Shown one piece after another: positions 1 through 64,000 of a stretch of DNA of 64,000 bases. The notes beneath the pieces are model-generated. The model was not told the origin of the DNA. It saw only the letters and a program-made list of their open reading frames with translations, and made no database searches. The DNA comes from a virus: positions 25,785 to 89,784 of IMG/VR virus record IMGVR_UViG_3300045988_087130. One strand, given 5' to 3'. The first letter of the stretch is position 1, and the number at the start of each line of letters is the position of its first letter. A program made the translations under genes and the position numbers.

Positions 1-804
1 ACAAAGTTCATTGGGTTCTTTAACAAGTGGCGCAAGGAGTTAGAATCATATGGATATATCAACTTCGCTAAGGTGGTAAATGCAGCCGACTGCGGTGTTC
101 CTCAGAACAGAAAACGTGTCTTCATGCTCTCTATACGAAATGATGGTGATAAGATAGATTATCATTTTCCGAGAAAGACAAAGCTGGAGAAACACTTGGT
201 AGATGTCTTGGAGGAAAATGTTGAAGAGAAGTTCTATCTTGGTGATGATCTGTTAACAGATGAGTGGGGGTATCTGATGTTTAAAGGAAAGAAGATATTT
301 GAAAGCGGTGTTTGCGCAAGAGAACCTATAAGTGCAGCGTTAAGAACACGTTCCAATGGTAAATGGATAAAAGGTGAAAGGCATGAGCAAAAGGTAGAAT
401 TAGGAAAGAATGTGGCTAATGCTATAACATCGGTGAGTAAGGACTCCTTGGTTGTATTGGGATTTTCGAGAGGAAGGCGAGGCGAAGTAGTGAACTATCA
501 CGAAAAGAAGGTCTCTAACACCATTCATACGTCAAGTGGAAGTGGTGGTAATATGGATGAATTTGTGCTAAACAAAACAAGGTTGCGCATTAGGCGTTTG
601 ACTCCGAGAGAACTCTTCCGTTTGATGGACGTTGACGAAGAATACATAGACCGGATGCTTGAAAGTGGCGTATCGAAGTCAAGTCTTCAAAAAGCTGCTG
701 GAAACTCTATAGTTGTAGCGTGCATGGAAATGATTTTTGAGGAACTTTGGTTTCCCGATAATAATGTTAAGATTGCTGATGATGGTCAGCTGTGTCTATT
801 TTAA
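1..804 (+). CDS. DNA (cytosine-5)-methyltransferase, C-terminal part (5' end lies outside window)
   Basis: Frame is open to the window edge; C5-MTase motif VIII PQNRKRVF and motif X GNSIVV; track start at 73 is a GTG inside a longer frame. Confidence 0.8.
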   Translation, partial: TKFIGFFNKWRKELESYGYINFAKVVNAADCGVPQNRKRVFMLSIRNDGDKIDYHFPRKTKLEKHLVDVLEENVEEKFYLGDDLLTDEWGYLMFKGKKIFESGVCAREPISAALRTRSNGKWIKGERHEQKVELGKNVANAITSVSKDSLVVLGFSRGRRGEVVNYHEKKVSNTIHTSSGSGGNMDEFVLNKTRLRIRRLTPRELFRLMDVDEEYIDRMLESGVSKSSLQKAAGNSIVVACMEMIFEELWFPDNNVKIADDGQLCLF

Positions 805-816
805 AGTTTTGACGAA

Positions 817-1086
817 ATGATGTTTTTGAATAATAAAGAGAAAAAGAAGAAAGTAAATGCTATCTCATACGAGATAGATGAGTTTATCTGGGGAAGAAAG
901 GATTTTGTTACCGATTGTCCCTATGGTGAGAAAGGAAGATATACCAATGCCGTTAATAAGGTCGGTGATTTGGGTTGCAACACTTGCGAATGGCAAGTAA
1001 GACACAACCCAAGAGCGCAAGTTGTGATGTGCTCACATCCAAAGGAGGAGAAGAGCGAGGTTAAGAAACTTTTTAAGGATTTATGA
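817..1086 (+). CDS. hypothetical small Cys-rich protein
   Basis: 89-aa ORF; CPYGEKG...CNTCEW...CSHP cysteine spacing suggests metal binding. Confidence 0.4.
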   Translation: MMFLNNKEKKKKVNAISYEIDEFIWGRKDFVTDCPYGEKGRYTNAVNKVGDLGCNTCEWQVRHNPRAQVVMCSHPKEEKSEVKKLFKDL

Positions 1087-1481
1087 TTATGGATAAGGAA
1101 AAATTAAAGAAAGATTACGAGAATGCTTGCAATGCTTACTTGGAGGCATTTTGTGAGAAGCATGAATTTTACGGATTGGATAATCCGGAGACATATTGGA
1201 TTGATACAGGTGGAATAGCCAATTGCGGTGATTTAACTTTCGATATGGCTACTATTGTAACTGATATTGACAAGGAAGCTCCCGAAGAAGAGTTGTTGAA
1301 GTGGTACGATTATACTATTGAAGCTAGTGAGTTCAATTTGCCTATTCCAAACTTCGATCATTGGCTTATAGGGTGTCCAAGAACACCCAAAAAATGGTTT
1401 GAAGACATGCGAGCAAAGCGCAAGGAGATTGATGATTTATTGAAGGAGGAAAATGAAAGATTGAAAAATGGAAAAGAGTAA
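1083..1481 (+). CDS. hypothetical protein
   Basis: 132-aa ORF, 4-nt overlap with upstream gene, co-directional. Confidence 0.45.
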   Translation: MIMDKEKLKKDYENACNAYLEAFCEKHEFYGLDNPETYWIDTGGIANCGDLTFDMATIVTDIDKEAPEEELLKWYDYTIEASEFNLPIPNFDHWLIGCPRTPKKWFEDMRAKRKEIDDLLKEENERLKNGKE

Positions 1482-1746
1482 CCTTTTTAATTATCTACAG
1501 AGGCTCTTCGATGAGGGTCTCTGTATAAACACTACCGAACTTGAATTCGGTACACTTGAAGTAACGGCAGAGAATCGAAGCCAAGGCAAGCAAATCACAT
1601 TCTTTGCAAAGGGCATGGAGGATGCAAAGCAGAAAGCTGCGGAATGGCAGGCTGGTCAAATACTCTTGAATTGCGAAGATTTCGAGGAGATTGTTATGTT
1701 CTTGGCTCAAAGAAAGAAACTTAAAAAGGAAATGTCAAATGGATAA
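1468..1746 (+). CDS. hypothetical protein
   Basis: 92-aa ORF, co-directional tight packing. Confidence 0.4.
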   Translation: MEKSNLFNYLQRLFDEGLCINTTELEFGTLEVTAENRSQGKQITFFAKGMEDAKQKAAEWQAGQILLNCEDFEEIVMFLAQRKKLKKEMSNG

Positions 1747-2044
1747 GAATTTTAGAAGTTGTTTTTGTTGCGTCCATTTTTTGGAAATACAAAATACAAG
1801 TACAGGAAATATTTTGAAATGCAAGAAAGGTAGCACTACGAAAGTACAAGGGAAGAGACTGACAGAAATTGCTGCAAGATGCAAAAACTACAAAGCGTGA
1901 GGCACACGTTAAAGAACATAGTAAGATGAAACTAAAGTTAAAGGTAATAGACAACAGGGGTATTTGAAAGAGAACGAAATGTGAAAAACTGCAAAACAAA
2001 TAGTAGATTCTATATAGTAAGATTAAAATATATTAATATAGATA

Positions 2045-2156
2045 ATAAACACATTAAATTATTTGCATATTACAATAATTCTTTGTATCTTTGCATCGTA
2101 ATTAAGAAACAAATGTTATTAATTAAAATGGTGAGACACACCACAAAAACTGTAAG
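2045..2156 (+). repeat. promoter-leader cassette, copy A of an intergenic repeat family
   Basis: About 85-90% identical to 7663-7780, 28648-28770, 51505-51630 and partly 35910-35975; carries TTTG(2062)/TAtcTTTG(2086) promoter and GGTGAGACACACC..AAAAACTGT leader 17 nt before ATG 2159. Confidence 0.7.
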
Positions 2157-2158
2157 AC

Positions 2159-2494
2159 ATGATGATTACATCAAATGATTGCTACAAGATTTTTCCAAGT
2201 ATCGAAAAGTTCTTCGAGAAGACCGAAAACAATTCGGTTGAAGAGTTGATTGATAATTTGCACCATGCTTTAGAGCGCAATGGTAATGCTCTTTGTGCAG
2301 ATGCAGTTTTTGACAAGGACAATAAAAAGTCTTTTTCCGTTTGGGTTTGCGGTAAGCATGGTAAGACAATGGATGAGCGAAATGACTTGCATACTTTGGA
2401 TGAAGTTAAACAAGCAGCTATCGAGCTTTCTACTAAGTTTGACTTGAACGATTATACAACGAACAAAATTCGTTATAAGAGTATCTGGGCTTAG
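2159..2494 (+). CDS. hypothetical protein
   Basis: 111-aa ORF directly downstream of cassette promoter. Confidence 0.45.
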   Translation: MMITSNDCYKIFPSIEKFFEKTENNSVEELIDNLHHALERNGNALCADAVFDKDNKKSFSVWVCGKHGKTMDERNDLHTLDEVKQAAIELSTKFDLNDYTTNKIRYKSIWA

Positions 2495-2600
2495 TGCCCA
2501 TACTCTTCAGGAGAAGTTAAATCGGTATTTTGGCGAAGAGGTTTGCCTCCTCGCCAATCTAATAAGGGAAAGGTGAGGCACACCTCAAAAACTGGTGGTA

Positions 2601-2909
2601 ATGACAAAGAAAGAAATTTTAAAAAAATGGCTTGAAGAACCAAAAGTGAGATATGGTAGCAATTCAAATTTCACTTTGGGATATGGTGATGGATGGGATT
2701 GGTGTAAAGATACCCTACGACCAGCTATTACGAAGAATGCGATGTTCCTTAGATTCTTAGAACATGGCTTCCGTGAGATAGAAGAGTTTTTGAAATCAAA
2801 AACCGGAAAGCCGAGCGAAGAGGATTGTTCCTTGTATTCTGTTGGATATAAGGATGGAGTCAAGGATGCCATAATTGCAATTAAGAATAGATTTGAAAAA
2901 TTAAAATAG
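2601..2909 (+). CDS. hypothetical protein
   Basis: ORF 2595-2909; first ATG at 2601; preceded by GGTGAGGCACACC..AAAAACTGG motif. Confidence 0.45.
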   Translation: MTKKEILKKWLEEPKVRYGSNSNFTLGYGDGWDWCKDTLRPAITKNAMFLRFLEHGFREIEEFLKSKTGKPSEEDCSLYSVGYKDGVKDAIIAIKNRFEKLK

Positions 2910-2917
2910 GAGGTTAA

Positions 2918-3208
2918 ATGGATTTAGGAAAGGCGATTAAGACAATTAGGGTAAGCAAAGGCTTGACCCAACGACAACTGAGTAAGGCTATCGGTTGTAG
3001 CGAGACAAACATGTTGTTTATGGAGACCGGAAGAACGTTTCCACGCAAGAGTAAGATTGATGCAATATGCAAGGTATTGGAGATTCCGATGTCTTATTTG
3101 TTGATGTTTGCTATTACACAGGATGATATTCCGGAAGATAAGCAGAGTTTGTACACAAGCATCGTTGAACCGATGCGAAATGAATTTATTAGGGAGTTAC
3201 TGCGATGA
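2918..3208 (+). CDS. XRE-family helix-turn-helix DNA-binding protein
   Basis: N-terminal LTQRQLSKAIGCSETNMLFMETG matches HTH_3 (Cro/CI-type) pattern. Confidence 0.6.
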   Translation: MDLGKAIKTIRVSKGLTQRQLSKAIGCSETNMLFMETGRTFPRKSKIDAICKVLEIPMSYLLMFAITQDDIPEDKQSLYTSIVEPMRNEFIRELLR

Positions 3209-3435
3209 AAAGATACTTTTATTTTTCCGCAAGATTCATTAAGAATGGACGTATGGCGTATTCCGCCGGAATATTAGAATCAGATGATGGGTATTTTGAT
3301 TTTGTTAAGGCCACAAAGGATATTGCACAAGAAGAAGGGGTTGATGTAAAAAAGGTTATCATAGTTTTTTGGACAGAGACCAATTCTATTATGATGGATA
3401 AGTTTAAAGCTTTAAAAGAAGAGGAAAATTGGTAG
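3205..3435 (+). CDS. hypothetical protein
   Basis: 76-aa ORF, ATGA overlap with upstream gene. Confidence 0.4.
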   Translation: MKRYFYFSARFIKNGRMAYSAGILESDDGYFDFVKATKDIAQEEGVDVKKVIIVFWTETNSIMMDKFKALKEEENW

Positions 3436-3617
3436 AATTTTACTTTGAAGGAAATATCATTTGGAAAAATTACGATTTCCATTTTATGCCTTGTGTAGGG
3501 GATAAAGTCGTGATTAACAATCTTACATACAAGATTAAGTCTCGTGTGTTCAAGTGCCAAGGAAAGACAGTTAAAGTTGTTTTAAAAAAGGTTGATAATG
3601 AAAATACGAATAGTTAA
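3429..3617 (+). CDS. hypothetical protein
   Basis: 62-aa ORF. Confidence 0.3.
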   Translation: MVEFYFEGNIIWKNYDFHFMPCVGDKVVINNLTYKIKSRVFKCQGKTVKVVLKKVDNENTNS

Positions 3618-3939
3618 ACATGTTTGTGCCGATGGAGTAGGAAGAGGTATCTTGGAATACCGCAACCATTGGTGGGAGAAATGGAGACCATTGCATCAGG
3701 AAGGCAAGTTGGCTTATGTAGCATATATGGGGGCGAATCCATATAAGTCTTTACAAGAAGAGTGCTTTGATATGCTCGAATTAAATGAAGAGCAGAGAAA
3801 GGTACGTGAACAGATGTTCCGCTACATCTTAGATGCAGAAGAGATATATGTTGGTGCAAGAATTGGTAGCGAGTATCATATCGGCTATGATGCTGAAAAT
3901 GATGAGAGTATGGAGACACTTAGAAATTTGGAGGAATAG
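3592..3939 (+). CDS. hypothetical protein
   Basis: 115-aa ORF. Confidence 0.4.
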   Translation: MIMKIRIVKHVCADGVGRGILEYRNHWWEKWRPLHQEGKLAYVAYMGANPYKSLQEECFDMLELNEEQRKVREQMFRYILDAEEIYVGARIGSEYHIGYDAENDESMETLRNLEE

Positions 3940-3941
3940 TT

Positions 3942-4238
3942 ATGCTCGGAAAGATTTTTTCGGTTATGACCGATATTATATATCGAAGAGAGGAAAGTTT
4001 GAATCTCTTTGAAGGAAAGAAGAAACTTGATAAGGTGGTGTCTGGTCGGGTAATCAGAGAACAAATCAAGTTGTTTGGTTTTACCGTCAGGACAAAGTAT
4101 TTTTATCAGATTTGCTGCCCACAAGTCAATATGAATGATACCCACGAGGTTTGCATATTGAATAAGGTCGAGGATTTGGTAAGAACAGAGTGCTATAACA
4201 AGGTCGTTGAATATTCAAACAGAAAACATCATGTCTAG
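3942..4238 (+). CDS. hypothetical protein
   Basis: 98-aa ORF. Confidence 0.4.
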   Translation: MLGKIFSVMTDIIYRREESLNLFEGKKKLDKVVSGRVIREQIKLFGFTVRTKYFYQICCPQVNMNDTHEVCILNKVEDLVRTECYNKVVEYSNRKHHV

Positions 4239-5055
4239 TGTTAATTGTTTCAGAAGAGTTCTGTTAGATGTCGGTGGCAAGAAGACAATAATCAGTGTTC
4301 CGCATGAAATGTCCGAAACCGAAGTAAATAAGGTTATGGTTGTTACCAGAGCCTATCTACAGCAGTATGTCTATGTCGAAATGATATTGGCAGAGTGTTT
4401 CATTCAGAAAATCGAAAAGAGTATTCTGAAGAAGAAATGCGTTAGGTTTGAAGTTAAGAAGAAGTGGGTGGACTGCAAGAAGAACCTTCGCAAGGTGGTT
4501 AAGTATTATGACGCTTATGTTCCTAATGCAGATTTCAATAACGAATTCGCAATGACGTTTTATGACAAGATTAGTGGAGACTTGTATAAGTTGCGAGATA
4601 AGATTGCGGTGAGGTTACAGAACTTAGGAATTGGTGAAAAATCGGGAGTCTATGCGAATGCAATCATCCTTTATAATCTCACCAACCTTTGTCTGGGAAC
4701 TTATGAGAATATCATCCGTAAGCTGTTTGAAGAATTGCACGTTAACTTAATGCAAGCGTTCAAGGATTTTGCCCCAATACTTGCTTTTGAGAACTCCTAT
4801 GACTTCATGGCGTTAGTGATGGATAAGGATTTCGAGAGACTGGCAGACCATTTGATGACCAAAGAAATTCTTTCTTATTTCGACAAGGTGAGAAAAGGTG
4901 TCTTTGACGAACAGACATTGAATAAGGCTGCTATCAATGCAACGGAAGACTTGAAAGACGATGAGAAGGATTTGCAGCGGACTTATATAGGAATTAATGA
5001 TTTTATGAAGAGTGACTTTCCTTTGGAGAGAACAACATCAAAGAAAGCAAGCTGA
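4231..5055 (+). CDS. hypothetical protein
   Basis: Track ORF 4207-5055 starts at TTG; first ATG at 4231 overlaps upstream stop by 8 nt. Confidence 0.45.
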   Translation: MSSVNCFRRVLLDVGGKKTIISVPHEMSETEVNKVMVVTRAYLQQYVYVEMILAECFIQKIEKSILKKKCVRFEVKKKWVDCKKNLRKVVKYYDAYVPNADFNNEFAMTFYDKISGDLYKLRDKIAVRLQNLGIGEKSGVYANAIILYNLTNLCLGTYENIIRKLFEELHVNLMQAFKDFAPILAFENSYDFMALVMDKDFERLADHLMTKEILSYFDKVRKGVFDEQTLNKAAINATEDLKDDEKDLQRTYIGINDFMKSDFPLERTTSKKAS

Positions 5056-5312
5056 TGAGAATAGAACCTAGTGAGTTCTTGCCGATAGGTAACGAATTTC
5101 AGAAAATCTTCGGTGTAAGCTTTGGAAAGTTTATAGATATGCGGTTTCTTTTGGCAAGAAAAGAACTGGTCTTCAACTTGCTTAAGTTCACGGATTGGCT
5201 TGAAGTGCGTTATCCGGATGAGTGTTTCATTGATGGAGTGAGTTACAATGCAGTTGTCGAGCGAAAGTTTGGCAAGCGAGGGGTTAAACTGATAAAAAAG
5301 TTATTAGGATGA
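5055..5312 (+). CDS. hypothetical protein
   Basis: 85-aa ORF. Confidence 0.4.
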   Translation: MRIEPSEFLPIGNEFQKIFGVSFGKFIDMRFLLARKELVFNLLKFTDWLEVRYPDECFIDGVSYNAVVERKFGKRGVKLIKKLLG

Positions 5313-6034
5313 AATATATGGGCAGCAAAGCGAGAATCGTGCATGAGATATTGCCGATTATGCAGGACAAGGAACATGATACGTTTGTAGATGCTTTCTG
5401 TGGTGGCTGTAGTGTTATTGAGAACGTTCCGGACACGTATCGCAGGATTGCCAACGATAAGAATAAGTATCTTATCGAAATGTGGAAGCATCTTCAGAAT
5501 GGAGGATTTGTCTTCAGTCATATTAGCAAGGAGACGTATGACAAGGCACGAGATTGCTATCACGGAAAGAATAATTTCTTTACGGAAGCTGGTGTAGGAC
5601 TAGTCGGCTTCATGGCAAGCTTTAATGGTCGCTTCTTTGATGGTGGCTATAGCGGACATAATGTTGTCGGCAAGAACGGAAAGGCAAGAGATTACATAAG
5701 GGAGCAGATTGAAAACACTATGCGTGATGTGCCTCTCATTAAAGGTGTTGAGTTCTATAGCGGCAGTTATGATGAACTTGTGATACCGGAGAGGAGTATA
5801 GTGTATTGCGATATACCTTACAAAGCTACGAAAAAGTACGATGTATCAAAGAACTTCGATTATGAAAGTTTCTATATTTGGTGCATGGAAATGGCTAGAA
5901 GAGGTCATAAGGTCTTTATCAGCGAGTACCAGATGCCACAAGAGTTCAGATGTGTTTGGGAAAAGGAAGTAACAAACTCTCTTAACCCGAATATCACAAA
6001 GAGACCAGTCGAAAGGTTGTTTACTATTGATTAG
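5309..6034 (+). CDS. Dam-like (D12-class) DNA N6-adenine methyltransferase
   Basis: N-terminal MKYMGSKARI and FCGGCSV (SAM motif I), downstream catalytic DIPY (DPPY-type) in the alpha-class order. Confidence 0.75.
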   Translation: MKYMGSKARIVHEILPIMQDKEHDTFVDAFCGGCSVIENVPDTYRRIANDKNKYLIEMWKHLQNGGFVFSHISKETYDKARDCYHGKNNFFTEAGVGLVGFMASFNGRFFDGGYSGHNVVGKNGKARDYIREQIENTMRDVPLIKGVEFYSGSYDELVIPERSIVYCDIPYKATKKYDVSKNFDYESFYIWCMEMARRGHKVFISEYQMPQEFRCVWEKEVTNSLNPNITKRPVERLFTID

Positions 6035-6043
6035 AAAGAAGAA

Positions 6044-6202
6044 ATGAAAGAAACTTATTGCTTGGAGGATACGCTTTACAATACAAAGCGTTACTTCACT
6101 ATAGAGAATGGAGTGGTATCAGGAACAGAACTTGCACAGGAAGACTTTAACGTATTTCTTGATCTTGCAAGTCGGCTTGGCTATAAGGTAGTGAAATTAT
6201 GA
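6044..6202 (+). CDS. hypothetical small protein
   Basis: 52-aa ORF found by hand, not in track (<60 aa). Confidence 0.25.
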   Translation: MKETYCLEDTLYNTKRYFTIENGVVSGTELAQEDFNVFLDLASRLGYKVVKL

Positions 6203-6360
6203 CAAGGCGAGTAAACAAGGATTGTCCGTTCACGGCAGAAGAATTGGATGAGTTAAGAGCTGCCTTGTATAATGTGAATACATCTTTTCACTGCTGTAAT
6301 GCAACTCCGGTAGATTGGGCGGCAGGATGGCAGCGGAACGATATAAGAAAGATAAGGTAG
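6199..6360 (+). CDS. hypothetical small Cys-containing protein
   Basis: 53-aa ORF found by hand; ATGA overlap with preceding small ORF. Confidence 0.25.
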   Translation: MTRRVNKDCPFTAEELDELRAALYNVNTSFHCCNATPVDWAAGWQRNDIRKIR

Positions 6361-6810
6361 GAAAGCCATAATCTACCAAATACCCACGTCTCAAAGCCGT
6401 GCGATGTCCAGCGTGGGGGCGGGATTGTAAACTTAGGAGTCGCACGGCTTTATTTGGAAGTTTCCATAACTACAAATAGCCTATCGCTAATGGTTGTTCC
6501 CTTGGGCAAGGAGATAGTTAATACCGCATCGTAAGATGTGAACACTTAAAATTTGCCGACAACCATTGGCAAAAGCCCATCAGTCAGCGACAGAACCCCT
6601 TGGGCAAGGTGGGAATGGTGCACAGTCTTCAAATTCGCATCTGTCGCTGACAAACGGATGAGTGGCATTGGCAACTGAAAGCAATGCGACCCTCGCAAAC
6701 TTGGAGCGGATTTTCTGATTAAACATTCCGTGTACTGAGTCACTGGGGAGGATTTGGCACCAACAAGGGTTTAAATCCCTTGTCATCCACTAATTTTAAA
6801 AGGTTAAATT
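6361..6810. other. ORF-free GC-rich structured element (candidate structured ncRNA or replication origin)
   Basis: No convincing ORF on either strand; perfect inverted repeats AAAGCCGTGCGA/TCGCACGGCTTT and GTCAGCGACAG/CTGTCGCTGAC; direct repeat CCCTTGGGCAAGG x2; GC content above flanks. Confidence 0.3.
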
Positions 6811-7038
6811 ATGAATGAGTATTGTGAGAATTTGATTTCAAATGGAGTTCCTAGCTGGATAGTAGAGGAGGCTTATAAATTTACAATTGAGCCTTTGAAA
6901 TCAACAGAAGGCTTGGTAGGAATTGATAAGGAAAATAGTGAGCTATATAGAAATGTCATTATCGCAGCCTATATTGAGGGTGCTAGTGCTACATTGGTAA
7001 AAGTGCAAAAATATTATGGCGGTGAGGAACATAGTTAG
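6811..7038 (+). CDS. hypothetical protein
   Basis: 75-aa ORF. Confidence 0.4.
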   Translation: MNEYCENLISNGVPSWIVEEAYKFTIEPLKSTEGLVGIDKENSELYRNVIIAAYIEGASATLVKVQKYYGGEEHS

Positions 7039-7255
7039 ACAATGGAACGAGGCAACTGAAGGATATTCGTACCGCTTCAAAGGTGGAGATATTTTCCTCC
7101 GGTTGGTTAAGGCTAATGGTAGTTATGAATTGCGTAACCCTATAGGTTATGGTGTTCAAGTAGTCATATGCAAAGACTTGGATGAAGCAGATGCAAAAGC
7201 CAAGGAAGTGCTAGAAGCGTTTTTTGAAGACAAAGTTAACATAAAAGTTATTTGA
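7016..7255 (+). CDS. hypothetical protein
   Basis: 79-aa ORF overlapping upstream gene by 23 nt; start uncertain. Confidence 0.35.
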   Translation: MAVRNIVRQWNEATEGYSYRFKGGDIFLRLVKANGSYELRNPIGYGVQVVICKDLDEADAKAKEVLEAFFEDKVNIKVI

Positions 7256-7527
7256 TTATGGACTTAGAATTATTGATAGATAAGATAGACTTGAGTCAAG
7301 GTGCAAGGCAGATAGCCAAGCAAGCCTTGGAGTTGGGAATAAAATGCCAAAAGGATAGTGCTTGGCATCCGGTAGAAGAATTACCTGAGCACAACAGACG
7401 CATTGTCGGTCTGACCAAGGTTCGCAAGCGTTTCAAGCATCTGAATTTCTTAGGCGAGGAATGGTGGAAGAAGTTCACGAAGTCAAACGCCATCTATAAA
7501 TGGGCTTATGTTGACGATCTAGTTTGA
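7252..7527 (+). CDS. hypothetical protein
   Basis: 91-aa ORF. Confidence 0.4.
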   Translation: MIMDLELLIDKIDLSQGARQIAKQALELGIKCQKDSAWHPVEELPEHNRRIVGLTKVRKRFKHLNFLGEEWWKKFTKSNAIYKWAYVDDLV

Positions 7528-7572
7528 TAGTAATCGTAGAAATCCATAATGCTATTTTGTTTTAAATGTTTG

Positions 7573-7613
7573 CCCCATCACTATATATAATAATGTAGTG
7601 GTGGGGATTTTTG
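7573..7613 (+). terminator. rho-independent terminator
   Basis: Hairpin CCCCATCACTA-loop-TAGTGGTGGGG followed by ATTTTTGTG. Confidence 0.6.
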
Positions 7614-7662
7614 TGTTAACGTCAGCAAATTACCCGTCTGTATTGTTATAGTATGTCAAATA

Positions 7663-7780
7663 ATAAAAGAAACACATTAAATAACTTGCATATTTCGATA
7701 ATTCTTTGTATCTTTGCATCGTAGTTAAGAAACAAATGTTATTAATTAAAATGGTGAGACACACCATAAAAACTGTAAGT
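7663..7780 (+). repeat. promoter-leader cassette, copy B
   Basis: Near-identical to copies A/C/D; -7 TAtcTTTG at 7709; GGTGAGACACACC at 7753. Confidence 0.7.
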
Positions 7781-7785
7781 TAGAT

Positions 7786-7938
7786 ATGAAACAATCAAAG
7801 TATTATATTGATTACGTAAAGGACGGCATGTACTTTATCTTGGTTCGTAGAAGAGACGAAGCTATCCTCTTTTCGAATAGCTGCTTGACAATGTTATCAA
7901 CGAGGCAAAGACTCGCAACATCAAAGGTTGTGATTGTG
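7786..7938 (+). CDS. hypothetical small protein
   Basis: 50-aa ORF found by hand directly after cassette leader. Confidence 0.2.
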
Positions 7939-7964
7939 TGATTCTTTAACTTTGAGGATTAGTT

Positions 7965-8285
7965 ATGAAAAATAATTCTATCTCATTCAGCGAGTTGGCT
8001 AATTTCAACGATAGCAACTCTTGTGTTATGGTTGCCTTGATTATTAATGATGAAGGCGAAGTTGACGAAATCAATGAATATCTTGCTAATGTGCTTGGAT
8101 TTTCCAAGGGTAAGAAAATCATAGGCTATCATCATATTGATGGCAATGACAATGGACGCAGTGACTATCTCTTTGAGTTTGACCATCCGGAGATTGCTTT
8201 CAATCCTATTGCTAGGTTAAAGTTTCCTGATTTGAAATGGACTAGTGATTTTGTAGATAATTTTGAACTTGATTATTTAATATAA
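7965..8285 (+). CDS. hypothetical protein
   Basis: 106-aa ORF. Confidence 0.45.
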   Translation: MKNNSISFSELANFNDSNSCVMVALIINDEGEVDEINEYLANVLGFSKGKKIIGYHHIDGNDNGRSDYLFEFDHPEIAFNPIARLKFPDLKWTSDFVDNFELDYLI

Positions 8286-8292
8286 AGTAGAT

Positions 8293-8553
8293 ATGGAAAA
8301 GAATAATGCTTATGTAGAGGTGTTGGCAAAGATTGCTAGCCTCATGGGTAGAACAAAGGAGTCTATTCAGATGTCGTCTTCAAATACTCATACGAGTATT
8401 ACGATGTTTACCGAAAACAATAGTAAGATAATTGGAAATTGGTATTTTGATGCTTCCGATAGCAAGGAGTTGATGAATGCCTCGTTCAATGGTCTTAAGA
8501 CTTTGGTTGAGTCTCTTGAGCACAATAAAAGCAATGACGGACAGGCAGCGTAA
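8293..8553 (+). CDS. hypothetical protein
   Basis: 86-aa ORF. Confidence 0.4.
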   Translation: MEKNNAYVEVLAKIASLMGRTKESIQMSSSNTHTSITMFTENNSKIIGNWYFDASDSKELMNASFNGLKTLVESLEHNKSNDGQAA

Positions 8554-8782
8554 GTACATTGAAAGTCTTATCAAGAAAGTGTTTCGTAATGCAGATTCGC
8601 AGAGCGAAATACTTTCCAGATTGGATAGGGTTGAGATTTCAAGCCATCAAGCTTCAGTAATGATACATGCGTTGAAGCTAGAGTGCAACATCGGTCGTTC
8701 CGTTCTGGCATATATGTTAATGGCGAACAATCTAAATCCAAAAATGGATGAGTTCTTTAGTATATTAGGTTACGATGAATGA
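8477..8782 (+). CDS. hypothetical protein (start uncertain, possibly ATG 8534)
   Basis: 101-aa ORF overlapping upstream gene. Confidence 0.35.
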   Translation: MPRSMVLRLWLSLLSTIKAMTDRQRKYIESLIKKVFRNADSQSEILSRLDRVEISSHQASVMIHALKLECNIGRSVLAYMLMANNLNPKMDEFFSILGYDE

Positions 8783-8811
8783 CGGATTCGTCAAGAAGAA
8801 AAGAAGTTGAT

Positions 8812-9087
8812 ATGAAAAAGGTATTTATGATAATTGCCGTTGCCGCTATCTTGGTAGGTTGCAAAGGTAAGGGTACAAGAGTCCAAATCTCGGATTCTGT
8901 TGACAAATTCAAGGTTGAGAAGTTGTTTGTCGCGGATAGTATAACAGTATACAGGTTCTATGACCAAGGAAATGCTATCTATTTCACTAACCGGAAAGGT
9001 AGGGTAGATGCAATACATTCCAAGTACAATCCGGTTACTCGTACATACAATGACGAGGTTAACGAAACTTTATGTGAAGGAGACTGA
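8812..9087 (+). CDS. putative lipoprotein
   Basis: From ATG 8812: MKKVFMIIAVAAILVGC, a signal peptide with LVGC lipobox. Confidence 0.5.
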   Translation: MKKVFMIIAVAAILVGCKGKGTRVQISDSVDKFKVEKLFVADSITVYRFYDQGNAIYFTNRKGRVDAIHSKYNPVTRTYNDEVNETLCEGD

Positions 9088-9090
9088 AAA

Positions 9091-9324
9091 ATGGAAAAGA
9101 GATTAACTAAGGAAGAGTTCCTGAAGGATTTATGGCATCCATACAACAAAGAACCAAGAAATCGTTCTAATATTCTATACTTGAATGCTGATGAAAATAT
9201 TTACGGCAAACAATACACTAAAGAAGACTACAAAGAGGGATGGAGGGATTTTGTATGTTTCTATAGTGTATGGAAATGGGCTTACCAAGATGATTTACTT
9301 CCAAAGGAAGGAGGTGAACAATGA
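9091..9324 (+). CDS. hypothetical protein
   Basis: 77-aa ORF. Confidence 0.4.
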   Translation: MEKRLTKEEFLKDLWHPYNKEPRNRSNILYLNADENIYGKQYTKEDYKEGWRDFVCFYSVWKWAYQDDLLPKEGGEQ

Positions 9325-9509
9325 CTAAATGGTACTCTGCAAAAGAAACTCCAAACTACGAAGAGTGGATTCTTACAGAATGGTATGATAGAGACGATGG
9401 AGGTCTTAAGTACGAAGCTGATTATCTTTACTGTTTTGTTTATTGGAAAGATTATGTAAAGAGAAACAACATCACAAAGTGGTGCTATATTAAAGATATA
9501 AAAGACTAG
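9321..9509 (+). CDS. hypothetical protein
   Basis: 62-aa ORF. Confidence 0.35.
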   Translation: MTKWYSAKETPNYEEWILTEWYDRDDGGLKYEADYLYCFVYWKDYVKRNNITKWCYIKDIKD

Positions 9510-9513
9510 GTGT

Positions 9514-9693
9514 ATGGAAGAATTTGAAATTGGAGAAAAAATTACTCTTGAAATACAAGAAGTAAAAGATATTAGTTGTCCAAGTTGCTTCTTTTGGGAT
9601 GAAGAAATTGGATGTACTAAATCTTGGGTGCAATGCTTTGCTGATAGACGTTCTGATGGTAAGAATGTAATCTTTAAAGAAGTAAAGGAGTAG
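9514..9693 (+). CDS. hypothetical small Cys protein, paralog of 54555-54740
   Basis: 59 aa, found by hand; shares C-terminal ...SDGKNVIFKEVKE with 54555-54740. Confidence 0.4.
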   Translation: MEEFEIGEKITLEIQEVKDISCPSCFFWDEEIGCTKSWVQCFADRRSDGKNVIFKEVKE

Positions 9694-9695
9694 CT

Positions 9696-9929
9696 ATGAG
9701 TAGAAATTTAATGAGAATGGCATTGATAATGGCTGCTACGGCAGCTTATTCACAAGATGATATTTTCGGGTACTCAAGCCATAGACTTGACGCACCAAGC
9801 GGCAATATTCCTTCCGTCAAGCAGAAGTGTCAGCCAAAGGCGCAGCATGAGTTCACCATTAAGGGTGTTAAGATTATGGCAGCTTCAAAGAAAGATGCCA
9901 TCAAAAAGTTTAATCATCGTAAAAAGTAA
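9696..9929 (+). CDS. hypothetical secreted protein
   Basis: N-terminal MRMALIMAATAAYSQ looks like a signal peptide. Confidence 0.4.
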   Translation: MSRNLMRMALIMAATAAYSQDDIFGYSSHRLDAPSGNIPSVKQKCQPKAQHEFTIKGVKIMAASKKDAIKKFNHRKK

Positions 9930-9935
9930 AGAGAT

Positions 9936-10490
9936 ATGTTATACGAAGCAAAGCAAGGAAGCAAGGCTTACGAGTTTATCAAGAACACTCTTGAAGCCGA
10001 AGAGAAAGAATACAAAGCTTACATGGAAAGAGTAAAACAAGCAATAGGCTTTGATTTTGAGAAGTATCAAGGTTATCAGCCTAACCGTAGCCTGCTGCGA
10101 GAGTATCAGATTACCGCCATTTGGATTCTTGCAGAGAAATACGAAGAACTCGATAAGAAAGTTTGGAGAAAAGTAGATTCTATGCGAATGGAAGATGGCT
10201 ATTATATAGCTGTTGCACCTAACAAGCGATGTAAGCAAGGCAAGGAAATAGCTACTGCGCTTACTTCTTATAAGGCTACAGTTAACCATTTTCAGGTAAT
10301 AAGAGAATTGGGCGTAGCAGTACCTGAAAGTAGAAGTTTCTCCATCACGCAACTTCTTCGTCATGGTGATTATATCTTTGTTTATTTGGATGATAGCATC
10401 CGAGCTGAAAAGAAAAATTCCGATTTGAAGGAAATTGCAATGGGTGAATACTGGGATATTGTCAATAGTAACTCAGAAATGGAGGTGTAG
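9936..10490 (+). CDS. hypothetical protein
   Basis: 184-aa ORF. Confidence 0.45.
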   Translation: MLYEAKQGSKAYEFIKNTLEAEEKEYKAYMERVKQAIGFDFEKYQGYQPNRSLLREYQITAIWILAEKYEELDKKVWRKVDSMRMEDGYYIAVAPNKRCKQGKEIATALTSYKATVNHFQVIRELGVAVPESRSFSITQLLRHGDYIFVYLDDSIRAEKKNSDLKEIAMGEYWDIVNSNSEMEV

Positions 10491-10492
10491 GT

Positions 10493-10609
10493 ATGGGCAA
10501 ATATAGCTTGGATATAACATCAAAGAATAAGCCATTTATGAACATAGAAGTTGAAGACGATAGAGTTCTTCTCGGTGCTTACGAAGGTGGGAAGATAGCA
10601 AGAAGGTAG
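10493..10609 (+). pseudogene. truncated copy of gene 54911-55135
   Basis: 38 codons MGKYSLDITSKNKPFMNIEVEDDRVLLGAYEGGKIARR then stop; full 74-aa paralog at 54911. Confidence 0.4.
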
Positions 10610-10648
10610 TGAAAGACCCTAACGCTTTTCGATGGGAGGAGTAAGAAA

Positions 10649-10945
10649 ATGGATGAGAATTTCTTGAATGTGCTCTATATCGAGCACACAGACAAAATAG
10701 GCGTTTTAAAGGATGATAAGGACGAAAGGGTATCAATTATCCTTGGGACGGACAAAACGCTTGTAGAACGCAAAAGAGAGGGCAAAATGTATCTTCTTGT
10801 ACCTTTGGCAAAGTACCACACATTTGTCTGCAAGGGTAATAGTATTGATGTGGATGGTGAGCATATCAAGAGTGAAATCTTCTTCCGTAAGGACGGTGCG
10901 CAGTGGATTGAGATTGACAAAGAAACGTTATCTAAGGTAGCGTAA
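10649..10945 (+). CDS. hypothetical protein (intact paralog of frameshifted 25470-25768)
   Basis: 98-aa ORF; MDENFLNVLYIEHTDKIGVL... aligns with the 25470 copy. Confidence 0.45.
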   Translation: MDENFLNVLYIEHTDKIGVLKDDKDERVSIILGTDKTLVERKREGKMYLLVPLAKYHTFVCKGNSIDVDGEHIKSEIFFRKDGAQWIEIDKETLSKVA

Positions 10946-10975
10946 TATATTATATAGGTTACTTGGCAGCGAGTC

Positions 10976-11000
10976 GTGAGCGGGACACGACAGAAATATA
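10976..11000 (+). promoter_or_regulatory. variant copy of GGTGAG..CACAC element inside a hairpin, followed by a T-run
   Basis: GTGAGCGGGACAC inside stem TTGGCAGC...GCTGCCAA, then TTTTTTGTTT just before the antirepressor ATG. Confidence 0.3.
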
Positions 11001-11060
11001 AACTCCCACTGGTATGCTGCCAATAACCTTTTTTGTTTAACAATATAAATTAGTTTTAAA

Positions 11061-12041
11061 ATGACAGGATTCAAAAGTGAAAATGTCGAATTGGAGGCTT
11101 TGCCAGTAGCCTCATCAGTTTTAAACAACTTCAAAGAAGGAGGTGTTAGAGTTGTAGAAATTATTGAGCATGATGGCAAGCAAGCCGTGAACGCAAGGGA
11201 ACTACACCAAAAGTTGGGAAACAAGAGGCAATTTGCCGATTGGATTAAGCAGCGAATTGAGCAGTATGGATTTGTTGAAAATCAAGACTATGAGGTTTTT
11301 CACAAAATTGTGAAAAACTCAAATGATGTTGAAAATCAAGACTTTTCTTCATCTGATAATTTTGCCAAACGAGAAAAGGGAGGCCGAAGTCGTGTAGAGT
11401 ATGCTCTTTCGCTAGACATGGCTAAGGAGCTGTGCATGGTTGAGAACAACGAGAAAGGCAGGATGATTCGCAAGTACTTCATTGAAGTTGAGAAGAAGGC
11501 TAGAACACAAAATCCATTTACTATTCCTCAGACTTATTCTGAAGCCTTGCTTCTTGCTGCAAACCAAGCAAAGCAAATCGAAAAGCAGCAATTGGCATTG
11601 GAGCAGAAGAAAATTGAGAATGACAAGCTGGTTGCAGATGGTAAGCGCAAGGACGCAACCATAGTACGTATGAAGCCTAAAGAGGTATTCACGGATGCGG
11701 TTGCAGGTAGCAAGGGCAATTGCCTAGTTGGTGAGGTTGCGAAGTTGATAACTCAAAATGGCTACAAGATTGGCGAAAAGCAATTTTTTGCTTGGTTGCG
11801 GGATAATGGCTACCTTGGAAAGAAAGGAGAGCGTTACAATATTCCTAACCAGCAGTATATGGGTAAGAATCCTTTCTTTTATATCAAGAGAGGTGTGCGT
11901 CAGGGTGATAATGGAGTGTTGCACACGACAAGTACAACAATGCTGACACCAAAGGGACAGATTTATTTTGTAAACAAGTTCCTTGGAAAAGGAGGTTTAC
12001 AAGGTGATTTGTTTGCGAATGGTGAGGCACACGATAAATAA
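11061..12041 (+). CDS. phage antirepressor (AntA-like N-terminus, KilAC C-terminal domain)
   Basis: AVNARELHQKLGNKRQFADWIKQRIEQYGFVENQDYEV fits the AntA/AntB pattern; C-terminal GSKGNCLVGEVAKLITQNGYKIGEKQFFAWLRDNGYL fits KilAC/ANT. Confidence 0.7.
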   Translation: MTGFKSENVELEALPVASSVLNNFKEGGVRVVEIIEHDGKQAVNARELHQKLGNKRQFADWIKQRIEQYGFVENQDYEVFHKIVKNSNDVENQDFSSSDNFAKREKGGRSRVEYALSLDMAKELCMVENNEKGRMIRKYFIEVEKKARTQNPFTIPQTYSEALLLAANQAKQIEKQQLALEQKKIENDKLVADGKRKDATIVRMKPKEVFTDAVAGSKGNCLVGEVAKLITQNGYKIGEKQFFAWLRDNGYLGKKGERYNIPNQQYMGKNPFFYIKRGVRQGDNGVLHTTSTTMLTPKGQIYFVNKFLGKGGLQGDLFANGEAHDK

Positions 12042-12046
12042 ACTGT
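12021..12046 (+). promoter_or_regulatory. GGTGAGGCACAC..AAACTGTATTG element overlapping the antirepressor stop
   Basis: Exact motif; encodes C-terminal GEAHDK. Confidence 0.4.
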
Positions 12047-12104
12047 ATTGTTAATAGGTGGGGATGTGGTTTAGGCTACACCTCCACAACAAAAATAAAT
12101 ATAG

Positions 12105-12395
12105 ATGGCAGATATTAATAAATTATCAAGAAGAGGCGGCAAAATATACGTATTAATCACTTCATACCAACATGGATTGGGTGAAGCAGTGGAGGTTGAC
12201 GCAGAAGTCTTCTCTACCATAGATAAGGCAAGAAAAGCGATAAGACACAAAGGGATGAACACTTTGGAGAATTACAAGCGAGTTTTGAATTGCGATGATT
12301 ATCTATGCAATATCTCAGATTCTTTCTTCCATATCTCAGACAGCGAAGGAGAAACGTGGGATAATTTCGACATCGTAGAACAAGAATTAAAATAA
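12105..12395 (+). CDS. hypothetical protein
   Basis: 96-aa ORF. Confidence 0.4.
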   Translation: MADINKLSRRGGKIYVLITSYQHGLGEAVEVDAEVFSTIDKARKAIRHKGMNTLENYKRVLNCDDYLCNISDSFFHISDSEGETWDNFDIVEQELK

Positions 12396-12402
12396 TAAAG
12401 CT

Positions 12403-12651
12403 ATGAAGATTGATGTTGTTAAAAATATTTTAGAAGATGCGAAGGAGTGTGGTTGCCTTGTGACGATTACACTTGCAAATGGACAGATATCTCATGTAAA
12501 CTTCAGTAAGCATATAAAGAAGTTTACTATAACAGATGATGTTATCTTAGATGAGGATGGGCATCTTGTGACAATAATTGATACGGATGGAAGTTGTGAC
12601 TACATTGATAGCGATTCCATCATTCGTATATTTAGTAAAGAAGGTTTATAA
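12403..12651 (+). CDS. hypothetical protein
   Basis: 82-aa ORF. Confidence 0.4.
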   Translation: MKIDVVKNILEDAKECGCLVTITLANGQISHVNFSKHIKKFTITDDVILDEDGHLVTIIDTDGSCDYIDSDSIIRIFSKEGL

Positions 12652-12923
12652 CAATTTATTAGATAAGAATATGGATGTAAATAACGCAGGTCAGCACGAT
12701 GGATGTGCTAAAACCGGATTGGGACAGAATTAGAAAGAAAAGGCGGAAGAGGATTTAACCTCTTACCGTCTTAAGTACAGAAGAAACATACTTGATGGTT
12801 ATTTATCTGAATACATCAAGCAAAAGTGTGTTGAAATATCAGAGAATGCAAATTATTTCAAGATTATTTTTAGAAAAGATGAAAATAAATTAGAGTTTTC
12901 TTGCATTTCTCGAAGGTTTTTAT

Positions 12924-12931
12924 TACCTTTG
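12924..12931 (+). promoter_or_regulatory. -7 element TAccTTTG of a sigma-A-type promoter
   Basis: TAccTTTG 29 nt upstream of ATG 12960. Confidence 0.4.
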
Positions 12932-12959
12932 CGAATGTAAACAACAAAACAATGAGCTT

Positions 12960-13364
12960 ATGAAAGTATTATCAATTCGCCAGCCGTATGCTTGGTTAAT
13001 CTCTATCGGCTGCAAGACCATTGAAAACAGAACCTGGAATAGAAAGTTCCGTGGTCGCTTCCTTATTCATGCTAGCCAAGCCAAACCCGAAAAACTTGAC
13101 GGATGGCAGGAGAGCGCAATGAAGAAATATTGCCAAGAGCATGGTATTGTTATTCCGGACTTCAAAGACTTGCCAACGTCAGCCATTATCGGCAGCGTAG
13201 AGTTGGATGATATTCAATTCCATGAGGCTTATCCGGATGCGTTTGCTGAAGATTTTCAGTATCACTGGTTCTTGAAGAATGCTAAATTGTTCGATGAGCC
13301 GATTAGAAACGTCAAAGGCAAGTTGTTCCTCTGGGATTATGAGTACAATGAAACCGAAAAGTAA
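12960..13364 (+). CDS. ASCH-domain protein
   Basis: N-terminal LSIRQPYAWLISIGCKTIENR matches the ASCH signature. Confidence 0.55.
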   Translation: MKVLSIRQPYAWLISIGCKTIENRTWNRKFRGRFLIHASQAKPEKLDGWQESAMKKYCQEHGIVIPDFKDLPTSAIIGSVELDDIQFHEAYPDAFAEDFQYHWFLKNAKLFDEPIRNVKGKLFLWDYEYNETEK

Positions 13365-13479
13365 AATAACAATACTTCTGTAATAAAAATACAAGTCGTT
13401 GAATGTTAGCATAAAAGTGCTTGTGGGTCTAAGAGGTAAATAAGAAAATAATATAAACATATTGTAAAATATTGAAGTT

Positions 13480-14196
13480 ATGAAGAAGAAATTAATAATT
13501 GCCATCATCGCAGCTATCGTTGTGCTAGGTGGCGGCATTGGTGGATGTGTGTACCATTTCAACCAAGTTAAGGATGAAAAAATGGCTAATTACAAGAAGG
13601 CGTTGTCTGATTATCGCTTCAATAGTAATAGATTGATATATTCTTTGGATTTCATAGCAACGGATTTTATTATCAATTGGAATTCTGCTATAATGAATAA
13701 AAAGGCTATGAACGCAAAGAATGAAATTGTTCCTTGCTCTGATTTTGAAGATGCCGTTTCTTCTCGATATGCCTTCTATGATAAGTATGGTGCATATAAG
13801 ATTTTGGATAGTGTATATGTCTCATTAGGAAAGCATTTGGAAAAGATGCGTGTAAATTCTAATGAAGATCAGCAAAAAATCGTGGAAAGCTGCAATAAGG
13901 AATACAAGGAGTTGAATAATGCTATTGTTTTTGTAAAAAAGCCTTATGGCGCATTGGTGCAATATTCAAAACAGAAAGGAGACTTGTTCTTTAAACTTTA
14001 TGCTTTTGATAGCGAATTGGCTAAAGTTTCCCCATTGGAAGAAGATAAGGGCGATGAGAGAACAAAAGTAATGAATATGGAATTATACGGAACGCATTTG
14101 TTTGTAACGGCTGACTTTGACAAAGAACCGCAAAAGGCAAAAAAGCAAAGTTATACGTTTAGTAACATTTCAACAAATTGGGTTTATTTGAAATGA
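13480..14196 (+). CDS. membrane-anchored hypothetical protein
   Basis: N-terminal hydrophobic helix KKLIIAIIAAIVVLGGGIGGCVY; 238 aa. Confidence 0.45.
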   Translation: MKKKLIIAIIAAIVVLGGGIGGCVYHFNQVKDEKMANYKKALSDYRFNSNRLIYSLDFIATDFIINWNSAIMNKKAMNAKNEIVPCSDFEDAVSSRYAFYDKYGAYKILDSVYVSLGKHLEKMRVNSNEDQQKIVESCNKEYKELNNAIVFVKKPYGALVQYSKQKGDLFFKLYAFDSELAKVSPLEEDKGDERTKVMNMELYGTHLFVTADFDKEPQKAKKQSYTFSNISTNWVYLK

Positions 14197-14280
14197 TATA
14201 TATATATATAAGGTGTAATTTTAAAATTAAGTTTCTAAAAGAAAATAAAGCTTAAAATAATAAAGAAATACACTAAATAA

Positions 14281-14312
14281 TTTGCGTGTTTCAGAATTTA
14301 TGCTTACCTTTG
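14281..14312 (+). promoter_or_regulatory. sigma-A-type promoter (TTTG-N20-TAccTTTG)
   Basis: TTTG 14281, TAccTTTG 14305; about 200-nt structured leader to ATG 14516. Confidence 0.45.
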
Positions 14313-14515
14313 CAAACGAAATCAGAAATGGTTCAACCGTGAAGTCGTGAGCATGGTTACTGGGATAAGAAGAAATTTAGAAGTCTTCGGACTTTTCTAT
14401 ACTTTTAGCCTCGTTCGCTACTCACGACAATAAGCGGACGGGGCTTTTGTTTTGCCCCAAAGGTAAGAGGCATACCTGTAAAACTGCCGTGTTTAATTAA
14501 TAATTATGTAGAGTA

Positions 14516-15118
14516 ATGAAAACGATTTCATTGAAATTGGTAGGCACTAAGCCTTTGATGGTTCACAATCCAAGAGTGGTTGACCCATTCGACAAGTACA
14601 AGAAACTTTTGCAGCCATTGACTAGCAAGAAGACAAAGACGGATGATGATTTATTGGAAATCTGCCGTTTGCAGTTCCTTGCCTCCTTGTATTATCGCAA
14701 TGGTGAGTACGTATTGCCACAATCTCACGTTGAGGGAAGTTTCCAAGCTGCTGCAAAAGAGCGTAAGTTGGGTAAGAAGTTTGAACGTTCCTTTGGTCTT
14801 TATGGTGATGGTGTGTTGCAATTCAAGGACAACAAGAAGACTCCTGAAGAACTTTTTGAGGTTGGGCGCACGAAAGAGGGATATTTTGACCCTAGTACAT
14901 CTTATGTAGATACGAGAGCTTGTGGCATCAAAGGCTCAATCAAAGTACCAGCGACAAGAGCCATCTTTCACGAATGGGAGACCGAGGTTACTTGTTGGTT
15001 TGACGAGACTCAGCTTAACGAGGATGAGGTTTTGCAAGTGGCAGAAGTCGCTGGTCTTCGTTATCACGTTGGTACTTACAGAAAATTGTATGGTGCTTTT
15101 AAAGTAGAAAGAAAATAA
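14516..15118 (+). CDS. hypothetical protein (possible tail assembly component, upstream of tape measure)
   Basis: 200-aa ORF; position only. Confidence 0.4.
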   Translation: MKTISLKLVGTKPLMVHNPRVVDPFDKYKKLLQPLTSKKTKTDDDLLEICRLQFLASLYYRNGEYVLPQSHVEGSFQAAAKERKLGKKFERSFGLYGDGVLQFKDNKKTPEELFEVGRTKEGYFDPSTSYVDTRACGIKGSIKVPATRAIFHEWETEVTCWFDETQLNEDEVLQVAEVAGLRYHVGTYRKLYGAFKVERK

Positions 15119-15230
15119 AATAGTAATTTGTATGATTTGGTGCGGAGAAGTCGGGTGAAGTCGAGTCATGTAAAGAGCGGTGAAGTTTAGTGAAGTGCGG
15201 TGTAGTGTAGTAAGGTATAGTTTAGAAGAA
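15119..15230. repeat. GT-rich degenerate direct-repeat island (GTGAAGT / GTGTAGT / GGTATAGT units)
   Basis: GGTGAAGTCGAGTC, GGTGAAGTTTAGTGAAGTGCGGTGTAGTGTAGTAAGGTATAGTTTAG; no plus-strand ORF. Confidence 0.45.
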
Positions 15231-15273
15231 CACAATGATGGTCATAGGTGAGGTTCGACTCCTCACCATTGTG
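15231..15273 (+). other. tRNA-like minihelix 1 (acceptor stem + T-arm only)
   Basis: CACAAT-GATGGTCATA-GGTGAGG-TTCGACT-CCTCACC-ATTGTG: 6-bp acceptor-like stem enclosing a 7-bp stem with canonical T-loop TTCGACT. Confidence 0.35.
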
Positions 15274-15363
15274 CAAAATATGTGGGGTACGGTACGGTAT
15301 GGTTCTGTCAGGTGGAGTCGAGTATGGTTTAGTACGGTATGGTGAGGTTTGGTAGAGACGAAC

Positions 15364-15406
15364 TCCCTACATGGTGGTTATCTAAGGTTCGATTCCTTGG
15401 TAGGGA
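15364..15406 (+). other. tRNA-like minihelix 2 (acceptor stem + T-arm only)
   Basis: TCCCTAC-ATGGTGGTTATC-TAAGG-TTCGATT-CCTTG-GTAGGGA: 7-bp acceptor-like stem plus T-arm with loop TTCGATT. Confidence 0.35.
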
Positions 15407-15427
15407 GCAATATTAAAAAATGAGGAT

Positions 15428-15907
15428 ATGAAAGAAGATACGAAAAATGTTTTTGATGGTTTTGATGTTTTTGATGGTCTGGAGGAAGAAATTCTTTCTA
15501 CATTTAAAGATGGTCAATTGATTTCGCATGAATGGTTGAAATTAAAGTTTGGTATTACCCCTTTATGTTGGGATGATTACAAGGATATTCAGAAGTTATT
15601 CCAAGCTAAGGATAAGCAGCAGTTTTATTATATGACCTTGGTAGATAAATTGCGTTGGGATATGTTGAAGCGAAAGAAATGCTATCTTAAAAATGTCTAT
15701 AGTTATGGCTATATGATTGTTTCAAAGGAAGAACAGGCTGAATATGGATTCACTCAAACTATGAAGGAAATCAAGGAGTCTTTGCGCAAAGGTGCTTTGA
15801 TAATAGGGAATGTGAGACCTTTGCCAATGTTTGCTGTATCATCCTATAATGATATTAAAAGCCGTTTCAGCACAATAAAAAGCGTGTTATCTTCGTTAAA
15901 GTTATAG
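15428..15907 (+). CDS. hypothetical protein
   Basis: 159-aa ORF immediately before the terminator and tape measure. Confidence 0.45.
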   Translation: MKEDTKNVFDGFDVFDGLEEEILSTFKDGQLISHEWLKLKFGITPLCWDDYKDIQKLFQAKDKQQFYYMTLVDKLRWDMLKRKKCYLKNVYSYGYMIVSKEEQAEYGFTQTMKEIKESLRKGALIIGNVRPLPMFAVSSYNDIKSRFSTIKSVLSSLKL

Positions 15908-15958
15908 GCTGTCGTGATTTGATGGTCTTTATATATAGAAGAAAATAAGTAAGAAATG

Positions 15959-15991
15959 AGCCTTCTGCATGTGAATGTGGAAGGCTTTTTT
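15959..15991 (+). terminator. rho-independent terminator
   Basis: AGCCTTC-loop-GAAGGCT followed by TTTTTT. Confidence 0.5.
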
Positions 15992-16099
15992 GTGTCTATA
16001 CCTTAATCTTTGCACTTAAATCTTTAGTGAAATTGCACGCCCTTATTCTTTCGTTATTCCTTTGATTATTAGCTAATTTTGCCAATAAAATTATAAAAT

Positions 16100-19000
16100 A
16101 TGGCAGAATTAAGATTCGATGTCAAAGCGAATTTCGAGCAGGTTACGAAACTTCGTTCCGAGTGTGAAAAATTGAGGGCTGAGTTGTTGAAGACCAATAA
16201 GTCAACCGACCCAGCTATTGTTGCGGATTTGACGGAAAAATATGCAGATGCAAGTAATCGCTTAAAGGACTTGACACAAGCTGCTTCAAGAGCCGCTTAC
16301 GTGATGTCTTCCGAGTTTAATAAAAGGATGCAGTCAGCATCAAAAGAAGTTTATAGCTATGAACTTCAAATGCAAGCAACAAAAGACCGTATAGAGAAAA
16401 TCCAACAGCAAATCACGAACAAGAGATTAACTCTTGGAGTAACTACGGATAAGTCATCCATAGATTCTTTACAGAAGAATATTGACTATTTGAAAGGTTC
16501 TTTGGCAGGACAAACTGCGCAATTAAAGAACCTAGAAGGAGGTGCTGTCGGTGCTCGTCAGACCTTGGAGAACATGCGGAATGAGTATGTTTTGTATGCA
16601 GGTTCAGCAAATCCGGCAAAAGATGCCACAAATATGTTGACCGATAGCATGAACCAAATGATAGAACGCATGAAGTCTGCTCCTACTGCCGGAGAGGGTA
16701 TGTCTAGCTTGTTTCAAAGGGTAACTGGTGATGCTCACATGCTTTCGGCTGCTTTGCTTGGCGGTTTAGGATTTGAACAACTGGCAAGTAGTATTTTCAA
16801 TACTCGCTCTCAATTCCAACAACTGGAAATATCTTTCAATACCATGCTTGGTAGTGCGGATAAGTCAAAGCAGTTAATGGATGAATTAATCGCTACAGCC
16901 GCAAAAACGCCTTTCGATATGTCCAGCATTACGAGTGGCGCAAAACAACTTTTGGCTTATGGTACGGAAGCGAAAGACGTAAATAAAACTCTAGTCCAGC
17001 TTGGCGATATTGCTTCGGGATTGAATATTCCGCTTGGAGACCTCGTTTACCTTTACGGAACGACCCTCGCACAAGGAAAAGTCTTTACAATGGACTTGCG
17101 TCAGTTCATGGGAAGAGGTGTTCCTTTGGCAGAAGAGTTGGGTAAAATCTTGCACCAAAACACAACGGAGGTTCAAGAGTCTGTTTCCAAGGGTAAGGTG
17201 ACATCAGACATCTTCAAGGAAGCCATCGCTAACATGACGCAAGCTGGCAGTCGCTTCGGAGGCCTGATGGAACAACAATCAAAGACCTTGGAGGGTCAGT
17301 GGAGTAACATTGGCGACTCCATCCAGCAAGCGTTCAACGAAATCGGCAAAAAATCCGAGGGCGTGTTCTCTAGTGGATTGTCAATTATTTCTGCTATGGT
17401 CGAGAATTGGCAGGAAGTCATTAAAGTAATTGGCGTTGCGGTCGTTGCCGTTGGCAGTTATCGTGCATCATTAATGGCGGCTGCTTCTATCCGTAAGGCA
17501 GAAGAGGCTCAGCAAGCCGATGATATGATGAAGGGGATTGATGCTGAAATCAAGCGTTTGCAAGACTTAGAAAACTCAAACTACAAGTCATTGGGTAAGG
17601 ATAAAAAGCAAGAACGAGTAAATAAACAACAAGACTTGGCAAGTGTTGTTGGAGATACCACTGTGTCCGATGATTTTGTAAAGGCAAGATTAGATGCAGC
17701 AGAGCAAGAGGGCATTATTACGGCACAAATGCGTTCCCAATTAGAGATGAAACGTGAACTCTTGCAGGCTCAGCAACAAGCAACAGCACAAAGCCAGATA
17801 GAACTTGACGAAGAAAAGAGGAAGACCGAGGAACTGCGTCAACAAAAAATAGAGTCTCTTAAAGATGATTTGAAGACTACTACAGAGAAAATATCAAATC
17901 TTGATGATAGGGATGTAGAGTTGGCTAGACAATATACAGCAGCCTTGAATGATTTGCAAGATGCCCAAGATGCCTTTGCTGAGGCTCAAAAATTAGTTGA
18001 GGAAACCGCTGATGGTGCAAACTTAGCTTTTGACGCAGAGGGTAATGCCGTGAATGCACTAGAAGCAAAGGAACGTTTGGCCACCGCTGCGAAGAAAGTG
18101 AATACTGCTCAAACAAATGTTTCGACAATTGCAAGTCAGCAAAGAGGAACTGCGCTTATTCGTGAGCAATTACAAGAGAGACAAGCAACACTACAAACGA
18201 AGTTGAATTCTGTTAGTCAAGCTACCAATACGACTACGAAAAAGGCTAGTACTTTAGCTACGGCTGCTTCAACGGTAAAAAATGCCATCCATACTGCAAG
18301 TGTTAAAATAATGACAACTGCTGAATTAATGCTTAGTAATGCTGTAAAATCCACAACTATGGCCTTAAAGGGAATGTGGGCTGCTATGCTTGCAAATCCG
18401 ATTACTGGTATTATAACATTGGTAACAACGCTTGCTAGTGCCGTTGCAATGTTCGGAGGTGAAGAGGAAGATATTTCTATTGACACAAAGCATTTTGGAG
18501 ATTCTGCTGAAAACACAAGGGCGAAAGTTGATGGCTTGCTTAACGTAATGAGGTCTTCTAAGGAAGGAACTGATGCTTACAACAAAGCTAAAGAAGAACT
18601 TATCCAAACATACGAGCAGTTCGGGATTAAGTGTGATGCCGAAAAGGACAATTTAACAACACTAAAAGGAAAGCATGATGAATTTGTTGCAACCTTACAA
18701 TTGGAGAATGCTGAAAGAGAAAAGGCTAATGCTTTAATGTCTGCCACTTCCCAATATACAGAAGCAAGAAACAAAGAAGATGACAATTTTAGCAAAGACT
18801 TATCCGGTCATTGGTATCAAGGTGGGCAACATGTAGATAAGGAAGATATAACATCAATACAAATGATGTATAATTCCATAGCAACAGATGAGGTTTTAGA
18901 TAGGCTGGCTAAGTTGAAGCAAAGAGTAGATGATAGCACATTGTCTTACAAGGAGCATATAGATGCTTTTAATATTTACACAAATGCAGTTAAAAAGACA

Positions 19001-22000
19001 TTTGCGCCTATTGATTCGTTCTTAGAAAAACAACATTACAATATCGCAACTATAGAGAATACTGACCATTCGATATTGGAGCATACGAGTAATCTTTCAA
19101 AATTAAAGATAAGTTATAAAAACGCAGAGGATGCGATAATGAAGGCGGCTGCTGAAAATGTAGATTGGAATAATACACAGGCTAGGTCACAATGGGTAGC
19201 TCAGCAAAATAAACAAAGCATAGATGCCTTAACTTCCTCAACAGACCAGCTTATTTCTATATGGAATCAGGAATATGGATTAAATTTGAAAATCCATTAT
19301 GATGATACAGAAATTCCAAGTTGGATGAAATCTTTAACGGATAAGCAGTTGCAATCTTTGATTAATAGACGTAAGGCAGATTTAAATAGGCAAGAGCAAT
19401 ACCGAACTAATCATAAAGGAAGTAAATTGCTGACAAAGCAAGGAAATCAGCTAAGAGACGAAAATGCCAATAGGCTTGATGTCGCTATGGCTGGTTCTAT
19501 TCTGAAAGATAGAGAGGCGAAAAGAAAAGCCGATGCAAATAAGCCGAAGGAAACGACAAAGAAAGCTACACCTAAGAAAACAGGTGCAACGGATGACCCA
19601 CAAGCAAGAGCGTATGAACGCAAGAAGGCTGAGGAAGACTATTCCAAGTCTATTTCATCCTATTCGGAGAAAGCCAGTGATGAGTTGTCAAAGCGAAGAA
19701 CGGAATTGATTAAGAATGAGACCGAAAAGGAGATTGCTCAAATTAATATGTCTTCAGACAAGGAGAAAAAGGCTATAGAGGATTCGATTGACAAACTCGT
19801 TGAGGCTAAGAAGAAGAAAGACCAGATCGTTTGGGTAAATTCGGGAAAAGGTCGTAAAGCCAACATGTGGAAACAGGGTAAGTCCGATGCGGAATACCGC
19901 AAAGAGGTATTGGGCACACAAATGGTTGACGACAAGGGTAATCATCTTGGGAAGACCATTGGGCAGAACTCAGAAGACCAAATTGCCTTGATTGAGAAAC
20001 AGAGGCAATTAAAGCTGAAGGAAATCCAGCAAGCAGAGATTAAGGACATGTTGGATTTCATGAAGCAATACGGCAGCTTAGAACAACAACGTTATGCTAT
20101 TCTGAAAGAATACACGGACAAGATAGACCTTGCTAGAGAGAAAGGTGATACTTTTGGCGCAGCGAGTGCGGAAATGGAGATGAACGACCAGTTGAAGAAG
20201 TTGAATTTTACGGATTTCAAAGATTCAATCAATTGGGATGTTGTCTTTCAGGATATGAACCGATTGAGTATTCCTTATCTTGAAGACCTTCGCAAGAAGA
20301 TGAAGGAGTTGCTTGGTTCGGGTACGTTGGAAATTGATGATATGAAAACCGTATCTGACCAAATCTACAAGATTGATGATGCGATTTCCGAGCAGAAGGA
20401 TAGATGGGGATTGGTTAATGATGCAGTCCGTGAACATCGTAGGCTTATTGATGAGGCGAAGGATGCGCAAGACCGATTGGCACAAGCTAGAAAGGTGGAG
20501 TTTGATGTCAAGGCTGACAACATGAGCCAAAGGAGAAAAATCCAAGGTGTGTTTGCGGAAAGTGGGATTAATATAGATACCAGTAATATTACTTCTGCCA
20601 ATAAGGACAAACTAATGGGTTCTACCAAGAATCTCAGTGTAAGCCAAACGGAGAAGTTACGTAAGCTTTTTGATGATTTGGCGGTTTCAGAGGTTAAGGT
20701 TGGAAAGGCAACAAAGGAAGTCGGAAAGGCGCAGGAAGAAGCCAAGGTAAAGCAGGATGCCGCAAAGAAGAGCTTGCACGATACTATCGAGGAATGGGCT
20801 GAGGGTTTGAGTAAAATCCAAGAGAAATTGAAAGACCTTCCTGGGTTAGTCGATGCTTTGGGTCTCGGAAACACAGGCTTTGGTAAAGCTGTGAATAACG
20901 GAATGGATGCATTGAACAGTGGAACACAAGCCTTTTCTGATTTTGCAAGCGGAAACTACATAGGTGCGGCTATGAATGGAATAAAAACCATTGGCTCGTT
21001 GGGCAAGATGTTCGGTATTGGTGGAGGTAATGGTGCAGAAGTTGCGAAGAAAACAGAAGAGCTGACCGAGAGCAATGATAGATTAATGTATTCCATTGAT
21101 AAGTTAAAAGAGTCTATTGACAAATCTTCCGGTTATACAGCCGTTAGCAACTATAATGCAGCTTACGATGCTCAAAAGCAGGTTAATACCCAAACGATGG
21201 ATATTCTCAAAACACAGATGGGGTATCATGGGGCACACCATTCAAATGCTTCTTATTGGAATCTTTCTGCACAAGATTATGCGGCAATCAATAAGACTTT
21301 GGCTGAGCAAAGTAAGATAAGGGGTGGTTATACTAATTCTTCGATAAACAAGGTCAATTCCTTGGAGGATATATACAAGCTCACTCCAGAGCAGATGGCT
21401 GACATTCGTACACATAATGCGGATGTATGGAAGAACATGACAGACCAAGGCAAGTATGATAAGACGGAATATTGGGAGCAATATACAGAACTGGCGGGAA
21501 AACTAGAGGAGTTGACGGAGCAAATCAATGAGAATTTGACTCAAACAACCTTTGATTCGATGAAGAGTGACTTCATAAACAATCTTATGGATATGAGCAA
21601 GTCTGCAAAGGATTTTTCTAATGACTTCACTACAATGCTCAACCAGTCGATGCTTAACTTCGCTTTGGGAGACCTTATGAATAAAAAGCTTAAGCCTCTT
21701 TATGATAGCTGGGCAAACAAGATGAAGGAGAATGGAGGAAGGCAGCTCACGCCAACCGAATTGAATAATCTTAAAGAAGAGTATGATAAGATAGTTCAAG
21801 AGGGTTTGGCTATTCGTGATAATATTGCTGATATTACGGGTTACAAGCAATCTTACGAGCAGTCCGCTTCTTCCGGTTCTTTTGAATCAATGAGCCAAGA
21901 TACAGGAGAAGAGTTGAATGGTCGTTTCACAGCGGTACAAATTGCTACAGAGGGAACGTATGAGGAAACAAAGCTCATAAATACCAAGTTGGATGCTATT

Positions 22001-22228
22001 GCGGCTCGTGATGGTGGCACAGAGGGTAGCTTACTAACAGCTAGCGTGAATACTATTATGGGTAATGTGGGTAACATTTGGTTAGCCGTTGATGAGGATA
22101 GGACTATCCTTGCACAAAGCTTGATGTACTTGCAGTCGATTGATGAGCGACAAGAGCGATGGCATAAGCCTATGCTGCAAGCATTCAATGATATTCACGA
22201 ATTAAAAGACAAGATGAGCAGATTGTAA
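16100..22228 (+). CDS. tail tape measure protein
   Basis: 2042-aa ORF, long coiled-coil-prone Q/E/K/A-rich stretches, by far the largest gene; the internal minus-strand ORFs are spurious. Confidence 0.75.
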   Translation: MAELRFDVKANFEQVTKLRSECEKLRAELLKTNKSTDPAIVADLTEKYADASNRLKDLTQAASRAAYVMSSEFNKRMQSASKEVYSYELQMQATKDRIEKIQQQITNKRLTLGVTTDKSSIDSLQKNIDYLKGSLAGQTAQLKNLEGGAVGARQTLENMRNEYVLYAGSANPAKDATNMLTDSMNQMIERMKSAPTAGEGMSSLFQRVTGDAHMLSAALLGGLGFEQLASSIFNTRSQFQQLEISFNTMLGSADKSKQLMDELIATAAKTPFDMSSITSGAKQLLAYGTEAKDVNKTLVQLGDIASGLNIPLGDLVYLYGTTLAQGKVFTMDLRQFMGRGVPLAEELGKILHQNTTEVQESVSKGKVTSDIFKEAIANMTQAGSRFGGLMEQQSKTLEGQWSNIGDSIQQAFNEIGKKSEGVFSSGLSIISAMVENWQEVIKVIGVAVVAVGSYRASLMAAASIRKAEEAQQADDMMKGIDAEIKRLQDLENSNYKSLGKDKKQERVNKQQDLASVVGDTTVSDDFVKARLDAAEQEGIITAQMRSQLEMKRELLQAQQQATAQSQIELDEEKRKTEELRQQKIESLKDDLKTTTEKISNLDDRDVELARQYTAALNDLQDAQDAFAEAQKLVEETADGANLAFDAEGNAVNALEAKERLATAAKKVNTAQTNVSTIASQQRGTALIREQLQERQATLQTKLNSVSQATNTTTKKASTLATAASTVKNAIHTASVKIMTTAELMLSNAVKSTTMALKGMWAAMLANPITGIITLVTTLASAVAMFGGEEEDISIDTKHFGDSAENTRAKVDGLLNVMRSSKEGTDAYNKAKEELIQTYEQFGIKCDAEKDNLTTLKGKHDEFVATLQLENAEREKANALMSATSQYTEARNKEDDNFSKDLSGHWYQGGQHVDKEDITSIQMMYNSIATDEVLDRLAKLKQRVDDSTLSYKEHIDAFNIYTNAVKKTFAPIDSFLEKQHYNIATIENTDHSILEHTSNLSKLKISYKNAEDAIMKAAAENVDWNNTQARSQWVAQQNKQSIDALTSSTDQLISIWNQEYGLNLKIHYDDTEIPSWMKSLTDKQLQSLINRRKADLNRQEQYRTNHKGSKLLTKQGNQLRDENANRLDVAMAGSILKDREAKRKADANKPKETTKKATPKKTGATDDPQARAYERKKAEEDYSKSISSYSEKASDELSKRRTELIKNETEKEIAQINMSSDKEKKAIEDSIDKLVEAKKKKDQIVWVNSGKGRKANMWKQGKSDAEYRKEVLGTQMVDDKGNHLGKTIGQNSEDQIALIEKQRQLKLKEIQQAEIKDMLDFMKQYGSLEQQRYAILKEYTDKIDLAREKGDTFGAASAEMEMNDQLKKLNFTDFKDSINWDVVFQDMNRLSIPYLEDLRKKMKELLGSGTLEIDDMKTVSDQIYKIDDAISEQKDRWGLVNDAVREHRRLIDEAKDAQDRLAQARKVEFDVKADNMSQRRKIQGVFAESGINIDTSNITSANKDKLMGSTKNLSVSQTEKLRKLFDDLAVSEVKVGKATKEVGKAQEEAKVKQDAAKKSLHDTIEEWAEGLSKIQEKLKDLPGLVDALGLGNTGFGKAVNNGMDALNSGTQAFSDFASGNYIGAAMNGIKTIGSLGKMFGIGGGNGAEVAKKTEELTESNDRLMYSIDKLKESIDKSSGYTAVSNYNAAYDAQKQVNTQTMDILKTQMGYHGAHHSNASYWNLSAQDYAAINKTLAEQSKIRGGYTNSSINKVNSLEDIYKLTPEQMADIRTHNADVWKNMTDQGKYDKTEYWEQYTELAGKLEELTEQINENLTQTTFDSMKSDFINNLMDMSKSAKDFSNDFTTMLNQSMLNFALGDLMNKKLKPLYDSWANKMKENGGRQLTPTELNNLKEEYDKIVQEGLAIRDNIADITGYKQSYEQSASSGSFESMSQDTGEELNGRFTAVQIATEGTYEETKLINTKLDAIAARDGGTEGSLLTASVNTIMGNVGNIWLAVDEDRTILAQSLMYLQSIDERQERWHKPMLQAFNDIHELKDKMSRL

Positions 22229-22300
22229 AAGCTATAAAGGGTGTCATATTACGTGATACCCTTTATATCCTTAAATAAATATAAAAGTTTAATATGAATA

Positions 22301-22331
22301 TTTGATTATTAAACTAAATGTTGTATATTTG
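22301..22331 (+). promoter_or_regulatory. sigma-A-type promoter (TTTG-N19-TAtaTTTG)
   Basis: TTTG 22301, TAtaTTTG 22324; 25 nt before ATG 22356. Confidence 0.4.
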
Positions 22332-22355
22332 CAAGCGTAATTAAACTTTTATATT

Positions 22356-23408
22356 ATGAACAGAATAAAGGAAATTTTACAAGAGATAGGAATGTCTCAA
22401 AAAACGTTGGCTGAAAAGATAGGCATGACGGAGGTCGGTGTTAGCAAGATTGTTAATGGCACTTCAACAAAGGAGACCATGAAGAAAATAGCCAATATCC
22501 TAGGTGTTAAGGTCGAAGACCTGTACTATAAAGATAATATGGTTAAATATCGTGGAGAACTTGACTTGAATGGCACCAAGATACCTTGTTATGTTTTGGG
22601 CAACGGAACTAGGGTAATATCTGGTCGTGGAATGCAAGAAGCATTAAAGATGGTAGATACGGAAGATGGTAAGCAAACTGCCGGGACCAGATTAGTGAGA
22701 TATTTAAATCAAAAATCTCTTAACCCTTTTATTTCCAAATACATAGAAATGGACCACTTGTCACCTTTGGTGTGTAACGATAATGGAAAGGTTCTTCATG
22801 GTTATAAGGCAACCGCTTTGGCGGACATCTGTGATGCTTTTTTGGAGGCACGCAAGAACATTCCGTTATCACCTAGACAAGAGATTATAGCCGAGCAATG
22901 CGAAATCCTCATGCGTGCATTCGCTAGGGTTGGTATCATCGCATTGGTAGATGAGGCAACAGGCTTTGATAAGGAAAAGAGCGAGGTTAAGGACAAGCTG
23001 CAAACGTTCTTTAATCAATTCCTCTTAGAGGAGGCTGCGAAGTGGGTTAAGGTGTTCCCCGACCAATTCTTTATGGACATATACAAGATGAGGGGCTGGA
23101 CGTGGCATGAGTCGAGGAATATGCCTGGTGTTATGGGCAATTGGATAAGAGATATTGTCTATGAGCGCATAGCGCCAATTATGGAGGAACTTGACAAGAG
23201 AAATCCAAAGAATGAGCATGGAAACCGTACAAAGAGATTTCATCAGTTCATTAACCAAGAGAAGGGAATACCAAAACTGAAGGAGTATCTCTCTTCCATT
23301 CATGCTTTGGTTGTGGTGTCAGATTATGATTGGGCAAAGTTTATGGATAATCTGAACAAAGTATATCCTAGAACCGACATTGAGTTGTTCTTGGCTTTCG
23401 ATGCATAA
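22356..23408 (+). CDS. XRE-family HTH protein with a large C-terminal domain
   Basis: N-terminal MSQKTLAEKIGMTEVGVSKIVNG HTH; 350 aa; C-terminal domain not recognised. Confidence 0.55.
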   Translation: MNRIKEILQEIGMSQKTLAEKIGMTEVGVSKIVNGTSTKETMKKIANILGVKVEDLYYKDNMVKYRGELDLNGTKIPCYVLGNGTRVISGRGMQEALKMVDTEDGKQTAGTRLVRYLNQKSLNPFISKYIEMDHLSPLVCNDNGKVLHGYKATALADICDAFLEARKNIPLSPRQEIIAEQCEILMRAFARVGIIALVDEATGFDKEKSEVKDKLQTFFNQFLLEEAAKWVKVFPDQFFMDIYKMRGWTWHESRNMPGVMGNWIRDIVYERIAPIMEELDKRNPKNEHGNRTKRFHQFINQEKGIPKLKEYLSSIHALVVVSDYDWAKFMDNLNKVYPRTDIELFLAFDA

Positions 23409-23414
23409 AACAAA

Positions 23415-23450
23415 GAAGAGGAACGTATGATGCGTTCCTCTTTCTTTTTA
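23415..23450. terminator. bidirectional rho-independent terminator between convergent genes
   Basis: AAGAGGAACG-TATGAT-GCGTTCCTCTT flanked by A-run upstream and TTTCTTTTTA downstream. Confidence 0.6.
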
Positions 23451-23921
23451 TAGTTTCTTTTCTTCCAGTAATTCGTCAACTCTCGCTTGAAATGCCAGCT
23501 CTGTCTCTGAAAGGCTGTAGCCAGAGTAGGAATAGCTTGTCCCGATGATGTGGCCATCAAACCTTCCAGTATTGTCATCCTTTGTGAAAGTGCCTTTGTA
23601 ACCCTTGTATTGGAATACTATTTCCTTATTATCCTCCTGCTTGTCCTTGTCGTAAGACTTAGCTATCTTAATCAGGTAACAGAAGCCGAACATGAATAGG
23701 CAAGAGATAAAGGAAGAGATTGAGAATCCAACCATTGCCCATCCTATCGCCTTCGTCTCCTGCTCTCCAAAGAAGCCCATCATCAAGCCGATGGCAAACA
23801 ATAATATAGTTAACCATAGTGCTACTGTACTAATTAACGAGAGAACACGGAATACCGCTGTACCTCTCAAATTGAAAAAATCATTCATAGCCGTAAAAGT
23901 TTTAATTATTAATACTTGCAA
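23448..23921 (-). CDS. small membrane protein (possible superinfection-exclusion-type function)
   Basis: Minus-strand 157-aa ORF with two hydrophobic helices; sits directly downstream of the minus-strand repressor. Confidence 0.45.
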   Translation of the reverse strand: MQVLIIKTFTAMNDFFNLRGTAVFRVLSLISTVALWLTILLFAIGLMMGFFGEQETKAIGWAMVGFSISSFISCLFMFGFCYLIKIAKSYDKDKQEDNKEIVFQYKGYKGTFTKDDNTGRFDGHIIGTSYSYSGYSLSETELAFQARVDELLEEKKL

Positions 23922-23936
23922 GGAATGTTCCTTACG

Positions 23937-24239
23937 TTACTTAACACTTTCCAACTTGTCCAGCACGTCCCTAGCCTCAGCAATGGACGATGCGGAATAC
24001 AACTCACCACCTTGTTTTATTAGGGCGATGAAATCACCCATAGCATCTACTTTGTTCTGCTTATCAAACAATTCTGCTACAGGACAGCCTATAGCGTTTG
24101 CTATTTTTTCGATAGTTGATATACGCAAGTCGTTTTTCTCGCTAAGTAAACGAGAAACCGAAACTCTATTCATACCCATCCGGTCTGCTAAGTCTTGTTG
24201 CGTTACACCATATTTATTAAGAACATCTTTAAATCTCAT
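23937..24239 (-). CDS. CI-like XRE-family repressor
   Basis: Minus strand; N-terminal GVTQQDLADRMGMNRVSVSRLLSEKN HTH; divergent from the rightward genes across an operator-rich intergenic region. Confidence 0.65.
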   Translation of the reverse strand: MRFKDVLNKYGVTQQDLADRMGMNRVSVSRLLSEKNDLRISTIEKIANAIGCPVAELFDKQNKVDAMGDFIALIKQGGELYSASSIAEARDVLDKLESVK

Positions 24240-24440
24240 AATATGTAATACGTTACATTGATATTTTCTTGCAAAGATAAGAATAATATTTGAAATGTAG
24301 CATATATACGTAAAAGTATTAACGAAGTTTAAAGAATAGTACGTTACAAATGAATATCTGTTAATTAACCTAAATACGTTACACTTTCTTTCTAAAATAT
24401 TTTGTAGTGTAACGTAAATATGTTACCTTTGCATTGTGAT
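24240..24440. promoter_or_regulatory. divergent promoter/operator region (ACGTTACA operator repeats)
   Basis: ATACGTTACA 24248, GTACGTTACAAA 24339, ATACGTTACAC 24374, inverted GTGTAACGTAAATA 24407; rightward TTTG 24401/TAccTTTG 24424; leftward -7 CAAAgaTA 24272. Confidence 0.55.
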
Positions 24441-24522
24441 TAAAAAACAAAGGTCACAATAACATTATTAATTTAGCTGAGGTTGCACCTCCGAGTCGGC
24501 ACTCGTAAAACGGTATAGCAAT

Positions 24523-24705
24523 ATGACTACTTCAATGCTAAGAAGAAACTTGATTCAGAAGTTCGTTATGATAGAGTTCGTAAGCAACAGGATAAACACC
24601 CAAAAGGACGTTGATAGAATGTTGAATATGATAACAATAAAGCTCAATATGAACAACGATGAGGCTAAGAGCTTCTTGCGTGAGAGCATCGGACTTGCAA
24701 AGTAA
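24523..24705 (+). CDS. hypothetical protein (first rightward gene of the switch)
   Basis: 60-aa ORF after an 80-nt hairpin-rich leader. Confidence 0.35.
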   Translation: MTTSMLRRNLIQKFVMIEFVSNRINTQKDVDRMLNMITIKLNMNNDEAKSFLRESIGLAK

Positions 24706-24739
24706 GTAATTTAAGTTTAATGTTTAAAATTGAAAGATT

Positions 24740-25075
24740 ATGGCTACTACATTTAAGAATATGATGAGAGAAGTGATGAATATGGCACACAGAGCCTTTC
24801 AGCTTAAAGGTGCTTATATGAGTTGGGCAGAATGCTTGAAGCAAGCTTGGCAGGTTATCAAGCTGAAGGCTCGCATGAAGAAGCAGGTCGTTGAGTTCTA
24901 CTTTCAGAAAATGAATGGTGAGATTCGTCAGGCTTTCGGCACTTTGATGGAGAGTCATATTGACTACACTCCAAACGGCAAGGGTTACGCTTGCAAGGAC
25001 TGCACAAAGTATTGGGATGAAGTCAAGGGAGAGTGGAGACAATTCAAGAACTACAACTTGATTAGAGTTGCTTAA
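24740..25075 (+). CDS. hypothetical protein
   Basis: 111-aa ORF. Confidence 0.45.
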   Translation: MATTFKNMMREVMNMAHRAFQLKGAYMSWAECLKQAWQVIKLKARMKKQVVEFYFQKMNGEIRQAFGTLMESHIDYTPNGKGYACKDCTKYWDEVKGEWRQFKNYNLIRVA

Positions 25076-25108
25076 CAAGGTTATTAACGATTTAAAAAGA
25101 AACTAGAT

Positions 25109-25408
25109 ATGAGCGCAAAGATTATCGTGATGCAAGGCAACATGGTTGCAACCATCGAAGAGACGAACAAGGACACATTTCTCAAGCGTGGAGAGTATAA
25201 AGAGACCGATCTGGACAGACATAAGCGTGAGGTCGATTTCTTGATTACAAGCATCGCTAACCGCTACGAAGTGACATTCAATCACAAGGTAGAGCTGAAG
25301 GAAAGCCGAAGCATCAAGAAAAGCGAATATTTCGATAACATTTACTACGTTACCGAGAATGCATTGAAAAAGCTGAAAAAGCAATACTCATACGAGTGTG
25401 ATTTGTAA
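25109..25408 (+). CDS. hypothetical protein
   Basis: 99-aa ORF. Confidence 0.45.
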   Translation: MSAKIIVMQGNMVATIEETNKDTFLKRGEYKETDLDRHKREVDFLITSIANRYEVTFNHKVELKESRSIKKSEYFDNIYYVTENALKKLKKQYSYECDL

Positions 25409-25416
25409 TAGATTTC

Positions 25417-25439
25417 GTGAGGCACACACTAAACTGCAC
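25417..25439 (+). promoter_or_regulatory. GTGAGGCACACAC..AAACTGCAC element
   Basis: Exact motif 30 nt upstream of ATG 25470. Confidence 0.4.
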
Positions 25440-25469
25440 CGGACTTTGGACATTAAATATTTAAGAGAT

Positions 25470-25768
25470 ATGGATAAGAATTTGATGAATGCTCTTTACG
25501 TTGAGCATGATGGCAAGATTGGCGTTTTAAGCTCAGATGAGCACAAGGTGGTATCACAGGTTATCGGTACGGATTTGACGCTTGTGTACGACAAGAAAGA
25601 GAGTAATACGTACCTTTTATACCATTGACCCAAGCCCACAAGTTCGAGTGCAAGGGTAGCCACATCATTGTGGATGGCAAGCGGTTCGATTCGGACATCT
25701 TTTTTAGAAAGAATGGTTGCCAATGGATTCAGATGCAATCAAAAGAAATGCTATCAATGGTAGCGTAA
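25470..25768 (+). pseudogene. frameshifted paralog of 10649-10945
   Basis: Reads MDKNLMNALYVEHDGKIGVL... in-frame to 25628 (TYLLYH*), then continues in the -1 frame as ...IPLTQAHKFECKGSHIIVDGKRF...; the shift sits at T4 run 25615-18, and one extra T restores the full-length protein. Confidence 0.5.
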
Positions 25769-25778
25769 CAATATATAA

Positions 25779-25805
25779 GGTGAGGCACACCCGAACAACT
25801 GCACA
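25779..25805 (+). promoter_or_regulatory. GGTGAGGCACACC..AACAACTGCAC element
   Basis: Exact motif 10 nt after the 25768 stop. Confidence 0.4.
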
Positions 25806-25955
25806 TTATCTTTGATGTTTAACAATTAAATTCCGTGAATAATGGAAAGAAGAAGTAATGTGCAGCAATGTGCCACGATAGCTGGTCGTGCTGACGAGGA
25901 CAGAAGTCCTCCAAAGCAAAACAAACGTTAATGTTTTAAATTAAACGCTAAAGCG

Positions 25956-25987
25956 TTTGCAAGTTAAAGAAAATAGCATTAACTTTG
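25956..25987 (+). promoter_or_regulatory. sigma-A-type promoter (TTTG-N20-TAacTTTG)
   Basis: TTTG 25956, TAacTTTG 25980; begins a roughly 300-nt structured leader. Confidence 0.4.
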
Positions 25988-26289
25988 CAGCCGAAATAAC
26001 AAGGTTGTGAAGTAAGGCGCACGACTGACTGATATTTGAATAATTTTACAAAATAAATATTTTCATTTGCTCCAAGCGTGGAGCATCGTCATTCCGTTCA
26101 TCGCCTTACATAAGTGGACGGTTGACACAAGCCCTGTCCGCACTCGTGACTTTAGCGGATGGGGCTTTTCGTTTCCACCACAGCCAAATGTAATTATTAA
26201 CAATTTAAATTTGGAGTTACTATGACAGAAAATGTAAACCGAATGATGGGGAATCCGCCAGTGTTCCCATCGGGTATTGTGAAACTGGT

Positions 26290-27060
26290 ATGACAGGTGA
26301 TGGAGAAGAAAGAATCACCTCGTTGGAAATTGCTGAAATGGCAAACAAACGACATTCCGATGTTATGCGCTCTATCCGAAATATGGAGAAAGCATGGCTT
26401 CAAGTTAACGGACGCAATTTTGCGCTCGTTGATTATCAAGACCAAAAAGGAGAACATAGACCATGTTATTCTCTTACAAAGAAAGAAAGCCTTTATATTG
26501 CTACCAAGTTTGATGATGTAATGCGTGCAAAGCTCATCAATCGTTGGGAGGAGTTGGAAATTAAGCATCGTGAGCAGGTGCAATCCGAGCAAATGAAGCC
26601 TCAGCAAAGTTTCTTGCAAGACAAGTTGACGGTTGCCAATTGGGTAATGGACTCGTTGCGATATAGTGATGCCGCACGATTGCAGTTGGTGAGTCAGATA
26701 GCAGAACCTTATGGTGTTCCGGTTCCCGATTACGTCCACGCTCCGAATGGTGCTTCGCACGCAGTCAGTGAATTATTGAAAGAACGTGGTGTTGAGTTAT
26801 CAGCCATCAAGTTCAATAAGCTGGCATTGGCTGCTGGCTTATTGGAAGAGAAGACCCGAAAGGGTACGCACGGCAAGGTTCACAAGTACTATTCCGTCAC
26901 AGAGAAAGGATTGGAGTATGCTTTGAATGACATCTACAAGGATGTGCCTGGACAAACCATTCCAAAGTGGTATGACAACAAGTTTGGGGAGGTGTTGGAA
27001 ATCATCGGTTACAAGCCATCTAGTCAAGGAGATATGTTTGCAAGCGGTGAGACACACTAG
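26290..27060 (+). CDS. Rha-family phage regulatory protein
   Basis: N-terminal ITSLEIAEMANKRHSDVMRSIRNM fits the Phage_pRha signature; C-terminus ...QGDMFASGETH parallels that of 11061-12041; a 23-codon uORF (26222-26293) overlaps the start. Confidence 0.65.
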   Translation: MTGDGEERITSLEIAEMANKRHSDVMRSIRNMEKAWLQVNGRNFALVDYQDQKGEHRPCYSLTKKESLYIATKFDDVMRAKLINRWEELEIKHREQVQSEQMKPQQSFLQDKLTVANWVMDSLRYSDAARLQLVSQIAEPYGVPVPDYVHAPNGASHAVSELLKERGVELSAIKFNKLALAAGLLEEKTRKGTHGKVHKYYSVTEKGLEYALNDIYKDVPGQTIPKWYDNKFGEVLEIIGYKPSSQGDMFASGETH

Positions 27061-27070
27061 AACAACTGTA
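27046..27070 (+). promoter_or_regulatory. GGTGAGACACAC..AACAACTGT element overlapping the Rha stop codon
   Basis: Exact motif; encodes C-terminal GETH. Confidence 0.4.
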
Positions 27071-27188
27071 GTAATATTGATATATAATCGAGAAGGAGGG
27101 GAATGCGTGATGCACTCTCCTCTTTTTTTATGGTGAAAGTTTTTGTTTTTCACAATATAGATAAGTGTTGTTAAACTGAGTGCTAATT

Positions 27189-27220
27189 TTTGGTAGAGTG
27201 GAATATAATAGTTATCTTTG
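27189..27220 (+). promoter_or_regulatory. sigma-A-type promoter (TTTG-N20-TAtcTTTG)
   Basis: TTTG 27189, TAtcTTTG 27213. Confidence 0.45.
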
Positions 27221-27247
27221 TGGTCGAATTTCAAAACTTATAAGGAC

Positions 27248-28144
27248 ATGAAGATATTAGAACCGAGATATGAAATCCTATCCCAAGGTGAGGGCATGGA
27301 TGGAGTTTATAAACAGATAGAGTTGTGCGGTCGCACATGTTATGCGTCAAGTATGAAGATAGATAAAGACAGCGCAAAGCCTTTCGTTGAGCGTATGGTA
27401 AGCAGCAATCATCTTGCCATGTGTGAGCATGGAACAATTTATCTCCATATTGCTTACGATAATGACTTCTTTGTTCCGGAGTCTCTACTGGTCAAACACT
27501 ATCGTGAGAACAAGTATTCCAAGGTGATGCAGATAGGTAACGATTACTATATTACGACCAACTACAGAGTTATAGTAGAGAATGAATGGTTTGATGATTT
27601 GGACTATATCTGCGAGCCTATGGAATGGCATGAGAAGCGAATAACCGTCCGCTTTACAACTCAGATAGCGGTAAGTAGAGAGGCTAACAGACATCGTGTA
27701 GATTCCATAGCGGAACAAAGCACTCGATATTGCAACTATAGCAAGGATAAGTTCGGAGGCGAGATTGCTATCAACAAGCCAAAGTGGGTTAGCGATGATG
27801 ATGCGGTTAATCCATTGTCTTTTGATGGTGGAACATTTGTTGACCTATCAAAGAACATCGGTAGTTATGAGCATTGGAGTCCAGTAGAAAAATGGTGGTT
27901 TGCCAATAGAGTATGCGAAATGATGTATTTGTCTTTGGTCAAGGATGATGGTCTTAAGCCACAGGATGCGAGAACGATACTTCCTCTTGATACCAACACG
28001 GAGTTGATTCATACAGCATTCGTGAGTGATTGGCTTCATTTCTTCGATTTGCGATCAAAAGGAACTACCGGAAAGCCTCATCCAGATATTGAGGTCTTGG
28101 CAACCCCATTGATGAATGAGTTCAAGGAACGAGGTTTGATTTAA
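27248..28144 (+). CDS. thyX: flavin-dependent thymidylate synthase
   Basis: ThyX signature REANRHRVDSIAEQSTRY (RHRx7-8S...RY); first ATG at 27248 (track start 27218 is TTG). Confidence 0.8.
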   Translation: MKILEPRYEILSQGEGMDGVYKQIELCGRTCYASSMKIDKDSAKPFVERMVSSNHLAMCEHGTIYLHIAYDNDFFVPESLLVKHYRENKYSKVMQIGNDYYITTNYRVIVENEWFDDLDYICEPMEWHEKRITVRFTTQIAVSREANRHRVDSIAEQSTRYCNYSKDKFGGEIAINKPKWVSDDDAVNPLSFDGGTFVDLSKNIGSYEHWSPVEKWWFANRVCEMMYLSLVKDDGLKPQDARTILPLDTNTELIHTAFVSDWLHFFDLRSKGTTGKPHPDIEVLATPLMNEFKERGLI

Positions 28145-28150
28145 TCGCTT

Positions 28151-28621
28151 ATGAAGAAGAAAGCCAAGCAAATAGCCAATGTGATGAGCAATGACTCTTT
28201 GGAGGTTGTTGCTCAGATGATTGTTGATGAGGCTAAAGGTGTGCGCTATGAAGTGTATGCTGATGGCTCTAGTAAGAACAACAAGTGTGGTTGCGGTTGG
28301 CTTGTGCTTCATAAGGGAGCGATTATCAAAAGTGGGAAATATACATTTATCACAGCCAAAGTGAACGATTCGGTGAGAGCCGAAATAAGGGCGGTCATTC
28401 AAGCATTGGGTGATTGCCCTCTTTTGTGTTCTGTTGATGTATATGTGGATTGCCAAGTGGCTATAGAGAGAATACAGGCTTGCAAGTTAGGAGACTTACA
28501 GCCTATATATAATAAGGTAGCGAAAGGCAAGGTGATAAGATACCATTGGGTTAAGGCTCATAGAGGTAATATGTATAATGAAATGGTGGATTCTTTGGCT
28601 TTTTCTGCTACAGAAAGTTAA
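28151..28621 (+). CDS. rnhA: ribonuclease H (RNase HI-like)
   Basis: YADGSS...GCGWL, AEIRAVIQAL, VDCQVAIERI, WVKAHRGNMYNEMVDSLA match the RNase HI catalytic layout. Confidence 0.75.
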   Translation: MKKKAKQIANVMSNDSLEVVAQMIVDEAKGVRYEVYADGSSKNNKCGCGWLVLHKGAIIKSGKYTFITAKVNDSVRAEIRAVIQALGDCPLLCSVDVYVDCQVAIERIQACKLGDLQPIYNKVAKGKVIRYHWVKAHRGNMYNEMVDSLAFSATES

Positions 28622-28647
28622 TTTTGCGCCTACATATATAATAAGCG

Positions 28648-28770
28648 TTAAAATGCAAAAGAAATACATTAAATAATTTGCATATTTCGATAATTCTTTG
28701 TATCTTTGCATCGTAATTAAGAAACAAGGTTACTAATTAAAAAGGTGAGACACACCGTAAAAACTGTGAT
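28648..28770 (+). repeat. promoter-leader cassette, copy C
   Basis: Near-identical to copies A/B/D; TAtcTTTG 28701; GGTGAGACACACC 28744; ATG 28776. Confidence 0.7.
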
Positions 28771-28775
28771 TCGTT

Positions 28776-28997
28776 ATGAATACTAGATTGAGTAAGAAAG
28801 AAACAATGGTTTATGGCAATATCGAAGTGATGGCTGATGTAATTGGTGGTAACAAGTACTTTACATTTGCTGAGTTGTATGATTTCGATTTGGATAATAC
28901 CAAGGATGAGTTGAAAGAAATCTTAAACTCTTTGACAGAGAAAGGTTACTTGAAGAGTTTTCACGATTTCTACGAAACTTATCGAGTTTTAAAGTAA
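28776..28997 (+). CDS. hypothetical protein
   Basis: 73-aa ORF driven by cassette C. Confidence 0.4.
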   Translation: MNTRLSKKETMVYGNIEVMADVIGGNKYFTFAELYDFDLDNTKDELKEILNSLTEKGYLKSFHDFYETYRVLK

Positions 28998-29044
28998 GAA
29001 TAACAAAGGGGATATGAAATCCCCTTACAATATAAATTTAGAGC

Positions 29045-29069
29045 GTGAGACACACGTAAAACTGTATTG
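29045..29069 (+). promoter_or_regulatory. GTGAGACACAC..AAAACTGTATTG element
   Basis: Exact motif; the AAACTGTATTG tail is identical to the copy at 12036. Confidence 0.4.
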
Positions 29070-29163
29070 AAACAATGAAAAAGGTATTCACAATTGAGAA
29101 TGCGTTAGCGTTTTTATTTGCTCTTGAAATAGTATCATTAATTTATTTTCTTGGATAGGGCTT

Positions 29164-29382
29164 ATGCAGATTAAGTTTGGTAAGATAAAGTTTACTGCGG
29201 CTAAGTCCGAAAAAGGATGCCGCTTTGATGCTTGCTACAAAGGGGAGCATGTGGTTTTTGAGAGTGAAGATATGTCTTTGTATGATGATGTTTTTTCTGA
29301 TAATAACAGAAGAGCAAAGGCTGCAAAGAGAGTGATTTACGAGAATATTAAGCACAAGTATTATGAGACCCATAGAGATTAG
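29164..29382 (+). CDS. hypothetical protein
   Basis: 72-aa ORF. Confidence 0.35.
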   Translation: MQIKFGKIKFTAAKSEKGCRFDACYKGEHVVFESEDMSLYDDVFSDNNRRAKAAKRVIYENIKHKYYETHRD

Positions 29383-29791
29383 CGATTTCAACGCTGCCGA
29401 TGAATTTGTCGTTGAGGCAATGATGCAAGATGGCAAATTCAAGGTTATCGGCAAGGTTATTATTGATAATAATCTTCTGAATGATGATGATTTGGAAACT
29501 ATCTGGGATTATGCCAACTGGGAGACGAACGGCTATGAAAAGATGGTTGTCTCTAACGGAGTGTACAAAGGCTTGAAAGCATTTAGCGATGGGCGTTTGT
29601 TCTATGTAATTACTGATGATGAGGTTGGAGTGGTAAATGACAATATCATGGTACGTAAGCATTATGATGTCAACAATGGCTATTATATTAAGTCATCAAG
29701 GTTGCACAAGGAACAATCCAGGGACTTATGGTGCTTTGGTAGCCGTGAGACTATTGAGAACGAATATAGGTCAAATAAAAAACTGTTTTAA
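29363..29791 (+). CDS. hypothetical protein
   Basis: 142-aa ORF. Confidence 0.4.
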   Translation: MRPIEISDFNAADEFVVEAMMQDGKFKVIGKVIIDNNLLNDDDLETIWDYANWETNGYEKMVVSNGVYKGLKAFSDGRLFYVITDDEVGVVNDNIMVRKHYDVNNGYYIKSSRLHKEQSRDLWCFGSRETIENEYRSNKKLF

Positions 29792-31026
29792 ATTGAGTAG
29801 TATGATTTCATACAAGTACAAGTTATACCGGACGAAGAAGACGAGGCATTTGGATAAGATGCTCCGAGAGGCTTGCTATGTTTGGAATCATGCGCTTGCC
29901 TTGCAGAAGAGATACTATAAGTTGTATCACAAGTATATTCCTAGATTTATGATGCATCATCATTTTGCTAAACGATATAAGCCAATTTTGCTTAACAGCC
30001 ATACCGTTAGGGAAATCTTGGATAGATTAGATGTAGCTTACAAGCGTTTCTTTAAGCATGATGCAAAGCGTCCACCTAAGTTCAAAAAGATGGTTGAATT
30101 TAGTTCGTTCGTTTTCAAAGATAATGGTTATTCCCTTAGTGGAAACGAGTTTGTGATAAACAAGATAAAGAAGTCCTTCAAGTTCTCTCTGAGCCGTCCT
30201 TACGATGGCAAGGTTAAGAGGGTATCAGTCAAGCGCAACAAGCTGGGCGAGTACTTCATTATCCTTTGCTTGGACAAGCAAGCCGAGCCTTACGGAAAGT
30301 CACACGATGGTGCATCCGTGGGCATCGACTTTGGATTGAAGAAGTACATGACTTTGAGCGATGGTCGTGAGATTGATAATCCTCAGTTCCTTAAAGCTGA
30401 CTTGCAGGAGCTTAGGCGCAGGTCTCGCAACCTCTCGAAGTGCAAGAAGGGCAGCAACAACCGCAAGCGCAAGAAGATGGAATTGGAGCGATTGTATCGG
30501 GATATTGTGAACAAACGTTCCGATTTCCAGTGGAAGCTGGCTCACGAACTTTGCAAGCGTTACGACTTGATTTGCTTGGAGGACTTGAACTTGGAGGTAA
30601 TGGCAAAGCGTTGGGGACGCAAGATGTCTGACTTGGCACATAGCGATTTCGTTGTGAAGTTGGAGCACGTAGCGAAGAAGTATGGCGTTAAGGTTCATAA
30701 GATAGACCGCTTCTTCCCATCGAGCCGCCTTTGCACTTGTGGTTATAAGAACGATAAGCTGTCATTGGGTGATAGGATTTGGACTTGCCCTAGTTGTGGT
30801 GCTGTTCATCCTAGAGACCTCTTCGCAGCTGAGAATATACTTCGGCAGGGCATTGCCGAATTGGGGAGTGGTAGTAAGTCACCCAAGCACTCGCAAGGGC
30901 GCAGCCACGTTAACAACCCAACAATCCCTTGTAAATAGCAATGGAGTGTGCCATGTATGCAATAGACTTAGCTCAACGCAAGCAACTTGAAGGATAAAAA
31001 CAAAATACAAAATTAAGAATAAGCAT
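29780..31026 (+). mobile_element. putative IS1341-like element (TnpB only); ends not defined
   Basis: Single tnpB with an 88-bp 3' flank before the next gene; compositional island. Confidence 0.4.
29802..30938 (+). CDS. tnpB: IS200/IS605-family TnpB (OrfB, IS1341-type), no TnpA partner
   Basis: N-terminal YKYKLYRTKKTRHLDKMLREACYVWNHALAL (OrfB_IS605 N-terminus) and C-terminal zinc ribbon CTCGYKNDKLSLGDRIWTCPSCGAVHPRD; GC-richer than its surroundings. Confidence 0.8.
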   Translation: MISYKYKLYRTKKTRHLDKMLREACYVWNHALALQKRYYKLYHKYIPRFMMHHHFAKRYKPILLNSHTVREILDRLDVAYKRFFKHDAKRPPKFKKMVEFSSFVFKDNGYSLSGNEFVINKIKKSFKFSLSRPYDGKVKRVSVKRNKLGEYFIILCLDKQAEPYGKSHDGASVGIDFGLKKYMTLSDGREIDNPQFLKADLQELRRRSRNLSKCKKGSNNRKRKKMELERLYRDIVNKRSDFQWKLAHELCKRYDLICLEDLNLEVMAKRWGRKMSDLAHSDFVVKLEHVAKKYGVKVHKIDRFFPSSRLCTCGYKNDKLSLGDRIWTCPSCGAVHPRDLFAAENILRQGIAELGSGSKSPKHSQGRSHVNNPTIPCK

Positions 31027-31377
31027 ATGGAAGAATTAAGAGGTGTTTACACATTACCCGTCTTGTATAATGAACAAAGTGGTAGAAATGTAGGTGTATC
31101 TGTAAGAAGAGAACTTGGAGTAGTTGTTGCAATCGACAATGAAGATGAGTTTAAGGGTGTTTTTTCAAAGGATGGTGAGGTGGATGTATTCAAGCAGTTA
31201 CTATCACAAGAAGTGTATCGTTACTATACAGAACACAATGCATTCCCTATTGAGCCTTTGATTTCTTACAAGATGGATGGCGATATTATCTTTGACTATG
31301 TTGAAGTAACTATCGGAAAGATGTACGGCGGTTATGTATATATCGTGCATTACAACTTTGCAAGCACGGCATCATAA
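31027..31377 (+). CDS. hypothetical protein
   Basis: 116-aa ORF. Confidence 0.4.
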   Translation: MEELRGVYTLPVLYNEQSGRNVGVSVRRELGVVVAIDNEDEFKGVFSKDGEVDVFKQLLSQEVYRYYTEHNAFPIEPLISYKMDGDIIFDYVEVTIGKMYGGYVYIVHYNFASTAS

Positions 31378-31392
31378 TAAATAAGATAGACT

Positions 31393-31524
31393 ATGACGGT
31401 AGTAGATAGAATTAGAATTACGGCTCAGATTGCAGTATTGAAGGAGATTGCTCTTGACTATAAGGGAAAGACAATAGATAACATCATCCAACAGCTAGAA
31501 GCAAGATTGAGTGTACCGAAATAA
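31393..31524 (+). CDS. hypothetical small protein, paralog of 56564-56704
   Basis: 43 aa found by hand; ...DYKGKTIDNIIQQLEARL closely matches ...DYQGKTIDNIIQQMEARL. Confidence 0.3.
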   Translation: MTVVDRIRITAQIAVLKEIALDYKGKTIDNIIQQLEARLSVPK

Positions 31525-31550
31525 GTTCAAATTTCAATAGTTGGAAGATT

Positions 31551-31907
31551 ATGAGTGGTGGACGTTTTGATTATGCCCAGTATAGGATTGCTGACATATA
31601 CACAAAGATAGAAGATTATGTTGATGGTCATCCATTGGATGAGGAAGATGAAAGATGTTTCCTCGAAGACCGATGGTTGGAGGAGGATGAAGACAAGTAT
31701 GTTAGAAAGCATCATCATACGATGCCTAATAGATATGGCTTATCTAAAGAGACTATCAAGGAATTCAAAAAGGGTATTGAACTTCTGAAGAAAGCTCAGG
31801 TTTATGCCCAAAGAATTGATTGGCTTCTTTCCGGTGATGATGGAGAAGATAATTTCCATCTACGTTTGAAAGAGGATTTGGCAAATTTAAAAAGTAAAAA
31901 AGGGTAG
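31551..31907 (+). CDS. hypothetical protein
   Basis: 118-aa ORF. Confidence 0.4.
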   Translation: MSGGRFDYAQYRIADIYTKIEDYVDGHPLDEEDERCFLEDRWLEEDEDKYVRKHHHTMPNRYGLSKETIKEFKKGIELLKKAQVYAQRIDWLLSGDDGEDNFHLRLKEDLANLKSKKG

Positions 31908-31910
31908 ATT

Positions 31911-32405
31911 ATGAGTTGGAATTATCGTTTAGATACACCTATGATGCAATTAGCTGAAGAGGTGAATAAGAAATATGATACCGATGCTGGTAAGATGCTT
32001 CTTTGCACTTATCTCTTTATGGTATCAAGTGAAGAGGTCAAGGACAAGCAAGCTTTCTTTGATTGGGTAGAAGAATTGAGTAAGTCTAGCAAGTGTGATG
32101 CGGTAAGGGAGTACGTGAAAATCAAGGACAAAGCCGATTGGCTGCATGGTGGATTCTGTAAGCCGATTTACCGCCACTACAAGGGCAATTTCTATGAGTA
32201 TCTTGGAGAGGTTACTGATAGCGAGACTTCTGAAGCTAAGGTTGCGTATCAAGCAGTGTGCGGACAACATGAAGTTTGGGTGCGACCAAAGGAAATGTTC
32301 TTTGGTAATGTTGAGGTAGATGGTAAGTCTGTTTCTAGATTTGAGAAAATAGATTTAAAGGACTTAGAGAAAAAAGCAGAGATTAATGGACAGAGAAAAG
32401 ATTAA
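31911..32405 (+). CDS. DUF1653-like domain protein
   Basis: C-terminal IYRHYKGNFYEYLGEVTDSETSEAKVAYQAVCGQHEVWVRPKEMF resembles the DUF1653 YRHYKGG..Y core. Confidence 0.45.
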   Translation: MSWNYRLDTPMMQLAEEVNKKYDTDAGKMLLCTYLFMVSSEEVKDKQAFFDWVEELSKSSKCDAVREYVKIKDKADWLHGGFCKPIYRHYKGNFYEYLGEVTDSETSEAKVAYQAVCGQHEVWVRPKEMFFGNVEVDGKSVSRFEKIDLKDLEKKAEINGQRKD

Positions 32406-32547
32406 GAGCTTGTTAGGTCAAGCAATCTTGCGAGTTAATGAAGTCGTACCGGATTTCGAAGACTTGGATAAGGTTCTTCCTTTGCTTAGACAGGCGATTG
32501 ATGAATTAGATAAGTCAGAATCGGGTTCAGTTTAGAAAGGGTGAAAA

Positions 32548-33075
32548 ATGGCAAATAGGCAGACGATAAAACCAAAGGTAGTTCCATTTGAGATAGCCAA
32601 ACTTCTGAAGGAGGTTGGCTACGATGAGAAGATAGCCGAATTTTGGGCTTATGCTAGTCCTTGGACAGCAAAGGGTGGCATTCGTAAGGGTGGAAAATAT
32701 AATGAGCATTACGGCAGTTATATCGCTTATTCAAATTCCGAGTGGGAGAAATCCAATATTGAGTTTTCTGCTGCCTTAAAGTTGAATAGTAAGCATCCGG
32801 CAATATCCGCTCCGAACTATGATATGGTGTTAGATTGGCTTTTAGAGCATTTCGGTTACTATATTTGTGTTGCAAATATTTCGAAAGGTAAGTTCTGTTG
32901 GCAAACTACATCATGGTGTGTAGAGGAAGGCTTGTGTCATACGGATGGTAAGGAATATTCCAGTAGATACGAGGCAATGGATGCCGCTTTCAAGAGTATC
33001 TTAAAGGCACGTTTGAAGTATGAAAATGATGAGAAACTGCAAACGTTTCTCAAAAGAATTAAAATGGAAAATTAA
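32548..33075 (+). CDS. hypothetical protein
   Basis: 175-aa ORF. Confidence 0.4.
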   Translation: MANRQTIKPKVVPFEIAKLLKEVGYDEKIAEFWAYASPWTAKGGIRKGGKYNEHYGSYIAYSNSEWEKSNIEFSAALKLNSKHPAISAPNYDMVLDWLLEHFGYYICVANISKGKFCWQTTSWCVEEGLCHTDGKEYSSRYEAMDAAFKSILKARLKYENDEKLQTFLKRIKMEN

Positions 33076-33076
33076 G

Positions 33077-34294
33077 ATGAACAAACAGAAAATGATAGAG
33101 TGGATAGCCACTTGTGATACTGGTATCTCTTCTAAAACCATGTGGAGTGCATTGATGGGGGTAAAGCGAAAGAAAGATTTGAATATTCCTAAAGACAATA
33201 GTGACTTCCGTAGATGCTATGACATGGTAGAATACGGACACGTAACCTTGGATGAGCTACAGGTTGTAAAGAAGCAATATCCTTGGTTTGCTCCTGTTGT
33301 TGACAATTGGAAGGAATTGTCTCTTTTGTTTGAAGAAGAGCTGGACAAACGCTTGTATATGCGTATTCGTCAGCTATGTGAAGAGTCAGACATTATCCGG
33401 TATGAGAAAAGGGGAGAACTTTATTATGAGAGGAATTTTTGGTATAATATCACAATAATCAAATTAAGAATGAAGAAAATTATCTTAATGTTTTGTATTG
33501 CGATACTCGGCATGAGTGCGCTTACAAGTTGTCATTCGGTTTCTCCTGATGCAGACGAAGAAGCCGTAATCGTAAAGAAGCCTTGGTTTATTGGGCATGG
33601 AGGTGTTGAACAGCAAGCAGTGCAGACTGGTCTCACTTGGTGCTGGTGGTCAACGAGTGGTTATTACTTCAAGATTGTTCCAGTCCGTCACGAGATTACC
33701 TTAGATGATTTGTTTAGTGACGATAACACGCCACTTGACTTCCATACTGTAATCATTACTCAGATTGAGCAAGGCAAGTCCCCAATTCTTTTGCAGAATT
33801 ATGGTGAGAAATGGTTTGATACTAATCTCAACAATTATTTCTGCAATCTGGTTCGAGACCATATTTCTCAGCATTCCCCATTTGACTTGATGTCGAATCG
33901 GCAAGTGCTTAATCAGATTGACACCAAGATACGCAAGCAGATGCAGGACTATGTGAACGCTCTATCAAAGAAAAAGCAGATGCCTATCATCATAAAGGAG
34001 GTTATCATTGGTAAAGCTACACCAAACAAGGAACAGCTTAATGAAATGAACCGCACGGCAAAGGTCGTGCAAGCCAAGCAGACACAAGAACGTGAATATG
34101 AAGTGCAGATAGCAAGAGAAAAGGCTGAGCGACAAAAGGCAAAGGCAGATAAGGCATATATGGAAGAAATGAATCTTTCCGCTGGTCAGTTTATCAACCT
34201 TAAGTGGATTGAGACAGTAGCAAATAAGCAAGGAGCAAATATTGATGTTATGGTTGGCCCTGCGGAAAGCATGTGGAATATAAGACGCAATTAA
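33077..34294 (+). CDS. membrane-anchored SPFH/band-7-like domain protein (possibly two fused genes)
   Basis: Continuous frame; internal MKKIILMFCIAILGMSALTSC lipoprotein-type signal at about 33469; the downstream region resembles an SPFH domain followed by a coiled coil. Confidence 0.4.
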   Translation: MNKQKMIEWIATCDTGISSKTMWSALMGVKRKKDLNIPKDNSDFRRCYDMVEYGHVTLDELQVVKKQYPWFAPVVDNWKELSLLFEEELDKRLYMRIRQLCEESDIIRYEKRGELYYERNFWYNITIIKLRMKKIILMFCIAILGMSALTSCHSVSPDADEEAVIVKKPWFIGHGGVEQQAVQTGLTWCWWSTSGYYFKIVPVRHEITLDDLFSDDNTPLDFHTVIITQIEQGKSPILLQNYGEKWFDTNLNNYFCNLVRDHISQHSPFDLMSNRQVLNQIDTKIRKQMQDYVNALSKKKQMPIIIKEVIIGKATPNKEQLNEMNRTAKVVQAKQTQEREYEVQIAREKAERQKAKADKAYMEEMNLSAGQFINLKWIETVANKQGANIDVMVGPAESMWNIRRN

Positions 34295-34320
34295 TTAATT
34301 TTCAAATCGAGTAAACAAGA

Positions 34321-34671
34321 ATGAACAAAGACAAATTAAAGGTCAGCTTTGAGATTGACCGTTACAAGGTGATTGGTATGCTTTCACGTAATTGTGAGAA
34401 TGCTGAAGAGTACAACGAGATTATGGAAATCCTTGAAGGCAAGAATGAGTTTGTGCGTGATGCGAATGGTAACGAGGAGCTTGCAAGCCGCATTTGCAAT
34501 TATGCTTTGGACTCTATCTTGGTAGAGAATCCAGACTTGACTCTTCGTAAGCGTTTGGATAAGGAACAGAAAGACGAGGATGTTCCTGATTCCAATGTCA
34601 TCGAAATCAAAGGTGATGACGCAAAAAAACTTGTAGAAACCCTCTGTGGTATTCTTCGCAAGGATAAATGA
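34321..34671 (+). CDS. hypothetical protein
   Basis: 116-aa ORF. Confidence 0.4.
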   Translation: MNKDKLKVSFEIDRYKVIGMLSRNCENAEEYNEIMEILEGKNEFVRDANGNEELASRICNYALDSILVENPDLTLRKRLDKEQKDEDVPDSNVIEIKGDDAKKLVETLCGILRKDK

Positions 34672-34711
34672 TGTAAAAATCATCAAAAGAGTTTAAATAA
34701 ACACTAAAACA

Positions 34712-34743
34712 TTTGCAAGTGTGAAATAAAATGCTTATCTTTG
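34712..34743 (+). promoter_or_regulatory. sigma-A-type promoter of the tRNA operon (TTTG-N20-TAtcTTTG)
   Basis: TTTG 34712, TAtcTTTG 34736; about 140-nt leader before tRNA-Glu. Confidence 0.45.
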
Positions 34744-34888
34744 CATCGTGTTTGAAACAGATGGCCTTCAATGAGGTTTCTTCTACCATAATAAGTCAAG
34801 ACTTAGGAGTTTACGGCATGGTTTCCAGGTTATCCTGCCCAGCTAGACTATAACAAGGCAACTCTAATTAGGGTGAGAATCCCTAGAT

Positions 34889-34961
34889 GCTGCATTAGAC
34901 AAGTGGTTAAGTCGCCAGTTTTTCACGCTGGTATTCAAAGGTTCGAATCCTTTATGCAGTA
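34889..34961 (+). tRNA. tRNA-Glu (anticodon TTC)
   Basis: Hand-folded: acceptor GCTGCAT/ATGCAGT, anticodon stem CCAGT/GCTGG with loop TTTTCAC, T-arm AAAGG-TTCGAAT-CCTTT. Confidence 0.6.
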
Positions 34962-34967
34962 CAAATT

Positions 34968-35038
34968 TGCCCTATGGTGTAATGGCAACACTACAGGTTT
35001 TGGTTCTGTCATTAGTGGTTCGAATCCGCTTGGGGCAA
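34968..35038 (+). tRNA. tRNA-Gln (anticodon TTG)
   Basis: Acceptor TGCCCTA/TGGGGCA, anticodon stem ACAGG/TCTGT with loop TTTTGGT, T-loop TTCGAAT. Confidence 0.55.
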
Positions 35039-35069
35039 CAAGGTGATATTTGATATGTATTCCACAAAT

Positions 35070-35154
35070 GGTGCAATATTCAAGCGGCTAAAGAAGACTG
35101 ACTGTAAATCAGTTCCCATTGCGGGTTCGGTGAGTTCGAATCTCTCTTGCACCA
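35070..35154 (+). tRNA. tRNA-Tyr (anticodon GTA), type II with long variable arm
   Basis: Acceptor GGTGCAA/TTGCACC; D-loop AGCGGCTAAA; anticodon loop CTGTAAA; variable arm CCC-ATTGC-GGG; T-loop TTCGAAT; 85 nt. Confidence 0.65.
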
Positions 35155-35178
35155 CAAGAGTAACTTTGTCAGATTACG

Positions 35179-35250
35179 GGGAATGTAGCTCAGAAGTAGA
35201 GCACTTGGTTCGTAACCAAGGGGGCATTGGTGCAACTCCAATCATTCCTT
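35179..35250 (+). tRNA. tRNA-Thr (anticodon CGT)
   Basis: Acceptor GGGAATG/CATTCCT, D-arm GCTC-AGAAGTA-GAGC, anticodon stem CTTGG/CCAAG with loop TTCGTAA; unusual T-loop TGCAACT. Confidence 0.5.
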
Positions 35251-35253
35251 TAC

Positions 35254-35325
35254 GCTTTCGTAGCTCAGTGGCAGAGCATAGGATTTTTAATCCTAGGGTC
35301 GAAGGTTCGAATCCTTCCGTTGGCA
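35254..35325 (+). tRNA. tRNA-Lys (anticodon TTT)
   Basis: D-arm TAGCTCAGTGGCAGAGC, anticodon stem TAGGA/TCCTA with loop TTTTTAA, T-arm GAAGG-TTCGAAT-CCTTC; acceptor stem has two internal mismatches, so ends are uncertain. Confidence 0.5.
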
Positions 35326-35498
35326 CAATGATACACAAGAAGAGAGCCGTGATGTTTGTTCTGTTGGAATCTCGGACATCTGTCAACGGATAACGTAGGA
35401 AGCAGATGGGGCGAATAAAGTTGTGAATAAGCTTATGAACTAGGGAAGCAAGCGGAATGGCCTCTTTTTTGTGCTTCATTTGATGGTTTAACGAAAAA

Positions 35499-35777
35499 TT
35501 GAAGAATATGAAAAGTCCGTTAAGAATGGCAGTCGCTTTAGAAAAGAACAACAAGGTATATCCAAAAGATGTACGGAAGTTCTTGATGGGATTGTACGCC
35601 ACGCTGCATTTGACAGATAACGCAACGGCTAAAGATATGGAAAAGCTGGTATATTATGCTTTTCGGAACGGTTACCTGCTAGGTGTCAAGTCTGAAGGAG
35701 GTGATGACCAAAAAGCGTATGACCGACTGCCGGATTTGGGAGTAGAAGAAGATATTGGTGATGATTCAAGAAGATAG
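35499..35777 (+). CDS. hypothetical protein
   Basis: 92-aa ORF after the tRNA cluster. Confidence 0.35.
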   Translation: MKNMKSPLRMAVALEKNNKVYPKDVRKFLMGLYATLHLTDNATAKDMEKLVYYAFRNGYLLGVKSEGGDDQKAYDRLPDLGVEEDIGDDSRR

Positions 35778-35813
35778 TTGATAAAATTTGGTAATTAGTT
35801 AGTAAAGTTTTTT

Positions 35814-35846
35814 AGGCTTTGGTGTGTGAACATCGAAGCCTTTTTA
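35814..35846 (+). terminator. rho-independent terminator
   Basis: AGGCTT-TGGTGTGTGAACATCG-AAGCCT followed by TTTT. Confidence 0.55.
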
Positions 35847-35909
35847 TATATAATAAGGTAAAATAAAAGCTGAAATGTTAACAAGACCCATATATCAGTT
35901 ACGAAAGGT

Positions 35910-35975
35910 TAAAATACAAAAGAAAAACATTAAATAACTTGCATATTTCAAAACTTATTCGTATCTTTGCATCGT
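35910..35975 (+). repeat. promoter cassette, partial copy E
   Basis: AAAATACAAAAGAAAAACATTAAATAACTTGCATATTTC..TAtcTTTGCATCG shared with copies A-D; the leader is diverged. Confidence 0.55.
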
Positions 35976-36025
35976 CAATCAAGATAAGTTGGTTGATTTG
36001 CCGAGTGACAAGTTTCACTCAATAA

Positions 36026-36068
36026 GGTGAGAGCGACACCAAGGGGTAAGACCCGAAACAACTAGCAC
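36026..36068 (+). promoter_or_regulatory. variant GGTGAGAGCGACACC...AAACAACTAGCAC element
   Basis: Motif variant with an inserted GCG, 9 nt upstream of ATG 36077. Confidence 0.35.
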
Positions 36069-36076
36069 AATTGATT

Positions 36077-37006
36077 ATGTCTAAGCAGACTGGTTTTTCA
36101 TTCGCAAGTTCAAAGAAGTCATTAATCGAGACTATTGACGAAATCAAGAAGTCAAAGATGCCTCGCAACGAAAAGATTGTTGCATTGAAGGCTTGCGGTC
36201 TTCGTGAGAAAGAAATCTCCGATATGTTGAAGGTTTGTGTACCAAGCGGTTCAACTTCAACGAGATTCGTTTATACATTCGGTGTTGAGATTGAATGTGT
36301 TCATGCCGAGCGCAATGCCTTGATAGAGGCGGGTCGTCAGAATGGTGTTGATATTCATTCTGAGGGCTATAACCACACCGACAACAAGAGTTATTTCAAG
36401 ATTGTTAGTGATTCTTCAGTTGGTGGTGATGTTGACCCTAACGAGGTTGTAAGTCCGGTATTGAATGGCAATACAAATGGTATGGCAACTTTGAAGAAGG
36501 CTATCAAGTCTTTGGATGCCGTAGGTGCAAGAGTAAATTCTACTTGTGGCCTTCACGTTCATATCGGTGCAGCAAAGTTGACAGGTGAGCAATATGTTAA
36601 CGTCTTCAAGAATTATCAGAAGCTTGAAAGATTGATTGATAGCTTCATGGCTCCTTCAAGAAGAGGCAATTGCCGTTGGGCAGCCAGCTTGCTTGACAAA
36701 GATTTCTCTAATTGCCGTGGCAATTACGATATTAGACGTAATGTATTTCATGGAGACAGATATTACAAGGTCAATGCAGAGAGTTTTGCACGTCACAAGA
36801 CTATCGAGTTTCGCCAGCATCAAGGTTCAACTAATTACAAGAAGATTGAAATGTGGGTTAAGTTCTGCGCAAAGCTTGTCGGTTGGTCTCGTAACAATGT
36901 CTTCACTAGTGAGGTTATGAACATCGAAGATATACCTTTCTTGAATAAAGAAGAAAAGGCTTTCTTCCAGAGCCGTAAGGATGCATTTGCAGCCAATAAC
37001 GACTAA
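36077..37006 (+). CDS. putative amidoligase (Amidoligase_2 family, glutamine-synthetase-like fold)
   Basis: FGVEIEC (E-x-E metal site) and CGLHVHIGA motifs typical of the phage Amidoligase_2 family; first ATG at 36077. Confidence 0.55.
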   Translation: MSKQTGFSFASSKKSLIETIDEIKKSKMPRNEKIVALKACGLREKEISDMLKVCVPSGSTSTRFVYTFGVEIECVHAERNALIEAGRQNGVDIHSEGYNHTDNKSYFKIVSDSSVGGDVDPNEVVSPVLNGNTNGMATLKKAIKSLDAVGARVNSTCGLHVHIGAAKLTGEQYVNVFKNYQKLERLIDSFMAPSRRGNCRWAASLLDKDFSNCRGNYDIRRNVFHGDRYYKVNAESFARHKTIEFRQHQGSTNYKKIEMWVKFCAKLVGWSRNNVFTSEVMNIEDIPFLNKEEKAFFQSRKDAFAANND

Positions 37007-37080
37007 TTGATGTAGTCCTAGGGTAAAACCCCTAGGACACAAAAATCAAGTATTACTAAGAAAAAAGAAAGGGTAAAGAT

Positions 37081-37614
37081 ATGTGTGTTATTATTGTATG
37101 TCCGAAAGGTACTACTTTGCCATCCGTTGATGAGCTGAAGGCAGCGTATATGAGAAATCCCGATGGTTGCGGATTTGTGAGTGAGTCTGACCATTATAAG
37201 AGCTTGCATTTCTCTACATTTATACGTAGATTGATGAAGCGAGATATAAATGAGAATGTAATCATACATTTTAGATTTGCTACTCATGGTTCTGTCTGTG
37301 TCAAGAATTGTCATCCGTTCTACAAGGCTGGTTATTGGTTCGCCCATAATGGAGTGCTCCCGATCTGCTCCGAGCATGATAAAACGGATAGTCAGATTTG
37401 CTTTGAACGTTTCATTTATCCTACTATCAAGAAATATGGTTGGGGTTCTGATGAACATATGAAAGAAATGAATAAATGGACAGCTCATGGTTCTAAGTTT
37501 GCAATGTTGCATAATGGTGAGATTTTGAAGTCCGGTAAATTCATAGAGCGTGATGGACGGTTCTATTCTAATTTGAATCATTTGGGTTATATGAGAAATG
37601 TCATAAACTTTTAG
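37081..37614 (+). CDS. class-II (Ntn) glutamine amidotransferase domain protein
   Basis: N-terminal MC (Cys2 nucleophile) and HFRFATHGSVCVKNCHPF matching the GlmS-type H.R.AT.G....N.HPF motif. Confidence 0.55.
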   Translation: MCVIIVCPKGTTLPSVDELKAAYMRNPDGCGFVSESDHYKSLHFSTFIRRLMKRDINENVIIHFRFATHGSVCVKNCHPFYKAGYWFAHNGVLPICSEHDKTDSQICFERFIYPTIKKYGWGSDEHMKEMNKWTAHGSKFAMLHNGEILKSGKFIERDGRFYSNLNHLGYMRNVINF

Positions 37615-37839
37615 ATATTTTAATGTTTAGGTTCTTTTTAATTCGACAAGCGTCAGATGTCCGTGAGGATATTTGGCGTTTTTTTTTGTTATATAAGGCG
37701 TTTTATTTTGTGTTGCAATTAATTATTCATTTTTGTGATAAAATAGCCTTAAATCGCTTATAAATACCCTTATTACTCACTTTTAACCAAAAGTGAGATA
37801 CCTGCAAACGCTTTAATGCATTAATTGCTTTTTTCGTAT

Positions 37840-37847
37840 TATCTTTG
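37840..37847 (+). promoter_or_regulatory. -7 element TAtcTTTG of a sigma-A-type promoter
   Basis: TAtcTTTG 29 nt upstream of ATG 37876. Confidence 0.4.
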
Positions 37848-37875
37848 CACTAGTTTTAACAAATATATCGAAAGA

Positions 37876-38733
37876 ATGAAAGATAAAATTTTCCAGTTAC
37901 TAAAACAAGAGTATAAGTCTCTTGGGTTAGGTGATGAAGTTCTTCAGGCACATGCTGAAATGCTTGACAAGATGGGGCTTGTTACTGATGACAACATCGA
38001 GACAGTGGTTGCTAGTCAAAAGAGTTTTTTGGAGTCCTTGCAAAAGGACAATGACCGCAGAGTTACCGATGCCAAGAAAAAGTTCGAGGAGGCACAGAAG
38101 GCTAAAGAAGATGCTGAACGCAAGGCTGCTGAAGAAGAAGCTAAGAAGAAAGCTGACGAAGAAGCCAAGAAAGCCGCTGAAGAAGCCGAAAAGAAACGTT
38201 TGGAGGAATTGGCAAAGAAAAACGAAATGCCGGACTATCTCAAAAAGTACTTTGAAGAGCAGACAGCAGAGAAGAAAGCTTCTGAGGAAGCAAGAACCAA
38301 GGAACGTGAAGAGTTTAAGAAACTCGTTGAGACCTTGACTCAGAAAAATACAGACCAAGCCAAGGCTTACAACGAACAGATGGAGGAGCAAAGCAAGACC
38401 ATTAAGGAATTGCAAGAAACAATCCAAAAGCAAGCTGATGAGGCTAAGGCTAAGGAAGAGGCTGCTGCAAAGGCAAAGGCAAAGGCAGACCACGATGCGA
38501 AGATTTTATCGAAGGCTAAGAAGTTGGGCATTCCCGATAGTCGTATTGACGAGGGTTTCAATCTGAGCGATGATGCTACAGATGAAGCTATCGATACATA
38601 CCTCTCAAAGGTAGCGAACAACTACAAGGCGTTGCAACAACCACAATTCGGGGGCAGCTATCGTGCAAGCGAAGGTGAGCCAACAAAGGAGGAAGTTGAC
38701 AATGTAGCCGCATCATTAGTTCAGTCACTTTAA
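37876..38733 (+). CDS. putative head scaffolding protein
   Basis: E/K/A-rich coiled-coil protein directly upstream of the capsid-like genes; internal ORFs 37927-38493(-) and 37931-38338(+) are low-complexity artefacts. Confidence 0.5.
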   Translation: MKDKIFQLLKQEYKSLGLGDEVLQAHAEMLDKMGLVTDDNIETVVASQKSFLESLQKDNDRRVTDAKKKFEEAQKAKEDAERKAAEEEAKKKADEEAKKAAEEAEKKRLEELAKKNEMPDYLKKYFEEQTAEKKASEEARTKEREEFKKLVETLTQKNTDQAKAYNEQMEEQSKTIKELQETIQKQADEAKAKEEAAAKAKAKADHDAKILSKAKKLGIPDSRIDEGFNLSDDATDEAIDTYLSKVANNYKALQQPQFGGSYRASEGEPTKEEVDNVAASLVQSL

Positions 38734-38745
38734 AAATTGAAAAAC

Positions 38746-39198
38746 ATGAATCAGGAATTGAAGACTACGAAAAAGCAAATTGTCTTTGGTGAGGATTCCG
38801 TCATTATCCAGAAATGGGAAGGCGACATCAAGGGCGGTCGTGCTTTGGATTGGACAGGTGTAAACGATGAAGTTCTTTACGCAGGTCGTGTTATCGTGAC
38901 AGATGATAAGGGAACTTACAAGCCATTGCCTATCGAAGCAGGCAATTATAAGGCTTTGGGTACAGCCAGTGACCCATTGGAGCATTACAAGTATGCAGGT
39001 GTTCTCTATCGTTCCATTCTGAACGGTGAGCCAGCGGCAATTATGACTGCTGGACAAGTAAACAAGGTAGCAGCTAAGGCTGCGAATGGTGCAGACTATC
39101 CGGATGCGTTCCTTACAGCTATGCCAAAGATTGCTTTGGTTAGCGATGAGGATGCTAACAAGTTCGATGAGTCTGATGCAACTATGGATAAAGACTAA
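38746..39198 (+). CDS. hypothetical head protein
   Basis: ORF 38737-39198 with ATG at 38746; sits between the scaffold and the capsid candidate. Confidence 0.4.
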   Translation: MNQELKTTKKQIVFGEDSVIIQKWEGDIKGGRALDWTGVNDEVLYAGRVIVTDDKGTYKPLPIEAGNYKALGTASDPLEHYKYAGVLYRSILNGEPAAIMTAGQVNKVAAKAANGADYPDAFLTAMPKIALVSDEDANKFDESDATMDKD

Positions 39199-39215
39199 AA
39201 GAAGGAGGATAACAG

Positions 39216-40304
39216 ATGGGAAAATCACTTTATTTTCAGTTGGTCAATAAATACTTCCCACAACTTGTTGCAAGTGTAGTAGAGAAGTTGAACGGCAAGA
39301 ATCAGACCACATTGACCTATATGTACCGAGACCACTTGACTAACACATATAGTCAGGACGGACGATGGGCATCAATTACTGCGGAATATACACGAGTTGC
39401 TGCTGACGTTGTATCAATGGATGCAGAACTCCCATTGAAGAGCCGTGATAAGGTTTCAACCGCTGAGGGGCAAATCCCAAAGGTTGGTATGAAGCTTTAC
39501 ATGACAGAGAAGCAGCTTAAGGATTTGGATAACATGATTGCGCAACGTTTGCCTCAACCACAGATTTTGCGTAACTTGTTTGCAGACCTTCCTCGTTGTA
39601 TTCAGGCGGTTTACGAGCGTATTGAAGATATGTTCCTCAGTGAGCTGTCAACAGGTGTAGCTTTGGCAACTCGTTCCGGTGGTACTGGTGTCCGAGTTGA
39701 TGTAGGTTTTGCCGAGAAAAATAAGTTTGGTCACGGTGCTAAGGCTTGGGATGCAGAGGACGCAACCCCACTTGATGATATTCAATTGGTTTACGACAAG
39801 GCGATGGAAGACCAAAACACCATCACTACTTGTTACCTTGATGATTACACAATCAAATTGCTTGGCAAGAACAAGCAGGTTCGTGCTCAGTTTGCCTTCA
39901 ATCAAGGCATTGCAATTAATAGTAATAGCAATATTCCTATTTTGAGCTTTGAGCAGATTGCGTCTATCTTTAGAAATAAGTGGCAGACCAACTTGGTACG
40001 TGTAGCCCGTACAATCAAGACCGAGCTTAATGGCAAGAAGGGAACACACAATCCTTGGGCTAAGGGTCACATGACCTTTACATGCTATGATAACCTTGGT
40101 GATTTGTTCTGGACTAACGTAGCCGAAGCTACAAGACCAGTTGCAGGTGTTACTTATCAGTCAGCCGATGAGTATATCTTGGCTAGCCGTTATTCTACTA
40201 ACGACCCACTCCGTGAGTTCACTAGCTCACAAGCAATGGTTGTTCCTATCTTGAATAACGTTGATGCCATCTACTCTTTGGACTCAACACAAGCAGTAGG
40301 TTAG
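39216..40304 (+). CDS. putative major capsid protein
   Basis: 362-aa ORF following the scaffold; assigned by size and position only. Confidence 0.4.
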   Translation: MGKSLYFQLVNKYFPQLVASVVEKLNGKNQTTLTYMYRDHLTNTYSQDGRWASITAEYTRVAADVVSMDAELPLKSRDKVSTAEGQIPKVGMKLYMTEKQLKDLDNMIAQRLPQPQILRNLFADLPRCIQAVYERIEDMFLSELSTGVALATRSGGTGVRVDVGFAEKNKFGHGAKAWDAEDATPLDDIQLVYDKAMEDQNTITTCYLDDYTIKLLGKNKQVRAQFAFNQGIAINSNSNIPILSFEQIASIFRNKWQTNLVRVARTIKTELNGKKGTHNPWAKGHMTFTCYDNLGDLFWTNVAEATRPVAGVTYQSADEYILASRYSTNDPLREFTSSQAMVVPILNNVDAIYSLDSTQAVG

Positions 40305-40308
40305 GCTT

Positions 40309-40767
40309 ATGAGAGGTGAGGTAATTAGTCCGTTCCGTGATAAGTTCCATTTTAACACCATCTATGAAGTTGGTGCAATCTTGGACTTTGACGAAGAACG
40401 TATGAACTCCCTTATCGAGCGTAAGCTTTGCAAGATGTTGGAGGTGCAGGATGATAATCATTCTGCATCTCCAGAAGACGATAAGGAAATTAAAGATACT
40501 CCTAAAAAGGAAGTCTTGAATGATGGGAAGGTAAATCCTGTAAAGGAAGAAGAAAAGAAATCAGAAGAGACACCCAAGAAGGAAGTCTTGAAGGAGAAGA
40601 AGGAGAGTAAGCCTAAAAAGGAGAAAAACAGCAAAAAGGATGCTGCCGAGTCAACCGAAGAGACTTCTGAAAAGGAGAATGTAGAAAATGAACTTGACGA
40701 AAAAGCAAAGAGCGAGCAGGAGGCTGCAAAGAAAATCGCTGAGGCTATGAGTCAGGCTCAGAAATAA
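40309..40767 (+). CDS. hypothetical Lys/Glu-rich protein
   Basis: 152 aa with KKEVL...KKE repeats. Confidence 0.4.
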   Translation: MRGEVISPFRDKFHFNTIYEVGAILDFDEERMNSLIERKLCKMLEVQDDNHSASPEDDKEIKDTPKKEVLNDGKVNPVKEEEKKSEETPKKEVLKEKKESKPKKEKNSKKDAAESTEETSEKENVENELDEKAKSEQEAAKKIAEAMSQAQK

Positions 40768-40776
40768 TGATGTCAC

Positions 40777-41112
40777 ATGAAGATAAGAGAATACATTTCG
40801 CAGAAGTTGCGTGCTTGGAATATTACCGATGCCCAATTGGAAGATATTTCGTCAGGTATAGACCTTGACGAAGAATATACGTCTGATAATTCGCAGGTTG
40901 TAGGCAAGGCGATGATTTCCGTAATCGAGGAACTTATGCTTGCTCCATATATGAGCAATGTGAATGAAAATGGATTCTCTGTCTCTTGGGACTACTCTAG
41001 GATAGGACAATACTATATGTGGCTTTGCCGAAAATATGGTGTTGCTCCGGATAATGAAGTGGTGGCAGCTTTAGGGCTTTCCACTATCACGGATAAGTCT
41101 GATATTTGGTAA
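40777..41112 (+). CDS. hypothetical structural protein
   Basis: 111-aa ORF. Confidence 0.4.
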   Translation: MKIREYISQKLRAWNITDAQLEDISSGIDLDEEYTSDNSQVVGKAMISVIEELMLAPYMSNVNENGFSVSWDYSRIGQYYMWLCRKYGVAPDNEVVAALGLSTITDKSDIW

Positions 41113-41123
41113 ATGTCTAGGTT

Positions 41124-41438
41124 ATGTTATATTCCCCTCATATATTAAAGAAGAAGTTCGTGAATAAGGTTGTCAACAAGTACAACGAGGTCATTAGCTC
41201 TTCTGAGGAATGGAAAGAAATGGGGCGTTGTCGATGCGATGACAACTCTACCGAGCATTTCACTACCGATAATGGTAGCATATATACACCGAAATATCAC
41301 ATTGTTTGTGACAAGTGCCAGATTTCCGAAGGTGATGAAGTCAAGGTCTATTCCAATGATGGAAGCTACCGAGGAGGTGGAAAGGTCTATAATGCCCCTA
41401 AGTGCAATTATCTTGGTTATATGAGTATCTATGTCTGA
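41124..41438 (+). CDS. hypothetical protein
   Basis: 104-aa ORF. Confidence 0.4.
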   Translation: MLYSPHILKKKFVNKVVNKYNEVISSSEEWKEMGRCRCDDNSTEHFTTDNGSIYTPKYHIVCDKCQISEGDEVKVYSNDGSYRGGGKVYNAPKCNYLGYMSIYV

Positions 41439-41721
41439 TGTTATAAAGGATGAGCTAGACGCTTTCTTTGCGCAGGGAGAAAGGGAAGTTGATGAGTTTC
41501 TTGACAGGTTAGGTAAAACAGCCGTTGAGCTTGATAAGACTAACGGAAACTACCGAAACCGCACAGGTAATCTCAGAAGGTCTAACTATAGTAAAGTACA
41601 TGACCACACCTTGACCCTTGGCAACAAAGCGGAATATGCGTCAGATGTTTCCTCTAGGGGATATGATGTTATAGATTCGGGTATTCAGTATATCAAGAAA
41701 GAAATCGAGGATATGCGATGA
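41431..41721 (+). CDS. hypothetical protein
   Basis: 96-aa ORF with 8-nt overlap. Confidence 0.4.
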   Translation: MSDVIKDELDAFFAQGEREVDEFLDRLGKTAVELDKTNGNYRNRTGNLRRSNYSKVHDHTLTLGNKAEYASDVSSRGYDVIDSGIQYIKKEIEDMR

Positions 41722-42146
41722 TAACAGAAATAGATGCTGGTCATGTAATCTATGATGACTTGGAGCTTATGGGAATGGAACGAAGACTGAAAGGACATCT
41801 GAAAAAGGGTGGACTTGATGGGGAAGAACCTATGGTCGGTGAGAAGATTCCCGATGATGGCATGATAGTCATCATCCCTAAGCGTATGAGTGCAGACAAG
41901 ACATATTTCAATGATTGTACTATAGAGGTAAATATATTGCTCAAAGATATAGAGGGCGAGGCTAATCCTCAGTTGAACGAGCTTTTAAAGAAGGCTATTG
42001 AAATCCTGTCCGACAATGAAGTCGGAAAAGCAGAGGATGTATGGTATCGTTATTCTATCCGATCCCACGGCATAGAGCAAGAGAGTAGGTTTAGTTGCCA
42101 TTACGCAAACATTACTATTGATTTTGAAACATTAAACGTAAGATAA
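41718..42146 (+). CDS. hypothetical protein
   Basis: 142-aa ORF with ATGA overlap. Confidence 0.4.
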   Translation: MITEIDAGHVIYDDLELMGMERRLKGHLKKGGLDGEEPMVGEKIPDDGMIVIIPKRMSADKTYFNDCTIEVNILLKDIEGEANPQLNELLKKAIEILSDNEVGKAEDVWYRYSIRSHGIEQESRFSCHYANITIDFETLNVR

Positions 42147-42147
42147 G

Positions 42148-42705
42148 ATGAAACCATTTATTGGAATCAAGAGAATTTGGTATGGTGCTCCTCTTACCGA
42201 GGCAAATACACCTGCTAAGTTGGCTACATGGTTGAAAACCGCTACAGAGGTCTTGAACAGCCATGAGGGAACATGGGGATATTCTCAGGATGACCCTAGT
42301 GTTACCGAGTACAAGAACGAGCTGAACGGACAGGTTTACTATCGTGACAAGACCGATGAGGGTGCTAAGACTATTACATTCTCTATTGGTGTCTTCTCAT
42401 GGAAGAACAAGGTTGACCTTCAAGGTGGTAAGATGTACGATTCAACCGGAGCAGCGACTACAACGGAGGCGAACGCAGTAGGTTGGTCTTCTAGTCAAGA
42501 TTTGGAAAACATCAACAAGTGTATTGTTGCTCAGACCAAGACAGGAAACTACATCGTTTTCTCAAATGCGGCTATCGTAGCCAAGGGAGACCAGCAGGAC
42601 AAGAATATCACTTTGGGTATTTCTGCCGTTGCCATGGAAAGTGAGACCGATGGTGTGGCTGGCGAGTACCAATGGGAAGGTTCTGCAGTTGTGGAACAGG
42701 AATAA
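42148..42705 (+). CDS. hypothetical structural protein (possible major tail protein)
   Basis: 185 aa; last gene before a strong terminator; position only. Confidence 0.35.
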   Translation: MKPFIGIKRIWYGAPLTEANTPAKLATWLKTATEVLNSHEGTWGYSQDDPSVTEYKNELNGQVYYRDKTDEGAKTITFSIGVFSWKNKVDLQGGKMYDSTGAATTTEANAVGWSSSQDLENINKCIVAQTKTGNYIVFSNAAIVAKGDQQDKNITLGISAVAMESETDGVAGEYQWEGSAVVEQE

Positions 42706-42725
42706 GGTATAAACGACAAATGATA

Positions 42726-42760
42726 GAGGGGGATGGTATTACTGCCGTTCCCTTTTTTTA
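42726..42760 (+). terminator. rho-independent terminator
   Basis: GGGGGATGG-TATTACT-GCCGTTCCC (with wobble pairs) followed by TTTTTTT. Confidence 0.5.
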
Positions 42761-42771
42761 TATTAAGAACT

Positions 42772-43155
42772 ATGAGTAAGGCAAGTAAATTAGTTGCGGA
42801 TGCTATTCTTGGGAAGGATTCCGTAACAACAATGGTGAATGGAAAGACTTATTGTATTTCACCGCCAACTATTATAAAATTGGTAAAGGCGGCTAAATAC
42901 CTTGACCGTTTTGAGGAAGGCAAATCGCCAGGGGAAATCTTATGGATGATGAAAGATTTAGGTGACGCTTGCAAGGCATTATCTGTGTTTATACAAGGCG
43001 ATGAATCCATTAGTGATGAATTATCTAAAGGAACACTAGAAGATGTTGTCAATGGCTTGCAAATGGCTTATTCTCTAATTTCAATAAAGGATTTTCAGAA
43101 GCTATCAATTTTGGCGAAGAGTGCGGCAAGGATGATAGCAAAACCACGACCATAG
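42772..43155 (+). CDS. hypothetical protein
   Basis: Track ORF 42733 starts inside the terminator; first ATG after it is at 42772. Confidence 0.35.
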   Translation: MSKASKLVADAILGKDSVTTMVNGKTYCISPPTIIKLVKAAKYLDRFEEGKSPGEILWMMKDLGDACKALSVFIQGDESISDELSKGTLEDVVNGLQMAYSLISIKDFQKLSILAKSAARMIAKPRP

Positions 43156-43387
43156 GAAACGATACACTCTTAGGCATGATTGCATCTTTTATGGATAGTC
43201 TGCATTTGTCGTACCAAGAGGTCGTGAGAGAAATACCTTATAGGAACTTGCTACTGATGGTAAAAGACAAGCAAAGAGTAGCATATGGTGATGTAATGTA
43301 TGAGGTAACGGAAGAAGAGTTTGGAATGAACTTCAAAAAAGGATAAGTTTAAAATTATGCAAATAAAACATTAAAAGCACTAAAACG

Positions 43388-43419
43388 TTTGCAAGTTAGA
43401 GAAATATTATTTATCTTTG
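43388..43419 (+). promoter_or_regulatory. sigma-A-type promoter (TTTG-N20-TAtcTTTG)
   Basis: TTTG 43388, TAtcTTTG 43412. Confidence 0.45.
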
Positions 43420-43477
43420 CAAGCGCAGAACAAAAAGGATAAATAGCGAATTAAGATATTGAATAAGATATTAGAGA

Positions 43478-43562
43478 CACGAAACCCGATGGACTATACC
43501 GAAAGGCAGTCCGAGTCACTATTCCTTTGACTTTGCAATCGGTAGTTTCGTGTTTTTGTGTT
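43478..43562 (+). promoter_or_regulatory. leader hairpin plus U-run (attenuator-like) before gene 43572
   Basis: ACACGAAAC...(60 nt containing GGACT-loop-AGTCC)...GTTTCGTGT followed by TTTTGTGTTT, 10 nt before the ATG. Confidence 0.35.
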
Positions 43563-43571
43563 TAAAATAAG

Positions 43572-43874
43572 ATGCAAGACGTAAGGTTAATATTCGAGAT
43601 ACTTGTTTCCATGTTGCTTTGCGTTTGTCTCATATTGCTTGCTGTAAGTAGATATAGGCAAAAGAAAAAGCGTGAAGAACCGGAGCGAAAGGAAATGGAC
43701 TTGATAGACTTCTTTTCTTTGGGAGGAGTTGCCTATTATTGGAACAAAGGTGGTAAGCAGCAGAAATGCTACACATACGAAGAATTTCTGAAAATCAAGG
43801 CTGACTACGTGGAGCTTTGGCTGAATCAGAATAGATATATTTTTAACTCTCAATTAGATAGCGATGATATATAA
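43572..43874 (+). CDS. small membrane protein
   Basis: N-terminal hydrophobic helix IFEILVSMLLCVCLILLAV. Confidence 0.4.
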   Translation: MQDVRLIFEILVSMLLCVCLILLAVSRYRQKKKREEPERKEMDLIDFFSLGGVAYYWNKGGKQQKCYTYEEFLKIKADYVELWLNQNRYIFNSQLDSDDI

Positions 43875-44094
43875 AGTATTAGTTTTGTTGCCGACAATAG
43901 TTGTATCAGATGGCATTGTTGGTATAGCTTGGCTAGGAAAAGTCTTTAGCTGGCGATATGGAAAGAACAAGAAAAAGAGCAAGAATGTGTCCTTAATGAT
44001 AGGATATAATACAGGAATGTCTCTTAAGTCGAAAATAGACGATAACGCTGCGGATGATTATTTAAGACGCATTGCCGAAGAAAACAGAATCTAA
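43864..44094 (+). CDS. small membrane protein
   Basis: N-terminal hydrophobic VLVLLPTIVVSDGIVGIAWL; 76 aa. Confidence 0.4.
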   Translation: MIYKVLVLLPTIVVSDGIVGIAWLGKVFSWRYGKNKKKSKNVSLMIGYNTGMSLKSKIDDNAADDYLRRIAEENRI

Positions 44095-44106
44095 ATTCAA
44101 GGGTTA

Positions 44107-44127
44107 GAAGCCCTTTTTACAACCATA
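44107..44127 (+). terminator. rho-independent terminator
   Basis: AAGGG-TTAGAA-GCCCTT followed by TTTT. Confidence 0.5.
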
Positions 44128-44265
44128 TTACTTGTGGTTATTTTTATACATCGGTTTTTATTAACGATTGTTTTTTATGGTAGATAAATGTATAAAAACG
44201 AGCACAAGTTCCCTTATAGATGGACTAAAAAAGATGCTAATTTCACAAAAGACAAAGGTAAGGTA

Positions 44266-45295
44266 ATGTCTTGCTTCTGTTGCGGAGGTGGCAGTTCCTT
44301 TGGTTATAAGTTAGCTGGCTACGATGTTGTAGCCTGTAACGAGATAGACCCAAAGGTTATGAAGATGTACTTGAAGAATCACGATGTCAAGTATTCTTTC
44401 AATTGTGATATTCGTGAGCTGATTGCCAATATCAATATAGGGGGGGCATATTATGAAAGAAGAGTTGCATAATCTGGATATATTGGATGCTAGTTTCCCA
44501 TGTTCGGTATTCAGTATTGCAGGTGACCGCCAAAAGGCTTGGGGAAAGGAAAAAGTATTCCGAGAAGGTCAGAAAGCACAAAGGCTTGACGATTTGGCTT
44601 TTTACTCAATCGCCCTCGCTCAAGAACTACAACCAAAGGTAGTGGTTTTTGAGAATGTCCAAGGTTTGTTGCAAGGTGAAGCTATCGAGTACGTGAAAGA
44701 GATTTACAGGCAGATGGATAATGCCGGATATATCTTGCAGCATTGGTTGCTTAATGCACGTAATATGGGTGTTCCTCAGAATCGACCTAGGGTGTTCTTT
44801 CTAGGATTACGCAAAGACCTTTGCAAGCCGTTTATGGTTCAGAAGGATTTGTTCGAGCGAGTGCCTAAGATAGATATGGACTTCAACGAGAAAGAAATTG
44901 TCTTGGATGAGTTTTCGGACTATAGTGGAAGACAGATTCCAAAAGGAGTGATGAAGTATTGGGAGCATAGAAACGAGAAAGACAATTCTATCGGTGATAT
45001 TGTCAAACGGATGGATAATCGTCTTTCTATGTTCAATAATATGTTTCTTAAAAAGGATAAAGTATGCAATACTATATCAGCAATGGAAGATAGGCTTGTG
45101 TATTTTGATAATCCAAGTTATATTTCAGCGCATGATACGATTTTAGCATCAACATTCCCGATGGATTATGACTTTAATGGCATGAAACCTTGGTTTGCTT
45201 GCGGAATGTGTGTTCCTCCAGTTATGATGGCTAATGTAGCTACGAGAATCTGGGATTGTTGGTTGTCAAAGATTAAAAAGGAGGAATGCGCATGA
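44266..45295 (+). CDS. DNA (cytosine-5)-methyltransferase interrupted by a frameshift at a G7 tract
   Basis: Motif I FCCGGGSS in ORF 44188-44472; motifs IV FPCSVFSIAG, VI ENVQGLL, VIII QNRPRVFF in ORF 44453-45295; the frames join if the G run 44440-44446 has 6 or 9 G. Confidence 0.7.
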
Positions 45296-46029
45296 TAACA
45301 GCAAGTATGAATTCGGGTGAGATGCGTAGGGTACGAAACTTAGATGAAGCTAGAATCTATGAGTTTCAGATGCGAAAAGCTAATGAGCTTAAACGTGAAA
45401 TGAGAAAGCAGAGTGTAAGACAGATAACCAAGACATACGAATTGGTTACACGGAATGCCGATTATTTCATCGTTGTAGGTGTAAAGCATGGAGGTGTCTT
45501 TGTCTCAGGTGTATTCATTTATCTGAAGGAAACTAACGAGTATATTCCTATGAGCAGAAATGAGGGGTATAGCGAGGATTGTTTTGCTATGAGCGTTCAT
45601 TTTCTGAAGAGATATGCAGAAAGGTATTTGAAAAAGGATTTGCCGATAGCAAAGATATTACAAAAGATATATACATCGTTTACAGGTGCGGTTCAGCTTT
45701 ATAGTGACGACAAGACAAAAAGGGTGGTGTTTGCTATTCCGGAAGGGCTTATACTCACAGAATACGAGCAAGAAAAGCGTATCATCCACTACAAAACCTT
45801 TGTAAGCATGGATATGCTAAAGAAGACACAAATGCAAAGTTACGAGAAGATTAGTGCATTTCTAATGGAATCATGTCAGCAAATAGCTATGGCAAGAGAA
45901 GCAGGAAATGACGAAAAGCTGGGCGTTGTGTACAGAAGGTTTTATGATGATATTGATTTGATAGATACAAAGGAGGCGCAAGCCATATATTCAAGTTTCT
46001 TCGAAAAAGGAGGTAACAATGAAAGATAA
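45286..46029 (+). CDS. hypothetical protein overlapping the C5-MTase stop (candidate restriction partner, unproven)
   Basis: 247-aa ORF starting 10 nt inside the MTase gene end; no recognisable motif. Confidence 0.4.
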   Translation: MRMITASMNSGEMRRVRNLDEARIYEFQMRKANELKREMRKQSVRQITKTYELVTRNADYFIVVGVKHGGVFVSGVFIYLKETNEYIPMSRNEGYSEDCFAMSVHFLKRYAERYLKKDLPIAKILQKIYTSFTGAVQLYSDDKTKRVVFAIPEGLILTEYEQEKRIIHYKTFVSMDMLKKTQMQSYEKISAFLMESCQQIAMAREAGNDEKLGVVYRRFYDDIDLIDTKEAQAIYSSFFEKGGNNER

Positions 46030-46522
46030 ATGTATAACAAGGTTTCTAGGTGATATTAAGCCTATAGAGAATTACGAAAGGTATTATGTTAGCAAGCTGG
46101 GACATGTCTTTACTATTGGGAGAACGTCTCAATTAAAGGAAATCGCACCTTGCAAGACACCAAAAGGTTATTTGAAGGTATGGCTTTACAAGAACGGAAA
46201 GCGAAAGATGTTCTATGTTCATCGTTTGGTAGCGCAGGCATTCTTGGAGAATCCAGATGCGTTGCCGATGGTGAATCATAAGGATTTCGACAAGACGAAT
46301 AACGATGTAGATAACTTGGAGTATTGTACCGCAAGATACAATGTGATTTATTCTGCTATAGCAAAGAAAACCTCTTCCGAATACTTGGGTGTGACTTGGA
46401 ATAAGAGTGTAAGAAAATGGCAAGCTCAGTACCAGGTAGGTAAGAAGAAAACTTATATCGGATGCTTTGGTACGCAAGAAGAGGCTCACGAAGCTTATGT
46501 TAACGCTATAAAAGAGATTTGA
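46019..46522 (+). CDS. HNH homing endonuclease (HNH_3) with AP2 DNA-binding domain
   Basis: VNHKDFDKTNNDVDNLEY (H-x-D...NN...NLE HNH_3 core) and YLGVTWNKSVRKWQAQYQVGKKKTYIGCFGTQEEAHEAY (AP2). Confidence 0.65.
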   Translation: MKDKCITRFLGDIKPIENYERYYVSKLGHVFTIGRTSQLKEIAPCKTPKGYLKVWLYKNGKRKMFYVHRLVAQAFLENPDALPMVNHKDFDKTNNDVDNLEYCTARYNVIYSAIAKKTSSEYLGVTWNKSVRKWQAQYQVGKKKTYIGCFGTQEEAHEAYVNAIKEI

Positions 46523-46523
46523 C

Positions 46524-47237
46524 ATGCTTAAATTTGATAGAATATACAATTCCGACTGTATAGAAGGAATGAAGCAAATAGGGAGTGGGGATGTCAATTT
46601 AATTGTTACTGACCCACCATATTGTATCTCCTATAAGACCGGATGGAGAGCAGACGACCATCGTTTTTCGAAGGAAATACTCAATGACGATAATGAGCAA
46701 TTGATTATTGATTATATGAGCGAATGCTACCGGATATTGAAGGATGATAGTGCCGCTTACGTCTTTTGTTCAGCTAAGACCTTGGACTTTTTTATGCAAC
46801 AAGCTAGGAACGCAGGGTTTACCATTAAGAATGTGCTCATTTGGCGAAAGAACAACCATACGGCTGGAGATTTAGAGGCGCAATATGGGCAATGTTACGA
46901 GCCAATCCTGTACTTGAATAAAGGCAGACGAACCATAAACGGAAAGCGTTTGGAGGACGTATGGGACTTTGATAGAGTTCCATCTGATAAATTGGTACAT
47001 CAGAATGAGAAACCAATTCCCTTGCTTATGCAATGCATCTTGAAATCATCGGACGAAGGAGATTTGGTATTTGATGGTTTTATGGGTTCAGCAAGTACTG
47101 CTCTGGCTTGTATGCGTACAAACAGGAATTTCCTTGGCTTTGAGTTAGACGGGGAATATTTCAAGGTAGCACAAAAAAGAATCAAAGAAGAAATGTTTAA
47201 TCAAAAAGATATGTTTGGATATGCTGGAGATAGATAA
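46524..47237 (+). CDS. beta-class N6-adenine/N4-cytosine DNA methyltransferase
   Basis: N-terminal catalytic TDPPY, C-terminal SAM site FDGFMGSASTALAC. Confidence 0.75.
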   Translation: MLKFDRIYNSDCIEGMKQIGSGDVNLIVTDPPYCISYKTGWRADDHRFSKEILNDDNEQLIIDYMSECYRILKDDSAAYVFCSAKTLDFFMQQARNAGFTIKNVLIWRKNNHTAGDLEAQYGQCYEPILYLNKGRRTINGKRLEDVWDFDRVPSDKLVHQNEKPIPLLMQCILKSSDEGDLVFDGFMGSASTALACMRTNRNFLGFELDGEYFKVAQKRIKEEMFNQKDMFGYAGDR

Positions 47238-47967
47238 GATTTATCAAGTTGATTGTCTGGATGGTATGAGCAAGATTGATGACAAGTCCGTCTCGCTTAT
47301 ACTCACAGACCCTCCATATGAAATTTCAAGGGATTCCAATTATGCAAAGTCCGCTCCTACTGGTAAAGATACTGATAGATTCCGCATATCTATCGACTTT
47401 GGAGACTGGGATAAACAGGAAGCATTTGATATAGGCTCTATGATAAAAGAATCCTACAGGTGCTTGAAAGATGGTGGATATATAGTTTGTTTCTATGATT
47501 TGTGGAAGATTGGGGTCGTAAAGGATGCGATGATTAATGTCGGATTTAAACAAATTAGATTTATAGAATGGATAAAAACAAATCCTGTTCCAATAAATAG
47601 TAAGACAAACTATCTCACAAACGCAAGAGAGGTCGCTGTGTGTGGGGTGAAAGGTAAAAATCCTATCTTTAAAAGCGAATATGACAATGGAGTATATAGC
47701 TTTCCAATCTGTCGTGATAAGGGGAGATTTCATCCTACCCAGAAGCCTGTTAGTCTTTTCAGAAGCATTATAAACAAGCATTCCTGCAAAGGAGATATTG
47801 TACTAGATTGCTGTATAGGTAGTGGAACTACGGCTATTGCGTGTATTCAAGAAAATCGTAATTTTATTGGTTTTGAAACTAATAGAGAGTTTTACGACAA
47901 AGCAAACGAGAGAATAGAAAATGAATTAATGATAAAGCAAGATAGTTTATTTAGTAATGAAAGTTAG
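47215..47967 (+). CDS. beta-class N6-adenine/N4-cytosine DNA methyltransferase
   Basis: TDPPY motif; C-terminal LDCCIGSGTTAIAC. Confidence 0.75.
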   Translation: MDMLEIDKIYQVDCLDGMSKIDDKSVSLILTDPPYEISRDSNYAKSAPTGKDTDRFRISIDFGDWDKQEAFDIGSMIKESYRCLKDGGYIVCFYDLWKIGVVKDAMINVGFKQIRFIEWIKTNPVPINSKTNYLTNAREVAVCGVKGKNPIFKSEYDNGVYSFPICRDKGRFHPTQKPVSLFRSIINKHSCKGDIVLDCCIGSGTTAIACIQENRNFIGFETNREFYDKANERIENELMIKQDSLFSNES

Positions 47968-48692
47968 TGGGTGATATGATGGAGCTAAATAGAATTTATC
48001 AAGGTGATTGCCGAAAGCTTCTAAAGCAGCTAGACGATGAATGTATAGACCTAGTATGCTCTGATGTTGCTTATCCGGTACAAGCTAGAGGTGGGCGCAG
48101 TAGTATGAGTGGATATTGGACGGATTCTCAAACTAGAAAAGGTAAGATATTCAAGAGTAATGACATAGATATTTCGGAGTATATCAACGAACTATATCGA
48201 GTACTAAAGGATAAGACTCATTGCTATCTTATGTGTAACGACTATAATCTGATGCACTTTCTAAATGAGATAGGACGGAGTGAGTTTCACTTCACAAAGT
48301 GTTTAATATGGGATAAATGCACTAAGGTGTGTGGAACGTATTATATGAACCAAAAAGAGTATATCATTATGCTTCGTAAGGGAGGTGGAAAGCCAATTAA
48401 TGAGTTTGGCACATCTGACATTCTGAGTGTTCCTATTCCAACCAACAAACGCAGGGATAAAGAAGGATTGATCAATCAGACCGAAAAACCAGTTAAGTTG
48501 ATGGAGATTCTAATCAGAAACTCAACAAATGTAGGTGATGTTGTTCTTGACCCATTTATGGGGAGTGGCACAACAGCAAGGGCTTGCGTTAATCTTGAAA
48601 GAAAGTATATAGGCTTCGAAATAGACCAGCGGCAAGTAGATTTTTCCAATAACGAATTAAAGAGCATGAGTAGGCAATTAAGTCTGTTTTAA
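47967..48692 (+). CDS. beta-class DNA methyltransferase homolog with atypical catalytic motif SDVAY
   Basis: Aligns with its neighbours (CSDVAY in place of TDPPY); C-terminal LDPFMGSGTTARAC is intact. Confidence 0.6.
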   Translation: MGDMMELNRIYQGDCRKLLKQLDDECIDLVCSDVAYPVQARGGRSSMSGYWTDSQTRKGKIFKSNDIDISEYINELYRVLKDKTHCYLMCNDYNLMHFLNEIGRSEFHFTKCLIWDKCTKVCGTYYMNQKEYIIMLRKGGGKPINEFGTSDILSVPIPTNKRRDKEGLINQTEKPVKLMEILIRNSTNVGDVVLDPFMGSGTTARACVNLERKYIGFEIDQRQVDFSNNELKSMSRQLSLF

Positions 48693-48696
48693 AACA

Positions 48697-48921
48697 ATGG
48701 ATATGAGTATGGTTATTCAATGTAACACAGTTGTAAGAAATGGGAATAAAGAGATAACGGATGCTCTTATAAAAGCCATTAAGGATGAAGCCTCGAAGCG
48801 TGGGTTGGTACGTGATGAATTGGTTGAATATTGCAACCAATTGTTAAGGAAAGGCGAAATCAAGGCTTGTATTAAGAATTTGTTTTATAATTTCAAACGT
48901 TATTTTTGGAGGTATTATTGA
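48697..48921 (+). CDS. hypothetical protein
   Basis: 74-aa ORF. Confidence 0.35.
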   Translation: MDMSMVIQCNTVVRNGNKEITDALIKAIKDEASKRGLVRDELVEYCNQLLRKGEIKACIKNLFYNFKRYFWRYY

Positions 48922-48922
48922 T

Positions 48923-49552
48923 ATGAGAAGAAGAAAGTTGAACAAGTCTCCAGTGTTAGGATTCTGCGGATTTGTTATCGGTTACGAGTGCAAGGAAAAG
49001 GGAATAAAGCTGATGGAGTGCGATAAGGCGCAAGCAGATGCAATCATAGTTCCTCATCACTTTTCACACAAGGTAACGAAGAATAGTTGCTTGAATCTTT
49101 TGGTATTGTATAAGGATAAGATAAGGGGTGCAATGCAAATAGGGTATGGAATCCGACCGCACATCAAGACTGAAAAGGGCGAAGTGTTGGATTACCATCA
49201 AGTGAGGGAATTTGACAGAATGTGGTTGTCTGATGATATGCCAAAGTTTAGTGAGACGATTTGCCTATCTCTTTTGCATAAGTATATTAGGGCAACACAT
49301 AAGGAAATCAAGTACCTTATATCTTATGCCGATACGTCCATAGGTAACAAGGGAACTATATATAAAGCAGCAAACTATGAGCATATTGATACCATTAAGG
49401 CAGATTTCTATGTGTTACCAAGTGGTGAGCGTGTGCATCCGGTTACTATGTGGCATCGGCACAAGACAAGAGCATGGGAGGTTCTAACGGAACTATACCC
49501 AGGAATAAAAAAGGCAGAAGGGTTTCAACTTAAATTTCTAAAGAAGTTATGA
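48923..49552 (+). CDS. hypothetical protein embedded in the methyltransferase array
   Basis: 209 aa; no recognised motif; sits between MTase paralogs. Confidence 0.4.
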   Translation: MRRRKLNKSPVLGFCGFVIGYECKEKGIKLMECDKAQADAIIVPHHFSHKVTKNSCLNLLVLYKDKIRGAMQIGYGIRPHIKTEKGEVLDYHQVREFDRMWLSDDMPKFSETICLSLLHKYIRATHKEIKYLISYADTSIGNKGTIYKAANYEHIDTIKADFYVLPSGERVHPVTMWHRHKTRAWEVLTELYPGIKKAEGFQLKFLKKL

Positions 49553-49764
49553 AGAAAAGAAATAAATATATTCCTTGTCATTTGCATCCAGATTCTGAGC
49601 ATTGGGTTAGAAAGGGGGACTCTTGGAAAGCAAAGATTGCTTACGAATCCGAGGAGGATGCTTGGGAGTTTCTGAACCAGCGATCCGAACTGAAGGCGAT
49701 TGGGTATGTGGCGTATCAATGTAAGACTTGCCATTTCTGGCACGTGGGGAGAAAACTATCGTGA
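49549..49764 (+). CDS. small zinc-ribbon-like protein
   Basis: CHLH...H and a C-terminal CKTCHFWH Cys/His pair. Confidence 0.35.
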   Translation: MKKRNKYIPCHLHPDSEHWVRKGDSWKAKIAYESEEDAWEFLNQRSELKAIGYVAYQCKTCHFWHVGRKLS

Positions 49765-49798
49765 AATGGTTTAACTGATAGAAATAGATTTATAGAAG

Positions 49799-50569
49799 AT
49801 GGAATTAAATAAGATATATAATGAGGATTGTCTAGTGGGAATGAAACAGATTCCGGACGCAAGTGTGGATTGTATTATCTGCGATTTGCCGTATGGTGCT
49901 CTCAATAAAAAGAGTGAGGGCGGTGGCTGGGATAGCATTATTCCGTTTGAACCATTGTGGAAGGAATATCTGCGCATAACCAAACCAAATGCAGCCATTA
50001 TTCTTTTCTGTCAAGGTATGTTTACCGCACAGCTTATGATGTCGCAGCCGAAACTCTGGAAATATAATCTTATTTGGAGCAAGCAGCGGGTAACAGGCTT
50101 TTTGAATGCCAACAAGATGCCTCTGCGCTCACATGAGGATATTGCAGTATTCTATCGGAAACAACCTATCTACAATCCTCAGATGGTAAAATGTGCGCCA
50201 CATCAAAGGAATCATCGAAGGGGCGATGGCTCTCATAGTTTGAAGCGAGGTTGTTATGGCGATCATAAAGAAGTGCCTACTATCATATCAGATGAGAAAT
50301 TCCCAAAGAGCATTATCTGCTTCGACAAAGAACATTCTGCCAACACCTTCCACCCCACTCAAAAGCCAGTCGCTCTTATTCAGTACCTCATCCGTACCTA
50401 CTCCAACGAGGGCGACACCATCTTAGACAACTGCATGGGCAGCGGTACTACCGCTATCGCAGCCATCCGTGAAAAGCGAAATTTCATCGGGTTCGAGTTA
50501 AATAAAGAATATTACGACAAGGCTTGTAAGCGCATTAAGTTAGAAATTATGCAACCCAGCCTATTCTAA
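49799..50569 (+). CDS. beta-class N6-adenine/N4-cytosine DNA methyltransferase
   Basis: CDLPY catalytic motif; C-terminal LDNCMGSGTTAIAA. Confidence 0.75.
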   Translation: MELNKIYNEDCLVGMKQIPDASVDCIICDLPYGALNKKSEGGGWDSIIPFEPLWKEYLRITKPNAAIILFCQGMFTAQLMMSQPKLWKYNLIWSKQRVTGFLNANKMPLRSHEDIAVFYRKQPIYNPQMVKCAPHQRNHRRGDGSHSLKRGCYGDHKEVPTIISDEKFPKSIICFDKEHSANTFHPTQKPVALIQYLIRTYSNEGDTILDNCMGSGTTAIAAIREKRNFIGFELNKEYYDKACKRIKLEIMQPSLF

Positions 50570-50588
50570 AATGTAAATAGTTGAGAAT

Positions 50589-50975
50589 ATGAAAAAAGAA
50601 GATAGACTTAAAATATATCGCAAATACGATGGGCATTGTGCTTATTGCGGCAAGAGTATAGAGTATAAGGATATGCAGGTTGACCATCTTGTTCCGAAGA
50701 ATCGAGGTTGTTACTCTCGGTGGAGCGACAAGGAGGGAAGGTTTGTCGTTTTTCATGGCGATGACTGTATGGAGAACTATATGCCATCTTGCAGGTCTTG
50801 TAATCTTCGTAAGCGTGATATGAGTTTGGAACAATTTCGCTCAGAGATTACTAGACAGGCTAAAGGATTGCTTAATGGTAAGGCTTCTTTCCAAGTAAAG
50901 ATGTCGCTCGCTTATGGCTTAATAGAAGAGCACTTTGATAAACAAATTGAGTTCTATTTTGAGAAATTTAAATAG
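50589..50975 (+). CDS. HNH endonuclease (paralog of 63110-63520)
   Basis: CAYCG...DHLVPKNRG...CRSCNLRKRD HNH zinc-finger core; about 60% identical to 63110-63520. Confidence 0.6.
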   Translation: MKKEDRLKIYRKYDGHCAYCGKSIEYKDMQVDHLVPKNRGCYSRWSDKEGRFVVFHGDDCMENYMPSCRSCNLRKRDMSLEQFRSEITRQAKGLLNGKASFQVKMSLAYGLIEEHFDKQIEFYFEKFK

Positions 50976-50983
50976 TTGAGGAT

Positions 50984-51391
50984 ATGAAGAAGAAAGGATA
51001 TTACGAATACGACCCTGTTATCTATCCAAGAAGGTTATGTGTCGCTATTGGAATGAACCAAGAGGATGCCAACAAGTGTTTTGAAGGTAGAAATGGCGAG
51101 GTTTTGAGGGTTGATTTCTCTAATTCTGACGCAGCAACCTACGATAACGTTAGAGAAAAGGCGAATAATAAGCTTTGTTCATTTGTTAATTTTGCAAGCA
51201 AGGATTCTATGAGGATGGGGACTTGTTGTCATGAAGCTTCTCACGTCTGCGATGCCATCGAGGATGCTATTGATATGAAGCACGGCGGCGAGCCTTCTGC
51301 CTACTTGATAGGTTGGATTGCATCTTGCATCAACAAGGCTCGTTTGGGTATTGGTGATTTCGTTGAAATTAAAGATAAGGAAGAAAAGTAG
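50984..51391 (+). CDS. hypothetical protein
   Basis: 135-aa ORF. Confidence 0.4.
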   Translation: MKKKGYYEYDPVIYPRRLCVAIGMNQEDANKCFEGRNGEVLRVDFSNSDAATYDNVREKANNKLCSFVNFASKDSMRMGTCCHEASHVCDAIEDAIDMKHGGEPSAYLIGWIASCINKARLGIGDFVEIKDKEEK

Positions 51392-51421
51392 CTCAAAGAC
51401 AAAATACCTTTGAGTGCTTTA

Positions 51422-51462
51422 CCCCATCACTATATATAATAATGTAGTAGTGGGGATTTTTG
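51422..51462 (+). terminator. rho-independent terminator (copy of 7573-7613)
   Basis: CCCCATCACTA-loop-TAGTAGTGGGG followed by ATTTTTGTG. Confidence 0.6.
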
Positions 51463-51504
51463 TGTTAACATCAGCAAATTATTTGCTCATATTATTATAG
51501 TGTG

Positions 51505-51630
51505 TTAAAAGATAAAAGAAATACATTAAATAACTTGCATATTTCGATAAATCTTTGTATCTTTGCATCGTAATTAAGAAACAAGGTTATTAATTAAAAA
51601 TGGTGAGACACACCATAAAAACTGTAATAA
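51505..51630 (+). repeat. promoter-leader cassette, copy D
   Basis: TAtcTTTG 51558; GGTGAGACACACC 51602; together with the terminator forms a roughly 210-bp repeat matching 7573-7780. Confidence 0.7.
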
Positions 51631-51634
51631 GAAA

Positions 51635-52009
51635 ATGAAAAAGTTTTTTGAAAACTTATCTGAAAAGATTAATGATGCGGCTTTTGAGGCGCAGCTTGAT
51701 GATTTCGCTTGCGAGTTTGATGCTATTGACAAACCTGCCGAAATCGTGGTGTCTGTTAAGAGTAGAAAGGTTATCCATTCAGATGGAAATATTTCTTCTT
51801 ATCCATATTATAATGTAGATAAGATTAATATCTATGATGAAGACGGAGAAGACGTTTCTTCAAAATATCCTTTGTTCTGCAAAAGAGTTAAGGATTGCGT
51901 GCCTTCTTATAAAGATGTTGAGAAAGACTTGATGGAGGCAAATATGAGCGATACCGAGCTTTATTTTGGCTCAGAAGCTAATTATTTGCGTTATAAGTAT
52001 GGTAACTAA
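51635..52009 (+). CDS. hypothetical protein
   Basis: 124-aa ORF driven by cassette D. Confidence 0.4.
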   Translation: MKKFFENLSEKINDAAFEAQLDDFACEFDAIDKPAEIVVSVKSRKVIHSDGNISSYPYYNVDKINIYDEDGEDVSSKYPLFCKRVKDCVPSYKDVEKDLMEANMSDTELYFGSEANYLRYKYGN

Positions 52010-52167
52010 ATTGTTTGGATATGGAGTACGAAAATAAGTTTGTAGGTCTTTCATCTGTAACGAGTCACGACCTTGAAATATTAAGGTATGAACTAGAGTA
52101 TGGATGGAAATTGGCTCTTATGCCAAATGATGTATGGTACAACTAATTACATTTAAGATTTCAAATT

Positions 52168-52407
52168 ATGGCATATTATAAAGTTAGTGTAGATGTATCG
52201 GATTTATTCGATGATATGCTCGTCCAAACACAGAAGAGTTTTCTTATTGACAAGTTTTGCTCTTTAGCAACAGACCAGCAGATAGAGGTAGTAAGCGAAA
52301 TGCTGGAGAACCTTAATGGCGATCAGACAGCTAAAGTTATTGAAGATGCTTTTGACAACTTGCATGAGCAAGCCCAGGAGCACGTAATTAACTATGTGAA
52401 AGGATAA
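52168..52407 (+). CDS. hypothetical protein
   Basis: 79-aa ORF. Confidence 0.4.
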   Translation: MAYYKVSVDVSDLFDDMLVQTQKSFLIDKFCSLATDQQIEVVSEMLENLNGDQTAKVIEDAFDNLHEQAQEHVINYVKG

Positions 52408-52411
52408 AGCT

Positions 52412-52603
52412 ATGATGTTTATAAAACGCAAGTGTTTGTTGACTCTTGAAGGAGGTTATCAGATTCAAGCCATCCTTACCATCCCTAAGCCGATAAAGCC
52501 CATCTTTCCAAAGGAAATGGAGCGTCAGTTTGTAAAGCAATTCAATGAATCGCAGCCAAATGCGGTTCACAAGGTTATTAAGTGTCACATAATGAGAAAT
52601 TAA
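52412..52603 (+). CDS. hypothetical protein
   Basis: 63-aa ORF. Confidence 0.3.
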   Translation: MMFIKRKCLLTLEGGYQIQAILTIPKPIKPIFPKEMERQFVKQFNESQPNAVHKVIKCHIMRN

Positions 52604-52776
52604 TGATATGGAAAAGAAAGAATATTCTGTTGTCGAATTTATTCAACATCTTAAAGATAAGCCATATATTAAGCTTTATAAAGCTGCTCGTTTAGCTGAA
52701 ATTAAGATAAGAAGAGAAATGAGAATATTATGGCGAGGAGTTTATGTAGATAGAGAATAGATGTATAAAGCATAAA

Positions 52777-53037
52777 ATGAAGGTTATGGTTACAGCAAAT
52801 TTTGAAATTGGAAATAAAGAGTTTGAGGTACGTTTCATACGAGAATCAGGTTATCCTCCAACAAAGAATGAACGTGGTTCTTCATTGGTTGAGTATGATG
52901 TAACGACATACAAAGATAATCAGCCAATGATGAAGAAGTTCAATCAAAAGAAACGTGTTTATTTCGACCTTGAAGGTAATGTTTACAAAAGTAAACAGAG
53001 TAATAAGGTATGGTTTAATCTTTATAAAGCAAGTTAA
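52777..53037 (+). CDS. hypothetical protein
   Basis: 86-aa ORF. Confidence 0.4.
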   Translation: MKVMVTANFEIGNKEFEVRFIRESGYPPTKNERGSSLVEYDVTTYKDNQPMMKKFNQKKRVYFDLEGNVYKSKQSNKVWFNLYKAS

Positions 53038-54047
53038 TGGTTATGGAAGAAAAAATTAATATAGCGGAAATCCTTAAGGATAAGCCGCAAGGAACTAAGT
53101 TATATGACTTGTTATATAATATAGATGTAGAGTTAGATACCATCAGTACTACTGATACAGAAACAGTAGCTTGGTGTACAAATGAGACTGATAATAATAC
53201 TACTTGCCATCGTGGTTATTCCGAATTTGGTACTGTAAGAGGAGGACTTAATGGCTTACAGATTCTCCTTCCTTCTAAGGAGATGCGTGACTGGGGCAAG
53301 TTCGCCTGGAAGAAAGGCGATGTATTGGTTTGCACAGATGGCAAAGCAGAGGTTATCTTTGAGAGATTTGATGATGACAATTACACTTCATTTGTCGGTA
53401 AGCACTATCTTGAGAGTTATGGTAAAGATGGCGATTTGCTAGATTATGAGCAGGAACATCTCTGTGATACGGCTAATTACACCAAAGAATCCGATGAGAC
53501 TGTTCAATGCTACATCAACACTATTGAGGAACGTTTGGGTGGCAAACTCAATCGTAAGACCCTTGAAGTAGAGAAGGCTCAGCCAGAGTTCAAGGATGGG
53601 GATATAGCTTTTGCTGATTTTGGTAATACACAAGCTGTATTTATAGTATCAGGCAAAACTGACTTATCAGAAGGTTATAACTCGTTTATTGCTTTAGATT
53701 TAAGAGGCTTAACTTTGGATATGGGATGTATGAGTTTCTTTAAGAAAGACCTTTGTAAACTTCGCCTTGCCACAGATGAAGAGAAGCAGCAACTCTTTGA
53801 TGCCCTCACCGAAGAAGGCAAGGCTTGGGATGCCGAGAAGAAAGAAGTTGTTGGCTTGAAGCCAAAGGTTGAGCTGAAACCATTTGACAAAGTGTTAGTC
53901 AAAGATAACCCTTATGGAAGTTGGGAGCCAGCTCTCTTTTGGAAGAAAGTAGATGCAATAGACCTTCATCCCTATATGGTTATAGGAGGTAAAAGGTATA
54001 GATTTTGCGAACCTTACGAAGGCAACGAGCACTTTTTGAACGACTAA
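53037..54047 (+). CDS. hypothetical protein with internal repeats
   Basis: 336 aa; recurring G-D-hydrophobic blocks (KKGDVLVCTDGKAEVIF / FKDGDIAFADFGNTQAVF / FDKVLVKDNPYGSW). Confidence 0.45.
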   Translation: MVMEEKINIAEILKDKPQGTKLYDLLYNIDVELDTISTTDTETVAWCTNETDNNTTCHRGYSEFGTVRGGLNGLQILLPSKEMRDWGKFAWKKGDVLVCTDGKAEVIFERFDDDNYTSFVGKHYLESYGKDGDLLDYEQEHLCDTANYTKESDETVQCYINTIEERLGGKLNRKTLEVEKAQPEFKDGDIAFADFGNTQAVFIVSGKTDLSEGYNSFIALDLRGLTLDMGCMSFFKKDLCKLRLATDEEKQQLFDALTEEGKAWDAEKKEVVGLKPKVELKPFDKVLVKDNPYGSWEPALFWKKVDAIDLHPYMVIGGKRYRFCEPYEGNEHFLND

Positions 54048-54065
54048 ACATGTGGAGGGTTAGGT

Positions 54066-54392
54066 ATGAAAGAGCTTAAAGATTTGGTTGCTGGTGATGA
54101 AGTACTAGTTACAGGTACATTTCACAGACGTATCGCCAAGGTTGATAAAGTGACAAAGACTCAAATTATTATTGATAACGCTAGATTCAGAAGAGATTCG
54201 GGCTGGCAATGCGGTAGTGATAGATGGAATGTTAGAATAATATCTGTTCCTACAGAAAAGGAAATATCAGATATTAAAGAAGAGAATTTTCGCAAGGAGC
54301 TCCTCTATGCTATCAGTTCTTTTGATTTCAAACGCTTATCAACAGATGAGTTAAAACAAGTGTACAATATTGTAAAAGGCAAAGAAAAATGA
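54066..54392 (+). CDS. hypothetical protein
   Basis: 108-aa ORF. Confidence 0.4.
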   Translation: MKELKDLVAGDEVLVTGTFHRRIAKVDKVTKTQIIIDNARFRRDSGWQCGSDRWNVRIISVPTEKEISDIKEENFRKELLYAISSFDFKRLSTDELKQVYNIVKGKEK

Positions 54393-54554
54393 AAAAGAAT
54401 AAATACTCATTAAAGATAAGTCGTAGTTTCTTTGGTGAAACTACCCTTGATGGTTATCCTATAGATATATATTCGAATGACGAATTGAAGATTCTGAAGA
54501 ACCTGCTAACAAAGGTTTTGGGTGAAGTAAATGAATATATAAAAGACTAGGCGT

Positions 54555-54740
54555 ATGAAAGAGCTTAAAGTTGGAGAAAGAGTAACCATTACTCTTGAAG
54601 CTGTTGAACATGACACTTGTGAAGGATGCTTCTTTAAAGGAGTGGCTGGCTATTGTGGCGCAGCTCCACTTGGATTGAAGTGTCTTCCTAAATATCGTTC
54701 AGACAAAAAGAATGTAATCTTTAAAGAAGTAAAGGAGTAA
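54555..54740 (+). CDS. hypothetical small Cys protein (paralog of 9514-9693)
   Basis: 61 aa; C-terminal ...SDKKNVIFKEVKE. Confidence 0.4.
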   Translation: MKELKVGERVTITLEAVEHDTCEGCFFKGVAGYCGAAPLGLKCLPKYRSDKKNVIFKEVKE

Positions 54741-54746
54741 AAGTGT

Positions 54747-54908
54747 ATGTATTTTGAATATAGAATAGTCAAGATTGAGAAAGGTCTTTTTCTTATAGAG
54801 TATAAGACCGCTCCTTATGGAGTTTGGCATGAAGTAAAAAACAAACAGTTCAAGACTAAGCCAAAGGCAGAAGCTTGGGCTAGAAAGAACTTAGAAATGG
54901 AGGTGTAG
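54747..54908 (+). CDS. hypothetical small protein
   Basis: 53-aa ORF found by hand; C-terminal ...EMEV plus the junction repeats the end of 9936-10490. Confidence 0.25.
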   Translation: MYFEYRIVKIEKGLFLIEYKTAPYGVWHEVKNKQFKTKPKAEAWARKNLEMEV

Positions 54909-54910
54909 GT

Positions 54911-55135
54911 ATGAGCAAATATAGCTTGGATATAACGTCAAAGGATAAGCCCTTTATAAACATAGAAGTTGAAGACGATAGAGTTCTTCTCGGTGCTTAC
55001 GAAGGTGGGAAGATAGCAAGAAGATTGTTCTTTATCAACAAAGAACAGTTGGGACTTCTCATAGATGGTTTAAGGGCTGCAAACATCCTTATTCACAATG
55101 AGGTGGATTTAAGTCAGTTTATAATACATAAATAG
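54911..55135 (+). CDS. hypothetical protein (full-length copy of truncated 10493-10609)
   Basis: 74 aa MSKYSLDITSKDKPFINIEVEDDRVLLGAYEGGKIARR... Confidence 0.4.
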   Translation: MSKYSLDITSKDKPFINIEVEDDRVLLGAYEGGKIARRLFFINKEQLGLLIDGLRAANILIHNEVDLSQFIIHK

Positions 55136-55173
55136 CTGTTTAACCATCCCTTATGGGATAAAATATAAGTAAT

Positions 55174-55419
55174 ATGAATAAAAAAGTAAGTGAATTTGTG
55201 CGTAAGTATGTTGAGGAGCACTTGGATAAGAGTGACCCAAAACAAGAGTTTGAGGTGTTTGTAGTATGGCAGTGCTACATTCTTGGTAATGCGAAGTGGT
55301 TGTTATCAACAACGCTTCCAGATGGTATGTACTACGAGGTGACATACAACAAAGTCAAGAATGAGTTCTATCTCGATGCTTACAAGAAATTTGAGAATCG
55401 TTGCATTCCAAACAAGTAA
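55174..55419 (+). CDS. hypothetical protein
   Basis: 81-aa ORF. Confidence 0.4.
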   Translation: MNKKVSEFVRKYVEEHLDKSDPKQEFEVFVVWQCYILGNAKWLLSTTLPDGMYYEVTYNKVKNEFYLDAYKKFENRCIPNK

Positions 55420-55520
55420 CTAACCACCCTCTCCTGTAAAAGGGAGAGGGTGAAAAGAAGATAAAAGCGTTCTTTGACTTAGTGGATTACCGCAAATAAT
55501 AATTAAAATATAGAAATATA

Positions 55521-55552
55521 TTTGGCTATATGAAAATATTGTTTTACCTTTG
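55521..55552 (+). promoter_or_regulatory. sigma-A-type promoter (TTTG-N20-TAccTTTG)
   Basis: TTTG 55521, TAccTTTG 55545; the track ORF start 55550 lies inside the promoter, so ATG 55598 is taken as the start. Confidence 0.45.
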
Positions 55553-55597
55553 CACAATAAAAAATGGCATATATGGAATAATAAAAACAATCAACTT

Positions 55598-56128
55598 ATG
55601 AAGACGGACGCATTAGCTGTAGCCAATTACTTTATAGAATTGGCACAGAAAGAAGATAAGCCTATACATTTGTTAGGCTTGGTTAAACGTGTGTATATAG
55701 CGCACGGTTTTTCTCTTGCTTTGAATCATAGGGGATTGATAAATCCTAGATTTGACAAGGTTGAAGCATGGAAGTATGGTCCTGTTATACCATCTGTGTA
55801 TCATACATTCAAGCAACAACAACATACAGCAAATGAAATCAAGGATTTTGCTACAAATATGGTTTGGGACGAGAATAATTTCAAGCCAGATTGGGTTACT
55901 CCAAAGCTAGAAAATACAGAAGACAAAAAGGTTGTAGAGCTTGTGTGGAAAAGATACAAGAGTTTTAGTGATTCTGAATTAGTATCTCTAACACATAAAA
56001 AGGGTACTCCATGGTTTCTATGCTACATTGAGAATGAAAATGTGCCAATTCCAGACGAATTGACTACAGTTTATTACAAGCAATTAATTGAAAATATAGT
56101 TAATGCGCATGAAAGAAAATCTGTATGA
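55598..56128 (+). CDS. Panacea-domain (DUF4065/SocA-like) protein, putative antitoxin
   Basis: LGLVKRVYIAHGFSLALNHRGLINPRFDKVEAWKYGPVIPSVYHTFK fits the DUF4065 core (K..KLlYy..gw.La..g.pLF.e.feAW..GPV.p.vY). Confidence 0.6.
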   Translation: MKTDALAVANYFIELAQKEDKPIHLLGLVKRVYIAHGFSLALNHRGLINPRFDKVEAWKYGPVIPSVYHTFKQQQHTANEIKDFATNMVWDENNFKPDWVTPKLENTEDKKVVELVWKRYKSFSDSELVSLTHKKGTPWFLCYIENENVPIPDELTTVYYKQLIENIVNAHERKSV

Positions 56129-56480
56129 TATTCTGTCTGCTGATAACAAAAGCACAGAAAAGCTAGAGGAACTAAACACATCCATTGGCGGCAAACCTTT
56201 GGAAGAAACAATTGCATACCAACGTGCTGTAATAGACAAAATGCGTGAAGAAATAGAAGGTCTAAAGCAGGACAGAAAACAACGTAAGATATTTGGATAT
56301 TGCATATTTGGTTTTATGTGTGCTTATATGGCAGCTGCAATAGTTATTGTATTTTTCTGTGGCTTTGGTTTAATATACCTTTCAGATAAGGTTATATTAA
56401 CATTGATTGGCAGTACTCTTGTCGAAGTTATAGGAGTTTTCGCATTTGTAGCTAGATACCTATTCCATAAGAAAGATTAA
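56103..56480 (+). CDS. small two-helix membrane protein, putative toxin partner
   Basis: Starts 26 nt inside the upstream gene (ATG 56103 or 56109); C-terminal IFGYCIFGFMCAYMAAAIVIVFF and VILTLIGSTLVEVIGVFAFVA hydrophobic helices. Confidence 0.45.
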   Translation: MRMKENLYDILSADNKSTEKLEELNTSIGGKPLEETIAYQRAVIDKMREEIEGLKQDRKQRKIFGYCIFGFMCAYMAAAIVIVFFCGFGLIYLSDKVILTLIGSTLVEVIGVFAFVARYLFHKKD

Positions 56481-56505
56481 TAAAAATAATTTAGTATATT
56501 ACGTA

Positions 56506-56538
56506 AGCGGTAATCCACAAGTTGGGTTGCCGCTTTTT
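56506..56538 (+). terminator. rho-independent terminator
   Basis: AGCGGTAA-loop-TTGCCGCT followed by TTTTTGT. Confidence 0.5.
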
Positions 56539-56563
56539 GTATTCAACAATTTAAAAGAAGAAT

Positions 56564-56704
56564 ATGATAGACAGATTCAGACTTACATCACAGTTAGCCA
56601 TCCTTCAAGAGGTAGCTGCCGACTATCAAGGCAAGACAATAGATAATATCATTCAGCAGATGGAGGCAAGGTTGGATGAAGTAATTAAACAAGAAACAAT
56701 ATAG
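56564..56704 (+). CDS. hypothetical small protein (paralog of 31393-31524)
   Basis: 46-aa ORF found by hand. Confidence 0.3.
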   Translation: MIDRFRLTSQLAILQEVAADYQGKTIDNIIQQMEARLDEVIKQETI

Positions 56705-56708
56705 AAGT

Positions 56709-57014
56709 ATGGATAAGAAAGAGAAATCAATCAATAGTCATATTGATAAGGCTATAGGCTATTCAGATAAGGCTCATGACGAGTTGCAAATTGCTCTGAA
56801 TATAGCTTTGGAAGGAAAAGGGATTAGTAACGAGGAAAAGGAACTTCTAAGCGTTGGATTTGCAACAGGAACAGAAGAAGCCGTAGAGCGTGTTGCTGAT
56901 GGTAGTTGTAATGATGAACATATCAGTGCATGGGATAGCCCAATTAGAGACTGCCGAATATCTGAGGTATATCGCATGACAGGTGAGCAGATACGTGAAT
57001 ATTTTAATTTATAA
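56709..57014 (+). CDS. hypothetical protein
   Basis: 101-aa ORF. Confidence 0.4.
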   Translation: MDKKEKSINSHIDKAIGYSDKAHDELQIALNIALEGKGISNEEKELLSVGFATGTEEAVERVADGSCNDEHISAWDSPIRDCRISEVYRMTGEQIREYFNL

Positions 57015-57016
57015 CT

Positions 57017-57379
57017 ATGGATAAGAAGAAAGTTAAAGAGCTGATTGAGCAGATACAGAAGTATTGCGACCAAGCTTATAGCCCTAATTGGCAGTCAAAG
57101 TCATTTGAGGAGTTTGTTAAGTTAGGCAACATCTGTAGAGAAGCTATCAAGGAGCTATCCAAGTCAGACTGGGTATCTGTTGAGGATGGGTTGCCCGAGT
57201 ATGGCGAGAATGTTCTTGCTATATCAAAAGATGGGGATATGAATGTGTCTTACAGACGTAAGATTCCAAGAGATAAAATTAGTAGAGAGGTTATGGATGA
57301 TAACGGATTCATTCTAAACTTCAATTTGTGTTGTAGCACTATCACTCATTGGAAACCTATTGAAAAGTTGGAGGAATAA
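57017..57379 (+). CDS. hypothetical protein
   Basis: 120-aa ORF. Confidence 0.4.
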   Translation: MDKKKVKELIEQIQKYCDQAYSPNWQSKSFEEFVKLGNICREAIKELSKSDWVSVEDGLPEYGENVLAISKDGDMNVSYRRKIPRDKISREVMDDNGFILNFNLCCSTITHWKPIEKLEE

Positions 57380-57852
57380 ATCGCAAGTCTTGTGAGTTGT
57401 ATGAACCAAAGTAAAAAGGGGTAGTTGCCGCTACCCCGAAAAAGATTCATTCTGCTTATACTAAGAAAGAAAAGCAAGTCCCATTTTTGGGATAGATGCG
57501 CTTTCCGTTCCTAATGATGTACTTGCAGAAAACACGAACCTTGTTGTCATTTGGATTCTTTTCCATCAAAAGTCCCTCCATCGTTTATCCAGACTTCTCT
57601 ATCTGGGGGAATACTGCCCACTACAAAGCAGTACAAGAAAAAAGCCCCTAAGCGGCAACTAAGGGGCTTTGTAATCTCCTTGAACAGAGGAAGAACGGCG
57701 TGTAGTGTCGCCGATGGGGGACTATGATGTCCTAGAATCCGAGTGCAAAGGTAATCATTTATATGATTATATAAACAATAACAATGTTAATGTGTTTTAA
57801 ATATGTTCTAATTTAGACTACTCTAAAATAATATATAAATTTATAGTTAATT

Positions 57853-58260
57853 ATGGACAGAAATCAAGCTAAAGAATTTTATCCTATTCTGCAAGCTTTT
57901 GCAGAAGGAAGAGTGATTGAGTGTAGGACAAAACCGAGTGCCGTAAAAGGTACAAGTGTCCCGAATGAATGGACGGAAATGAAAGAGATTGAGTACTGGA
58001 ATAATACAGAGTATCGCATTAAGCCAGAGGTGAAGTTTCGCCCATTCAAGGATGCAGAAGAGTGCTGGAATGAAATGCTCAAACATGAACCATTTGGGTT
58101 TACGAAATTTAAAAATGCAAAAGGTGGATATTATATGGTTACGTTTATCGCAAGTGGTGTAATAGTTGGCATGAATAATACTCCATTTAGTTATGAAAAT
58201 ATGTTTGATGGTTATACATTTGCCGATGGAACTCCATTCGGTGTAAAAGTGGAGGAATAG
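57853..58260 (+). CDS. hypothetical protein
   Basis: 135-aa ORF after a 470-bp ORF-free region. Confidence 0.4.
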   Translation: MDRNQAKEFYPILQAFAEGRVIECRTKPSAVKGTSVPNEWTEMKEIEYWNNTEYRIKPEVKFRPFKDAEECWNEMLKHEPFGFTKFKNAKGGYYMVTFIASGVIVGMNNTPFSYENMFDGYTFADGTPFGVKVEE

Positions 58261-58262
58261 TT

Positions 58263-58475
58263 ATGGCAGCATGGTTAGCAGTTGATAAAAATGGTACAGA
58301 ATGTATCTATGCAGTAAAGAAACCTATTAGAGGTAAAGACAAGTGGGGTCCAGATTCATGGGACTATCGTTATGACTATGCTTTCTATGATTTCGTTGAA
58401 CTCCCCAAAGGCAGCATTAAGAAACTCATCGGAAGAGGGCTTACTTGGAGTGATGAACCAGTAGAATTAAAATAA
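58263..58475 (+). CDS. hypothetical protein
   Basis: 70-aa ORF. Confidence 0.4.
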   Translation: MAAWLAVDKNGTECIYAVKKPIRGKDKWGPDSWDYRYDYAFYDFVELPKGSIKKLIGRGLTWSDEPVELK

Positions 58476-58940
58476 AAAAGGAGGTGTCTCCAGTGAGCAC
58501 CTCCCCGAAAGAGTTAAAACGTAAGCTTACGATTTACTTGTTGATAAAGAAGTGGAATGGTTTACCATGAGCGTACTCAATAGTACCATCCTTTCTGCGA
58601 CGAGACCAACAGAAAACTTCAGTACCACTCTCTTTCTTTTGCAAATTAGAAAACATATGAGGCAACAACCTCCTTTCTGGCATTATACCCAAAAGCGGAA
58701 TTGCTTTGAGCACCTTGCATGGAGCCGCCATACAAAGAAAAACCCCAGCACTGGACTGGGGAAAATGTCTTTCGAGCGGAGGGCTAGGAGACTTTTATTG
58801 TTGGCGATTTCGCCAGGAGGCTGTTTACCTCGTTTCTAATTTGCGCTGCAAAGGTAGTGATTATTTTAATAACAATATCAATAACAAAGTTAATAAAGTA
58901 AAAACAACAGTCTATTTAGACTTTATATAAACATATAAAT

Positions 58941-59327
58941 ATGAAAGTAGAAAATATCAAGTTCAAGGCTAAGCGTCTTGATGGCAAAGGATGGGTTGAA
59001 GGTAGTCTAATCAGAAGTACTACTGGGATAAAGGAAAGAGCCTACATAGTAGATAACTTTAGCAGTATGAGCGATTATAGTGTTATTGGTGTTGACCCTT
59101 CTACTGTCTGTCAGTTCACAGGGCTGAAAGACTGTGAGGGCAAAGAGATTTGGGAAGGAGACATAGTGGAGCGTGTGATATATGACCTATGTAAGGGTTC
59201 TGCCAAGGTAAAAGCAGTAATCGAATATTTGGACGGAGCATTTGTAGCTATTACTGATGGAATACCTTATTCTTTATACTTTAAGTATATTAAGGTAGTT
59301 GGCAATAAATTCGGTAAGGAGGAGTAG
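58941..59327 (+). CDS. hypothetical protein
   Basis: 128-aa ORF. Confidence 0.4.
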   Translation: MKVENIKFKAKRLDGKGWVEGSLIRSTTGIKERAYIVDNFSSMSDYSVIGVDPSTVCQFTGLKDCEGKEIWEGDIVERVIYDLCKGSAKVKAVIEYLDGAFVAITDGIPYSLYFKYIKVVGNKFGKEE

Positions 59328-59330
59328 CGT

Positions 59331-59591
59331 ATGATAAAAACAATATTAGAAAAAGTATCTAAAAAGCTGAATGCTTTAGCTGCTAAGGTGTTTAAGAAAG
59401 AGACTTATCCGTATCCTCCTCTTTCAAGAAGAGAACGAAGAAAGTTTGAACGTGACAACAAAAAGGCTGAGAAGAATATAGCATTATGTCGTAGATGTAT
59501 GAAGGATGCTCCTAGTTGGTGGTGTCCAGGAGAACGTTGTTATTTCTTCCCTTACCGAAAACATGTATTATTTGGAGACAAAAATAAGTAG
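59331..59591 (+). CDS. hypothetical basic protein
   Basis: 86 aa; R/K-rich with CRRC..C..C cysteines. Confidence 0.4.
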   Translation: MIKTILEKVSKKLNALAAKVFKKETYPYPPLSRRERRKFERDNKKAEKNIALCRRCMKDAPSWWCPGERCYFFPYRKHVLFGDKNK

Positions 59592-59594
59592 CGT

Positions 59595-59897
59595 ATGGAA
59601 AAGAAGTTTGAAGAGATAGTTGCGGAAGGCAATATAGTTGTGATAGATGATTGTGGTTATTGGATTGTGTTATGCAAATGTTGGAAACCAGAATACCACA
59701 ATCTGTTCTGCTATCTTTATCTCAGTAAGAATAGTAAAAATTTGATGGTAGGTTCTCATTTTACAATGACAGAGGATAAAAAGAAATCTACTCGGTTGGC
59801 TACCAACGAGGAGCGTCTTATGCTTTTTGAAGAAATGTTCAAGTATGGCATTGCTCTCAATAAGCAAGAGCATCATCTGATAGGTAAGTTGTGGTAA
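59595..59897 (+). CDS. hypothetical protein
   Basis: 100-aa ORF. Confidence 0.4.
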   Translation: MEKKFEEIVAEGNIVVIDDCGYWIVLCKCWKPEYHNLFCYLYLSKNSKNLMVGSHFTMTEDKKKSTRLATNEERLMLFEEMFKYGIALNKQEHHLIGKLW

Positions 59898-59916
59898 TTG
59901 AAAGATAAAATAGCGT

Positions 59917-60219
59917 ATGAAGATTAGATTGGCAAAGAAAATAATGAAGCATAAATGTACTTTCCTCGATTTAGAAGAGAAGTACAAAAAGAAAGGGTAT
60001 AATGTCAAGTGGTTGCTTGCAATGGCATCTTACGATAAAAGAAAGAGGTGTCGGAATGCCTTACCATTCGACCACCGCATCACAAAGGCGATAAACCTTA
60101 GCGCAAAGTGCAAAGCAAGGGATATTCTTCACGATATAGAGAAGAACGGTTGCCGAACTCCTTTTAACCAAAAGAATGTAGAATCTTGCAGACGTAAGGT
60201 TGAAGGTTATAAAGTTTAA
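59917..60219 (+). CDS. hypothetical protein
   Basis: 100-aa ORF. Confidence 0.4.
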   Translation: MKIRLAKKIMKHKCTFLDLEEKYKKKGYNVKWLLAMASYDKRKRCRNALPFDHRITKAINLSAKCKARDILHDIEKNGCRTPFNQKNVESCRRKVEGYKV

Positions 60220-60239
60220 CAATTAAAAAGAAATGAGAT

Positions 60240-61442
60240 ATGAATGAGTTTACAAAGGTCTTTGCAAAGACAATAGAAGATGAAGCTATCAAGCAGATAG
60301 AAGTTCTATCCAATAGCGATGCTTACTCTGGTTGTGAAATAAGAATAATGCCAGATTGTCACGCAGGTAAAGGCTGTACTATTGGCACGGTGATAGAGCT
60401 GGACAAAAGAGTAGTTCCTAACACCGTAGGAGTAGATATAGGTTGCGGAATGAAAGTCGTTAGACTTGGTAAAGTTAATATTAATCTACAGAAATTTGAC
60501 GAAGCAGTCAATACGTTGATTCCGTCTGGTTTTAATATCAACGAAGAAGCTTCTGCATACATACATGGATTAGTTGACGGCAATATGTTTGGTAAATTTC
60601 GTTCTTGGGATAGTATTAATGGGATGGATATAGTATATCGTTCTGTTGGTTCTCTTGGCGGTGGCAATCACTTTATTGAGTTAGATGCAAATGAAGAAGG
60701 AGAGAAGTTTCTTGTGATACATACAGGAAGTAGAAACCTTGGTGTTAGGGTATGCAACTATTACCAAAAACTTGCCTACGAGTATTGTCGTAAGAAAATA
60801 GCAGATAAGTCTGAGGTTATTGCCAAGTTGAAAAGCGAAGGAAGAGAAAAGGAAATACAGAGTGCTATAAAGTTGTTAGGTACTAGAGATATTAGCAAGG
60901 AACTTTCTTACTTGGAGGGCGATTTGCTTGATGATTACTTAAATGATATGCGTATAGTTCAGAAGTATGCCGAGCATAATAGAAGAATTATAGCTAACAG
61001 ACTCGTCAATGCTCTAGGTGTGGATATTGACCCAAATTCAGACAAGCATTCTTTTACAACTATTCACAACTATATAGATACAGACAAGGGCATATTGCGA
61101 AAAGGAGCTATCAGTGCAAAGAAAGACGAGATTGTCATTATTCCTATGAATATGCGTGACGGTTCTCTTATCTGTAAAGGTAAAGGAAACAAGGAATGGT
61201 TATGCTCAGCCCCACATGGCGCAGGTAGATTAATGTCTCGTACACAGGCAAAGAAAGAGTTATCTATGGATTCTTACAAGAATGAAATGAATGGTATCTA
61301 TTCCACATCAGTTTGTGAAGAAACCATTGATGAAGCACCTATGGCATACAAACCAACCGAAGAGATTGTTGAGCTAATAAAACCTACGGTTGATGTGATA
61401 GATGTTATTAAACCAATTTACAACTTTAAAGCAAAATTATAA
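60240..61442 (+). CDS. rtcB: RtcB-family RNA ligase (short form)
   Basis: RtcB hallmarks MPDCHAGKG, VGVDIGCGM, GGGNHFIEL, HNYID, SAPHGAGR all present. Confidence 0.75.
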   Translation: MNEFTKVFAKTIEDEAIKQIEVLSNSDAYSGCEIRIMPDCHAGKGCTIGTVIELDKRVVPNTVGVDIGCGMKVVRLGKVNINLQKFDEAVNTLIPSGFNINEEASAYIHGLVDGNMFGKFRSWDSINGMDIVYRSVGSLGGGNHFIELDANEEGEKFLVIHTGSRNLGVRVCNYYQKLAYEYCRKKIADKSEVIAKLKSEGREKEIQSAIKLLGTRDISKELSYLEGDLLDDYLNDMRIVQKYAEHNRRIIANRLVNALGVDIDPNSDKHSFTTIHNYIDTDKGILRKGAISAKKDEIVIIPMNMRDGSLICKGKGNKEWLCSAPHGAGRLMSRTQAKKELSMDSYKNEMNGIYSTSVCEETIDEAPMAYKPTEEIVELIKPTVDVIDVIKPIYNFKAKL

Positions 61443-61645
61443 TGAGCAAGGAAACATTTGACTTCTCGGAGGCTCTGAGAAGAATGAAGGAAGGGAAGAA
61501 AGTGAGAAGGGTAATTTGGGAAGAATGTGGAGCTTATATCCATATTGTCTCTGAGACTATTGTGGCTGTATGCGATGGGCAATTCTTTCCTTGTGTTTTC
61601 AAAGATTCTGAGGATATACTTGCAACAGACTGGGAGGAGGTGTAA
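61442..61645 (+). CDS. hypothetical protein
   Basis: 67-aa ORF. Confidence 0.35.
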   Translation: MSKETFDFSEALRRMKEGKKVRRVIWEECGAYIHIVSETIVAVCDGQFFPCVFKDSEDILATDWEEV

Positions 61646-61647
61646 GG

Positions 61648-61713
61648 ATGAAAAAGAAAGTATTGACCCTCACCGTCAGCAAGCAGTGGTTCGACATGAT
61701 AGTAGTATTATGA
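61648..61713 (+). pseudogene. 21-codon 5' fragment duplicating the start of ASCH-like gene 62362
   Basis: MKKKVLTLTVSKQWFDMIVVL* against MKKILTLTVNKEWFSRILLGEK... at 62362; the HNH gene lies between them. Confidence 0.4.
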
Positions 61714-62360
61714 TAAAAGGAACAGAAGTAAATATCATACAAGGTGAAATTTGGAAGCCCATAAAAGGTTACGAAGGTTTATATTTTATTAGTAATCTTA
61801 GCAGGGTGAAAAGGATTACACCCAGAGGTAAGTTTAAGGAACGTTTATTGTACAAGAGACAAAATGATGCAGGTTATTGGTGCGTGTCACTTTGTAAGAA
61901 CGGAAAAGCAAAATGTAAGCGTGTACATAGATTGGTTGCTGAAGCGTTTATTCCTAATCCCGAGAATAAAACACAAGTTGGGCATAAAGACGAGACTCGG
62001 ACTAATGATTCTATCGAAAACTTAGAATGGGTAACTCCGAAAGAAAATTGCAATATGCCGTTACATAAACTGCGTATTGCTAACTCACAAACTGGGAAAA
62101 AGGATAGTTTGGAAACTAAACTAAAGAAACGCAATGCACAATTGGGAGAAAAAAGTCATTTATACGGCAAGAGGGGTAAAGATAATAGGTTTTCTAAACC
62201 CATATTGCAATACAATAAAAATGGCGAACTAATGAAGGAATACGAAAATGCTGAAGAAGCGTATAGAATTACGGGAATAGCAAGTTCGCATATCAGAGAA
62301 TGTTGCAACGGTTTAAGAAAAACCTCTGGTGGATATTGTTGGAAATTTAAAAATAAATAA
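61710..62360 (+). CDS. HNH homing endonuclease (NUMOD4 + HNH_3)
   Basis: IKGYEGLYFISNLSRVKRI (NUMOD4) and VGHKDETRTNDSIENLEWVTPKEN (HNH_3); the long track ORF 61527 begins upstream, but ATG 61710 follows the fragment stop. Confidence 0.65.
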   Translation: MIKGTEVNIIQGEIWKPIKGYEGLYFISNLSRVKRITPRGKFKERLLYKRQNDAGYWCVSLCKNGKAKCKRVHRLVAEAFIPNPENKTQVGHKDETRTNDSIENLEWVTPKENCNMPLHKLRIANSQTGKKDSLETKLKKRNAQLGEKSHLYGKRGKDNRFSKPILQYNKNGELMKEYENAEEAYRITGIASSHIRECCNGLRKTSGGYCWKFKNK

Positions 62361-62361
62361 A

Positions 62362-62733
62362 ATGAAGAAGATTTTAACACTTACAGTAAACAAAGAATGG
62401 TTTTCTCGTATTTTGCTGGGTGAAAAGACGGAAGAGTATCGTGAGATTAAGCCGTATTGGGTAGCACGATTGTTTCAAAACAATAGCAATATTGTTGATG
62501 TGCAATATTTAGCTTCAGGTTTAGTAGGGCGCACGGATTTGCTTAAAGGCTATATTGACGCACAGAGAATTGTGTTAAAACAATATACCCACGTCCTCTT
62601 CATCAATGGCTACCGCAAGGATAGCCCACGAATTGAGAAGGAGATTGAGAGTATTACCATCGGCAAGCCTAAGAAAGGCTTATGCCCCGACAAGTGGCTT
62701 GATACTGAGTTTTTTATCATTAAATTTAAGTGA
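62362..62733 (+). CDS. ASCH-like domain protein
   Basis: LTLTVNKEWFSRILLGEKTEEYREIKPYW resembles the ASCH N-terminal signature. Confidence 0.45.
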   Translation: MKKILTLTVNKEWFSRILLGEKTEEYREIKPYWVARLFQNNSNIVDVQYLASGLVGRTDLLKGYIDAQRIVLKQYTHVLFINGYRKDSPRIEKEIESITIGKPKKGLCPDKWLDTEFFIIKFK

Positions 62734-62734
62734 T

Positions 62735-63106
62735 ATGAAAGTAAAGAATTTACCAAAGAAGATTTACCTCAATATCTGTAGCAATAAAAAAGAGGTTGAT
62801 TTTAACGACTGTGATATTGTAACATATTGCACGAAAAAGATTGATGATACTGATTGCAATACAGAAAACGTTCCTTACGTGAATGCGGCATCATTATGGC
62901 ACGACCTAAAAGAAGAGAAGCCTCCATTAAGAAAGTGGGTGATGTTCCGATATAGTGGAGGTGGCGTAAATCCTACTGCTCTTTACTATGGAGCGATGAG
63001 TGATGACGTATGGCTTGTCACTAGAGGAGACGGAACACAGCGTATAGAAGTTCTGTACGAGTGTTACGATAAGATTGAGTGGTTTGATTTTGACGAACTG
63101 AAATAA
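62735..63106 (+). CDS. hypothetical protein
   Basis: Track ORF 62606-63106; ATG 62735 follows the upstream stop. Confidence 0.4.
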   Translation: MKVKNLPKKIYLNICSNKKEVDFNDCDIVTYCTKKIDDTDCNTENVPYVNAASLWHDLKEEKPPLRKWVMFRYSGGGVNPTALYYGAMSDDVWLVTRGDGTQRIEVLYECYDKIEWFDFDELK

Positions 63107-63109
63107 GTT

Positions 63110-63520
63110 ATGAAGAAGGAAGATAGAATCAAAGTTTGGGAGAAATACGACCATCATTGCGCATACTGTGGAAGAGAAATAAAACTCGAAGATATGCAAA
63201 TCGACCATTTCATTCCAAAGAATCGTGGAAACTATTCACGTTGGAGTGATAAAGAAGGTAAGTATATCGTTTCTCATGGTGAGGATAGTATGGAGAATTA
63301 TATGCCTTCTTGCCGAGCTTGTAACTTTCGAAAGCGAGATATGAGTATAGGTCAATTCCGTGAAGCTATCAAGGAACAGGCGAAAGGTTTGCTTAAAGGT
63401 GCTGCAAAGTTTCAGGTAAGCATGAGTATCGCTTATGGTCTGCTCAACCCTGCTTTTGACAAGCCTATAGTATTCTATTTTGAGAAGTTTAAAAAGAATG
63501 ATAAAAAGTACAACAAATGA
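63110..63520 (+). CDS. HNH endonuclease (paralog of 50589-50975)
   Basis: CAYCG...DHFIPKNRG...CRACNFRKRD HNH core. Confidence 0.6.
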   Translation: MKKEDRIKVWEKYDHHCAYCGREIKLEDMQIDHFIPKNRGNYSRWSDKEGKYIVSHGEDSMENYMPSCRACNFRKRDMSIGQFREAIKEQAKGLLKGAAKFQVSMSIAYGLLNPAFDKPIVFYFEKFKKNDKKYNK

Positions 63521-63888
63521 AAGAATATAAATATACAAATAAAGAGGAAAGACCCATTCCAAAATATAAGAATGGTGATATTGCTTGGTATATAGATAGT
63601 TGGTTTGAACATCCGCAACGCTGTATAGTAAAGGGGTGTTGCAAAGTATCTTGGTTTGAAGGGAATAAATTTAATTCTTCGGGTTGGTGGATAGATTATA
63701 GATACAAACCCGACCATTGTAAACGAACCGTACAGCATACAATTAGAGAAGAAGAGCTTTTTGATACCGAGCAAGAGGCTTTAATTGCATTGTTCGAGGA
63801 GTTTAAAGATAAAGTAAAAACAAAAATAGACTTCTTTAGCAAAGAGGCAAAAAGACTAGGCATAAAACAGCAGTTGTTATTACAATAA
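63517..63888 (+). CDS. hypothetical protein
   Basis: 123-aa ORF. Confidence 0.4.
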   Translation: MKEYKYTNKEERPIPKYKNGDIAWYIDSWFEHPQRCIVKGCCKVSWFEGNKFNSSGWWIDYRYKPDHCKRTVQHTIREEELFDTEQEALIALFEEFKDKVKTKIDFFSKEAKRLGIKQQLLLQ

Positions 63889-63893
63889 TAAGA

Positions 63894-63923
63894 AAGGGTA
63901 GGGCAAAAGCTCTACCCCTTTTG
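63894..63923 (+). terminator. rho-independent terminator
   Basis: AAGGGTAGG-GCAAAAGCT-CTACCCCTT followed by TTGC; bulged stem. Confidence 0.45.
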
Positions 63924-64000
63924 CTAAAAAACTATTTTTTAGCCCCATCCATCGACCAGTCTTGGTATGACAAGGCAATGCGTTGGGTTGACCCTGACTG

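Follow-up and report, generated by a model that had tools for sequence, protein, structure and literature searches.

Covariation indicates that the short motif recurring through our 64-kb window, the whole stretch of phage DNA analysed here, is a cis-acting mRNA element of ~27 nt, a folded RNA and not a protein-binding site in DNA. Its position relative to start codons suggests that it probably helps ribosomes to start translation.

Copies of the element in the window

The first-pass annotation had listed thirteen copies and judged them too recurrent for chance. We recovered all 13 sites, with positions differing by 0-2 nt, and agree with this judgement: GTGAGNCACAC occurs in 11 exact copies on the + strand (1897, 2131, 2573, 7754, 12022, 25417, 25780, 27047, 28745, 29045 and 51603) and in none on the - strand of the window, versus a chance expectation of 0.06 in shuffled sequences. 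Two further + strand copies (10975 and 36026) are variants with a big loop. An unfiltered covariance model (CM) search of the window returned 10 copies at E<=0.0015 and a tail-less copy at 1896 with E~0.1, and revealed no additional convincing copy. The motif is thus enriched in the window, and it occurs in hundreds of gut phage contigs. All features described below lie on the + strand.

The copies were initially described as lying mostly upstream of start codons, which is true of eight. In seven (2130, 2572, 7753, 28744, 29044, 36026 and 51602) the tail ends 6-12 nt before an ATG. Four canonical copies belong to promoter cassettes: that of cassette 1 (2130..2153, GGTG-AGACA-CACC-ACA-AAAAC-TGT, CM 38.3 bits) precedes the ATG at 2159 of a 111-aa ORFan, that of cassette 2 (7753..7776, 40.2 bits), which has a terminator upstream (7573-7606), the ATG at 7786 (51 aa), that of cassette 3 (28744..28767, 37.0 bits) the ATG at 28776 (73 aa) and that of cassette 4 (51602..51625, 40.2 bits) the ATG at 51635 (124 aa). 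Two other canonical copies follow hairpins. The one at 2572..2595 (loop AGGCA, tail CUGG, 30.1 bits) has the hairpin GGCGAAGAGG..CCTCCTCGCC 17 nt upstream and an ATG at 2601 (102 aa), and the one at 29044..29065 (closing pair C-G, 33.8 bits) lies 18 nt past a hairpin at 29006-29026 and precedes the ATG at 29075 of a 27-codon ORF. In the variant at 36026..36065, GGTG-AGAGCGA-CACC is followed by an extra hairpin, GGGU-AAG-ACCC, and then by GAAACAACUAG; the ATG at 36077 opens an amidoligase-like ORF of 309 aa. The eighth copy, 25416..25437 (loop AGGCA, tail CUGC with a G-C loop-tail pair, mismatched C/A closing pair, 23.2 bits), is start-proximal through an in-frame TTG at 25446, exactly the canonical 9 nt past the G, and an ATG stands at 25470.

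Not all copies are start-proximal: five or six of the 13 lie elsewhere, and in three the element overlaps a stop codon, one more than the two reported before. The element covers the last codons (GEAHDK) and the stop of an AntA/KilAC antirepressor ORF (11061-12041) at 12021..12046 (30.7 bits) and those (GETH and stop) of a Rha-family ORF (26290-27060) at 27046..27069 (27.8 bits, closing pair G·U). The third is the degenerate copy at 1896..1908, a hairpin CGTG-AGGCA-CACG without the canonical AAAACUG tail (16.1 bits), which contains the stop TGA (1898-1900) of ORF 1739-1900. Two copies are not near a start codon: the variant CGTG-AGCGGGA-CACG at 10975..11007 lies 29 nt past the stop of ORF 10649-10945, and an orphan copy at 25779..25802 (loop AGGCA, tail CUGC, 28.9 bits) has no credible start codon downstream. 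Copies away from starts scored 16-31 bits in the CM versus 30-40 bits for start-proximal copies. The tail previously noted as identical at 12036 and 29058 does occur twice, as AAACTGTATTG, but at 12040 and 29059.

Covariation of stem, loop and tail

Covariation supports a compact H-type pseudoknot (S1 of 4 bp, L1 = AG, S2 of 3 bp, no L2, A-rich L3). Its stem of 4 bp (N-GUG/CAC-N' in the window's phage, any complementary stem elsewhere) is predicted to close a pentaloop A-G-N-C-A. Past this, an A-rich linker of 6-9 nt ends in AAAC and leads to U-G-N', with which the last 3 loop bases would pair. The stem was analysed by database-wide "double-mutant cycles" that set complementary against chimeric stems in IMG/VR. 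The stems GTG/CAC and GGG/CCC gave at least 120 matches each, whereas the chimeras GTG/CCC and GGG/CAC gave 2 and 4, so that the stem appears to be selected for base pairing and not for sequence. At positions that the selection of units did not impose, stem pair 4-16 was paired in 60/80 units with six pair types, and the 4th stem pair was Watson-Crick in 301/446. At the latter G·U exceeded A·C by 31 to 9, and therefore it is the sense transcript that folds. The hairpin formed in the MFE fold of every cassette UTR. A protein-binding site in DNA, proposed earlier as a site for a phage-encoded transcription factor, is not supported on these grounds, and the occurrences outside phages described below likewise speak against it.

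Loop and tail bases were associated as well. Among context clusters, a loop A went with a tail U in 39/50, a loop U with a tail A or G in 10/11 and a loop G with a tail C or U in 19/33, while a tail C was never seen with a loop A or U (chi-square p=5e-7, for lineages that are partly dependent despite the context clustering, most phage matches coming from one large gut data set, 3300045988). One orthologous site shows a switch of the loop-tail pair from G-C to U-A, and big-loop variants carry matching tails (GGGA/UCCC at 10975; CAUA/UAUG). At 10975 the loop GGGA is complementary to the UCCC (11004-11007) that follows AUAAAC, which gives a 4-bp alternative loop-tail helix; this arrangement was also found in L073. 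As two of the 3 S2 pairs are invariant, covariation can be assessed only at the third. The bases of this pair are non-complementary in 9-42% of GTG-class clusters, and likewise in most of the terminal units of Clostridia arrays. Invariant positions are A8, G9, C11 and A12 of the loop and AAC-UG of the tail.

Spacing to the start codon

Gut Bacteroidota lack Shine-Dalgarno (SD) sites. Among units without an SD, which stand before 51 unrelated protein families, the distance from the G of ACUG to the A of AUG was 8-10 nt in 125/173 (72%), with a mode of 9 nt (71 units). This spacing is as sharp as that of an SD site, and among the earlier proposals a translational operator in an SD-less host comes closest to the evidence. 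Although the spacer varies in sequence, 28/37 have A at -6 and 35/37 a purine at -3; the A-run of the element falls at -16 to -13. Initiation determinants in F. johnsoniae are an A-run at -14 to -11, A-6 and A-3 (PMC6847099); the A-run of the element overlaps this A-rich upstream determinant of Bacteroidetes initiation, and A-6 and the purine at -3 match the others. Analogy to the SD is functional only. Both are short mRNA signals in the SD's usual place, here within ±1 nt of the mode for the 72%, but the element is an intramolecular fold and not a complement of the 16S 3' end, stands on ~6% of the genes of the window's phage and not on most, and is closely followed by a normal SD in SD-using Clostridia phages. 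In such units the two share a base, the G of ACUG also being the SD's first G (ACUGGAGG).

Promoter cassettes and homology blocks

The four cassette copies lie within a promoter and UTR cassette of ~125 nt. Counted from the -7 box TAnnTTTG, they lie 43-44 nt from its start and 36 nt from its end. The box of cassette 1 is TATCTTTG (2086..2093), and equivalent boxes stand at 7709-7716, 28701-28708, 51558-51565 and 35962-35969. An earlier estimate of about 35 nt past the box is close to this, and the 17-25 nt given to the ATG become 17-21 nt from the hairpin end. The fifth cassette, at 36026, has only the promoter part in common. Of 248 units, 96 are preceded by a -7 box at a distance of no more than 120 nt; the distances peak at 40-49 nt, with 51 units where ~2 are expected. 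About 60% of units lack their own promoter. By position, the element appears to be transcribed within 5' UTRs, frequently joined in one portable promoter-UTR cassette with a Bacteroidota sigma-A-type promoter ~30 nt upstream. Its place downstream of host-type promoters does not fit the late promoter that had been considered.

Between 29 and 62 BLAST homology blocks end at the element in the cassette copies 2130, 7753, 28744 and 51602, which suggests that it forms the 3' edge of a portable promoter-UTR module; 9 blocks start at 2572. As a description, the recombination boundary suspected at mosaic joints thus stands, but the visible selection is on the RNA fold. Promoter-early stem-loop (PeSL) elements of T4-type phages are mobile cassettes that likewise join a repeated early promoter to a stem-loop, flank small variable ORFs and coincide with homology breakpoints. 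In contrast to these, the structured part of the window element is a covarying pseudoknot tied to a start codon, and the element also occurs without a promoter, in ICEs and before a host gene.

Distribution across mobile elements and hosts

In gut Bacteroidota the element is carried by phages and by other mobile elements, including ICE-type genes (ParB, ArdC, SSB). It also precedes the host gene cysS in 4 Bacteroidia genomes, where it has a promoter of its own and a clean footprint; these cysS copies sit in uninfected host genomes. In a second phylum, Clostridia phages and prophages carry tandem arrays of 2-4 units before one gene, the scaffold gene, and every array lies directly 3' of an intrinsic terminator. 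The occurrences in ICE genes, in cysS of uninfected hosts and among phages from a second phylum mean that no factor specific to phages is required. A gene for DUF6275, a small conserved protein, lies in the window; 10 arrays also have one 160-920 nt upstream, which amounts to only ~10% of array loci.

No Rfam family matches the element. GP20-a (RF02991), GP20-b (RF03003) and six unnamed csRNAs (PMC10690425) are candidate cis-regulatory RNAs directly upstream of the GP20/scaffold gene, the same place as that of the Clostridia-type arrays. The GP20-a and GP20-b models matched 0/17 array-bearing loci.

Discussion

The role that we infer as most likely is that of a portable translation-initiation element that docks the ribosome or gates access. 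We rate it an even call that the element belongs to the translation-initiation region and influences how the 30S subunit is recruited or positioned at the start site. It would most likely serve as a docking or standby structure that is folded in advance, at the mRNA exit/platform side, plausibly through protein S1; alternatively, it may gate access to the A-run. S1 binds H-type pseudoknots, among them a SELEX pseudoknot, at nanomolar affinity and is reported to bind the preQ1-I riboswitch (PMC7708055). H-type pseudoknots 5' of the start are essential for standby translation of tisB (PMC7708055) and for translation of timP (PMC11228461), being required for 30S loading. These are single-gene enterobacterial cases ~100 nt from a sequestered SD, whereas the element is a ~27-nt family with hundreds of copies, 8-10 nt from AUG, in hosts without SD usage and with putative S1 binding. 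The T4 gene 32 leader is also a phage 5'-leader H-type pseudoknot controlling translation, but it is one autoregulatory gp32 nucleation site ~40-70 nt upstream of the start and not a dispersed multi-gene element.

Several points weigh against this role. The folded pseudoknot would occupy the A-run, a positive determinant when single-stranded, and the element could therefore be inhibitory. A pure start-site ruler needs fewer units than the tandem Clostridia arrays contain, and the window copies away from starts or over stop codons also argue against a role in initiation. In many Firmicutes, S1 is not known to belong to the standard ribosome.

A regulated operator or switch, in which a trans-acting RNA-binding protein or, in riboswitch manner, a small ligand would stabilise the fold and turn translation of the downstream gene down or up, seems to us possible but rather unlikely. 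The invariant loop and tail bases exceed what a generic fold needs, and the tail reaches the first G of the SD in SD-using units. The architecture is close to that of translational preQ1-I riboswitches (RF00522), very small H-type pseudoknots in which a short P1 hairpin and a 2-nt L1 are combined with an A-rich 3' tail (…AAAAAACU…, the L3) that runs along P1, pairs at its end with the loop and adjoins or overlaps the RBS there. However, the window element has no ligand-pairing C, its loop-tail helix is NCA:UGN', and with a loop of only 5 nt and no L2 it offers no comparable pocket; Rfam riboswitch models, RF00522 included, gave zero matches even at E<=10. Synthesis of the P22 scaffold is autoregulated post-transcriptionally, and the Clostridia arrays, which suit cooperative protein binding, could be operators for scaffold protein autoregulation. 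DUF6275, encoded near some arrays and in the window, would be in keeping with a regulator, but it is missing from most array loci, and no ligand logic or phage protein is common to the 51 downstream families (unrelated to each other and to queuosine), host cysS and the ICE genes.

We are slightly more doubtful that the pseudoknot is an mRNA stabiliser or processing boundary, a mechanical roadblock directly 5' of the ribosome-covered region that would shield the downstream cistron, once a polycistronic transcript has been cleaved, from decay that depends on the 5' end (RNase J exonuclease, RNase E/Y scanning). The order of upstream 3' hairpin or terminator, element(s) and start codon recurs at 2572, at 29044 and in every Clostridia array, where tandem units might be successive barriers and where more product is needed from scaffold/capsid than from upstream portal genes; the many promoterless units also fit. 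Yet primary transcripts begin ~30 nt before the element and not at it, and the ±1 nt precision to AUG is tighter than a roadblock should need.

We consider a transcription-level signal improbable, be it a DNA promoter or operator for a phage factor, an N4-type hairpin promoter or a nut/put-like antitermination RNA. The short hairpin with a pentaloop, its nut- or put-like location ~30 nt past early-type promoters and two copies before hairpins at gene ends would suit it, but compensatory stem changes and the G·U excess point to an RNA fold and not a duplex DNA site, the distance is fixed to AUG and not to terminators, the 10-13 copies per 64 kb lie in many cases within operons, the element also precedes the single host gene cysS, and the 2042-aa ORF is a tape measure protein and not a virion RNA polymerase. 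A primary role as a recombination boundary, with ~25 bp of shared homology for swapping phage gene modules, is very improbable despite the homology blocks ending at the cassette copies, as complementarity kept while sequence changes is the opposite of what a homology patch needs, any portable promoter-UTR module should show such ends at its 3' edge just as well, and the element is retained in cysS leaders, a host context without mosaicism.

As a portable translation-initiation element, the pseudoknot would need only universal host machinery, and for this reason mobile elements could carry it from gene to gene and from host to host.

Copies of the element in the window

The first-pass annotation had described a recurrent element that is too frequent to arise by chance, and this was borne out. 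The 64 kb carry 11 copies of GTGAGNCACAC, all on the + strand, versus an expectation of 0.06 from dinucleotide-preserving shuffles, and two variants are present at 10975 (CGTG-AGCGGGA-CACG) and 36026 (GGTG-AGAGCGA-CACC). Ten copies follow the layout N-GTG-AGRCA-CAC-N', 2-5 nt, A(A/C)AACTG-Y. Across the window copies the closing pair is G-C in seven, C-G in three, G·T in one and mismatched in two. We trained a covariance model on 80 diverse units and ran it over the window in an unfiltered search. Ten copies were returned with E<=0.0015, and copy 1896, which has no tail, with E~0.1; these values are rough given the shortness of the model. This search yielded no further convincing copies in the window, all matches lay on the + strand, and no hidden copies with other stems were found in the window.

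Four copies (2130, 7753, 28744 and 51602) belong to a ~125-nt module with a Bacteroidota-type promoter that occurs four times, and in each of them the -7 box TATCTTTG begins 43-44 nt 5' of the hairpin. A fifth cassette, at 36026, has the promoter in common; its UTR differs and carries the variant hairpin. The copies at 2130, 2572, 7753, 28744, 29044, 36026 and 51602 end 6-12 nt before an ATG, and copy 25416 has a TTG in frame behind it, spaced by exactly the canonical 9 nt. Elsewhere, copies 1896, 12021 (end of the Ant gene) and 27046 (end of the Rha gene) overlap stop codons, copy 10975 lies 29 nt past a stop codon and copy 25779 is an orphan. Copies that are not start-proximal score lower with the covariance model (16-31 vs 30-40 bits). 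Stop-codon overlap was rejected as a general class because only ~13 of the 189 units with a GTG/CAC stem (GTG class) are found at a stop.

The genes downstream of the window elements are small ORFans without a match in Pfam or PHROG. A 27-codon ORF (29075-29158, MKKVFTIENALAFLFA…), which falls below the 35-aa ORF cutoff, starts 10 nt past element 29044. At 12021-12041 and 27046-27060 the hairpin is translated in the same frame at the ends of the AntA/KilAC and Rha regulators. Both ends read G-E-A/T-H preceded by the common peptide QGD(L/M)FA(N/S), and the regulators otherwise differ. These common ends may represent a shared C-terminal module or the trace of a recombination at the element.

The stem is conserved as base pairing

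As our harvest of units had demanded a paired stem, the stem test was rerun without that bias over the whole of IMG/VR. The complementary stems GTG/CAC and GGG/CCC gave at least 120 stretches (mostly gut contigs of 60-130 kb) and at least 120 matches, respectively. The non-complementary chimeras GTG/CCC and GGG/CAC gave 2 and 4. Many of the phage matches come from one gut data set. The fourth stem pair (4-16), which was not imposed, is paired in 60 of 80 aligned units with six different pair types. Under strand-neutral selection it is Watson-Crick in 301/446, and G·U (31) exceeds A·C (9), indicating that the folded strand is the sense strand, i.e. the transcript. The fifth pair is near random, and the conserved stem therefore comprises 4 bp. 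These compensatory changes strongly support the stem as stem 1 (S1) of an H-type pseudoknot.

The same data speak against any site read in duplex DNA. The proposal of a transcription-factor site or promoter in the first-pass annotation found no support, and an operator or promoter for a phage transcription factor, a sigma factor or an RNA polymerase was rejected, because stem sequences vary freely as long as they stay complementary and because of the 31:9 excess of G·U over A·C. A consensus scan, with the A-run 5' of the hairpin on the + strand, reads the hairpin as a − strand terminator, which is disfavoured by the G·U versus A·C test. Weak − strand terminator calls are located at 2128-2144, 7751-7767 and 25778-25792, and the element could incidentally damp antisense transcription.

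Loop-tail pairing completes a minimal pseudoknot

The loop reads A-G-N-C-A and the tail …AAAC-U-G-N'. The loop measures exactly 5 nt (AGNCA) in all 80 aligned units, and the 3' stem strand follows directly after the last loop base. The pairs C11-G28 and A12-U27 are invariant and thus out of reach of covariation, since neither ever varies. Loop variants are frequent (AGGCA in 88 stretches, AGUCA in 90), which leaves the variable loop base and the last tail base for comparison. For the counts, near-identical contexts were merged into 83 clusters. Loop A was found with tail A 5, C 0, G 6 and U 39 (pairable 39/50), loop G with A 11, C 7, G 3 and U 12 (19/33), and loop U with A 8, C 0, G 2 and U 1 (10/11). 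Loop and tail base are associated in this 3x4 table (chi-square p=5e-7) through the pairs A-U, U-A, G-C, G·U and U·G, and at one orthologous site the pair switches from G-C to U-A between phages. A strict-tail scan (2 matches for loop A with tail C, 5/88 for loop G with tail C) was weakly informative, and it is the scan of U loops that settles the question. Enlarged loops with matching tails also occur, namely AGCGGGA/AAAC-UCCC (window 10975 and one relative) and AGCCAUA/UAUG; a permutation test over the non-canonical loops as a whole was not significant (12 vs mean 5.2, maximum 13). The third pair of the loop-tail helix (S2) is missing from a minority of units, and in the tandem arrays of Clostridia-type phages it is missing from most of the terminal ones.

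Together, the stem and loop-tail evidence defines an H-type pseudoknot that lacks an L2 and consists of an S1 of 4 bp, L1 = AG, an S2 of 3 bp and an A-rich 6-9-nt L3, dimensions that are those of the smallest known pseudoknots. Support for S2 is good, though not complete.

The pseudoknot is placed at a fixed distance from the start codon

A TAnnTTTG -7 box is present within 120 nt upstream in 96/248 unique units. The distances peak sharply at 40-49 nt (51 units vs ~2 expected), with a further cluster at 15-29 nt; the peak implies that the element often lies ~30 nt into the primary transcript. On its other side, a start codon follows just 3' in 136 of the 189 GTG-class units (72%). Among 173 units without a Shine-Dalgarno (SD)-like sequence, the distance from the G of ACUG to the A of AUG is 8 nt in 17, 9 nt in 71 and 10 nt in 37, that is 8-10 nt in 125. 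The genes behind these 125 units belong to 51 unrelated protein families. Spacer sequences vary but favour A at -6 (28/37) and, at -3, a purine (35/37); the modal spacing puts the AAAA run at -16 to -13 and the UG at -11/-10. Positive determinants of initiation measured in Flavobacterium johnsoniae are an A-run at -14 to -11, near ribosomal protein S1, as well as A-6 and A-3 (PMC6847099). The element is thus built into an otherwise optimal Bacteroidetes initiation region, with L3 overlapping the position of the A-run. In SD-using phages the tail continues directly into the SD (ACUGGAGG), or AAAGGAG follows the last unit of the array, and the spacing is 12-17 nt.

This SD-like distance makes the 'translational operator' mentioned in passing in the first-pass annotation the nearest of its readings. 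A conserved upstream ORF starting at an ATG or GTG in the stem was rejected: the ATG exists in some cassettes only, the reading frame changes with linker length, and the stems show covariation.

Carriers in two phyla

A pattern scan of the GTDB species representatives gave at least 120 stretches, of which only those in a plausible context were retained because chance matches were estimated to be of the order of 100 for 596 Gb. Carriers were found among Bacteroidota (Alistipes, Prevotella/Segatella, Bacteroides, Parabacteroides, Rikenellaceae, Tannerella and Chitinophagales) and Clostridia (Lachnospiraceae, Blautia, Eubacterium and others). Downstream genes in Bacteroidota encode a ~700-aa ParB_N/HTH_ParB protein, ArdC, SSB, an XRE-type HTH protein and ORFans, and are typical entry genes of mobile elements. 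The element also precedes a bona fide cysteinyl-tRNA synthetase gene (cysS) in four Bacteroidia genomes. The cysS leaders have their own promoter and a clean footprint, running from a conserved promoter through a variable segment, the invariant element and a variable spacer to the ATG.

Smaller, SD-using phages form a second group, in which 2-4 tandem units follow an intrinsic terminator and precede a scaffold-like gene. These units combine a constant AGACA loop and a constant AACTG tail with various stems (CGG/CCG, GTG/CAC, GTGC/GCAC, GGGG/CCCC, GAG/CTC). In Clostridia phages and prophages the element is essentially specific to this gene, which resembles PF06810 (Phage_scaffold/GP20) at E=5.7e-7, short of the cutoff set by Pfam. 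Every Clostridia-type array is preceded by a conserved leader (6700-6830 in phage locus L005, with equivalents in L006, L011, L035, L241 and others). It opens with an intrinsic terminator that overlaps the stop codon of the preceding gene, followed by a 'unit 0', a covarying hairpin GYC-CGAA-GRC plus AAACUAC, in which the tail is element-like and the loop is different. In some Clostridia-type phages the end of the upstream ORF also holds a shared block, AAAGGCGGTGATCCGAAATCTCCC, that is conserved at the nucleotide level.

Comparison with known systems

Searches of the window, of single units and of 17 array loci against Rfam 15 at curated and permissive thresholds gave only tRNAs and noise, and a literature search by sequence gave only chance matches in unrelated organisms. 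The preQ1-I riboswitch (RF00522) has no match in the window at the gathering threshold and none at E<=10 in window 1850-2650, which holds three copies, or in the array leaders. In preQ1-I an L2 carrying the conserved cytosine that pairs with the ligand separates P2 from the 3' strand of P1, a segment absent from the element, and the riboswitch is associated with genes for queuosine/preQ1 synthesis or transport, whereas the element precedes 51 unrelated families (ORFans, ParB, ArdC, SSB, CysRS, scaffold). Two motifs, GP20-a and GP20-b, are known upstream of GP20 genes (PMC10690425) and share with the Clostridia arrays the position upstream of a PF06810-like scaffold gene; neither GP20-a (RF02991) nor GP20-b (RF03003) matched at the 17 array loci.

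The comparison with lambdoid nut sites, which pair a boxA with the boxB hairpin, number a few per genome after early promoters and act with an N-type protein, gave a mixed picture. A pentaloop hairpin does follow promoters in the window, but the order is hairpin and then tail, there are 10-13 copies, the distance to the AUG is fixed and host cysS carries the element. PeSL-like mobile promoter cassettes resemble the element as a repeated module of promoter and stem-loop at homology breakpoints, flanking variable ORFs. Each of the four cassette copies marks the end of 29-62 homology blocks (HSPs). The 'mosaic boundary' of the first-pass annotation holds only as a description of how the module travels; likewise, the likeness to cassettes concerns how the element is carried and not what it does.

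An N4-type hairpin promoter was rejected, since there is no phage RNA polymerase and the element lies downstream of host-type promoters. The only giant ORF, which would have been the candidate virion RNA polymerase using such promoters, encodes the tape measure protein (16100-22228, + strand, 2042 aa; phrog_9959, E=2e-171; PF20155).

Search for a common recogniser

When all window ORFs were compared with 1.25 Mb of Clostridia-type loci by tblastn, proteins were shared only sporadically, DUF6275 being the exception. A common phage-encoded recogniser was rejected, as even this best candidate is present in only ~10% of the array loci. A phage-specific recogniser is unlikely also because cysS, ICE genes and two host phyla carry the element.

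DUF6275 (PF19791; 81 aa, window 55174-55419) shows up to 66% identity between the Bacteroidota-type window phage and Clostridia-type phages. It was found in the phage loci L043 (3275-3487), L006 (1158-1370), L115, L311, L005, L326, L060, L289, L249 and L335, and in 10/12 loci the gene has the same orientation as the pseudoknot array and lies 160-920 nt 5' of it. The protein has no relative in the PDB, and a single-sequence AlphaFold model was unusable (pLDDT 48).

Other features of the phage

The window derives from an uncultivated tailed phage with every gene on the + strand. Some contigs among its near relatives (91-94% identity) were binned with a Segatella copri MAG, which points to the Bacteroidota lineage Segatella/Prevotella as the probable host. 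The major head protein is encoded at 39216-40304 (+ strand). The tape-measure-like gene lies ~17 kb upstream of the head block with regulatory and early-type genes in between, an unusual order for a tailed phage. Besides AntA/KilAC and Rha regulators, the window encodes ThyX-like proteins. A cluster of five tRNAs (Glu, Gln, Tyr, Thr, Lys; 34889-35326) and an RtcB RNA ligase gene (60240-61442) suggest that the phage counters tRNA-targeting defences of its host.

A 433-aa TnpB-type ORF (29637-30938) combines OrfB_IS605 with a Cas12f1-like TNB domain. Several relatives (~92-94% identity) align up to ~29775 and again from 30955, placing an insertion at ~29776-30954. This locus looks like an IS200/IS605-family insertion that is present in the window phage and a few others (e.g. 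phage locus L067) and absent from most. A marginal covariance-model match beside it (29750-29788) was rejected as a junction without an intact element. Two HNH/NUMOD homing-endonuclease-like ORFs, one with AP2, are located at 46019-46522 and 61575-62360. One HNH/NUMOD ORF lies within the structural gene block, where the alignments of relatives break (45308-46131, 47257-47973).

Discussion

The element is an RNA pseudoknot in the 5' UTR whose distance to the start codon is fixed and SD-like, and it is carried as a portable promoter-UTR module. We infer an action on translation initiation. We favour a pre-folded docking or standby structure that would recruit or position the 30S subunit, plausibly, by analogy, via ribosomal protein S1. 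This protein binds H-type pseudoknots with nanomolar affinity, and pseudoknots are essential for standby translation of tisB (PMC7708055) and for translation of timP (PMC11228461).

The effect might also have the opposite sign, the fold sequestering the A-run and thereby gating initiation. A rival reading is a regulated operator for a protein or ligand, which is attractive for the scaffold arrays by analogy with phage P22, whose scaffold is autoregulated. A roadblock to mRNA decay fits the recurrent order of terminator or hairpin, element and start codon as well as the tandem arrays. Antitermination or a DNA recombination boundary is far less likely.

Small mRNA pseudoknots near ribosome-binding sites are a known kind of element. 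Neither Rfam nor the literature searched describes the present family, its SD-like precision in an SD-less phylum or its spread over phages, ICEs, a housekeeping gene and a second phylum. Bacteroidota are a dominant gut phylum whose mRNAs lack SD sites and whose choice of start codons is only partly understood, A-rich determinants and low secondary structure being the recognised contributors. The present fold is compact, backed by covariation and placed with SD-like precision, and it is in use in hundreds of gut phages, in conjugative elements and in at least one housekeeping gene, which makes it a candidate structure-based initiation signal that can be tested directly. It also offers a ready-made portable expression part for the engineering of Bacteroides and Segatella, and a marker for annotating gut phage genomes, both for genuine start codons and for small ORFs such as the 27-codon ORF at 29075. 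Moreover, database-wide pattern counts in the manner of a double-mutant cycle can establish RNA motifs that are too short for standard structured-RNA pipelines. As a tentative and still rather doubtful proposal, mobile elements of SD-less Bacteroidota may carry the ~27-nt pseudoknot as a portable structural substitute for the SD, which would dock on the 30S platform or on protein S1, the 8-10 nt to the AUG acting as a ruler that fixes the start codon in the P site. If true, the element would stand for a class of bacterial ribosome-recruitment signals not recognised before, and Clostridia phages would reuse it immediately 5' of the SD.

Follow-up and report, generated by a model that had tools for sequence, protein, structure and literature searches.

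Morons of lambdoid and other temperate phages are promoter-gene-terminator inserts. Repeated units of another kind, the promoter-early stem-loops (PeSLs), have been described in T4-type phages (Arbiol et al. 2010, PMC2839356; Comeau et al. 2014, PMC4122927). A sequence-only reading of 64,000 nucleotides of viral DNA (the window; positions 25,785 to 89,784 of IMG/VR record IMGVR_UViG_3300045988_087130) had proposed a family of PeSL-like mobile units driving unrelated genes, by analogy with T4-like phages. Our results revealed that the cassette observation is real, with one terminator-promoter-leader unit reused before several unrelated small genes. What is chiefly new is the portable hairpin plus AAAACTG module of the leader, for which neither a matching Rfam family nor a match in the literature was found.

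Phage identity and cassette anatomy

The phage is siphovirus-like, with a Bacteroidota host (probably Prevotella or Segatella), comes from the human gut, and has a size of roughly 108 kb. PHROGs matches were obtained for a tape-measure protein, a major capsid protein, RtcB, and a TnpB-like transposase, and motif matches occurred in genomes of Prevotella, Segatella, and Hoylesella. It is not a T4-like phage, since a tape-measure protein is present and all relatives of the major capsid protein belong to Bacteroidota siphoviruses, namely phages of Cellulophaga, Riemerella, and Porphyromonas.

Near-identical copies lie where they had been placed before (Table 1): by local alignment within the window, c1 to c4 share 84 to 90% pairwise identity over 124 to 228 aligned bases, and c5 is a partial copy that has only the promoter part in common with them (82 to 86% identity over 72 to 79 bases). 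With up to two mismatches, TATCTTTGCATCG matched 12 times in the window against 2.2 expected, a count reached in 0 of 100 shuffles, and GGTGAGACACACC matched nine times, always on the + strand, against 0.55 expected; the six exact matches to TATCTTTGCATCG were likewise all on the + strand. A chance origin of the cassette repeats is excluded. Across 85 cassette copies, the invariant blocks were ACATTAAA, TTTGCA, ATTCTTTGTATCTTTGCA, GTAATTAAGAAA, and the hairpin with its tail.

The full order is a strong intrinsic terminator (c2, c4, and c5 only), a promoter, and a 5' leader. The hairpin terminator reported for the two longest copies was borne out, c2 and c4 both folding in RNAfold as strong intrinsic terminators with a T run directly after the hairpin. 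A separate terminator scan detected another upstream of c5. No convincing terminator is present in c1 or c3, so that of the five copies just three deserve the name "terminator-promoter cassette." The efficiency of these terminators is a prediction from folding. The promoter is of the Bacteroidota -33 TTTG/-7 TAnnTTTG type, the consensus for the primary sigma factor of this phylum being TTTG/TANNTTTG (PMC6847099). A sigma-70 promoter was rejected, the match being to the Bacteroidota type. The TTTG-N20 element ascribed to all copies is found in c1 and c3, but c2, c4, and c5 carry CTTG; similarly, the leader occurs in c1 to c4, but c5 has a variant leader hairpin instead. The cassette promoters are predicted to be active, and the start sites and the timing of expression assigned to them are likewise predictions.

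The cassettes sit before ORFans in gene-dense accessory regions, and c4 separates a block of methyltransferases and Mom from a block of Panacea, YopX, RtcB, and Tad2-like genes. The tested downstream genes matched no Pfam or PHROGs family, and their proteins gave no significant BLASTP pair (the best pair in a database of ten proteins reached an E value of 0.016 across 28 residues), which agrees with the earlier claim that the genes are unrelated.

Table 1. Cassette copies and associated features in the window
Feature	Position	Strand	Details	Score
c1, local-alignment limits	2033-2175			
c2, local-alignment limits	7561-7799			
c3, local-alignment limits	28597-28783			
c4, local-alignment limits	51409-51640			
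c5, partial copy	35905-35984			
c2 intrinsic terminator	7573..7613	+	CCCCATCACTA...TAGTGGTGGGG + T run	RNAfold -22.5 kcal/mol, z -5.0; terminator scan -22.5 kcal/mol
c4 intrinsic terminator	51422..51462	+		RNAfold -17.3 kcal/mol; terminator scan -16.8 kcal/mol
Terminator upstream of c5	35814..35840	+	followed by T run	terminator scan -15.7 kcal/mol
c1 promoter	2063..2093	+	TTG-N20-TATCTTTG, Bacteroidota -33/-7 type	
c2 promoter	7686..7716	+		
c3 promoter	28678..28708	+		
c4 promoter	51535..51565	+		
c5 promoter	35939..35969	+	core as in c1 to c4	
c1 predicted 5'-proximal leader stem-loop	2099..2125	+	TAATTAAG...TTAATTA	RNAfold, weakly supported
c1 hairpin-A-tract motif	2129..2153	+	TGGTG-AGACA-CACCA + CAAAAACTGT	36.0 bits, E 5.7e-7 (covariance model)
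c2 hairpin-A-tract motif	7752..7776	+		37.6 bits, E 2.2e-7 (covariance model)
c3 hairpin-A-tract motif	28743..28767	+	before ORFan gene 28776-28997	37.6 bits
c4 hairpin-A-tract motif	51601..51625	+	before ORFan gene 51635-52009	37.6 bits
c5 variant hairpin	36026..36040	+	GGTG-AGAGCGA-CACC, 7-nt loop, before amidoligase gene 36077-37006	
Promoter-less hairpin motif	2571..2595	+	before gene 2601-2909	32.7 bits
Promoter-less hairpin motif	12020..12046	+	overlaps 3' end of Ant-like gene	26.3 bits
Promoter-less hairpin motif	25415..25437	+	GTG-AGGCA-CAC + ACTAAACTGC	23.9 bits
Promoter-less hairpin motif	25778..25802	+		29.9 bits
Promoter-less hairpin motif	27045..27069	+	outer pair G.T; overlaps 3' end of Rha-like gene	31.4 bits
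Promoter-less hairpin motif	29043..29065	+	compensatory stem CGTG...CACG	29.0 bits
Degenerate hairpin copy	1896..1913	+	CGTGAGGCACACG, tail lost	
Weak variant	14461..14487	+	AGGTA-AGAGGCA-TACCT + GTAAAACTGC, before gene 14516	14.0 bits, E 0.19
ORFan gene behind c1	2159..2494	+	111 aa, inside segment 2153-2568	
Two ORFan genes directly behind c2	7780..8284	+	7786-7941 and 7965-8285	

A portable hairpin module in the leader

The hairpin "leader" is a separate and far more widespread element that the sequence-only reading had missed. It consists of GGTGAGRCACACC plus AAAACTG, an independent module with a 4-bp hairpin, an invariant GAGRCA loop, and a covarying stem. Besides the cassettes, the window holds six further copies that are promoter-less, and the covariance model gave 10 matches at E ≤ 6e-4 over these 64 kb, all on the + strand. 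The copies at 12020 and 27045 sit inside gene 3' ends, distant from the next start codon. At the site in a relative (locus L019) orthologous to the degenerate copy, a complete motif precedes an ATG.

The module is common to at least 240 gut-phage DNA stretches from two bacterial phyla, ~10 bases before start codons, and many other phages and mobile elements of Bacteroidota carry it with no promoter attached. Phages of Clostridia have it as tandem arrays ahead of scaffold genes, all 41 assessable arrays preceding one single gene family, and a normal Shine-Dalgarno sequence follows it there. Its orientation is always that of the downstream gene, including in the flanks of the source contig, where copies on the - strand precede - strand genes. 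An ORF start lies 6 to 13 nt after the CTG in 73 of 131 unique terminal motifs (9 to 10 nt in 52 of those 73), and 32 of the 131 are without an ORF start within 80 nt; the -7 box is a variable 9 to 42 nt away from the module, as judged by eye on the sequences.

Stem covariation was counted without requiring pairing. The first stem pair was Watson-Crick in 161 of 163 unique contexts (T-A, 129; G-C, 26; A-T, 6), as was the second (161/163; G-C, 152; C-G, 8; T-A, 1), compared with only 27 to 30% pairing in controls lacking the tail, and an independent set gave 110/111 for the first pair (G-C, 55; A-T, 41; T-A, 14). G.U pairs were rare in both sets, so that the covariation proves a single-stranded fold without separating RNA from single-stranded DNA. 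RNAfold left the region from tail to start codon unpaired in c1 and c2, whereas the tail of c4 pairs with a U-rich stretch within the ORF and the minimum-energy fold of c3 pairs bases just before the start codon. In Bacteroidota, A residues at positions -11 to -14 promote translation (PMC6847099). The invariant loop and CTG match no known ribosome or RNase contact.

Gene-content differences and recombination

Comparison with relatives showed two gene insertions/deletions with an endpoint exactly at a cassette 3' end, one at c1 and the other at c2. Segment 2153-2568 was absent from 10 related loci, with the junction within the repeated 25-nt leader motif, whose right-hand copy is the motif at 2571..2595; the motif surviving in these relatives combines the left copy's loop base with the right copy's final tail base. 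Segment 7780-8284, which starts right after the c2 tail, was absent from 12 loci, and c2 there drives a homologue of gene 8293 instead. The comparison of gene content between copies in relatives, which had been put forward as a check, thus gave a divided picture: the cassettes persist and c1 and c2 bound differences, but c3 and c4 are syntenic, before the same genes, in all sampled relatives. Homology with another locus (L053) ends at the motif at 25778..25802.

In several genomes, MT835610 among them, the c2 position carries the upstream haplotype that is typical of c4, and such haplotypes common to different positions point to exchange between copies. Same-position copies in different genomes diverged by 8.3%, versus 14.8% (one genome) and 15.8% (different genomes) for different-position copies; the greater closeness of the former indicates that recent mobility accounts for less of the identity than do constraint and vertical descent. 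Recurrent homology breakpoints coincided with the leader motif in 3 of 42 cases in the window against about 0.4 expected, a comparison in which breakpoints near motifs are over-sampled because the loci were fetched as motif-containing. The proposal that cassettes mediate module shuffling and deletions fits the two gene-content differences, but 39 of 42 breakpoints fall elsewhere, so cassettes do not explain most shuffling; their recombination role is modest. TnpB elements are active in this phage lineage, a TnpB unit with its own promoter and hairpin occurring at different sites in several relatives; its junction in the window is a 234 bp replacement, with no clean insertion.

Interpretation of the cassettes and the module

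The explanation that we favor, with slightly better than even confidence, is that these are transcription-unit boundary cassettes with a portable RNA-acting leader module, which also serve as recombination homology. The strong intrinsic terminator (c2, c4, and c5) would close the upstream unit, and a host primary sigma factor promoter (-33 TTG, -7 TAtcTTTG, conserved upstream ACATTAAA) would restart transcription, driving a block of small ORFan or accessory genes, probably early or anti-defense genes. The leader, of roughly 65 nt, ends in the portable 24-nt module, in which a 4- to 5-bp hairpin with the invariant GAGRCA loop is followed by AAAACUG, about 9 to 10 nt before the start codon. The anatomy, covariation, orientation, spacing, distribution, and insertion/deletion junctions are direct observations, from which we infer that the module acts in RNA, bordering the ribosome-binding region on its upstream side. 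Its A-tract would there roughly coincide with the A-rich initiation determinant of Bacteroidota mRNAs, and most likely a sequence-specific factor reads the module and sets how well the ORF behind it is translated or how stable its message is. Annotation of roughly 84 kb gave no candidate RNA-binding protein. Since the same sequence is common to many genes, the cassette, or even the 24-nt module alone, would provide homology by which genes directly behind it are inserted, deleted, or swapped.

Two other readings deserve some weight. The module may be an endoribonuclease processing site, cut by host RNase Y or a phage RNase at or after the CUG in the hairpin plus AAAACUG, so that cleavage yields a short-leader, translation-ready mRNA while the upstream fragment keeps the hairpin as its 3' cap. 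RNase Y is present in both phyla (Bacteroidota and Firmicutes), T7 early RNase III sites offer an analogy, and the invariant CTG in an A-rich single-stranded tract just 3' of the hairpin, the fixed start-codon spacing, the tandem copies in Clostridia, and the motifs inside operons and directly after terminators with no intervening promoter would all suit cleavage; however, to our knowledge, no specific loop sequence is among the documented RNase Y determinants, and copies 9 to 12 nt from the -7 box lie at the extreme 5' transcript end, where cleavage gains little. We regard it as possible but doubtful. True PeSL-type mobile cassettes are unlikely. Their near-identity would stem from recent spread or ongoing gene conversion, their genes would be actively excised and inserted (e.g., as mini-circles), and mobility would be their main significance. 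Such mobility is favored by the insertions/deletions ending at cassette 3' ends (one between direct leader repeats), the haplotypes common to different positions, and the TnpB units of relatives, yet the divergence values make homogenization weak, c3 and c4 are fixed before the same genes, and most breakpoints are unrelated to cassettes.

It is improbable that the leader is passive, its hairpin insulating the A-rich tract and start codon from variable upstream RNA, and perhaps protecting the 5' end, with the A-tract as an ordinary Bacteroidota initiation determinant and no binding factor. The position of the tract (roughly at -11 to -14), the unpaired tail-to-start regions of c1 and c2, and the free stem covariation are consistent with insulation, which nevertheless needs neither an invariant GAGRCA loop or CTG kept across two phyla nor three or four tandem copies, and the Clostridia copies precede normal Shine-Dalgarno sequences. 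Antitermination of the nut or ops kind, in which hairpin and tract load an N-like protein or specialized NusG paralogue and downstream terminators are read through, has precedents in RfaH ops and in the lambda nut site with its boxA and boxB; the module likewise sets a small 5-nt-loop hairpin beside a conserved linear element just 3' of early promoters, and strong terminators punctuate the genome. Nevertheless, module spacing is tied to the start codon rather than the promoter, 10 copies lie in 64 kb, several copies directly follow a terminator instead of preceding one, the loop departs from the boxB GNRNA pattern, and the annotated parts contain no NusG/KOW-like or N-like gene, which leaves this reading very improbable. 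Least probable of all is an element acting as DNA, a folded single-strand recombination or transposition site like integron attC or an IS200/IS605 end, bordering mobile gene cassettes. Almost purely Watson-Crick covariation, three independent gene gains that start after the tail (2153-2568, 7780-8284, and the TnpB unit), and the active TnpB elements would fit; against it, neither an integrase nor TnpA is encoded in the window, attC sites and IS608 ends are far longer than this hairpin, the TnpB junction is a replacement, a single gene family lies behind the assessable Clostridia arrays, and the strict gene orientation and the 9- to 10-nt spacing fit an expression signal.

Comparison with known systems

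Translational operators and processing sites in leaders, such as CsrA sites, the MS2/PP7 coat-protein operators, and T7 RNase III sites, are likewise short hairpins with sequence-specific loops at or beside the ribosome-binding site, sometimes repeated with deliberately different stems, but none matches the module loop GAGRCA or tail AAAACUG. In lambda and P22, nut sites comprise boxA and a boxB hairpin bound by N protein; as in the module, a small 5-nt-loop hairpin with an invariant loop and a stem that may vary lies beside a conserved linear tract in early transcripts, just 3' of early promoters. The module differs in its reversed element order, its non-GNRNA loop, its many copies per genome, and its position tied to start codons, and no N-like gene was found in the annotated parts. 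Morons resemble the present loci as autonomous, promoter/terminator-bounded small accessory genes between conserved genes, present or absent among relatives, but each has its own individual promoter, whereas the present phage employs a single conserved cassette at several loci, with genes added behind.

The A-rich initiation region of Bacteroidota (Baez et al. 2019, PMC6847099) resembles the module in that no Shine-Dalgarno sequence is present, A residues are enriched in a tract shortly before -10, and the start region is for the most part predicted to be unstructured. However, the host determinant is a compositional bias, in contrast to a fixed 24-nt hairpin-plus-tract motif that also occurs in Clostridia phages possessing Shine-Dalgarno sequences. 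PeSLs are similar in being repeated composite units of ~100 bp or more, which combine an early promoter of host type with AT-rich DNA upstream and a terminator stem-loop, mostly before ORFans in plastic regions; insertions/deletions of close relatives end in these units, and homologous recombination between copies is the proposed mechanism. The differences are a siphovirus-like phage with a Bacteroidota host, a -33/-7 promoter for the Bacteroidota sigma factor rather than -35/-10, a terminator that precedes the promoter by ~60 to 95 nt instead of lying within it or overlapping it (and that c1 and c3 lack), a long and conserved 5' leader bearing a portable hairpin module that PeSLs do not have, and no sequence relationship. 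The earlier interpretation was thus partly right, the analogy with PeSLs being one of function, not of membership.

Phage and gene context

All long ORFs of the window lie on the plus strand, and PHROGs comparison revealed a 2042-aa tape-measure protein, a major head protein, an IS605-type (TnpB-like) transposase, RtcB, Ant/Rha-like regulators, and a ThyX-like protein; in addition, five tRNA genes are clustered (see the table). Relatives of the capsid protein were found solely in Cellulophaga, Riemerella, and Porphyromonas phages (24-31% identity), close DNA matches in deposited phage sequences were limited to unannotated human-faecal 'Bacteriophage sp.' fragments, and no T4-type match was obtained. 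Considering the tape-measure protein, the capsid relatives, and the DNA matches, the phage is siphovirus-like, with a Bacteroidota host, rather than a T4 relative. The 73-aa protein driven by cassette c3 was listed in 6870 blocks of a public collection, indicating that this phage lineage is very common. By exact protein matching, the window belongs to a metagenomic scaffold of 108,363 bp (ENA ERZ28621161, scaffold_70).

The c1 operon includes a small HTH_3 (helix-turn-helix) protein. Upstream of c4 (44188-50569) are genes for one C5 and four N6/N4 DNA methyltransferases and Mom, while Panacea, YopX, RtcB, and Tad2-like domains occur among many small unannotated genes downstream (51635-62000); the anti-restriction and anti-defence gene set is unusually dense on both sides of this cassette. 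Two pairs of direct repeats, the members of each separated by 44 kb, appear to be segments of small genes that were duplicated, without a relation to the cassettes.

Cassette copies, promoter, and terminators

Local pairwise alignment of the four full cassettes (c1 to c4) yielded 84-90% identity over 124-228 aligned bases, and the promoter-only copy c5 aligned with the others at 82-86% over 72-79 bases, in the promoter part alone; the same families were also recovered by a repeat finder run on the window. The extended -7 box TATCTTTGCATCG (≤2 mismatches) had 12 matches, compared with 2.2 expected from shuffled controls, and the hairpin GGTGAGACACACC had 9 matches, all on the plus strand, compared with 0.55 expected, so that the repeats are not due to chance. 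Among 85 copies from the window and its relatives, near-invariant blocks comprised ACATTAAA upstream of the -33 element, TTTGCA, ATTCTTTGTATCTTTGCA, GTAATTAAGAAA, and the hairpin with its tail, a degree of conservation that exceeds the needs of sigma binding alone. The claim of a repeated regulatory cassette is confirmed, the shared sequence being directly readable at all five stretches, and so is the claim that the cassettes precede unrelated small genes, as the proteins encoded behind them had no significant mutual similarity. The downstream proteins tested all fell outside Pfam and PHROGs families, in neighbourhoods rich in small unannotated genes.

The promoter has the form TTG-N20-TAtcTTTG, with TATCTTTG in 5/5 copies and TTTG or CTTG 20 nt upstream. 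The Bacteroidota primary sigma consensus is TTTG/TANNTTTG, in which the -7 element TAnnTTTG has been refined to TAHHTTTG and the -33 TTTG sits about 19-21 bp upstream of it (PMC6847099). The cassette promoter is predicted to be of this -33/-7 type, and an E. coli-type reading was dropped because the Bacteroidota pattern fits instead. Scanning of the plus-strand intergenic gaps of the window revealed 14 Bacteroidota-type promoter sites, of which 5 have the extended cassette core, and a second promoter subfamily occupies four sites. Two promoters of this second subfamily are followed ~100-140 nt downstream by strong terminators that are alike in sequence; one pair encloses no ORF, and the other is overlapped only by a 52-aa TTG-start ORF (26067-26225) that extends past the terminator. 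These pairs may represent two paralogous short non-coding RNAs. Strong minus-strand matches to the promoter consensus between plus-strand genes may likewise mark antisense or small RNA genes.

The predicted terminators of c2, c4, and c5 are intergenic GC-rich hairpins of the transcribed strand, each with a T run directly behind it, and precede the -33 element by ~70 nt in c2 and c4 and ~95 nt in c5. No terminator was detected in c1 and c3 by our own terminator scan or RNAfold. As predicted by RNAfold, an AU-rich stem-loop (TAATTAAG...TTAATTA) lies at the expected transcript start and is followed by the GGTG hairpin. In c1 and c2, everything from AAAAACUG up to the start codon stays single-stranded in this prediction; in c4 this stretch pairs with a U-rich part of the ORF, while the c3 leader folds differently.

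Features of the window and of related or motif-bearing loci (L numbers)
Feature	Position	Strand	Remarks
Cassette c1	2033-2175		full copy
Cassette c2	7561-7799		full copy
Cassette c3	28597-28783		full copy
Cassette c4	51409-51640		full copy
Cassette c5	35905-35984		promoter-only copy
c2 predicted intrinsic terminator	7573-7613	+	-22.5 kcal/mol, T run next
c4 predicted intrinsic terminator	51422-51462	+	-17.3 (RNAfold) or -16.8 (own terminator scan) kcal/mol, T run next
Predicted terminator upstream of c5	35814-35840	+	-15.7 kcal/mol
Modules without upstream promoter	2571, 12020, 25415, 25778, 27045, 29043		GGTGAGRCACACC, N2-3, AAAACTG
Second promoter subfamily	14282, 25957, 34713, 43389		
Promoter-terminator pair	14282-14452		-19.5 kcal/mol, no ORF between
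Promoter-terminator pair	25957-26170		-19.6 kcal/mol
Promoter-consensus matches	58881-58849, 57778-57746 (TTG-N22-TACCTTTGCA)	-	
tRNA gene cluster	34889-35326		
TnpB/IS605-OrfB unit	29776-30954		1179 bp
TnpB/IS605-OrfB unit, L186	557-1762		also in L022, L053, L097, and others
4.9-kb block	22229-27096		absent from L184
Junction repeats	50569-50601, 50964-50996		33 nt, AAATGTAAATAGTTGAG.ATATGAA
Distant direct repeats	10470-10610, 54888-55028		94%
Distant direct repeats	9649-9692, 54696-54739		89%
Three-gene set, L125	2614-4045		also in L136, L148, L169, and L180
Skipping-rope RNA, L130	380-475		between minor head protein and scaffold genes
Skipping-rope RNA, L138	3814-3908		between minor head protein and scaffold genes
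Skipping-rope RNA, L154	2355-2450		between minor head protein and scaffold genes
Skipping-rope RNA, L177	795-878		between minor head protein and scaffold genes

A hairpin-A-tract module that recurs without the cassette

The last 24 nt of the leader form a module, consisting of a short hairpin with a GAGRCA loop followed by AAAACTG, that recurs separately in the window at sites without an upstream promoter and lies outside the interpretation given in the sequence-only reading. Searching the window with a covariance model derived from 87 different instances gave 10 matches at E ≤ 6e-4, all on the plus strand, together with three weak plus-strand variants. The 10 kb of the source contig preceding the window contained four more copies, and the two before minus-strand genes are on the minus strand, indicating that module orientation follows the gene.

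An exact-pattern scan of IMG/VR revealed at least 120 stretches with the module, and among the matches listed the contexts included the same cassette before orthologous genes, different promoters, and no promoter; at the non-cassette promoters among them, the hairpin lies 9-42 nt downstream of the -7 box. A second viral scan took a GGG/CCC stem variant as its seed and likewise returned at least 120 stretches, so that the two scans placed the module in at least 240 viral DNA stretches from two phyla. Moreover, a one-genome-per-species scan yielded 59 stretches versus ~9 expected by chance (our own arithmetic), mainly in Prevotella, Segatella, Hoylesella, and other Bacteroidales, and copies in several Bacteroidota MAGs precede ArdC-like, DUF6876, and other mobile-element genes. 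One set of three successive genes, encoding an ArdC-like, a 72-aa, and a DUF6876 protein, occurs in Bacteroidota and Ignavibacteria MAGs with a module 8-9 nt before each ATG, one of these modules directly following a terminator with no recognisable promoter between.

Clostridia contigs carry 2-4 tandem module copies with differing stems (CGG/CCG, GGG/CCC, GTG/CAC, GAG/CTC), each followed by AAAACTG or AACTG. The array is located between the minor head protein and head scaffold genes, with a GYC-CGAA-GRC hairpin and AAACTAC upstream and a Shine-Dalgarno sequence and start codon downstream. Among the matches listed, a scaffold homologue followed in 41/41 unique arrays with enough 3' sequence, and a Shine-Dalgarno-like sequence was present in 37/41. 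A skipping-rope RNA (Rfam RF02924) was detected in four Clostridia phage loci, where it precedes the arrays by 150-250 nt.

At the gathering threshold of Rfam 15 the window gave tRNAs alone, and permissive, E-value-based Rfam scans of the cassette and the Clostridia arrays returned nothing relevant to the module. A literature search by string and keyword found no paper matching the hairpin sequence GGTGAGACACACC or AAAACUG, and in annotated collections no cultured phage or plasmid carried the module, the only matches being uncultured 'Bacteriophage sp.' fragments. The module is a small, widespread, and apparently undescribed leader motif.

Module fold, gene spacing, and possible roles

To avoid circularity, covariation was assessed on every GAGRCAC followed by A[AC]CTG, with pairing not required. 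The first pair was Watson-Crick in 161/163 unique contexts (T-A 129, G-C 26, A-T 6), as was the second (161/163; G-C 152, C-G 8, T-A 1), and the third paired in 133/163, compared with only 27-30% pairing at control GAGRCAC sites lacking the tail. Among the listed matches of the second viral scan, unselected neighbouring hairpins paired at the first position in 110/111 cases, with three pair types. For some units, a GAGACA loop of 6 nt closed by a stem of 4 bp fits better, and thus the invariant core is GAGRCA. This covariation proves a single-stranded fold, although the data do not separate RNA from single-stranded DNA, since G.U pairs are rare in the stems. A palindromic double-stranded DNA operator is excluded, because the invariant centre is asymmetric and the flanks keep complementarity only.

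The distance from module to promoter varies, whereas that to the start codon does not: an ORF (≥40 aa) starts 6-13 nt after the CTG in 73/131 unique terminal motifs, and 9-10 nt after it in 52 of the 131. The A run, at about -13 to -18, consequently adjoins the A-rich determinant at -11 to -14, a tract that promotes initiation in Flavobacterium johnsoniae (PMC6847099). Considering this spacing, the gene-matched orientation, and the covariation, the module would act next to the ribosome-binding region, most simply in RNA. The loop and CUG are invariant across two phyla while the stems differ between tandem copies, which favours a sequence-specific partner over a passive insulator. We therefore rank a factor-bound translational or stability operator as the first candidate and an endonucleolytic processing site as the second; antitermination, a passive leader, and a recombination site acting at the DNA level follow at lower rank.

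Several known kinds of element were weighed against these readings. Because c1, c2, and c4 read ATG-GTG-AGA-CAC, an upstream small ORF encoded by the motif was considered, but it was rejected: c3 and a large number of relatives have AAAAAGGTG in place of this ATG, the varying linker length breaks the frame, and Clostridia stems lack GTG. Type III toxin-antitoxin RNAs are built of almost identical units in tandem, with a terminator and the gene of a toxin endoribonuclease behind them, but the stems of the tandem modules differ and a Shine-Dalgarno sequence and head scaffold gene follow (the latter in all 41 assessed arrays). A CRISPR repeat, or a solitary repeat unit acting as an RNA anti-CRISPR, was rejected because the host genomes lack such arrays: none of the 59 genome matches had CRISPR-like array spacing, and multiple matches all precede separate genes. 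A lambda-type nut site consists of boxA and then a boxB hairpin with a GNRNA loop, and goes with an N-type antiterminator gene; the module has an AGRCA loop (GAGRCA in the other register) and the opposite order of elements, and in ~84 kb of this or closely related genomes, Pfam annotation revealed no N-like gene and no RNA-binding, sigma, or NusG-like candidate. No reverse-strand copy of the module that could supply a trans-acting antisense RNA was found in the window, and to our knowledge the loop and tail have no convincing complementarity to the 3' end of 16S rRNA.

Taken as a whole, we tentatively propose that NNNG-AGRCA-CNNN plus AAAACUG is a structured cis-regulatory element, not described before, that phages and mobile elements of Bacteroidota have in common with those of Clostridia. 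Its conserved reader would be the ribosome, RNase Y, or an RNA-binding protein; placed ~10 nt ahead of start codons, it would serve as a portable signal for expression, as a modular 'plug-in' leader in organisms that lack Shine-Dalgarno pairing, and as a gene-capture junction. We consider this full proposal somewhat more apt to fail than to hold.

Gene content differences around the cassettes

BLASTN comparison of the window with all fetched loci revealed that segment 2153-2568, containing gene 2159-2494, is absent from ten loci, including the relative MT835610, and that L061 and L062 retain the gene. At this junction, the flanking alignments overlap by ~25 nt corresponding to the repeated motif, and the motif surviving in the deleted loci combines the loop base of the left copy with the final tail base of the right copy; such overlap and mixed bases are the signature of recombination between two direct repeats. 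Similarly, segment 7780-8284 (two ORFans) is absent from twelve loci, in which c2 directly drives the homologue of gene 8293, and L037 retains the insert. Thus, comparison of gene content among relatives bore out insertions and deletions bounded by c1 and c2, but c3 and c4 were syntenic in all loci sampled.

Cassettes at the same position in different genomes diverged by 8.3%, those at different positions in one genome by 14.8%, and those at different positions in different genomes by 15.8%. Since same-position copies are closest, descent appears to be mostly vertical with weak homogenisation, and strong concerted evolution was not seen in this comparison. In several genomes, among them MT835610, the c2 position carries the upstream haplotype that is typical of c4, and three leader variants (AAATGTTATT, AAGGTTACT, AAATAAAGGTTACT) are common to different positions. 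Three of the 42 recurrent internal homology breakpoints fell at a motif, versus about 0.4 expected, a count that is too high, since the loci had themselves been retrieved by way of the motif. The proposed mobility of the cassettes is consequently upheld for 2 of the 4 full copies and for haplotype exchange, but does not extend to most rearrangements in the window.

Other variable regions were also observed. The TnpB/IS605-OrfB unit varies in presence among relatives and occupies three or more different sites. In the window it has taken the place of a small gene's first 234 bp, and in several relatives it bears its own Bacteroidota promoter and hairpin leader; the source contig has a second TnpB just upstream of the window. 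This element was rejected as the source of the motif, given that it only carries the same promoter and leader in some genomes and replaced 234 bp here. Within the 4.9-kb block are three hairpin copies together with genes for an HTH regulator and a Rha-like protein, and several viral loci lose homology at both of its ends. In L184, which lacks it, the Thy1 gene directly follows the tape-measure gene, and from the window coordinates of the breakpoints the tape-measure stop would join a terminator at 27094. The 33-nt junction repeats precede adjacent genes (128 and 135 aa) in a region where relatives differ in content, and may represent another recombination hotspot that is not cassette based.

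Significance and comparison with T4-type phages

For Bacteroides/Prevotella genetics, the cassettes are candidate sources of strong promoters and leaders ready for use. Of greater interest is the module embedded in them, which is compact, covarying, strictly oriented, and without an Rfam family or literature match. Should the machinery of translation or RNA processing read it, the module would bear on how mRNAs are selected for initiation in non-Shine-Dalgarno bacteria and how phages exploit this.

Repeated cassettes as sites of gene gain and loss have already been documented in T4-type phages, whose promoter-early stem-loops (PeSLs) were the analogy originally offered. PeSLs comprise sigma-70 -35/-10 early promoters with an AT-rich upstream region (PMC2839356) and a terminator stem-loop within or overlapping the promoter unit, number about 50 copies per T4-type genome, and lie mostly before ORFans in hyperplastic regions; they bound insertions/deletions between phi1 and RB49, and mini-circles formed by recombination between neighbouring units belong to their description (PMC2839356; PMC4122927). 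The present cassettes resemble them in having a host-type promoter with an AT-rich region upstream, in preceding ORFans, and in bounding insertions/deletions; 3/5 copies also have a predicted terminator, which lies upstream of the promoter. They differ in belonging to a non-T4 phage, in using a Bacteroidota promoter, and in adding a conserved leader that has no PeSL counterpart. The PeSL label is therefore kept only as an analogy. The cassettes probably work in part like PeSLs without being members of that family, and the same cassette logic, assembled from Bacteroidota parts in a very common human-gut phage lineage, suggests convergent evolution.

Follow-up and report, generated by a model that had tools for sequence, protein, structure and literature searches.

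The window, i.e. the whole 64-kb (64,000-nt) stretch of phage DNA analyzed here, carries a gap between protein-coding genes at positions 6361-6810. This gap, its neighbors and the more distant loci that bear on its interpretation are the following:

5309-6360: upstream neighbors, a D12-class N6-adenine methyltransferase gene (PF02086 match) and ORFs of 52 and 53 aa
6361-6810: the gap, holding the element described here
6811 (ATG): downstream neighbor, a 75-aa ORF, past a 21-nt A/T-rich spacer
11061-12041: antirepressor gene, close to the element
34889-35326: five tRNA genes, found by ARAGORN and Rfam
60240-61442: gene of the RNA ligase RtcB (PF01139, E = 6.6e-64)

The upstream genes agree with an earlier note on this DNA, which had described a Dam-like gene and two tiny ORFs there, and the A/T-rich spacer that it placed before ATG 6811 was likewise found. 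The gap had been called ORF-free, and it is: stop codons interrupt all six frames across 6340-6830, and because at least two of the three stop codon types occur in each frame, recoding of one stop codon would restore no ORF. A hidden ORF or stop-codon recoding at 6361-6810 was rejected on this ground, the longest of the mechanically called ORFs at the element being of 65-71 aa on the minus strand. The G+C content, reported to exceed that of the flanks, is 0.45-0.49 over 6200-6799 versus 0.35-0.41 in the flanking sequence (200-nt windows). With regard to repeats, the first inverted repeat is a perfect 12-nt match as claimed (6393-6404/6440-6451), whereas the second, also perfect, measures 12 nt (6583-6594/6640-6651) instead of the 11 bp given. 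The direct repeat CCCTTGGGCAAGG does occur twice, at 6499 and 6597 (98 nt from start to start), but 85 nt and not 86 bp separate the copies. In addition, CATTGGCAA was found at 6564 and 6666, and the 12-mer CCTTGGGCAAGG has no other exact copy within the 64-kb window. The predicted fold of the plus strand beats shuffled sequences (z = -3.47), that of the minus strand less so (z = -2.15). A scan for sigma-70 promoters and terminators, which does not cover Bacteroidota promoters, detected none at the element.

Motif scans recovered the element from 73 IMG/VR contigs (11-134 kb) and 27 metagenome contigs, nearly all of them of human-gut origin; almost all share 90-99% identity with the window. 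Beyond this clade, three divergent lineages were found (L029, L020/L026 and L079/L111), giving four lineages in total, three of which consist of one or two contigs each. The metagenome scan added human-gut contigs of the window clade, one more L079 copy and three chance matches, and additional motif scans and a protein-anchored scan for new lineages recovered the window clade alone. MT835610, from human faeces, is the only GenBank phage record with the element (93% identity); the methyltransferase gene and the two small ORFs are absent from it, and homology to the window begins at ~6379. Two scans of 185,579 bacterial species genomes (one genome per species) yielded no true match to a host or prophage copy. 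The element is at least as conserved as the neighboring genes: among 57 distinct relatives, mean pairwise identity is 0.94-0.98 over 6491-6790, compared with 0.84-0.97 in the downstream ORFs and 0.75-0.79 in the upstream region, and it peaks at 0.984 at 6641-6690, the most conserved 50 nt in the 1.5 kb compared.

By synteny, no constant protein neighbor was found, the 75-aa downstream protein recurring in L020 only and the 53-aa upstream protein in L079 only. Using the latter protein to choose 80 related contigs, we found that in 17 of them a TnpB element of the IS605 family (1.28 kb), 89% identical to the phage's own TnpB at 29637-30938, replaces positions 6572-6738, implying that the RNA described below is dispensable. 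For the major capsid protein, the nearest counterparts are those of Cellulophaga, Riemerella and Porphyromonas phages, an affinity that makes a Bacteroidota species of the gut the probable host.

From the pattern of substitutions among relatives, we read 6361-6810 as a conserved, structured non-coding RNA gene on the plus strand. G.U and U.G wobble variants occur in every stem and would be A/C mismatches on the opposite strand, which assigns the RNA to the plus strand; the flanking genes and most long ORFs in the 64-kb window are encoded on this strand as well. Among the options left open by the earlier note, a structured non-coding RNA is therefore the one that stands, since the stems are preserved through compensatory and wobble changes whose pairing works on the plus strand alone; the named RNA families and the replication origin that it also offered found no support, and the tRNA-like 3' domain had been overlooked. 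The RNA gene spans 6383-6789, with a constant core at 6466-6789, and comprises the following parts:

6383-6451, plus strand: optional 5' module, a pseudoknotted hairpin of stems S1 and S2
6466-6485, plus strand: single-stranded leader CAUAACUACAAAUAGCCUAU, the start of the constant core, placed by the onset of homology in relatives
6486-6570, plus strand: unit A, a long hairpin with a 13-bp closing stem (6486-6498/6558-6570)
6583-6651, plus strand: unit B, a hairpin with a 12-bp closing stem (6583-6594/6640-6651), the second inverted repeat
6656-6789, plus strand: tRNA-like domain (TLD), a 134-nt cloverleaf with free acceptor ends
6656-6660 (GGAUG) and 6784-6788 (CAUCC), plus strand: acceptor stem of 5 bp
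6665-6687, plus strand: D arm, with a 6-bp stem (6665-6670/6682-6687) and an 11-nt loop, GCAACUGAAAG
6691-6751, plus strand: long arm of 61 nt, replacing the anticodon arm
6763-6783, plus strand: T arm, with a 7-bp stem (6763-6769/6777-6783) and a 7-nt loop, UUUAAAU
6789-6793, plus strand: discriminator A6789 followed by CUAA, without an encoded CCA

In the optional 5' module, stem S2 is the first inverted repeat, and S1 is formed between 6383-6388 (CCCACG) and 6412-6417 (CGUGGG), the latter located in the S2 loop. At the S2 pair 6402/6442 the window has C-G, whereas among distinct relatives 29 have U.G and 14 have U-A, and the whole stem is rewritten in L020/L029 (AAGGGAGGCGUG/CACGCCUCCCUU) and in L079; behind the pseudoknot stands one compensatory change in S1, from C-G to U-A in L020/L029. 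As the module is missing from 7 of ~101 relatives, it was placed outside the constant core, whose start is at ~6466. Where the upstream context differs (L065, L096, L099, L103 and L110), homology starts at the 6466-6485 leader, of which the L029 counterpart is CAUCAGUACCUAGCC.

Units A and B each enclose a mini-hairpin CCUU-GGGC-AAGG (6500-6511 and 6598-6609, respectively), and their closing stems are partly or wholly rewritten in L029 and L020. In unit A, the closing stem has four variable positions within the family, nearly always G.U or U.G, and two compensatory pairs with respect to L029, while the inner 6-bp hairpin (6525-6530/6535-6540, GUAA tetraloop) is fully rewritten in that lineage (CGCAUC/GAUGUG versus CAAGCA/UGCUUG). 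In unit B, 19 distinct relatives have A-U at the pair 6590/6644 and 31 have G.U, and L020/L029 have an analogous unit with another stem (CUGGGUGUG/CACACAUUCAG). A possible further pairing, of GGCAAG (6505-6510) with UUUGCC (6552-6557) as a putative pseudoknot or stem extension, holds family-wide and fails in L029 and L020.

The acceptor stem of the TLD begins with the pairs G1-C72, G2-C71 and A3-U70, invariant in 30 of 30 distinct sequences, and pairs 4 and 5 covary (U-A to G-C, and G-C to A-U or C-G, respectively); the strands read GGAGAU/AUCUCC in L029, GGAGAUU/AAUCUCC in L020 and GGAGCU/AGCUCC in L079. The division of base pairs between the acceptor and T stems differs among lineages (5+7 in the window, 6+6 in L029, 7+5 in L020 and 6+5 in L079), their total being 11-12 bp in all four. 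Compensatory changes were found in four of the six D-stem pairs and in four of the seven T-stem pairs, the latter including a C-G to G-C change inside the window's own family. The T loops are UUUAAAU in the window, UUCGAAU in L029, UUCGAUU in L020 and UUUGAAU in L079, those of L029 and L020 being canonical. D-loop A6678 pairs with U6772, the third base of the T loop, as A-U in the window clade and L079 and as G-C in L029 and L020, and this switch coincides with the change of T-loop U56 to C56; it corresponds to the elbow pair, 19-56, in tRNA. The domain closes with an invariant UCC-A-C and a CUAA or CAAA trailer. The five tRNA genes of the phage at 34889-35326 also lack an encoded CCA, and three of the five continue with CAA, similar to the trailer of the element.

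The long arm is built of three stems (6691-6694/6748-6751, 6699-6704/6735-6740 and 6707-6709/6728-6730) that vary yet stay paired, with a C-G to G-C change at 6700/6739 and many U-A/U.G and G-C/G.U switches. The internal loops GCAA/CACUGGG and AG/UGUA are nearly invariant across three lineages, whereas the terminal loop is variable (18-19 nt; 18 in the window) and unrelated in L029 and L079, and the RNA accordingly has no anticodon. In other phage contigs we observed tRNA-Leu-like genes in which 60-90 nt replace the anticodon arm, and these may belong to the same wider phenomenon.

To evaluate the fold, a covariance model was built from 19 sequences with the cloverleaf structure (R1), and the model-fitted alignment (A5) contained 100 family members, 30 of them distinct. 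In this alignment, 99.1% of the TLD cells form standard pairs. Two-sided changes occur in 12 of the 31 TLD pairs, versus 2.0 +/- 1.0 in shuffles and 1-3 with slid partners, and the total of compensatory TLD pairs was 12-13 across tests. RNAalifold recovered the same cloverleaf de novo from a MAFFT alignment, none of which was structure-fitted, and L020 retains the acceptor, D and T arms despite different sequences. The cloverleaf model also detects ordinary tRNAs at 15-30 bits, indicating that its shape is that of tRNA. On these comparative grounds, we take the fold of the TLD and its maintenance by selection on the plus strand to be demonstrated.

With tRNA (RF00005) the TLD shares a D arm, an acceptor/T-stem stack of 12 bp, a T loop of 7 nt that includes U54, U55 and A58, a tertiary pair of the 19-56 type, the discriminator A73 and an end without CCA, as in the phage's own tRNA genes. 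It differs in the 61-nt hairpin with a variable 18-nt end loop that takes the place of the anticodon arm, in its non-canonical D loop, in U56 (window lineage) and in forming the 3' portion of a conserved RNA that is longer. An ordinary tRNA was rejected, the 5-bp/7-nt anticodon arm being missing and both ARAGORN and the Rfam tRNA model being silent at 6361-6810.

At gathering score, Rfam 15 returned the five tRNAs at 34889-35326 alone for the 64-kb window and no family at the element, so that the Infernal/Rfam scan proposed in the earlier note gave no match at 6361-6810. At E <= 10 the element gave two chance-level matches (DUF2815 RNA and L31 leader) and the TLD on its own gave none, which leaves the suggested GOLLD, ROOL, group I intron and retron RNAs without a family match even at this threshold. 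Nothing meaningful was found by Rfam in L020/L029, and ARAGORN made no call at this locus of the window and none anywhere in L020. For a ribozyme, we found evidence neither for nor against. A literature search found no description of such an RNA, with possible overlap with an unnamed candidate of a phage survey of 10,006 csRNAs (PMC10690425). The RNA type is absent from every catalog searched and is best filed among the tRNA-mimic non-coding RNAs, with a putative function.

On balance, we consider it probable that the locus encodes a plus-strand non-coding RNA with an anticodon-less, tRNA-shaped 3' domain that acts as an enzymatically matured tRNA mimic. [quoted passage not shown] In the proposed maturation, the RNA would probably be excised from a polycistronic early transcript, RNase P would cut before G6656 (predicted site 6655/6656), RNase Z or an exonuclease would trim after A6789 (the predicted 3' processing site), and the host CCA-adding enzyme would complete the 3' end. 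The product would be a stable tRNA mimic, free or attached to the two upstream hairpin units, whose invariant arm and acceptor end may engage a tRNA-binding host or phage factor. [quoted passage not shown]

The invariance of the acceptor end and of the arm loops argues for a specific binding partner. In the most speculative step, the RNA would serve as a decoy or scaffold in a phage-host conflict over tRNA, a role suggested by the five tRNA genes and RtcB of the phage and by the position of the RNA among methyltransferase genes and near the antirepressor gene. The usual view of phage RtcB is that it repairs tRNA cleaved by RNases of the host (PMC7824862); here its gene lies 54 kb from the element, making the link thematic and not syntenic. 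The phage also encodes several DNA methyltransferases, and together with RtcB and the five tRNAs they lead us to favor, speculatively, a tRNA mimic acting in such a conflict. The RNA lacks the anticodon loop that one would expect in a decoy for anticodon nucleases. That the RNA represents an undescribed class of phage non-coding RNA, with a tRNA shape, a conserved effector arm replacing the anticodon arm and two hairpin units, and that, once processed by tRNA maturation enzymes, it captures or misleads a host factor recognizing the acceptor end or the elbow of tRNA, is a tentative proposal that we regard as possible and would stop short of calling probable; candidates for this factor are a tRNA-directed immunity nuclease or nucleotidyltransferase, an aminoacyl-tRNA synthetase and an RNA-repair complex.

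The main rival, which we judge unlikely though not to be neglected, holds that the TLD is a processing and stability module only, as mascRNA is for MALAT1, and that the upstream part is the real effector. The MALAT1-mascRNA and MEN-beta modules and, in plant RNA viruses, the TLS with its upstream pseudoknot domain likewise place a tRNA-like structure at the 3' end of a longer structured RNA, and for the element, as for them, recruitment of RNase P, RNase Z and the CCA-adding enzyme is conceivable; the structural requirements of a mascRNA-type module (12-bp stack, T loop, G1-C72 and A73) are all present in the TLD. Those systems are eukaryotic nuclear lncRNAs or RNA virus genomes, whereas the element comes from a Bacteroidota DNA phage and has no sequence or detailed structural relation to them. 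Under this explanation, the upstream RNA would owe its 3' end, at the stable 12-bp hairpin of unit B, to the RNase P cut at 6655/6656, and the two CCUU-GGGC-AAGG hairpins might form, for example, a sponge for an RNA-binding protein. It would account for the nearly identical 5' parts of L020 and L029, whose TLD inserts differ as in a module swap, for the 13-mer that is identical in units A and B although the remainder has diverged, and for the retention of UGGGCAA in L079. What it fits poorly is the constraint on the TLD itself, as the stems covary while no change is seen across lineages in the loops of the long arm, in the D loop or in acceptor pairs 1-3, which exceeds the needs of RNase P recognition, and as the TLD start falls within the most conserved 50 nt of the 1.5 kb (6641-6690).

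We see only a slim chance that the element is a cis-acting leader or processing signal for the gene at 6811, with cleavage at the tRNA-like end making the 5' end of its mRNA. The element does stop 21 nt short of ATG 6811 without a terminator of its own, and this junction is kept family-wide, TnpB-disrupted alleles included. However, the downstream gene differs in L079 (an unannotated ORF starting MEEQNP), in L020/L029 a spacer of ~150 nt precedes another gene, and a 400-nt leader with a complete cloverleaf far exceeds such a role.

The YrlA RNAs carry tRNA-like D and T arms, occur in phages and are linked to RtcB genomically in enterobacteria, sharing an operon with rtcBA in Salmonella (PMC4201824). 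With YrlA and bacterial Y RNAs the element has in common its non-coding nature, the tRNA-like D, T and acceptor elements and its occurrence in a phage, and the window phage encodes RtcB. A Y-RNA-like partner of Ro60/Rsr could be imagined as a circularly permuted YrlA, its invariant long arm docking on the Ro60 ring of the host and its tRNA-like part cooperating with enzymes of RNA repair or decay, e.g. RtcB and PNPase. The topology speaks against this, since the element ends at the acceptor stem, where YrlA ends at its putative Ro-binding stem, and the element is longer, with two extra hairpin units. Besides the lack of an Rfam match, the YrlA motif GNCGAAN0-1G is absent from the element, the closest string being CUCGCAAAC in the long arm. 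In the search for TROVE/rsr, the scanned ORFs within 4 kb had either matches to methyltransferase families or no match, and no Ro60-size ORF (~500 aa) exists in the 64-kb window, where the four longest ORFs encode the tape measure protein, TnpB, a Band 7 protein and RtcB and the only larger one is the tape measure protein (2042 aa). We consider such a permuted Y RNA very unlikely.

At the DNA level, the element could be an origin, an operator, a set of partition sites (TTGG(G)CAA, palindrome CCTTGnnCAAGG) or an attP with a tRNA 3' half, all of which we hold to be highly improbable. The DNA palindrome CCTTG-GG-CAAGG is present twice and TTGG(G)CAA four times in 170 bp, and the product of the L020 gene just downstream of the RNA appears ParB-like by eye alone. 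Yet helix changes to G.U retain pairing solely as plus-strand RNA, the palindrome is not retained in L079, covariation of both acceptor strands points to more than a tRNA 3' half, and no integrated copy was found among the 185,579 bacterial species genomes. The replication origin put forward in the earlier note was not borne out: the 13-bp repeats number only two, the sequence is rich in G+C instead of A/T, and the cumulative GC skew runs through it monotonically, so that none of the hallmarks of an iteron origin (at least three direct repeats, an A/T-rich unwinding region, a skew turn) was found at the element.

The last known tRNA mimic to be compared is tmRNA (SsrA, standard and two-piece), with which the element shares a length of ~330-410 nt and a tRNA-like acceptor/T-arm module joined to several structured units. 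AlaRS requires G3.U70, in place of which A3-U70 is found in 30 of 30 distinct sequences and also in L020; moreover, the element has a true D stem, and both of its acceptor strands lie within 134 nt (6656-6788) and do not enclose the RNA body, whereas those of tmRNA are at the two ends of the molecule. Pointing the other way are the size, the pseudoknot-like units and the tRNA-like end, the L079 acceptor GGAGCUG/CAGCUCC-A, which we take to be one base off that of E. coli tmRNA, and the T arm of L020/L029, which matches permuted tmRNA models at 11-13 bits versus gathering scores of 47-84. With no short ORF common to the window, L029 and L079 that could be a tag frame, and with ARAGORN silent, a divergent or permuted tmRNA that rescues ribosomes has in our view a close to negligible probability. 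A version of it that placed the 5' strand of the acceptor in the hairpin 1 loop (window GGAUUGU, L020 GGAGAUU) was dropped, because this loop string varies freely within the family (GGAUUGU, GGAUGGU, AUGAUGAU) and is missing in L079, and because every lineage shows covariation of a local 5' strand, 6656-6660.

Much of the conflict between phages and bacteria is fought over tRNA, with host anticodon nucleases and acceptor-end toxins facing phage tRNAs and RNA ligases, and each known tRNA mimic (tmRNA, Y RNAs and viral TLS) has opened new biology. Our claim concerns a narrow family, one abundant clade and three rare lineages, with a function that we infer. If the favored reading of an enzymatically matured tRNA mimic is true, a conserved tRNA mimic without an anticodon, carried by abundant Bacteroidota phages of the human gut, would add a new player to this conflict, and one with a clear experimental handle: the reading predicts defined cleavage sites, CCA addition and an invariant arm usable as bait for a partner, and the natural TnpB-disrupted alleles would serve as ready-made knock-outs for comparison.

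In 17 of the 80 related phage contigs, which were selected through the 53-aa protein encoded upstream of the RNA, the middle of the RNA (window 6572-6738) has been replaced by a 1.28-kb TnpB element whose junctions are identical in every affected contig. The stretch lost covers unit B together with most of the tRNA-like domain; the event is a replacement and not a simple insertion. The 378-aa TnpB encoded by the element, which combines OrfB_IS605 with a Cas12f1-like TNB, shares 89% identity with the TnpB of the window itself, and the homologous copy in the related contig L173 begins at internal Met 56 (MISYKYKL) of the window's ORF. The flank beyond the right end of the element, ACCAGGTCACTGGGGAGG, would be the predicted guide region of its omega RNA.

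L173:1914-3197, TnpB element replacing the RNA middle; also in contigs L179, L227, L239 and a subset of L288-L346
Window 29637-30938, TnpB of the IS605 OrfB family, 433-aa ORF

Rearrangements were also found upstream of the RNA. In the related phage MT835610 (L001), the methyltransferase gene of window 5309-6378 is absent along with both small ORFs, and a homologue of ORF 5055-5312 directly precedes the RNA; other, differing junctions upstream of 6466 were found in L096, L065, L099, L103, L110 and L102. This gene absence and the variety of junctions mark the region upstream of the RNA as a recombination hot spot. Within the RNA gene, two divergent lineages (L020:1291-1474 and L029:5710-5847) share a near-identical 5' part and differ in their tRNA-like domains, that of L020 being about 180 nt long with a different and longer insert and with CCACUGGGAUGGGAG retained; this difference is a module exchange. 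In a further divergent lineage, L079, the 5' hairpin is separated from the remainder of the RNA by a remnant of 12 codons, MKETYFRDETYN* (minus strand, about 8700-8740), which shows homology to the beginning of the window's 52-aa ORF (6044-6202).

The motif UUGG(G)CAA occurs four times inside 170 nt of the RNA, once in each of the two mini-hairpins, once at the 3' end of the unit A stem and once in the D arm (window 6502-6509, 6566-6572, 6600-6607 and 6668-6674). This fourfold occurrence may reflect a common RNA or protein contact, or chance.

Because an RtcB gene (PF01139, E = 6.6e-64) occurs together with a tRNA cluster, the gene content of the phage points to RNA repair during infection. 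None of the five tRNA genes encodes CCA, and CAA directly follows three of them.

Window 34889-35326, five-gene tRNA cluster: Glu-UUC, Gln-UUG, Tyr-GUA, Thr-CGU, Lys-UUU
Window 60240-62360, RtcB RNA ligase gene, then an HNH/NUMOD homing-endonuclease-like gene

Two kinds of tRNA-like genes were detected in other phage contigs.

L217:1296-1378, L215:1905-2009, L212:2332-2432 and L183:5860-5942, genes of ~85 nt resembling the tmRNA tRNA-like domain alone
L207:603-743, L196:4734-4909, L240, L166:9414-9534, L177, L188:4899-5050 and L128, tRNA-Leu-like genes

The former, found on unrelated phage contigs, combine a T arm and ...CUCCAC with an acceptor of the form GGGG... and a D analogue of the GGUUUUGACA type, but lack an mRNA-like part. 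The tRNA-Leu-like genes read GGAGAGAUGGCGGAAUUGGUAGACGC in their 5' part, and their T arm and acceptor are normal, whereas 60-100 nt stand where the anticodon and variable arms of a tRNA belong; ARAGORN called none of them. The tRNA-Leu-like genes may together form a broader class of tRNA mimics that lack an anticodon.
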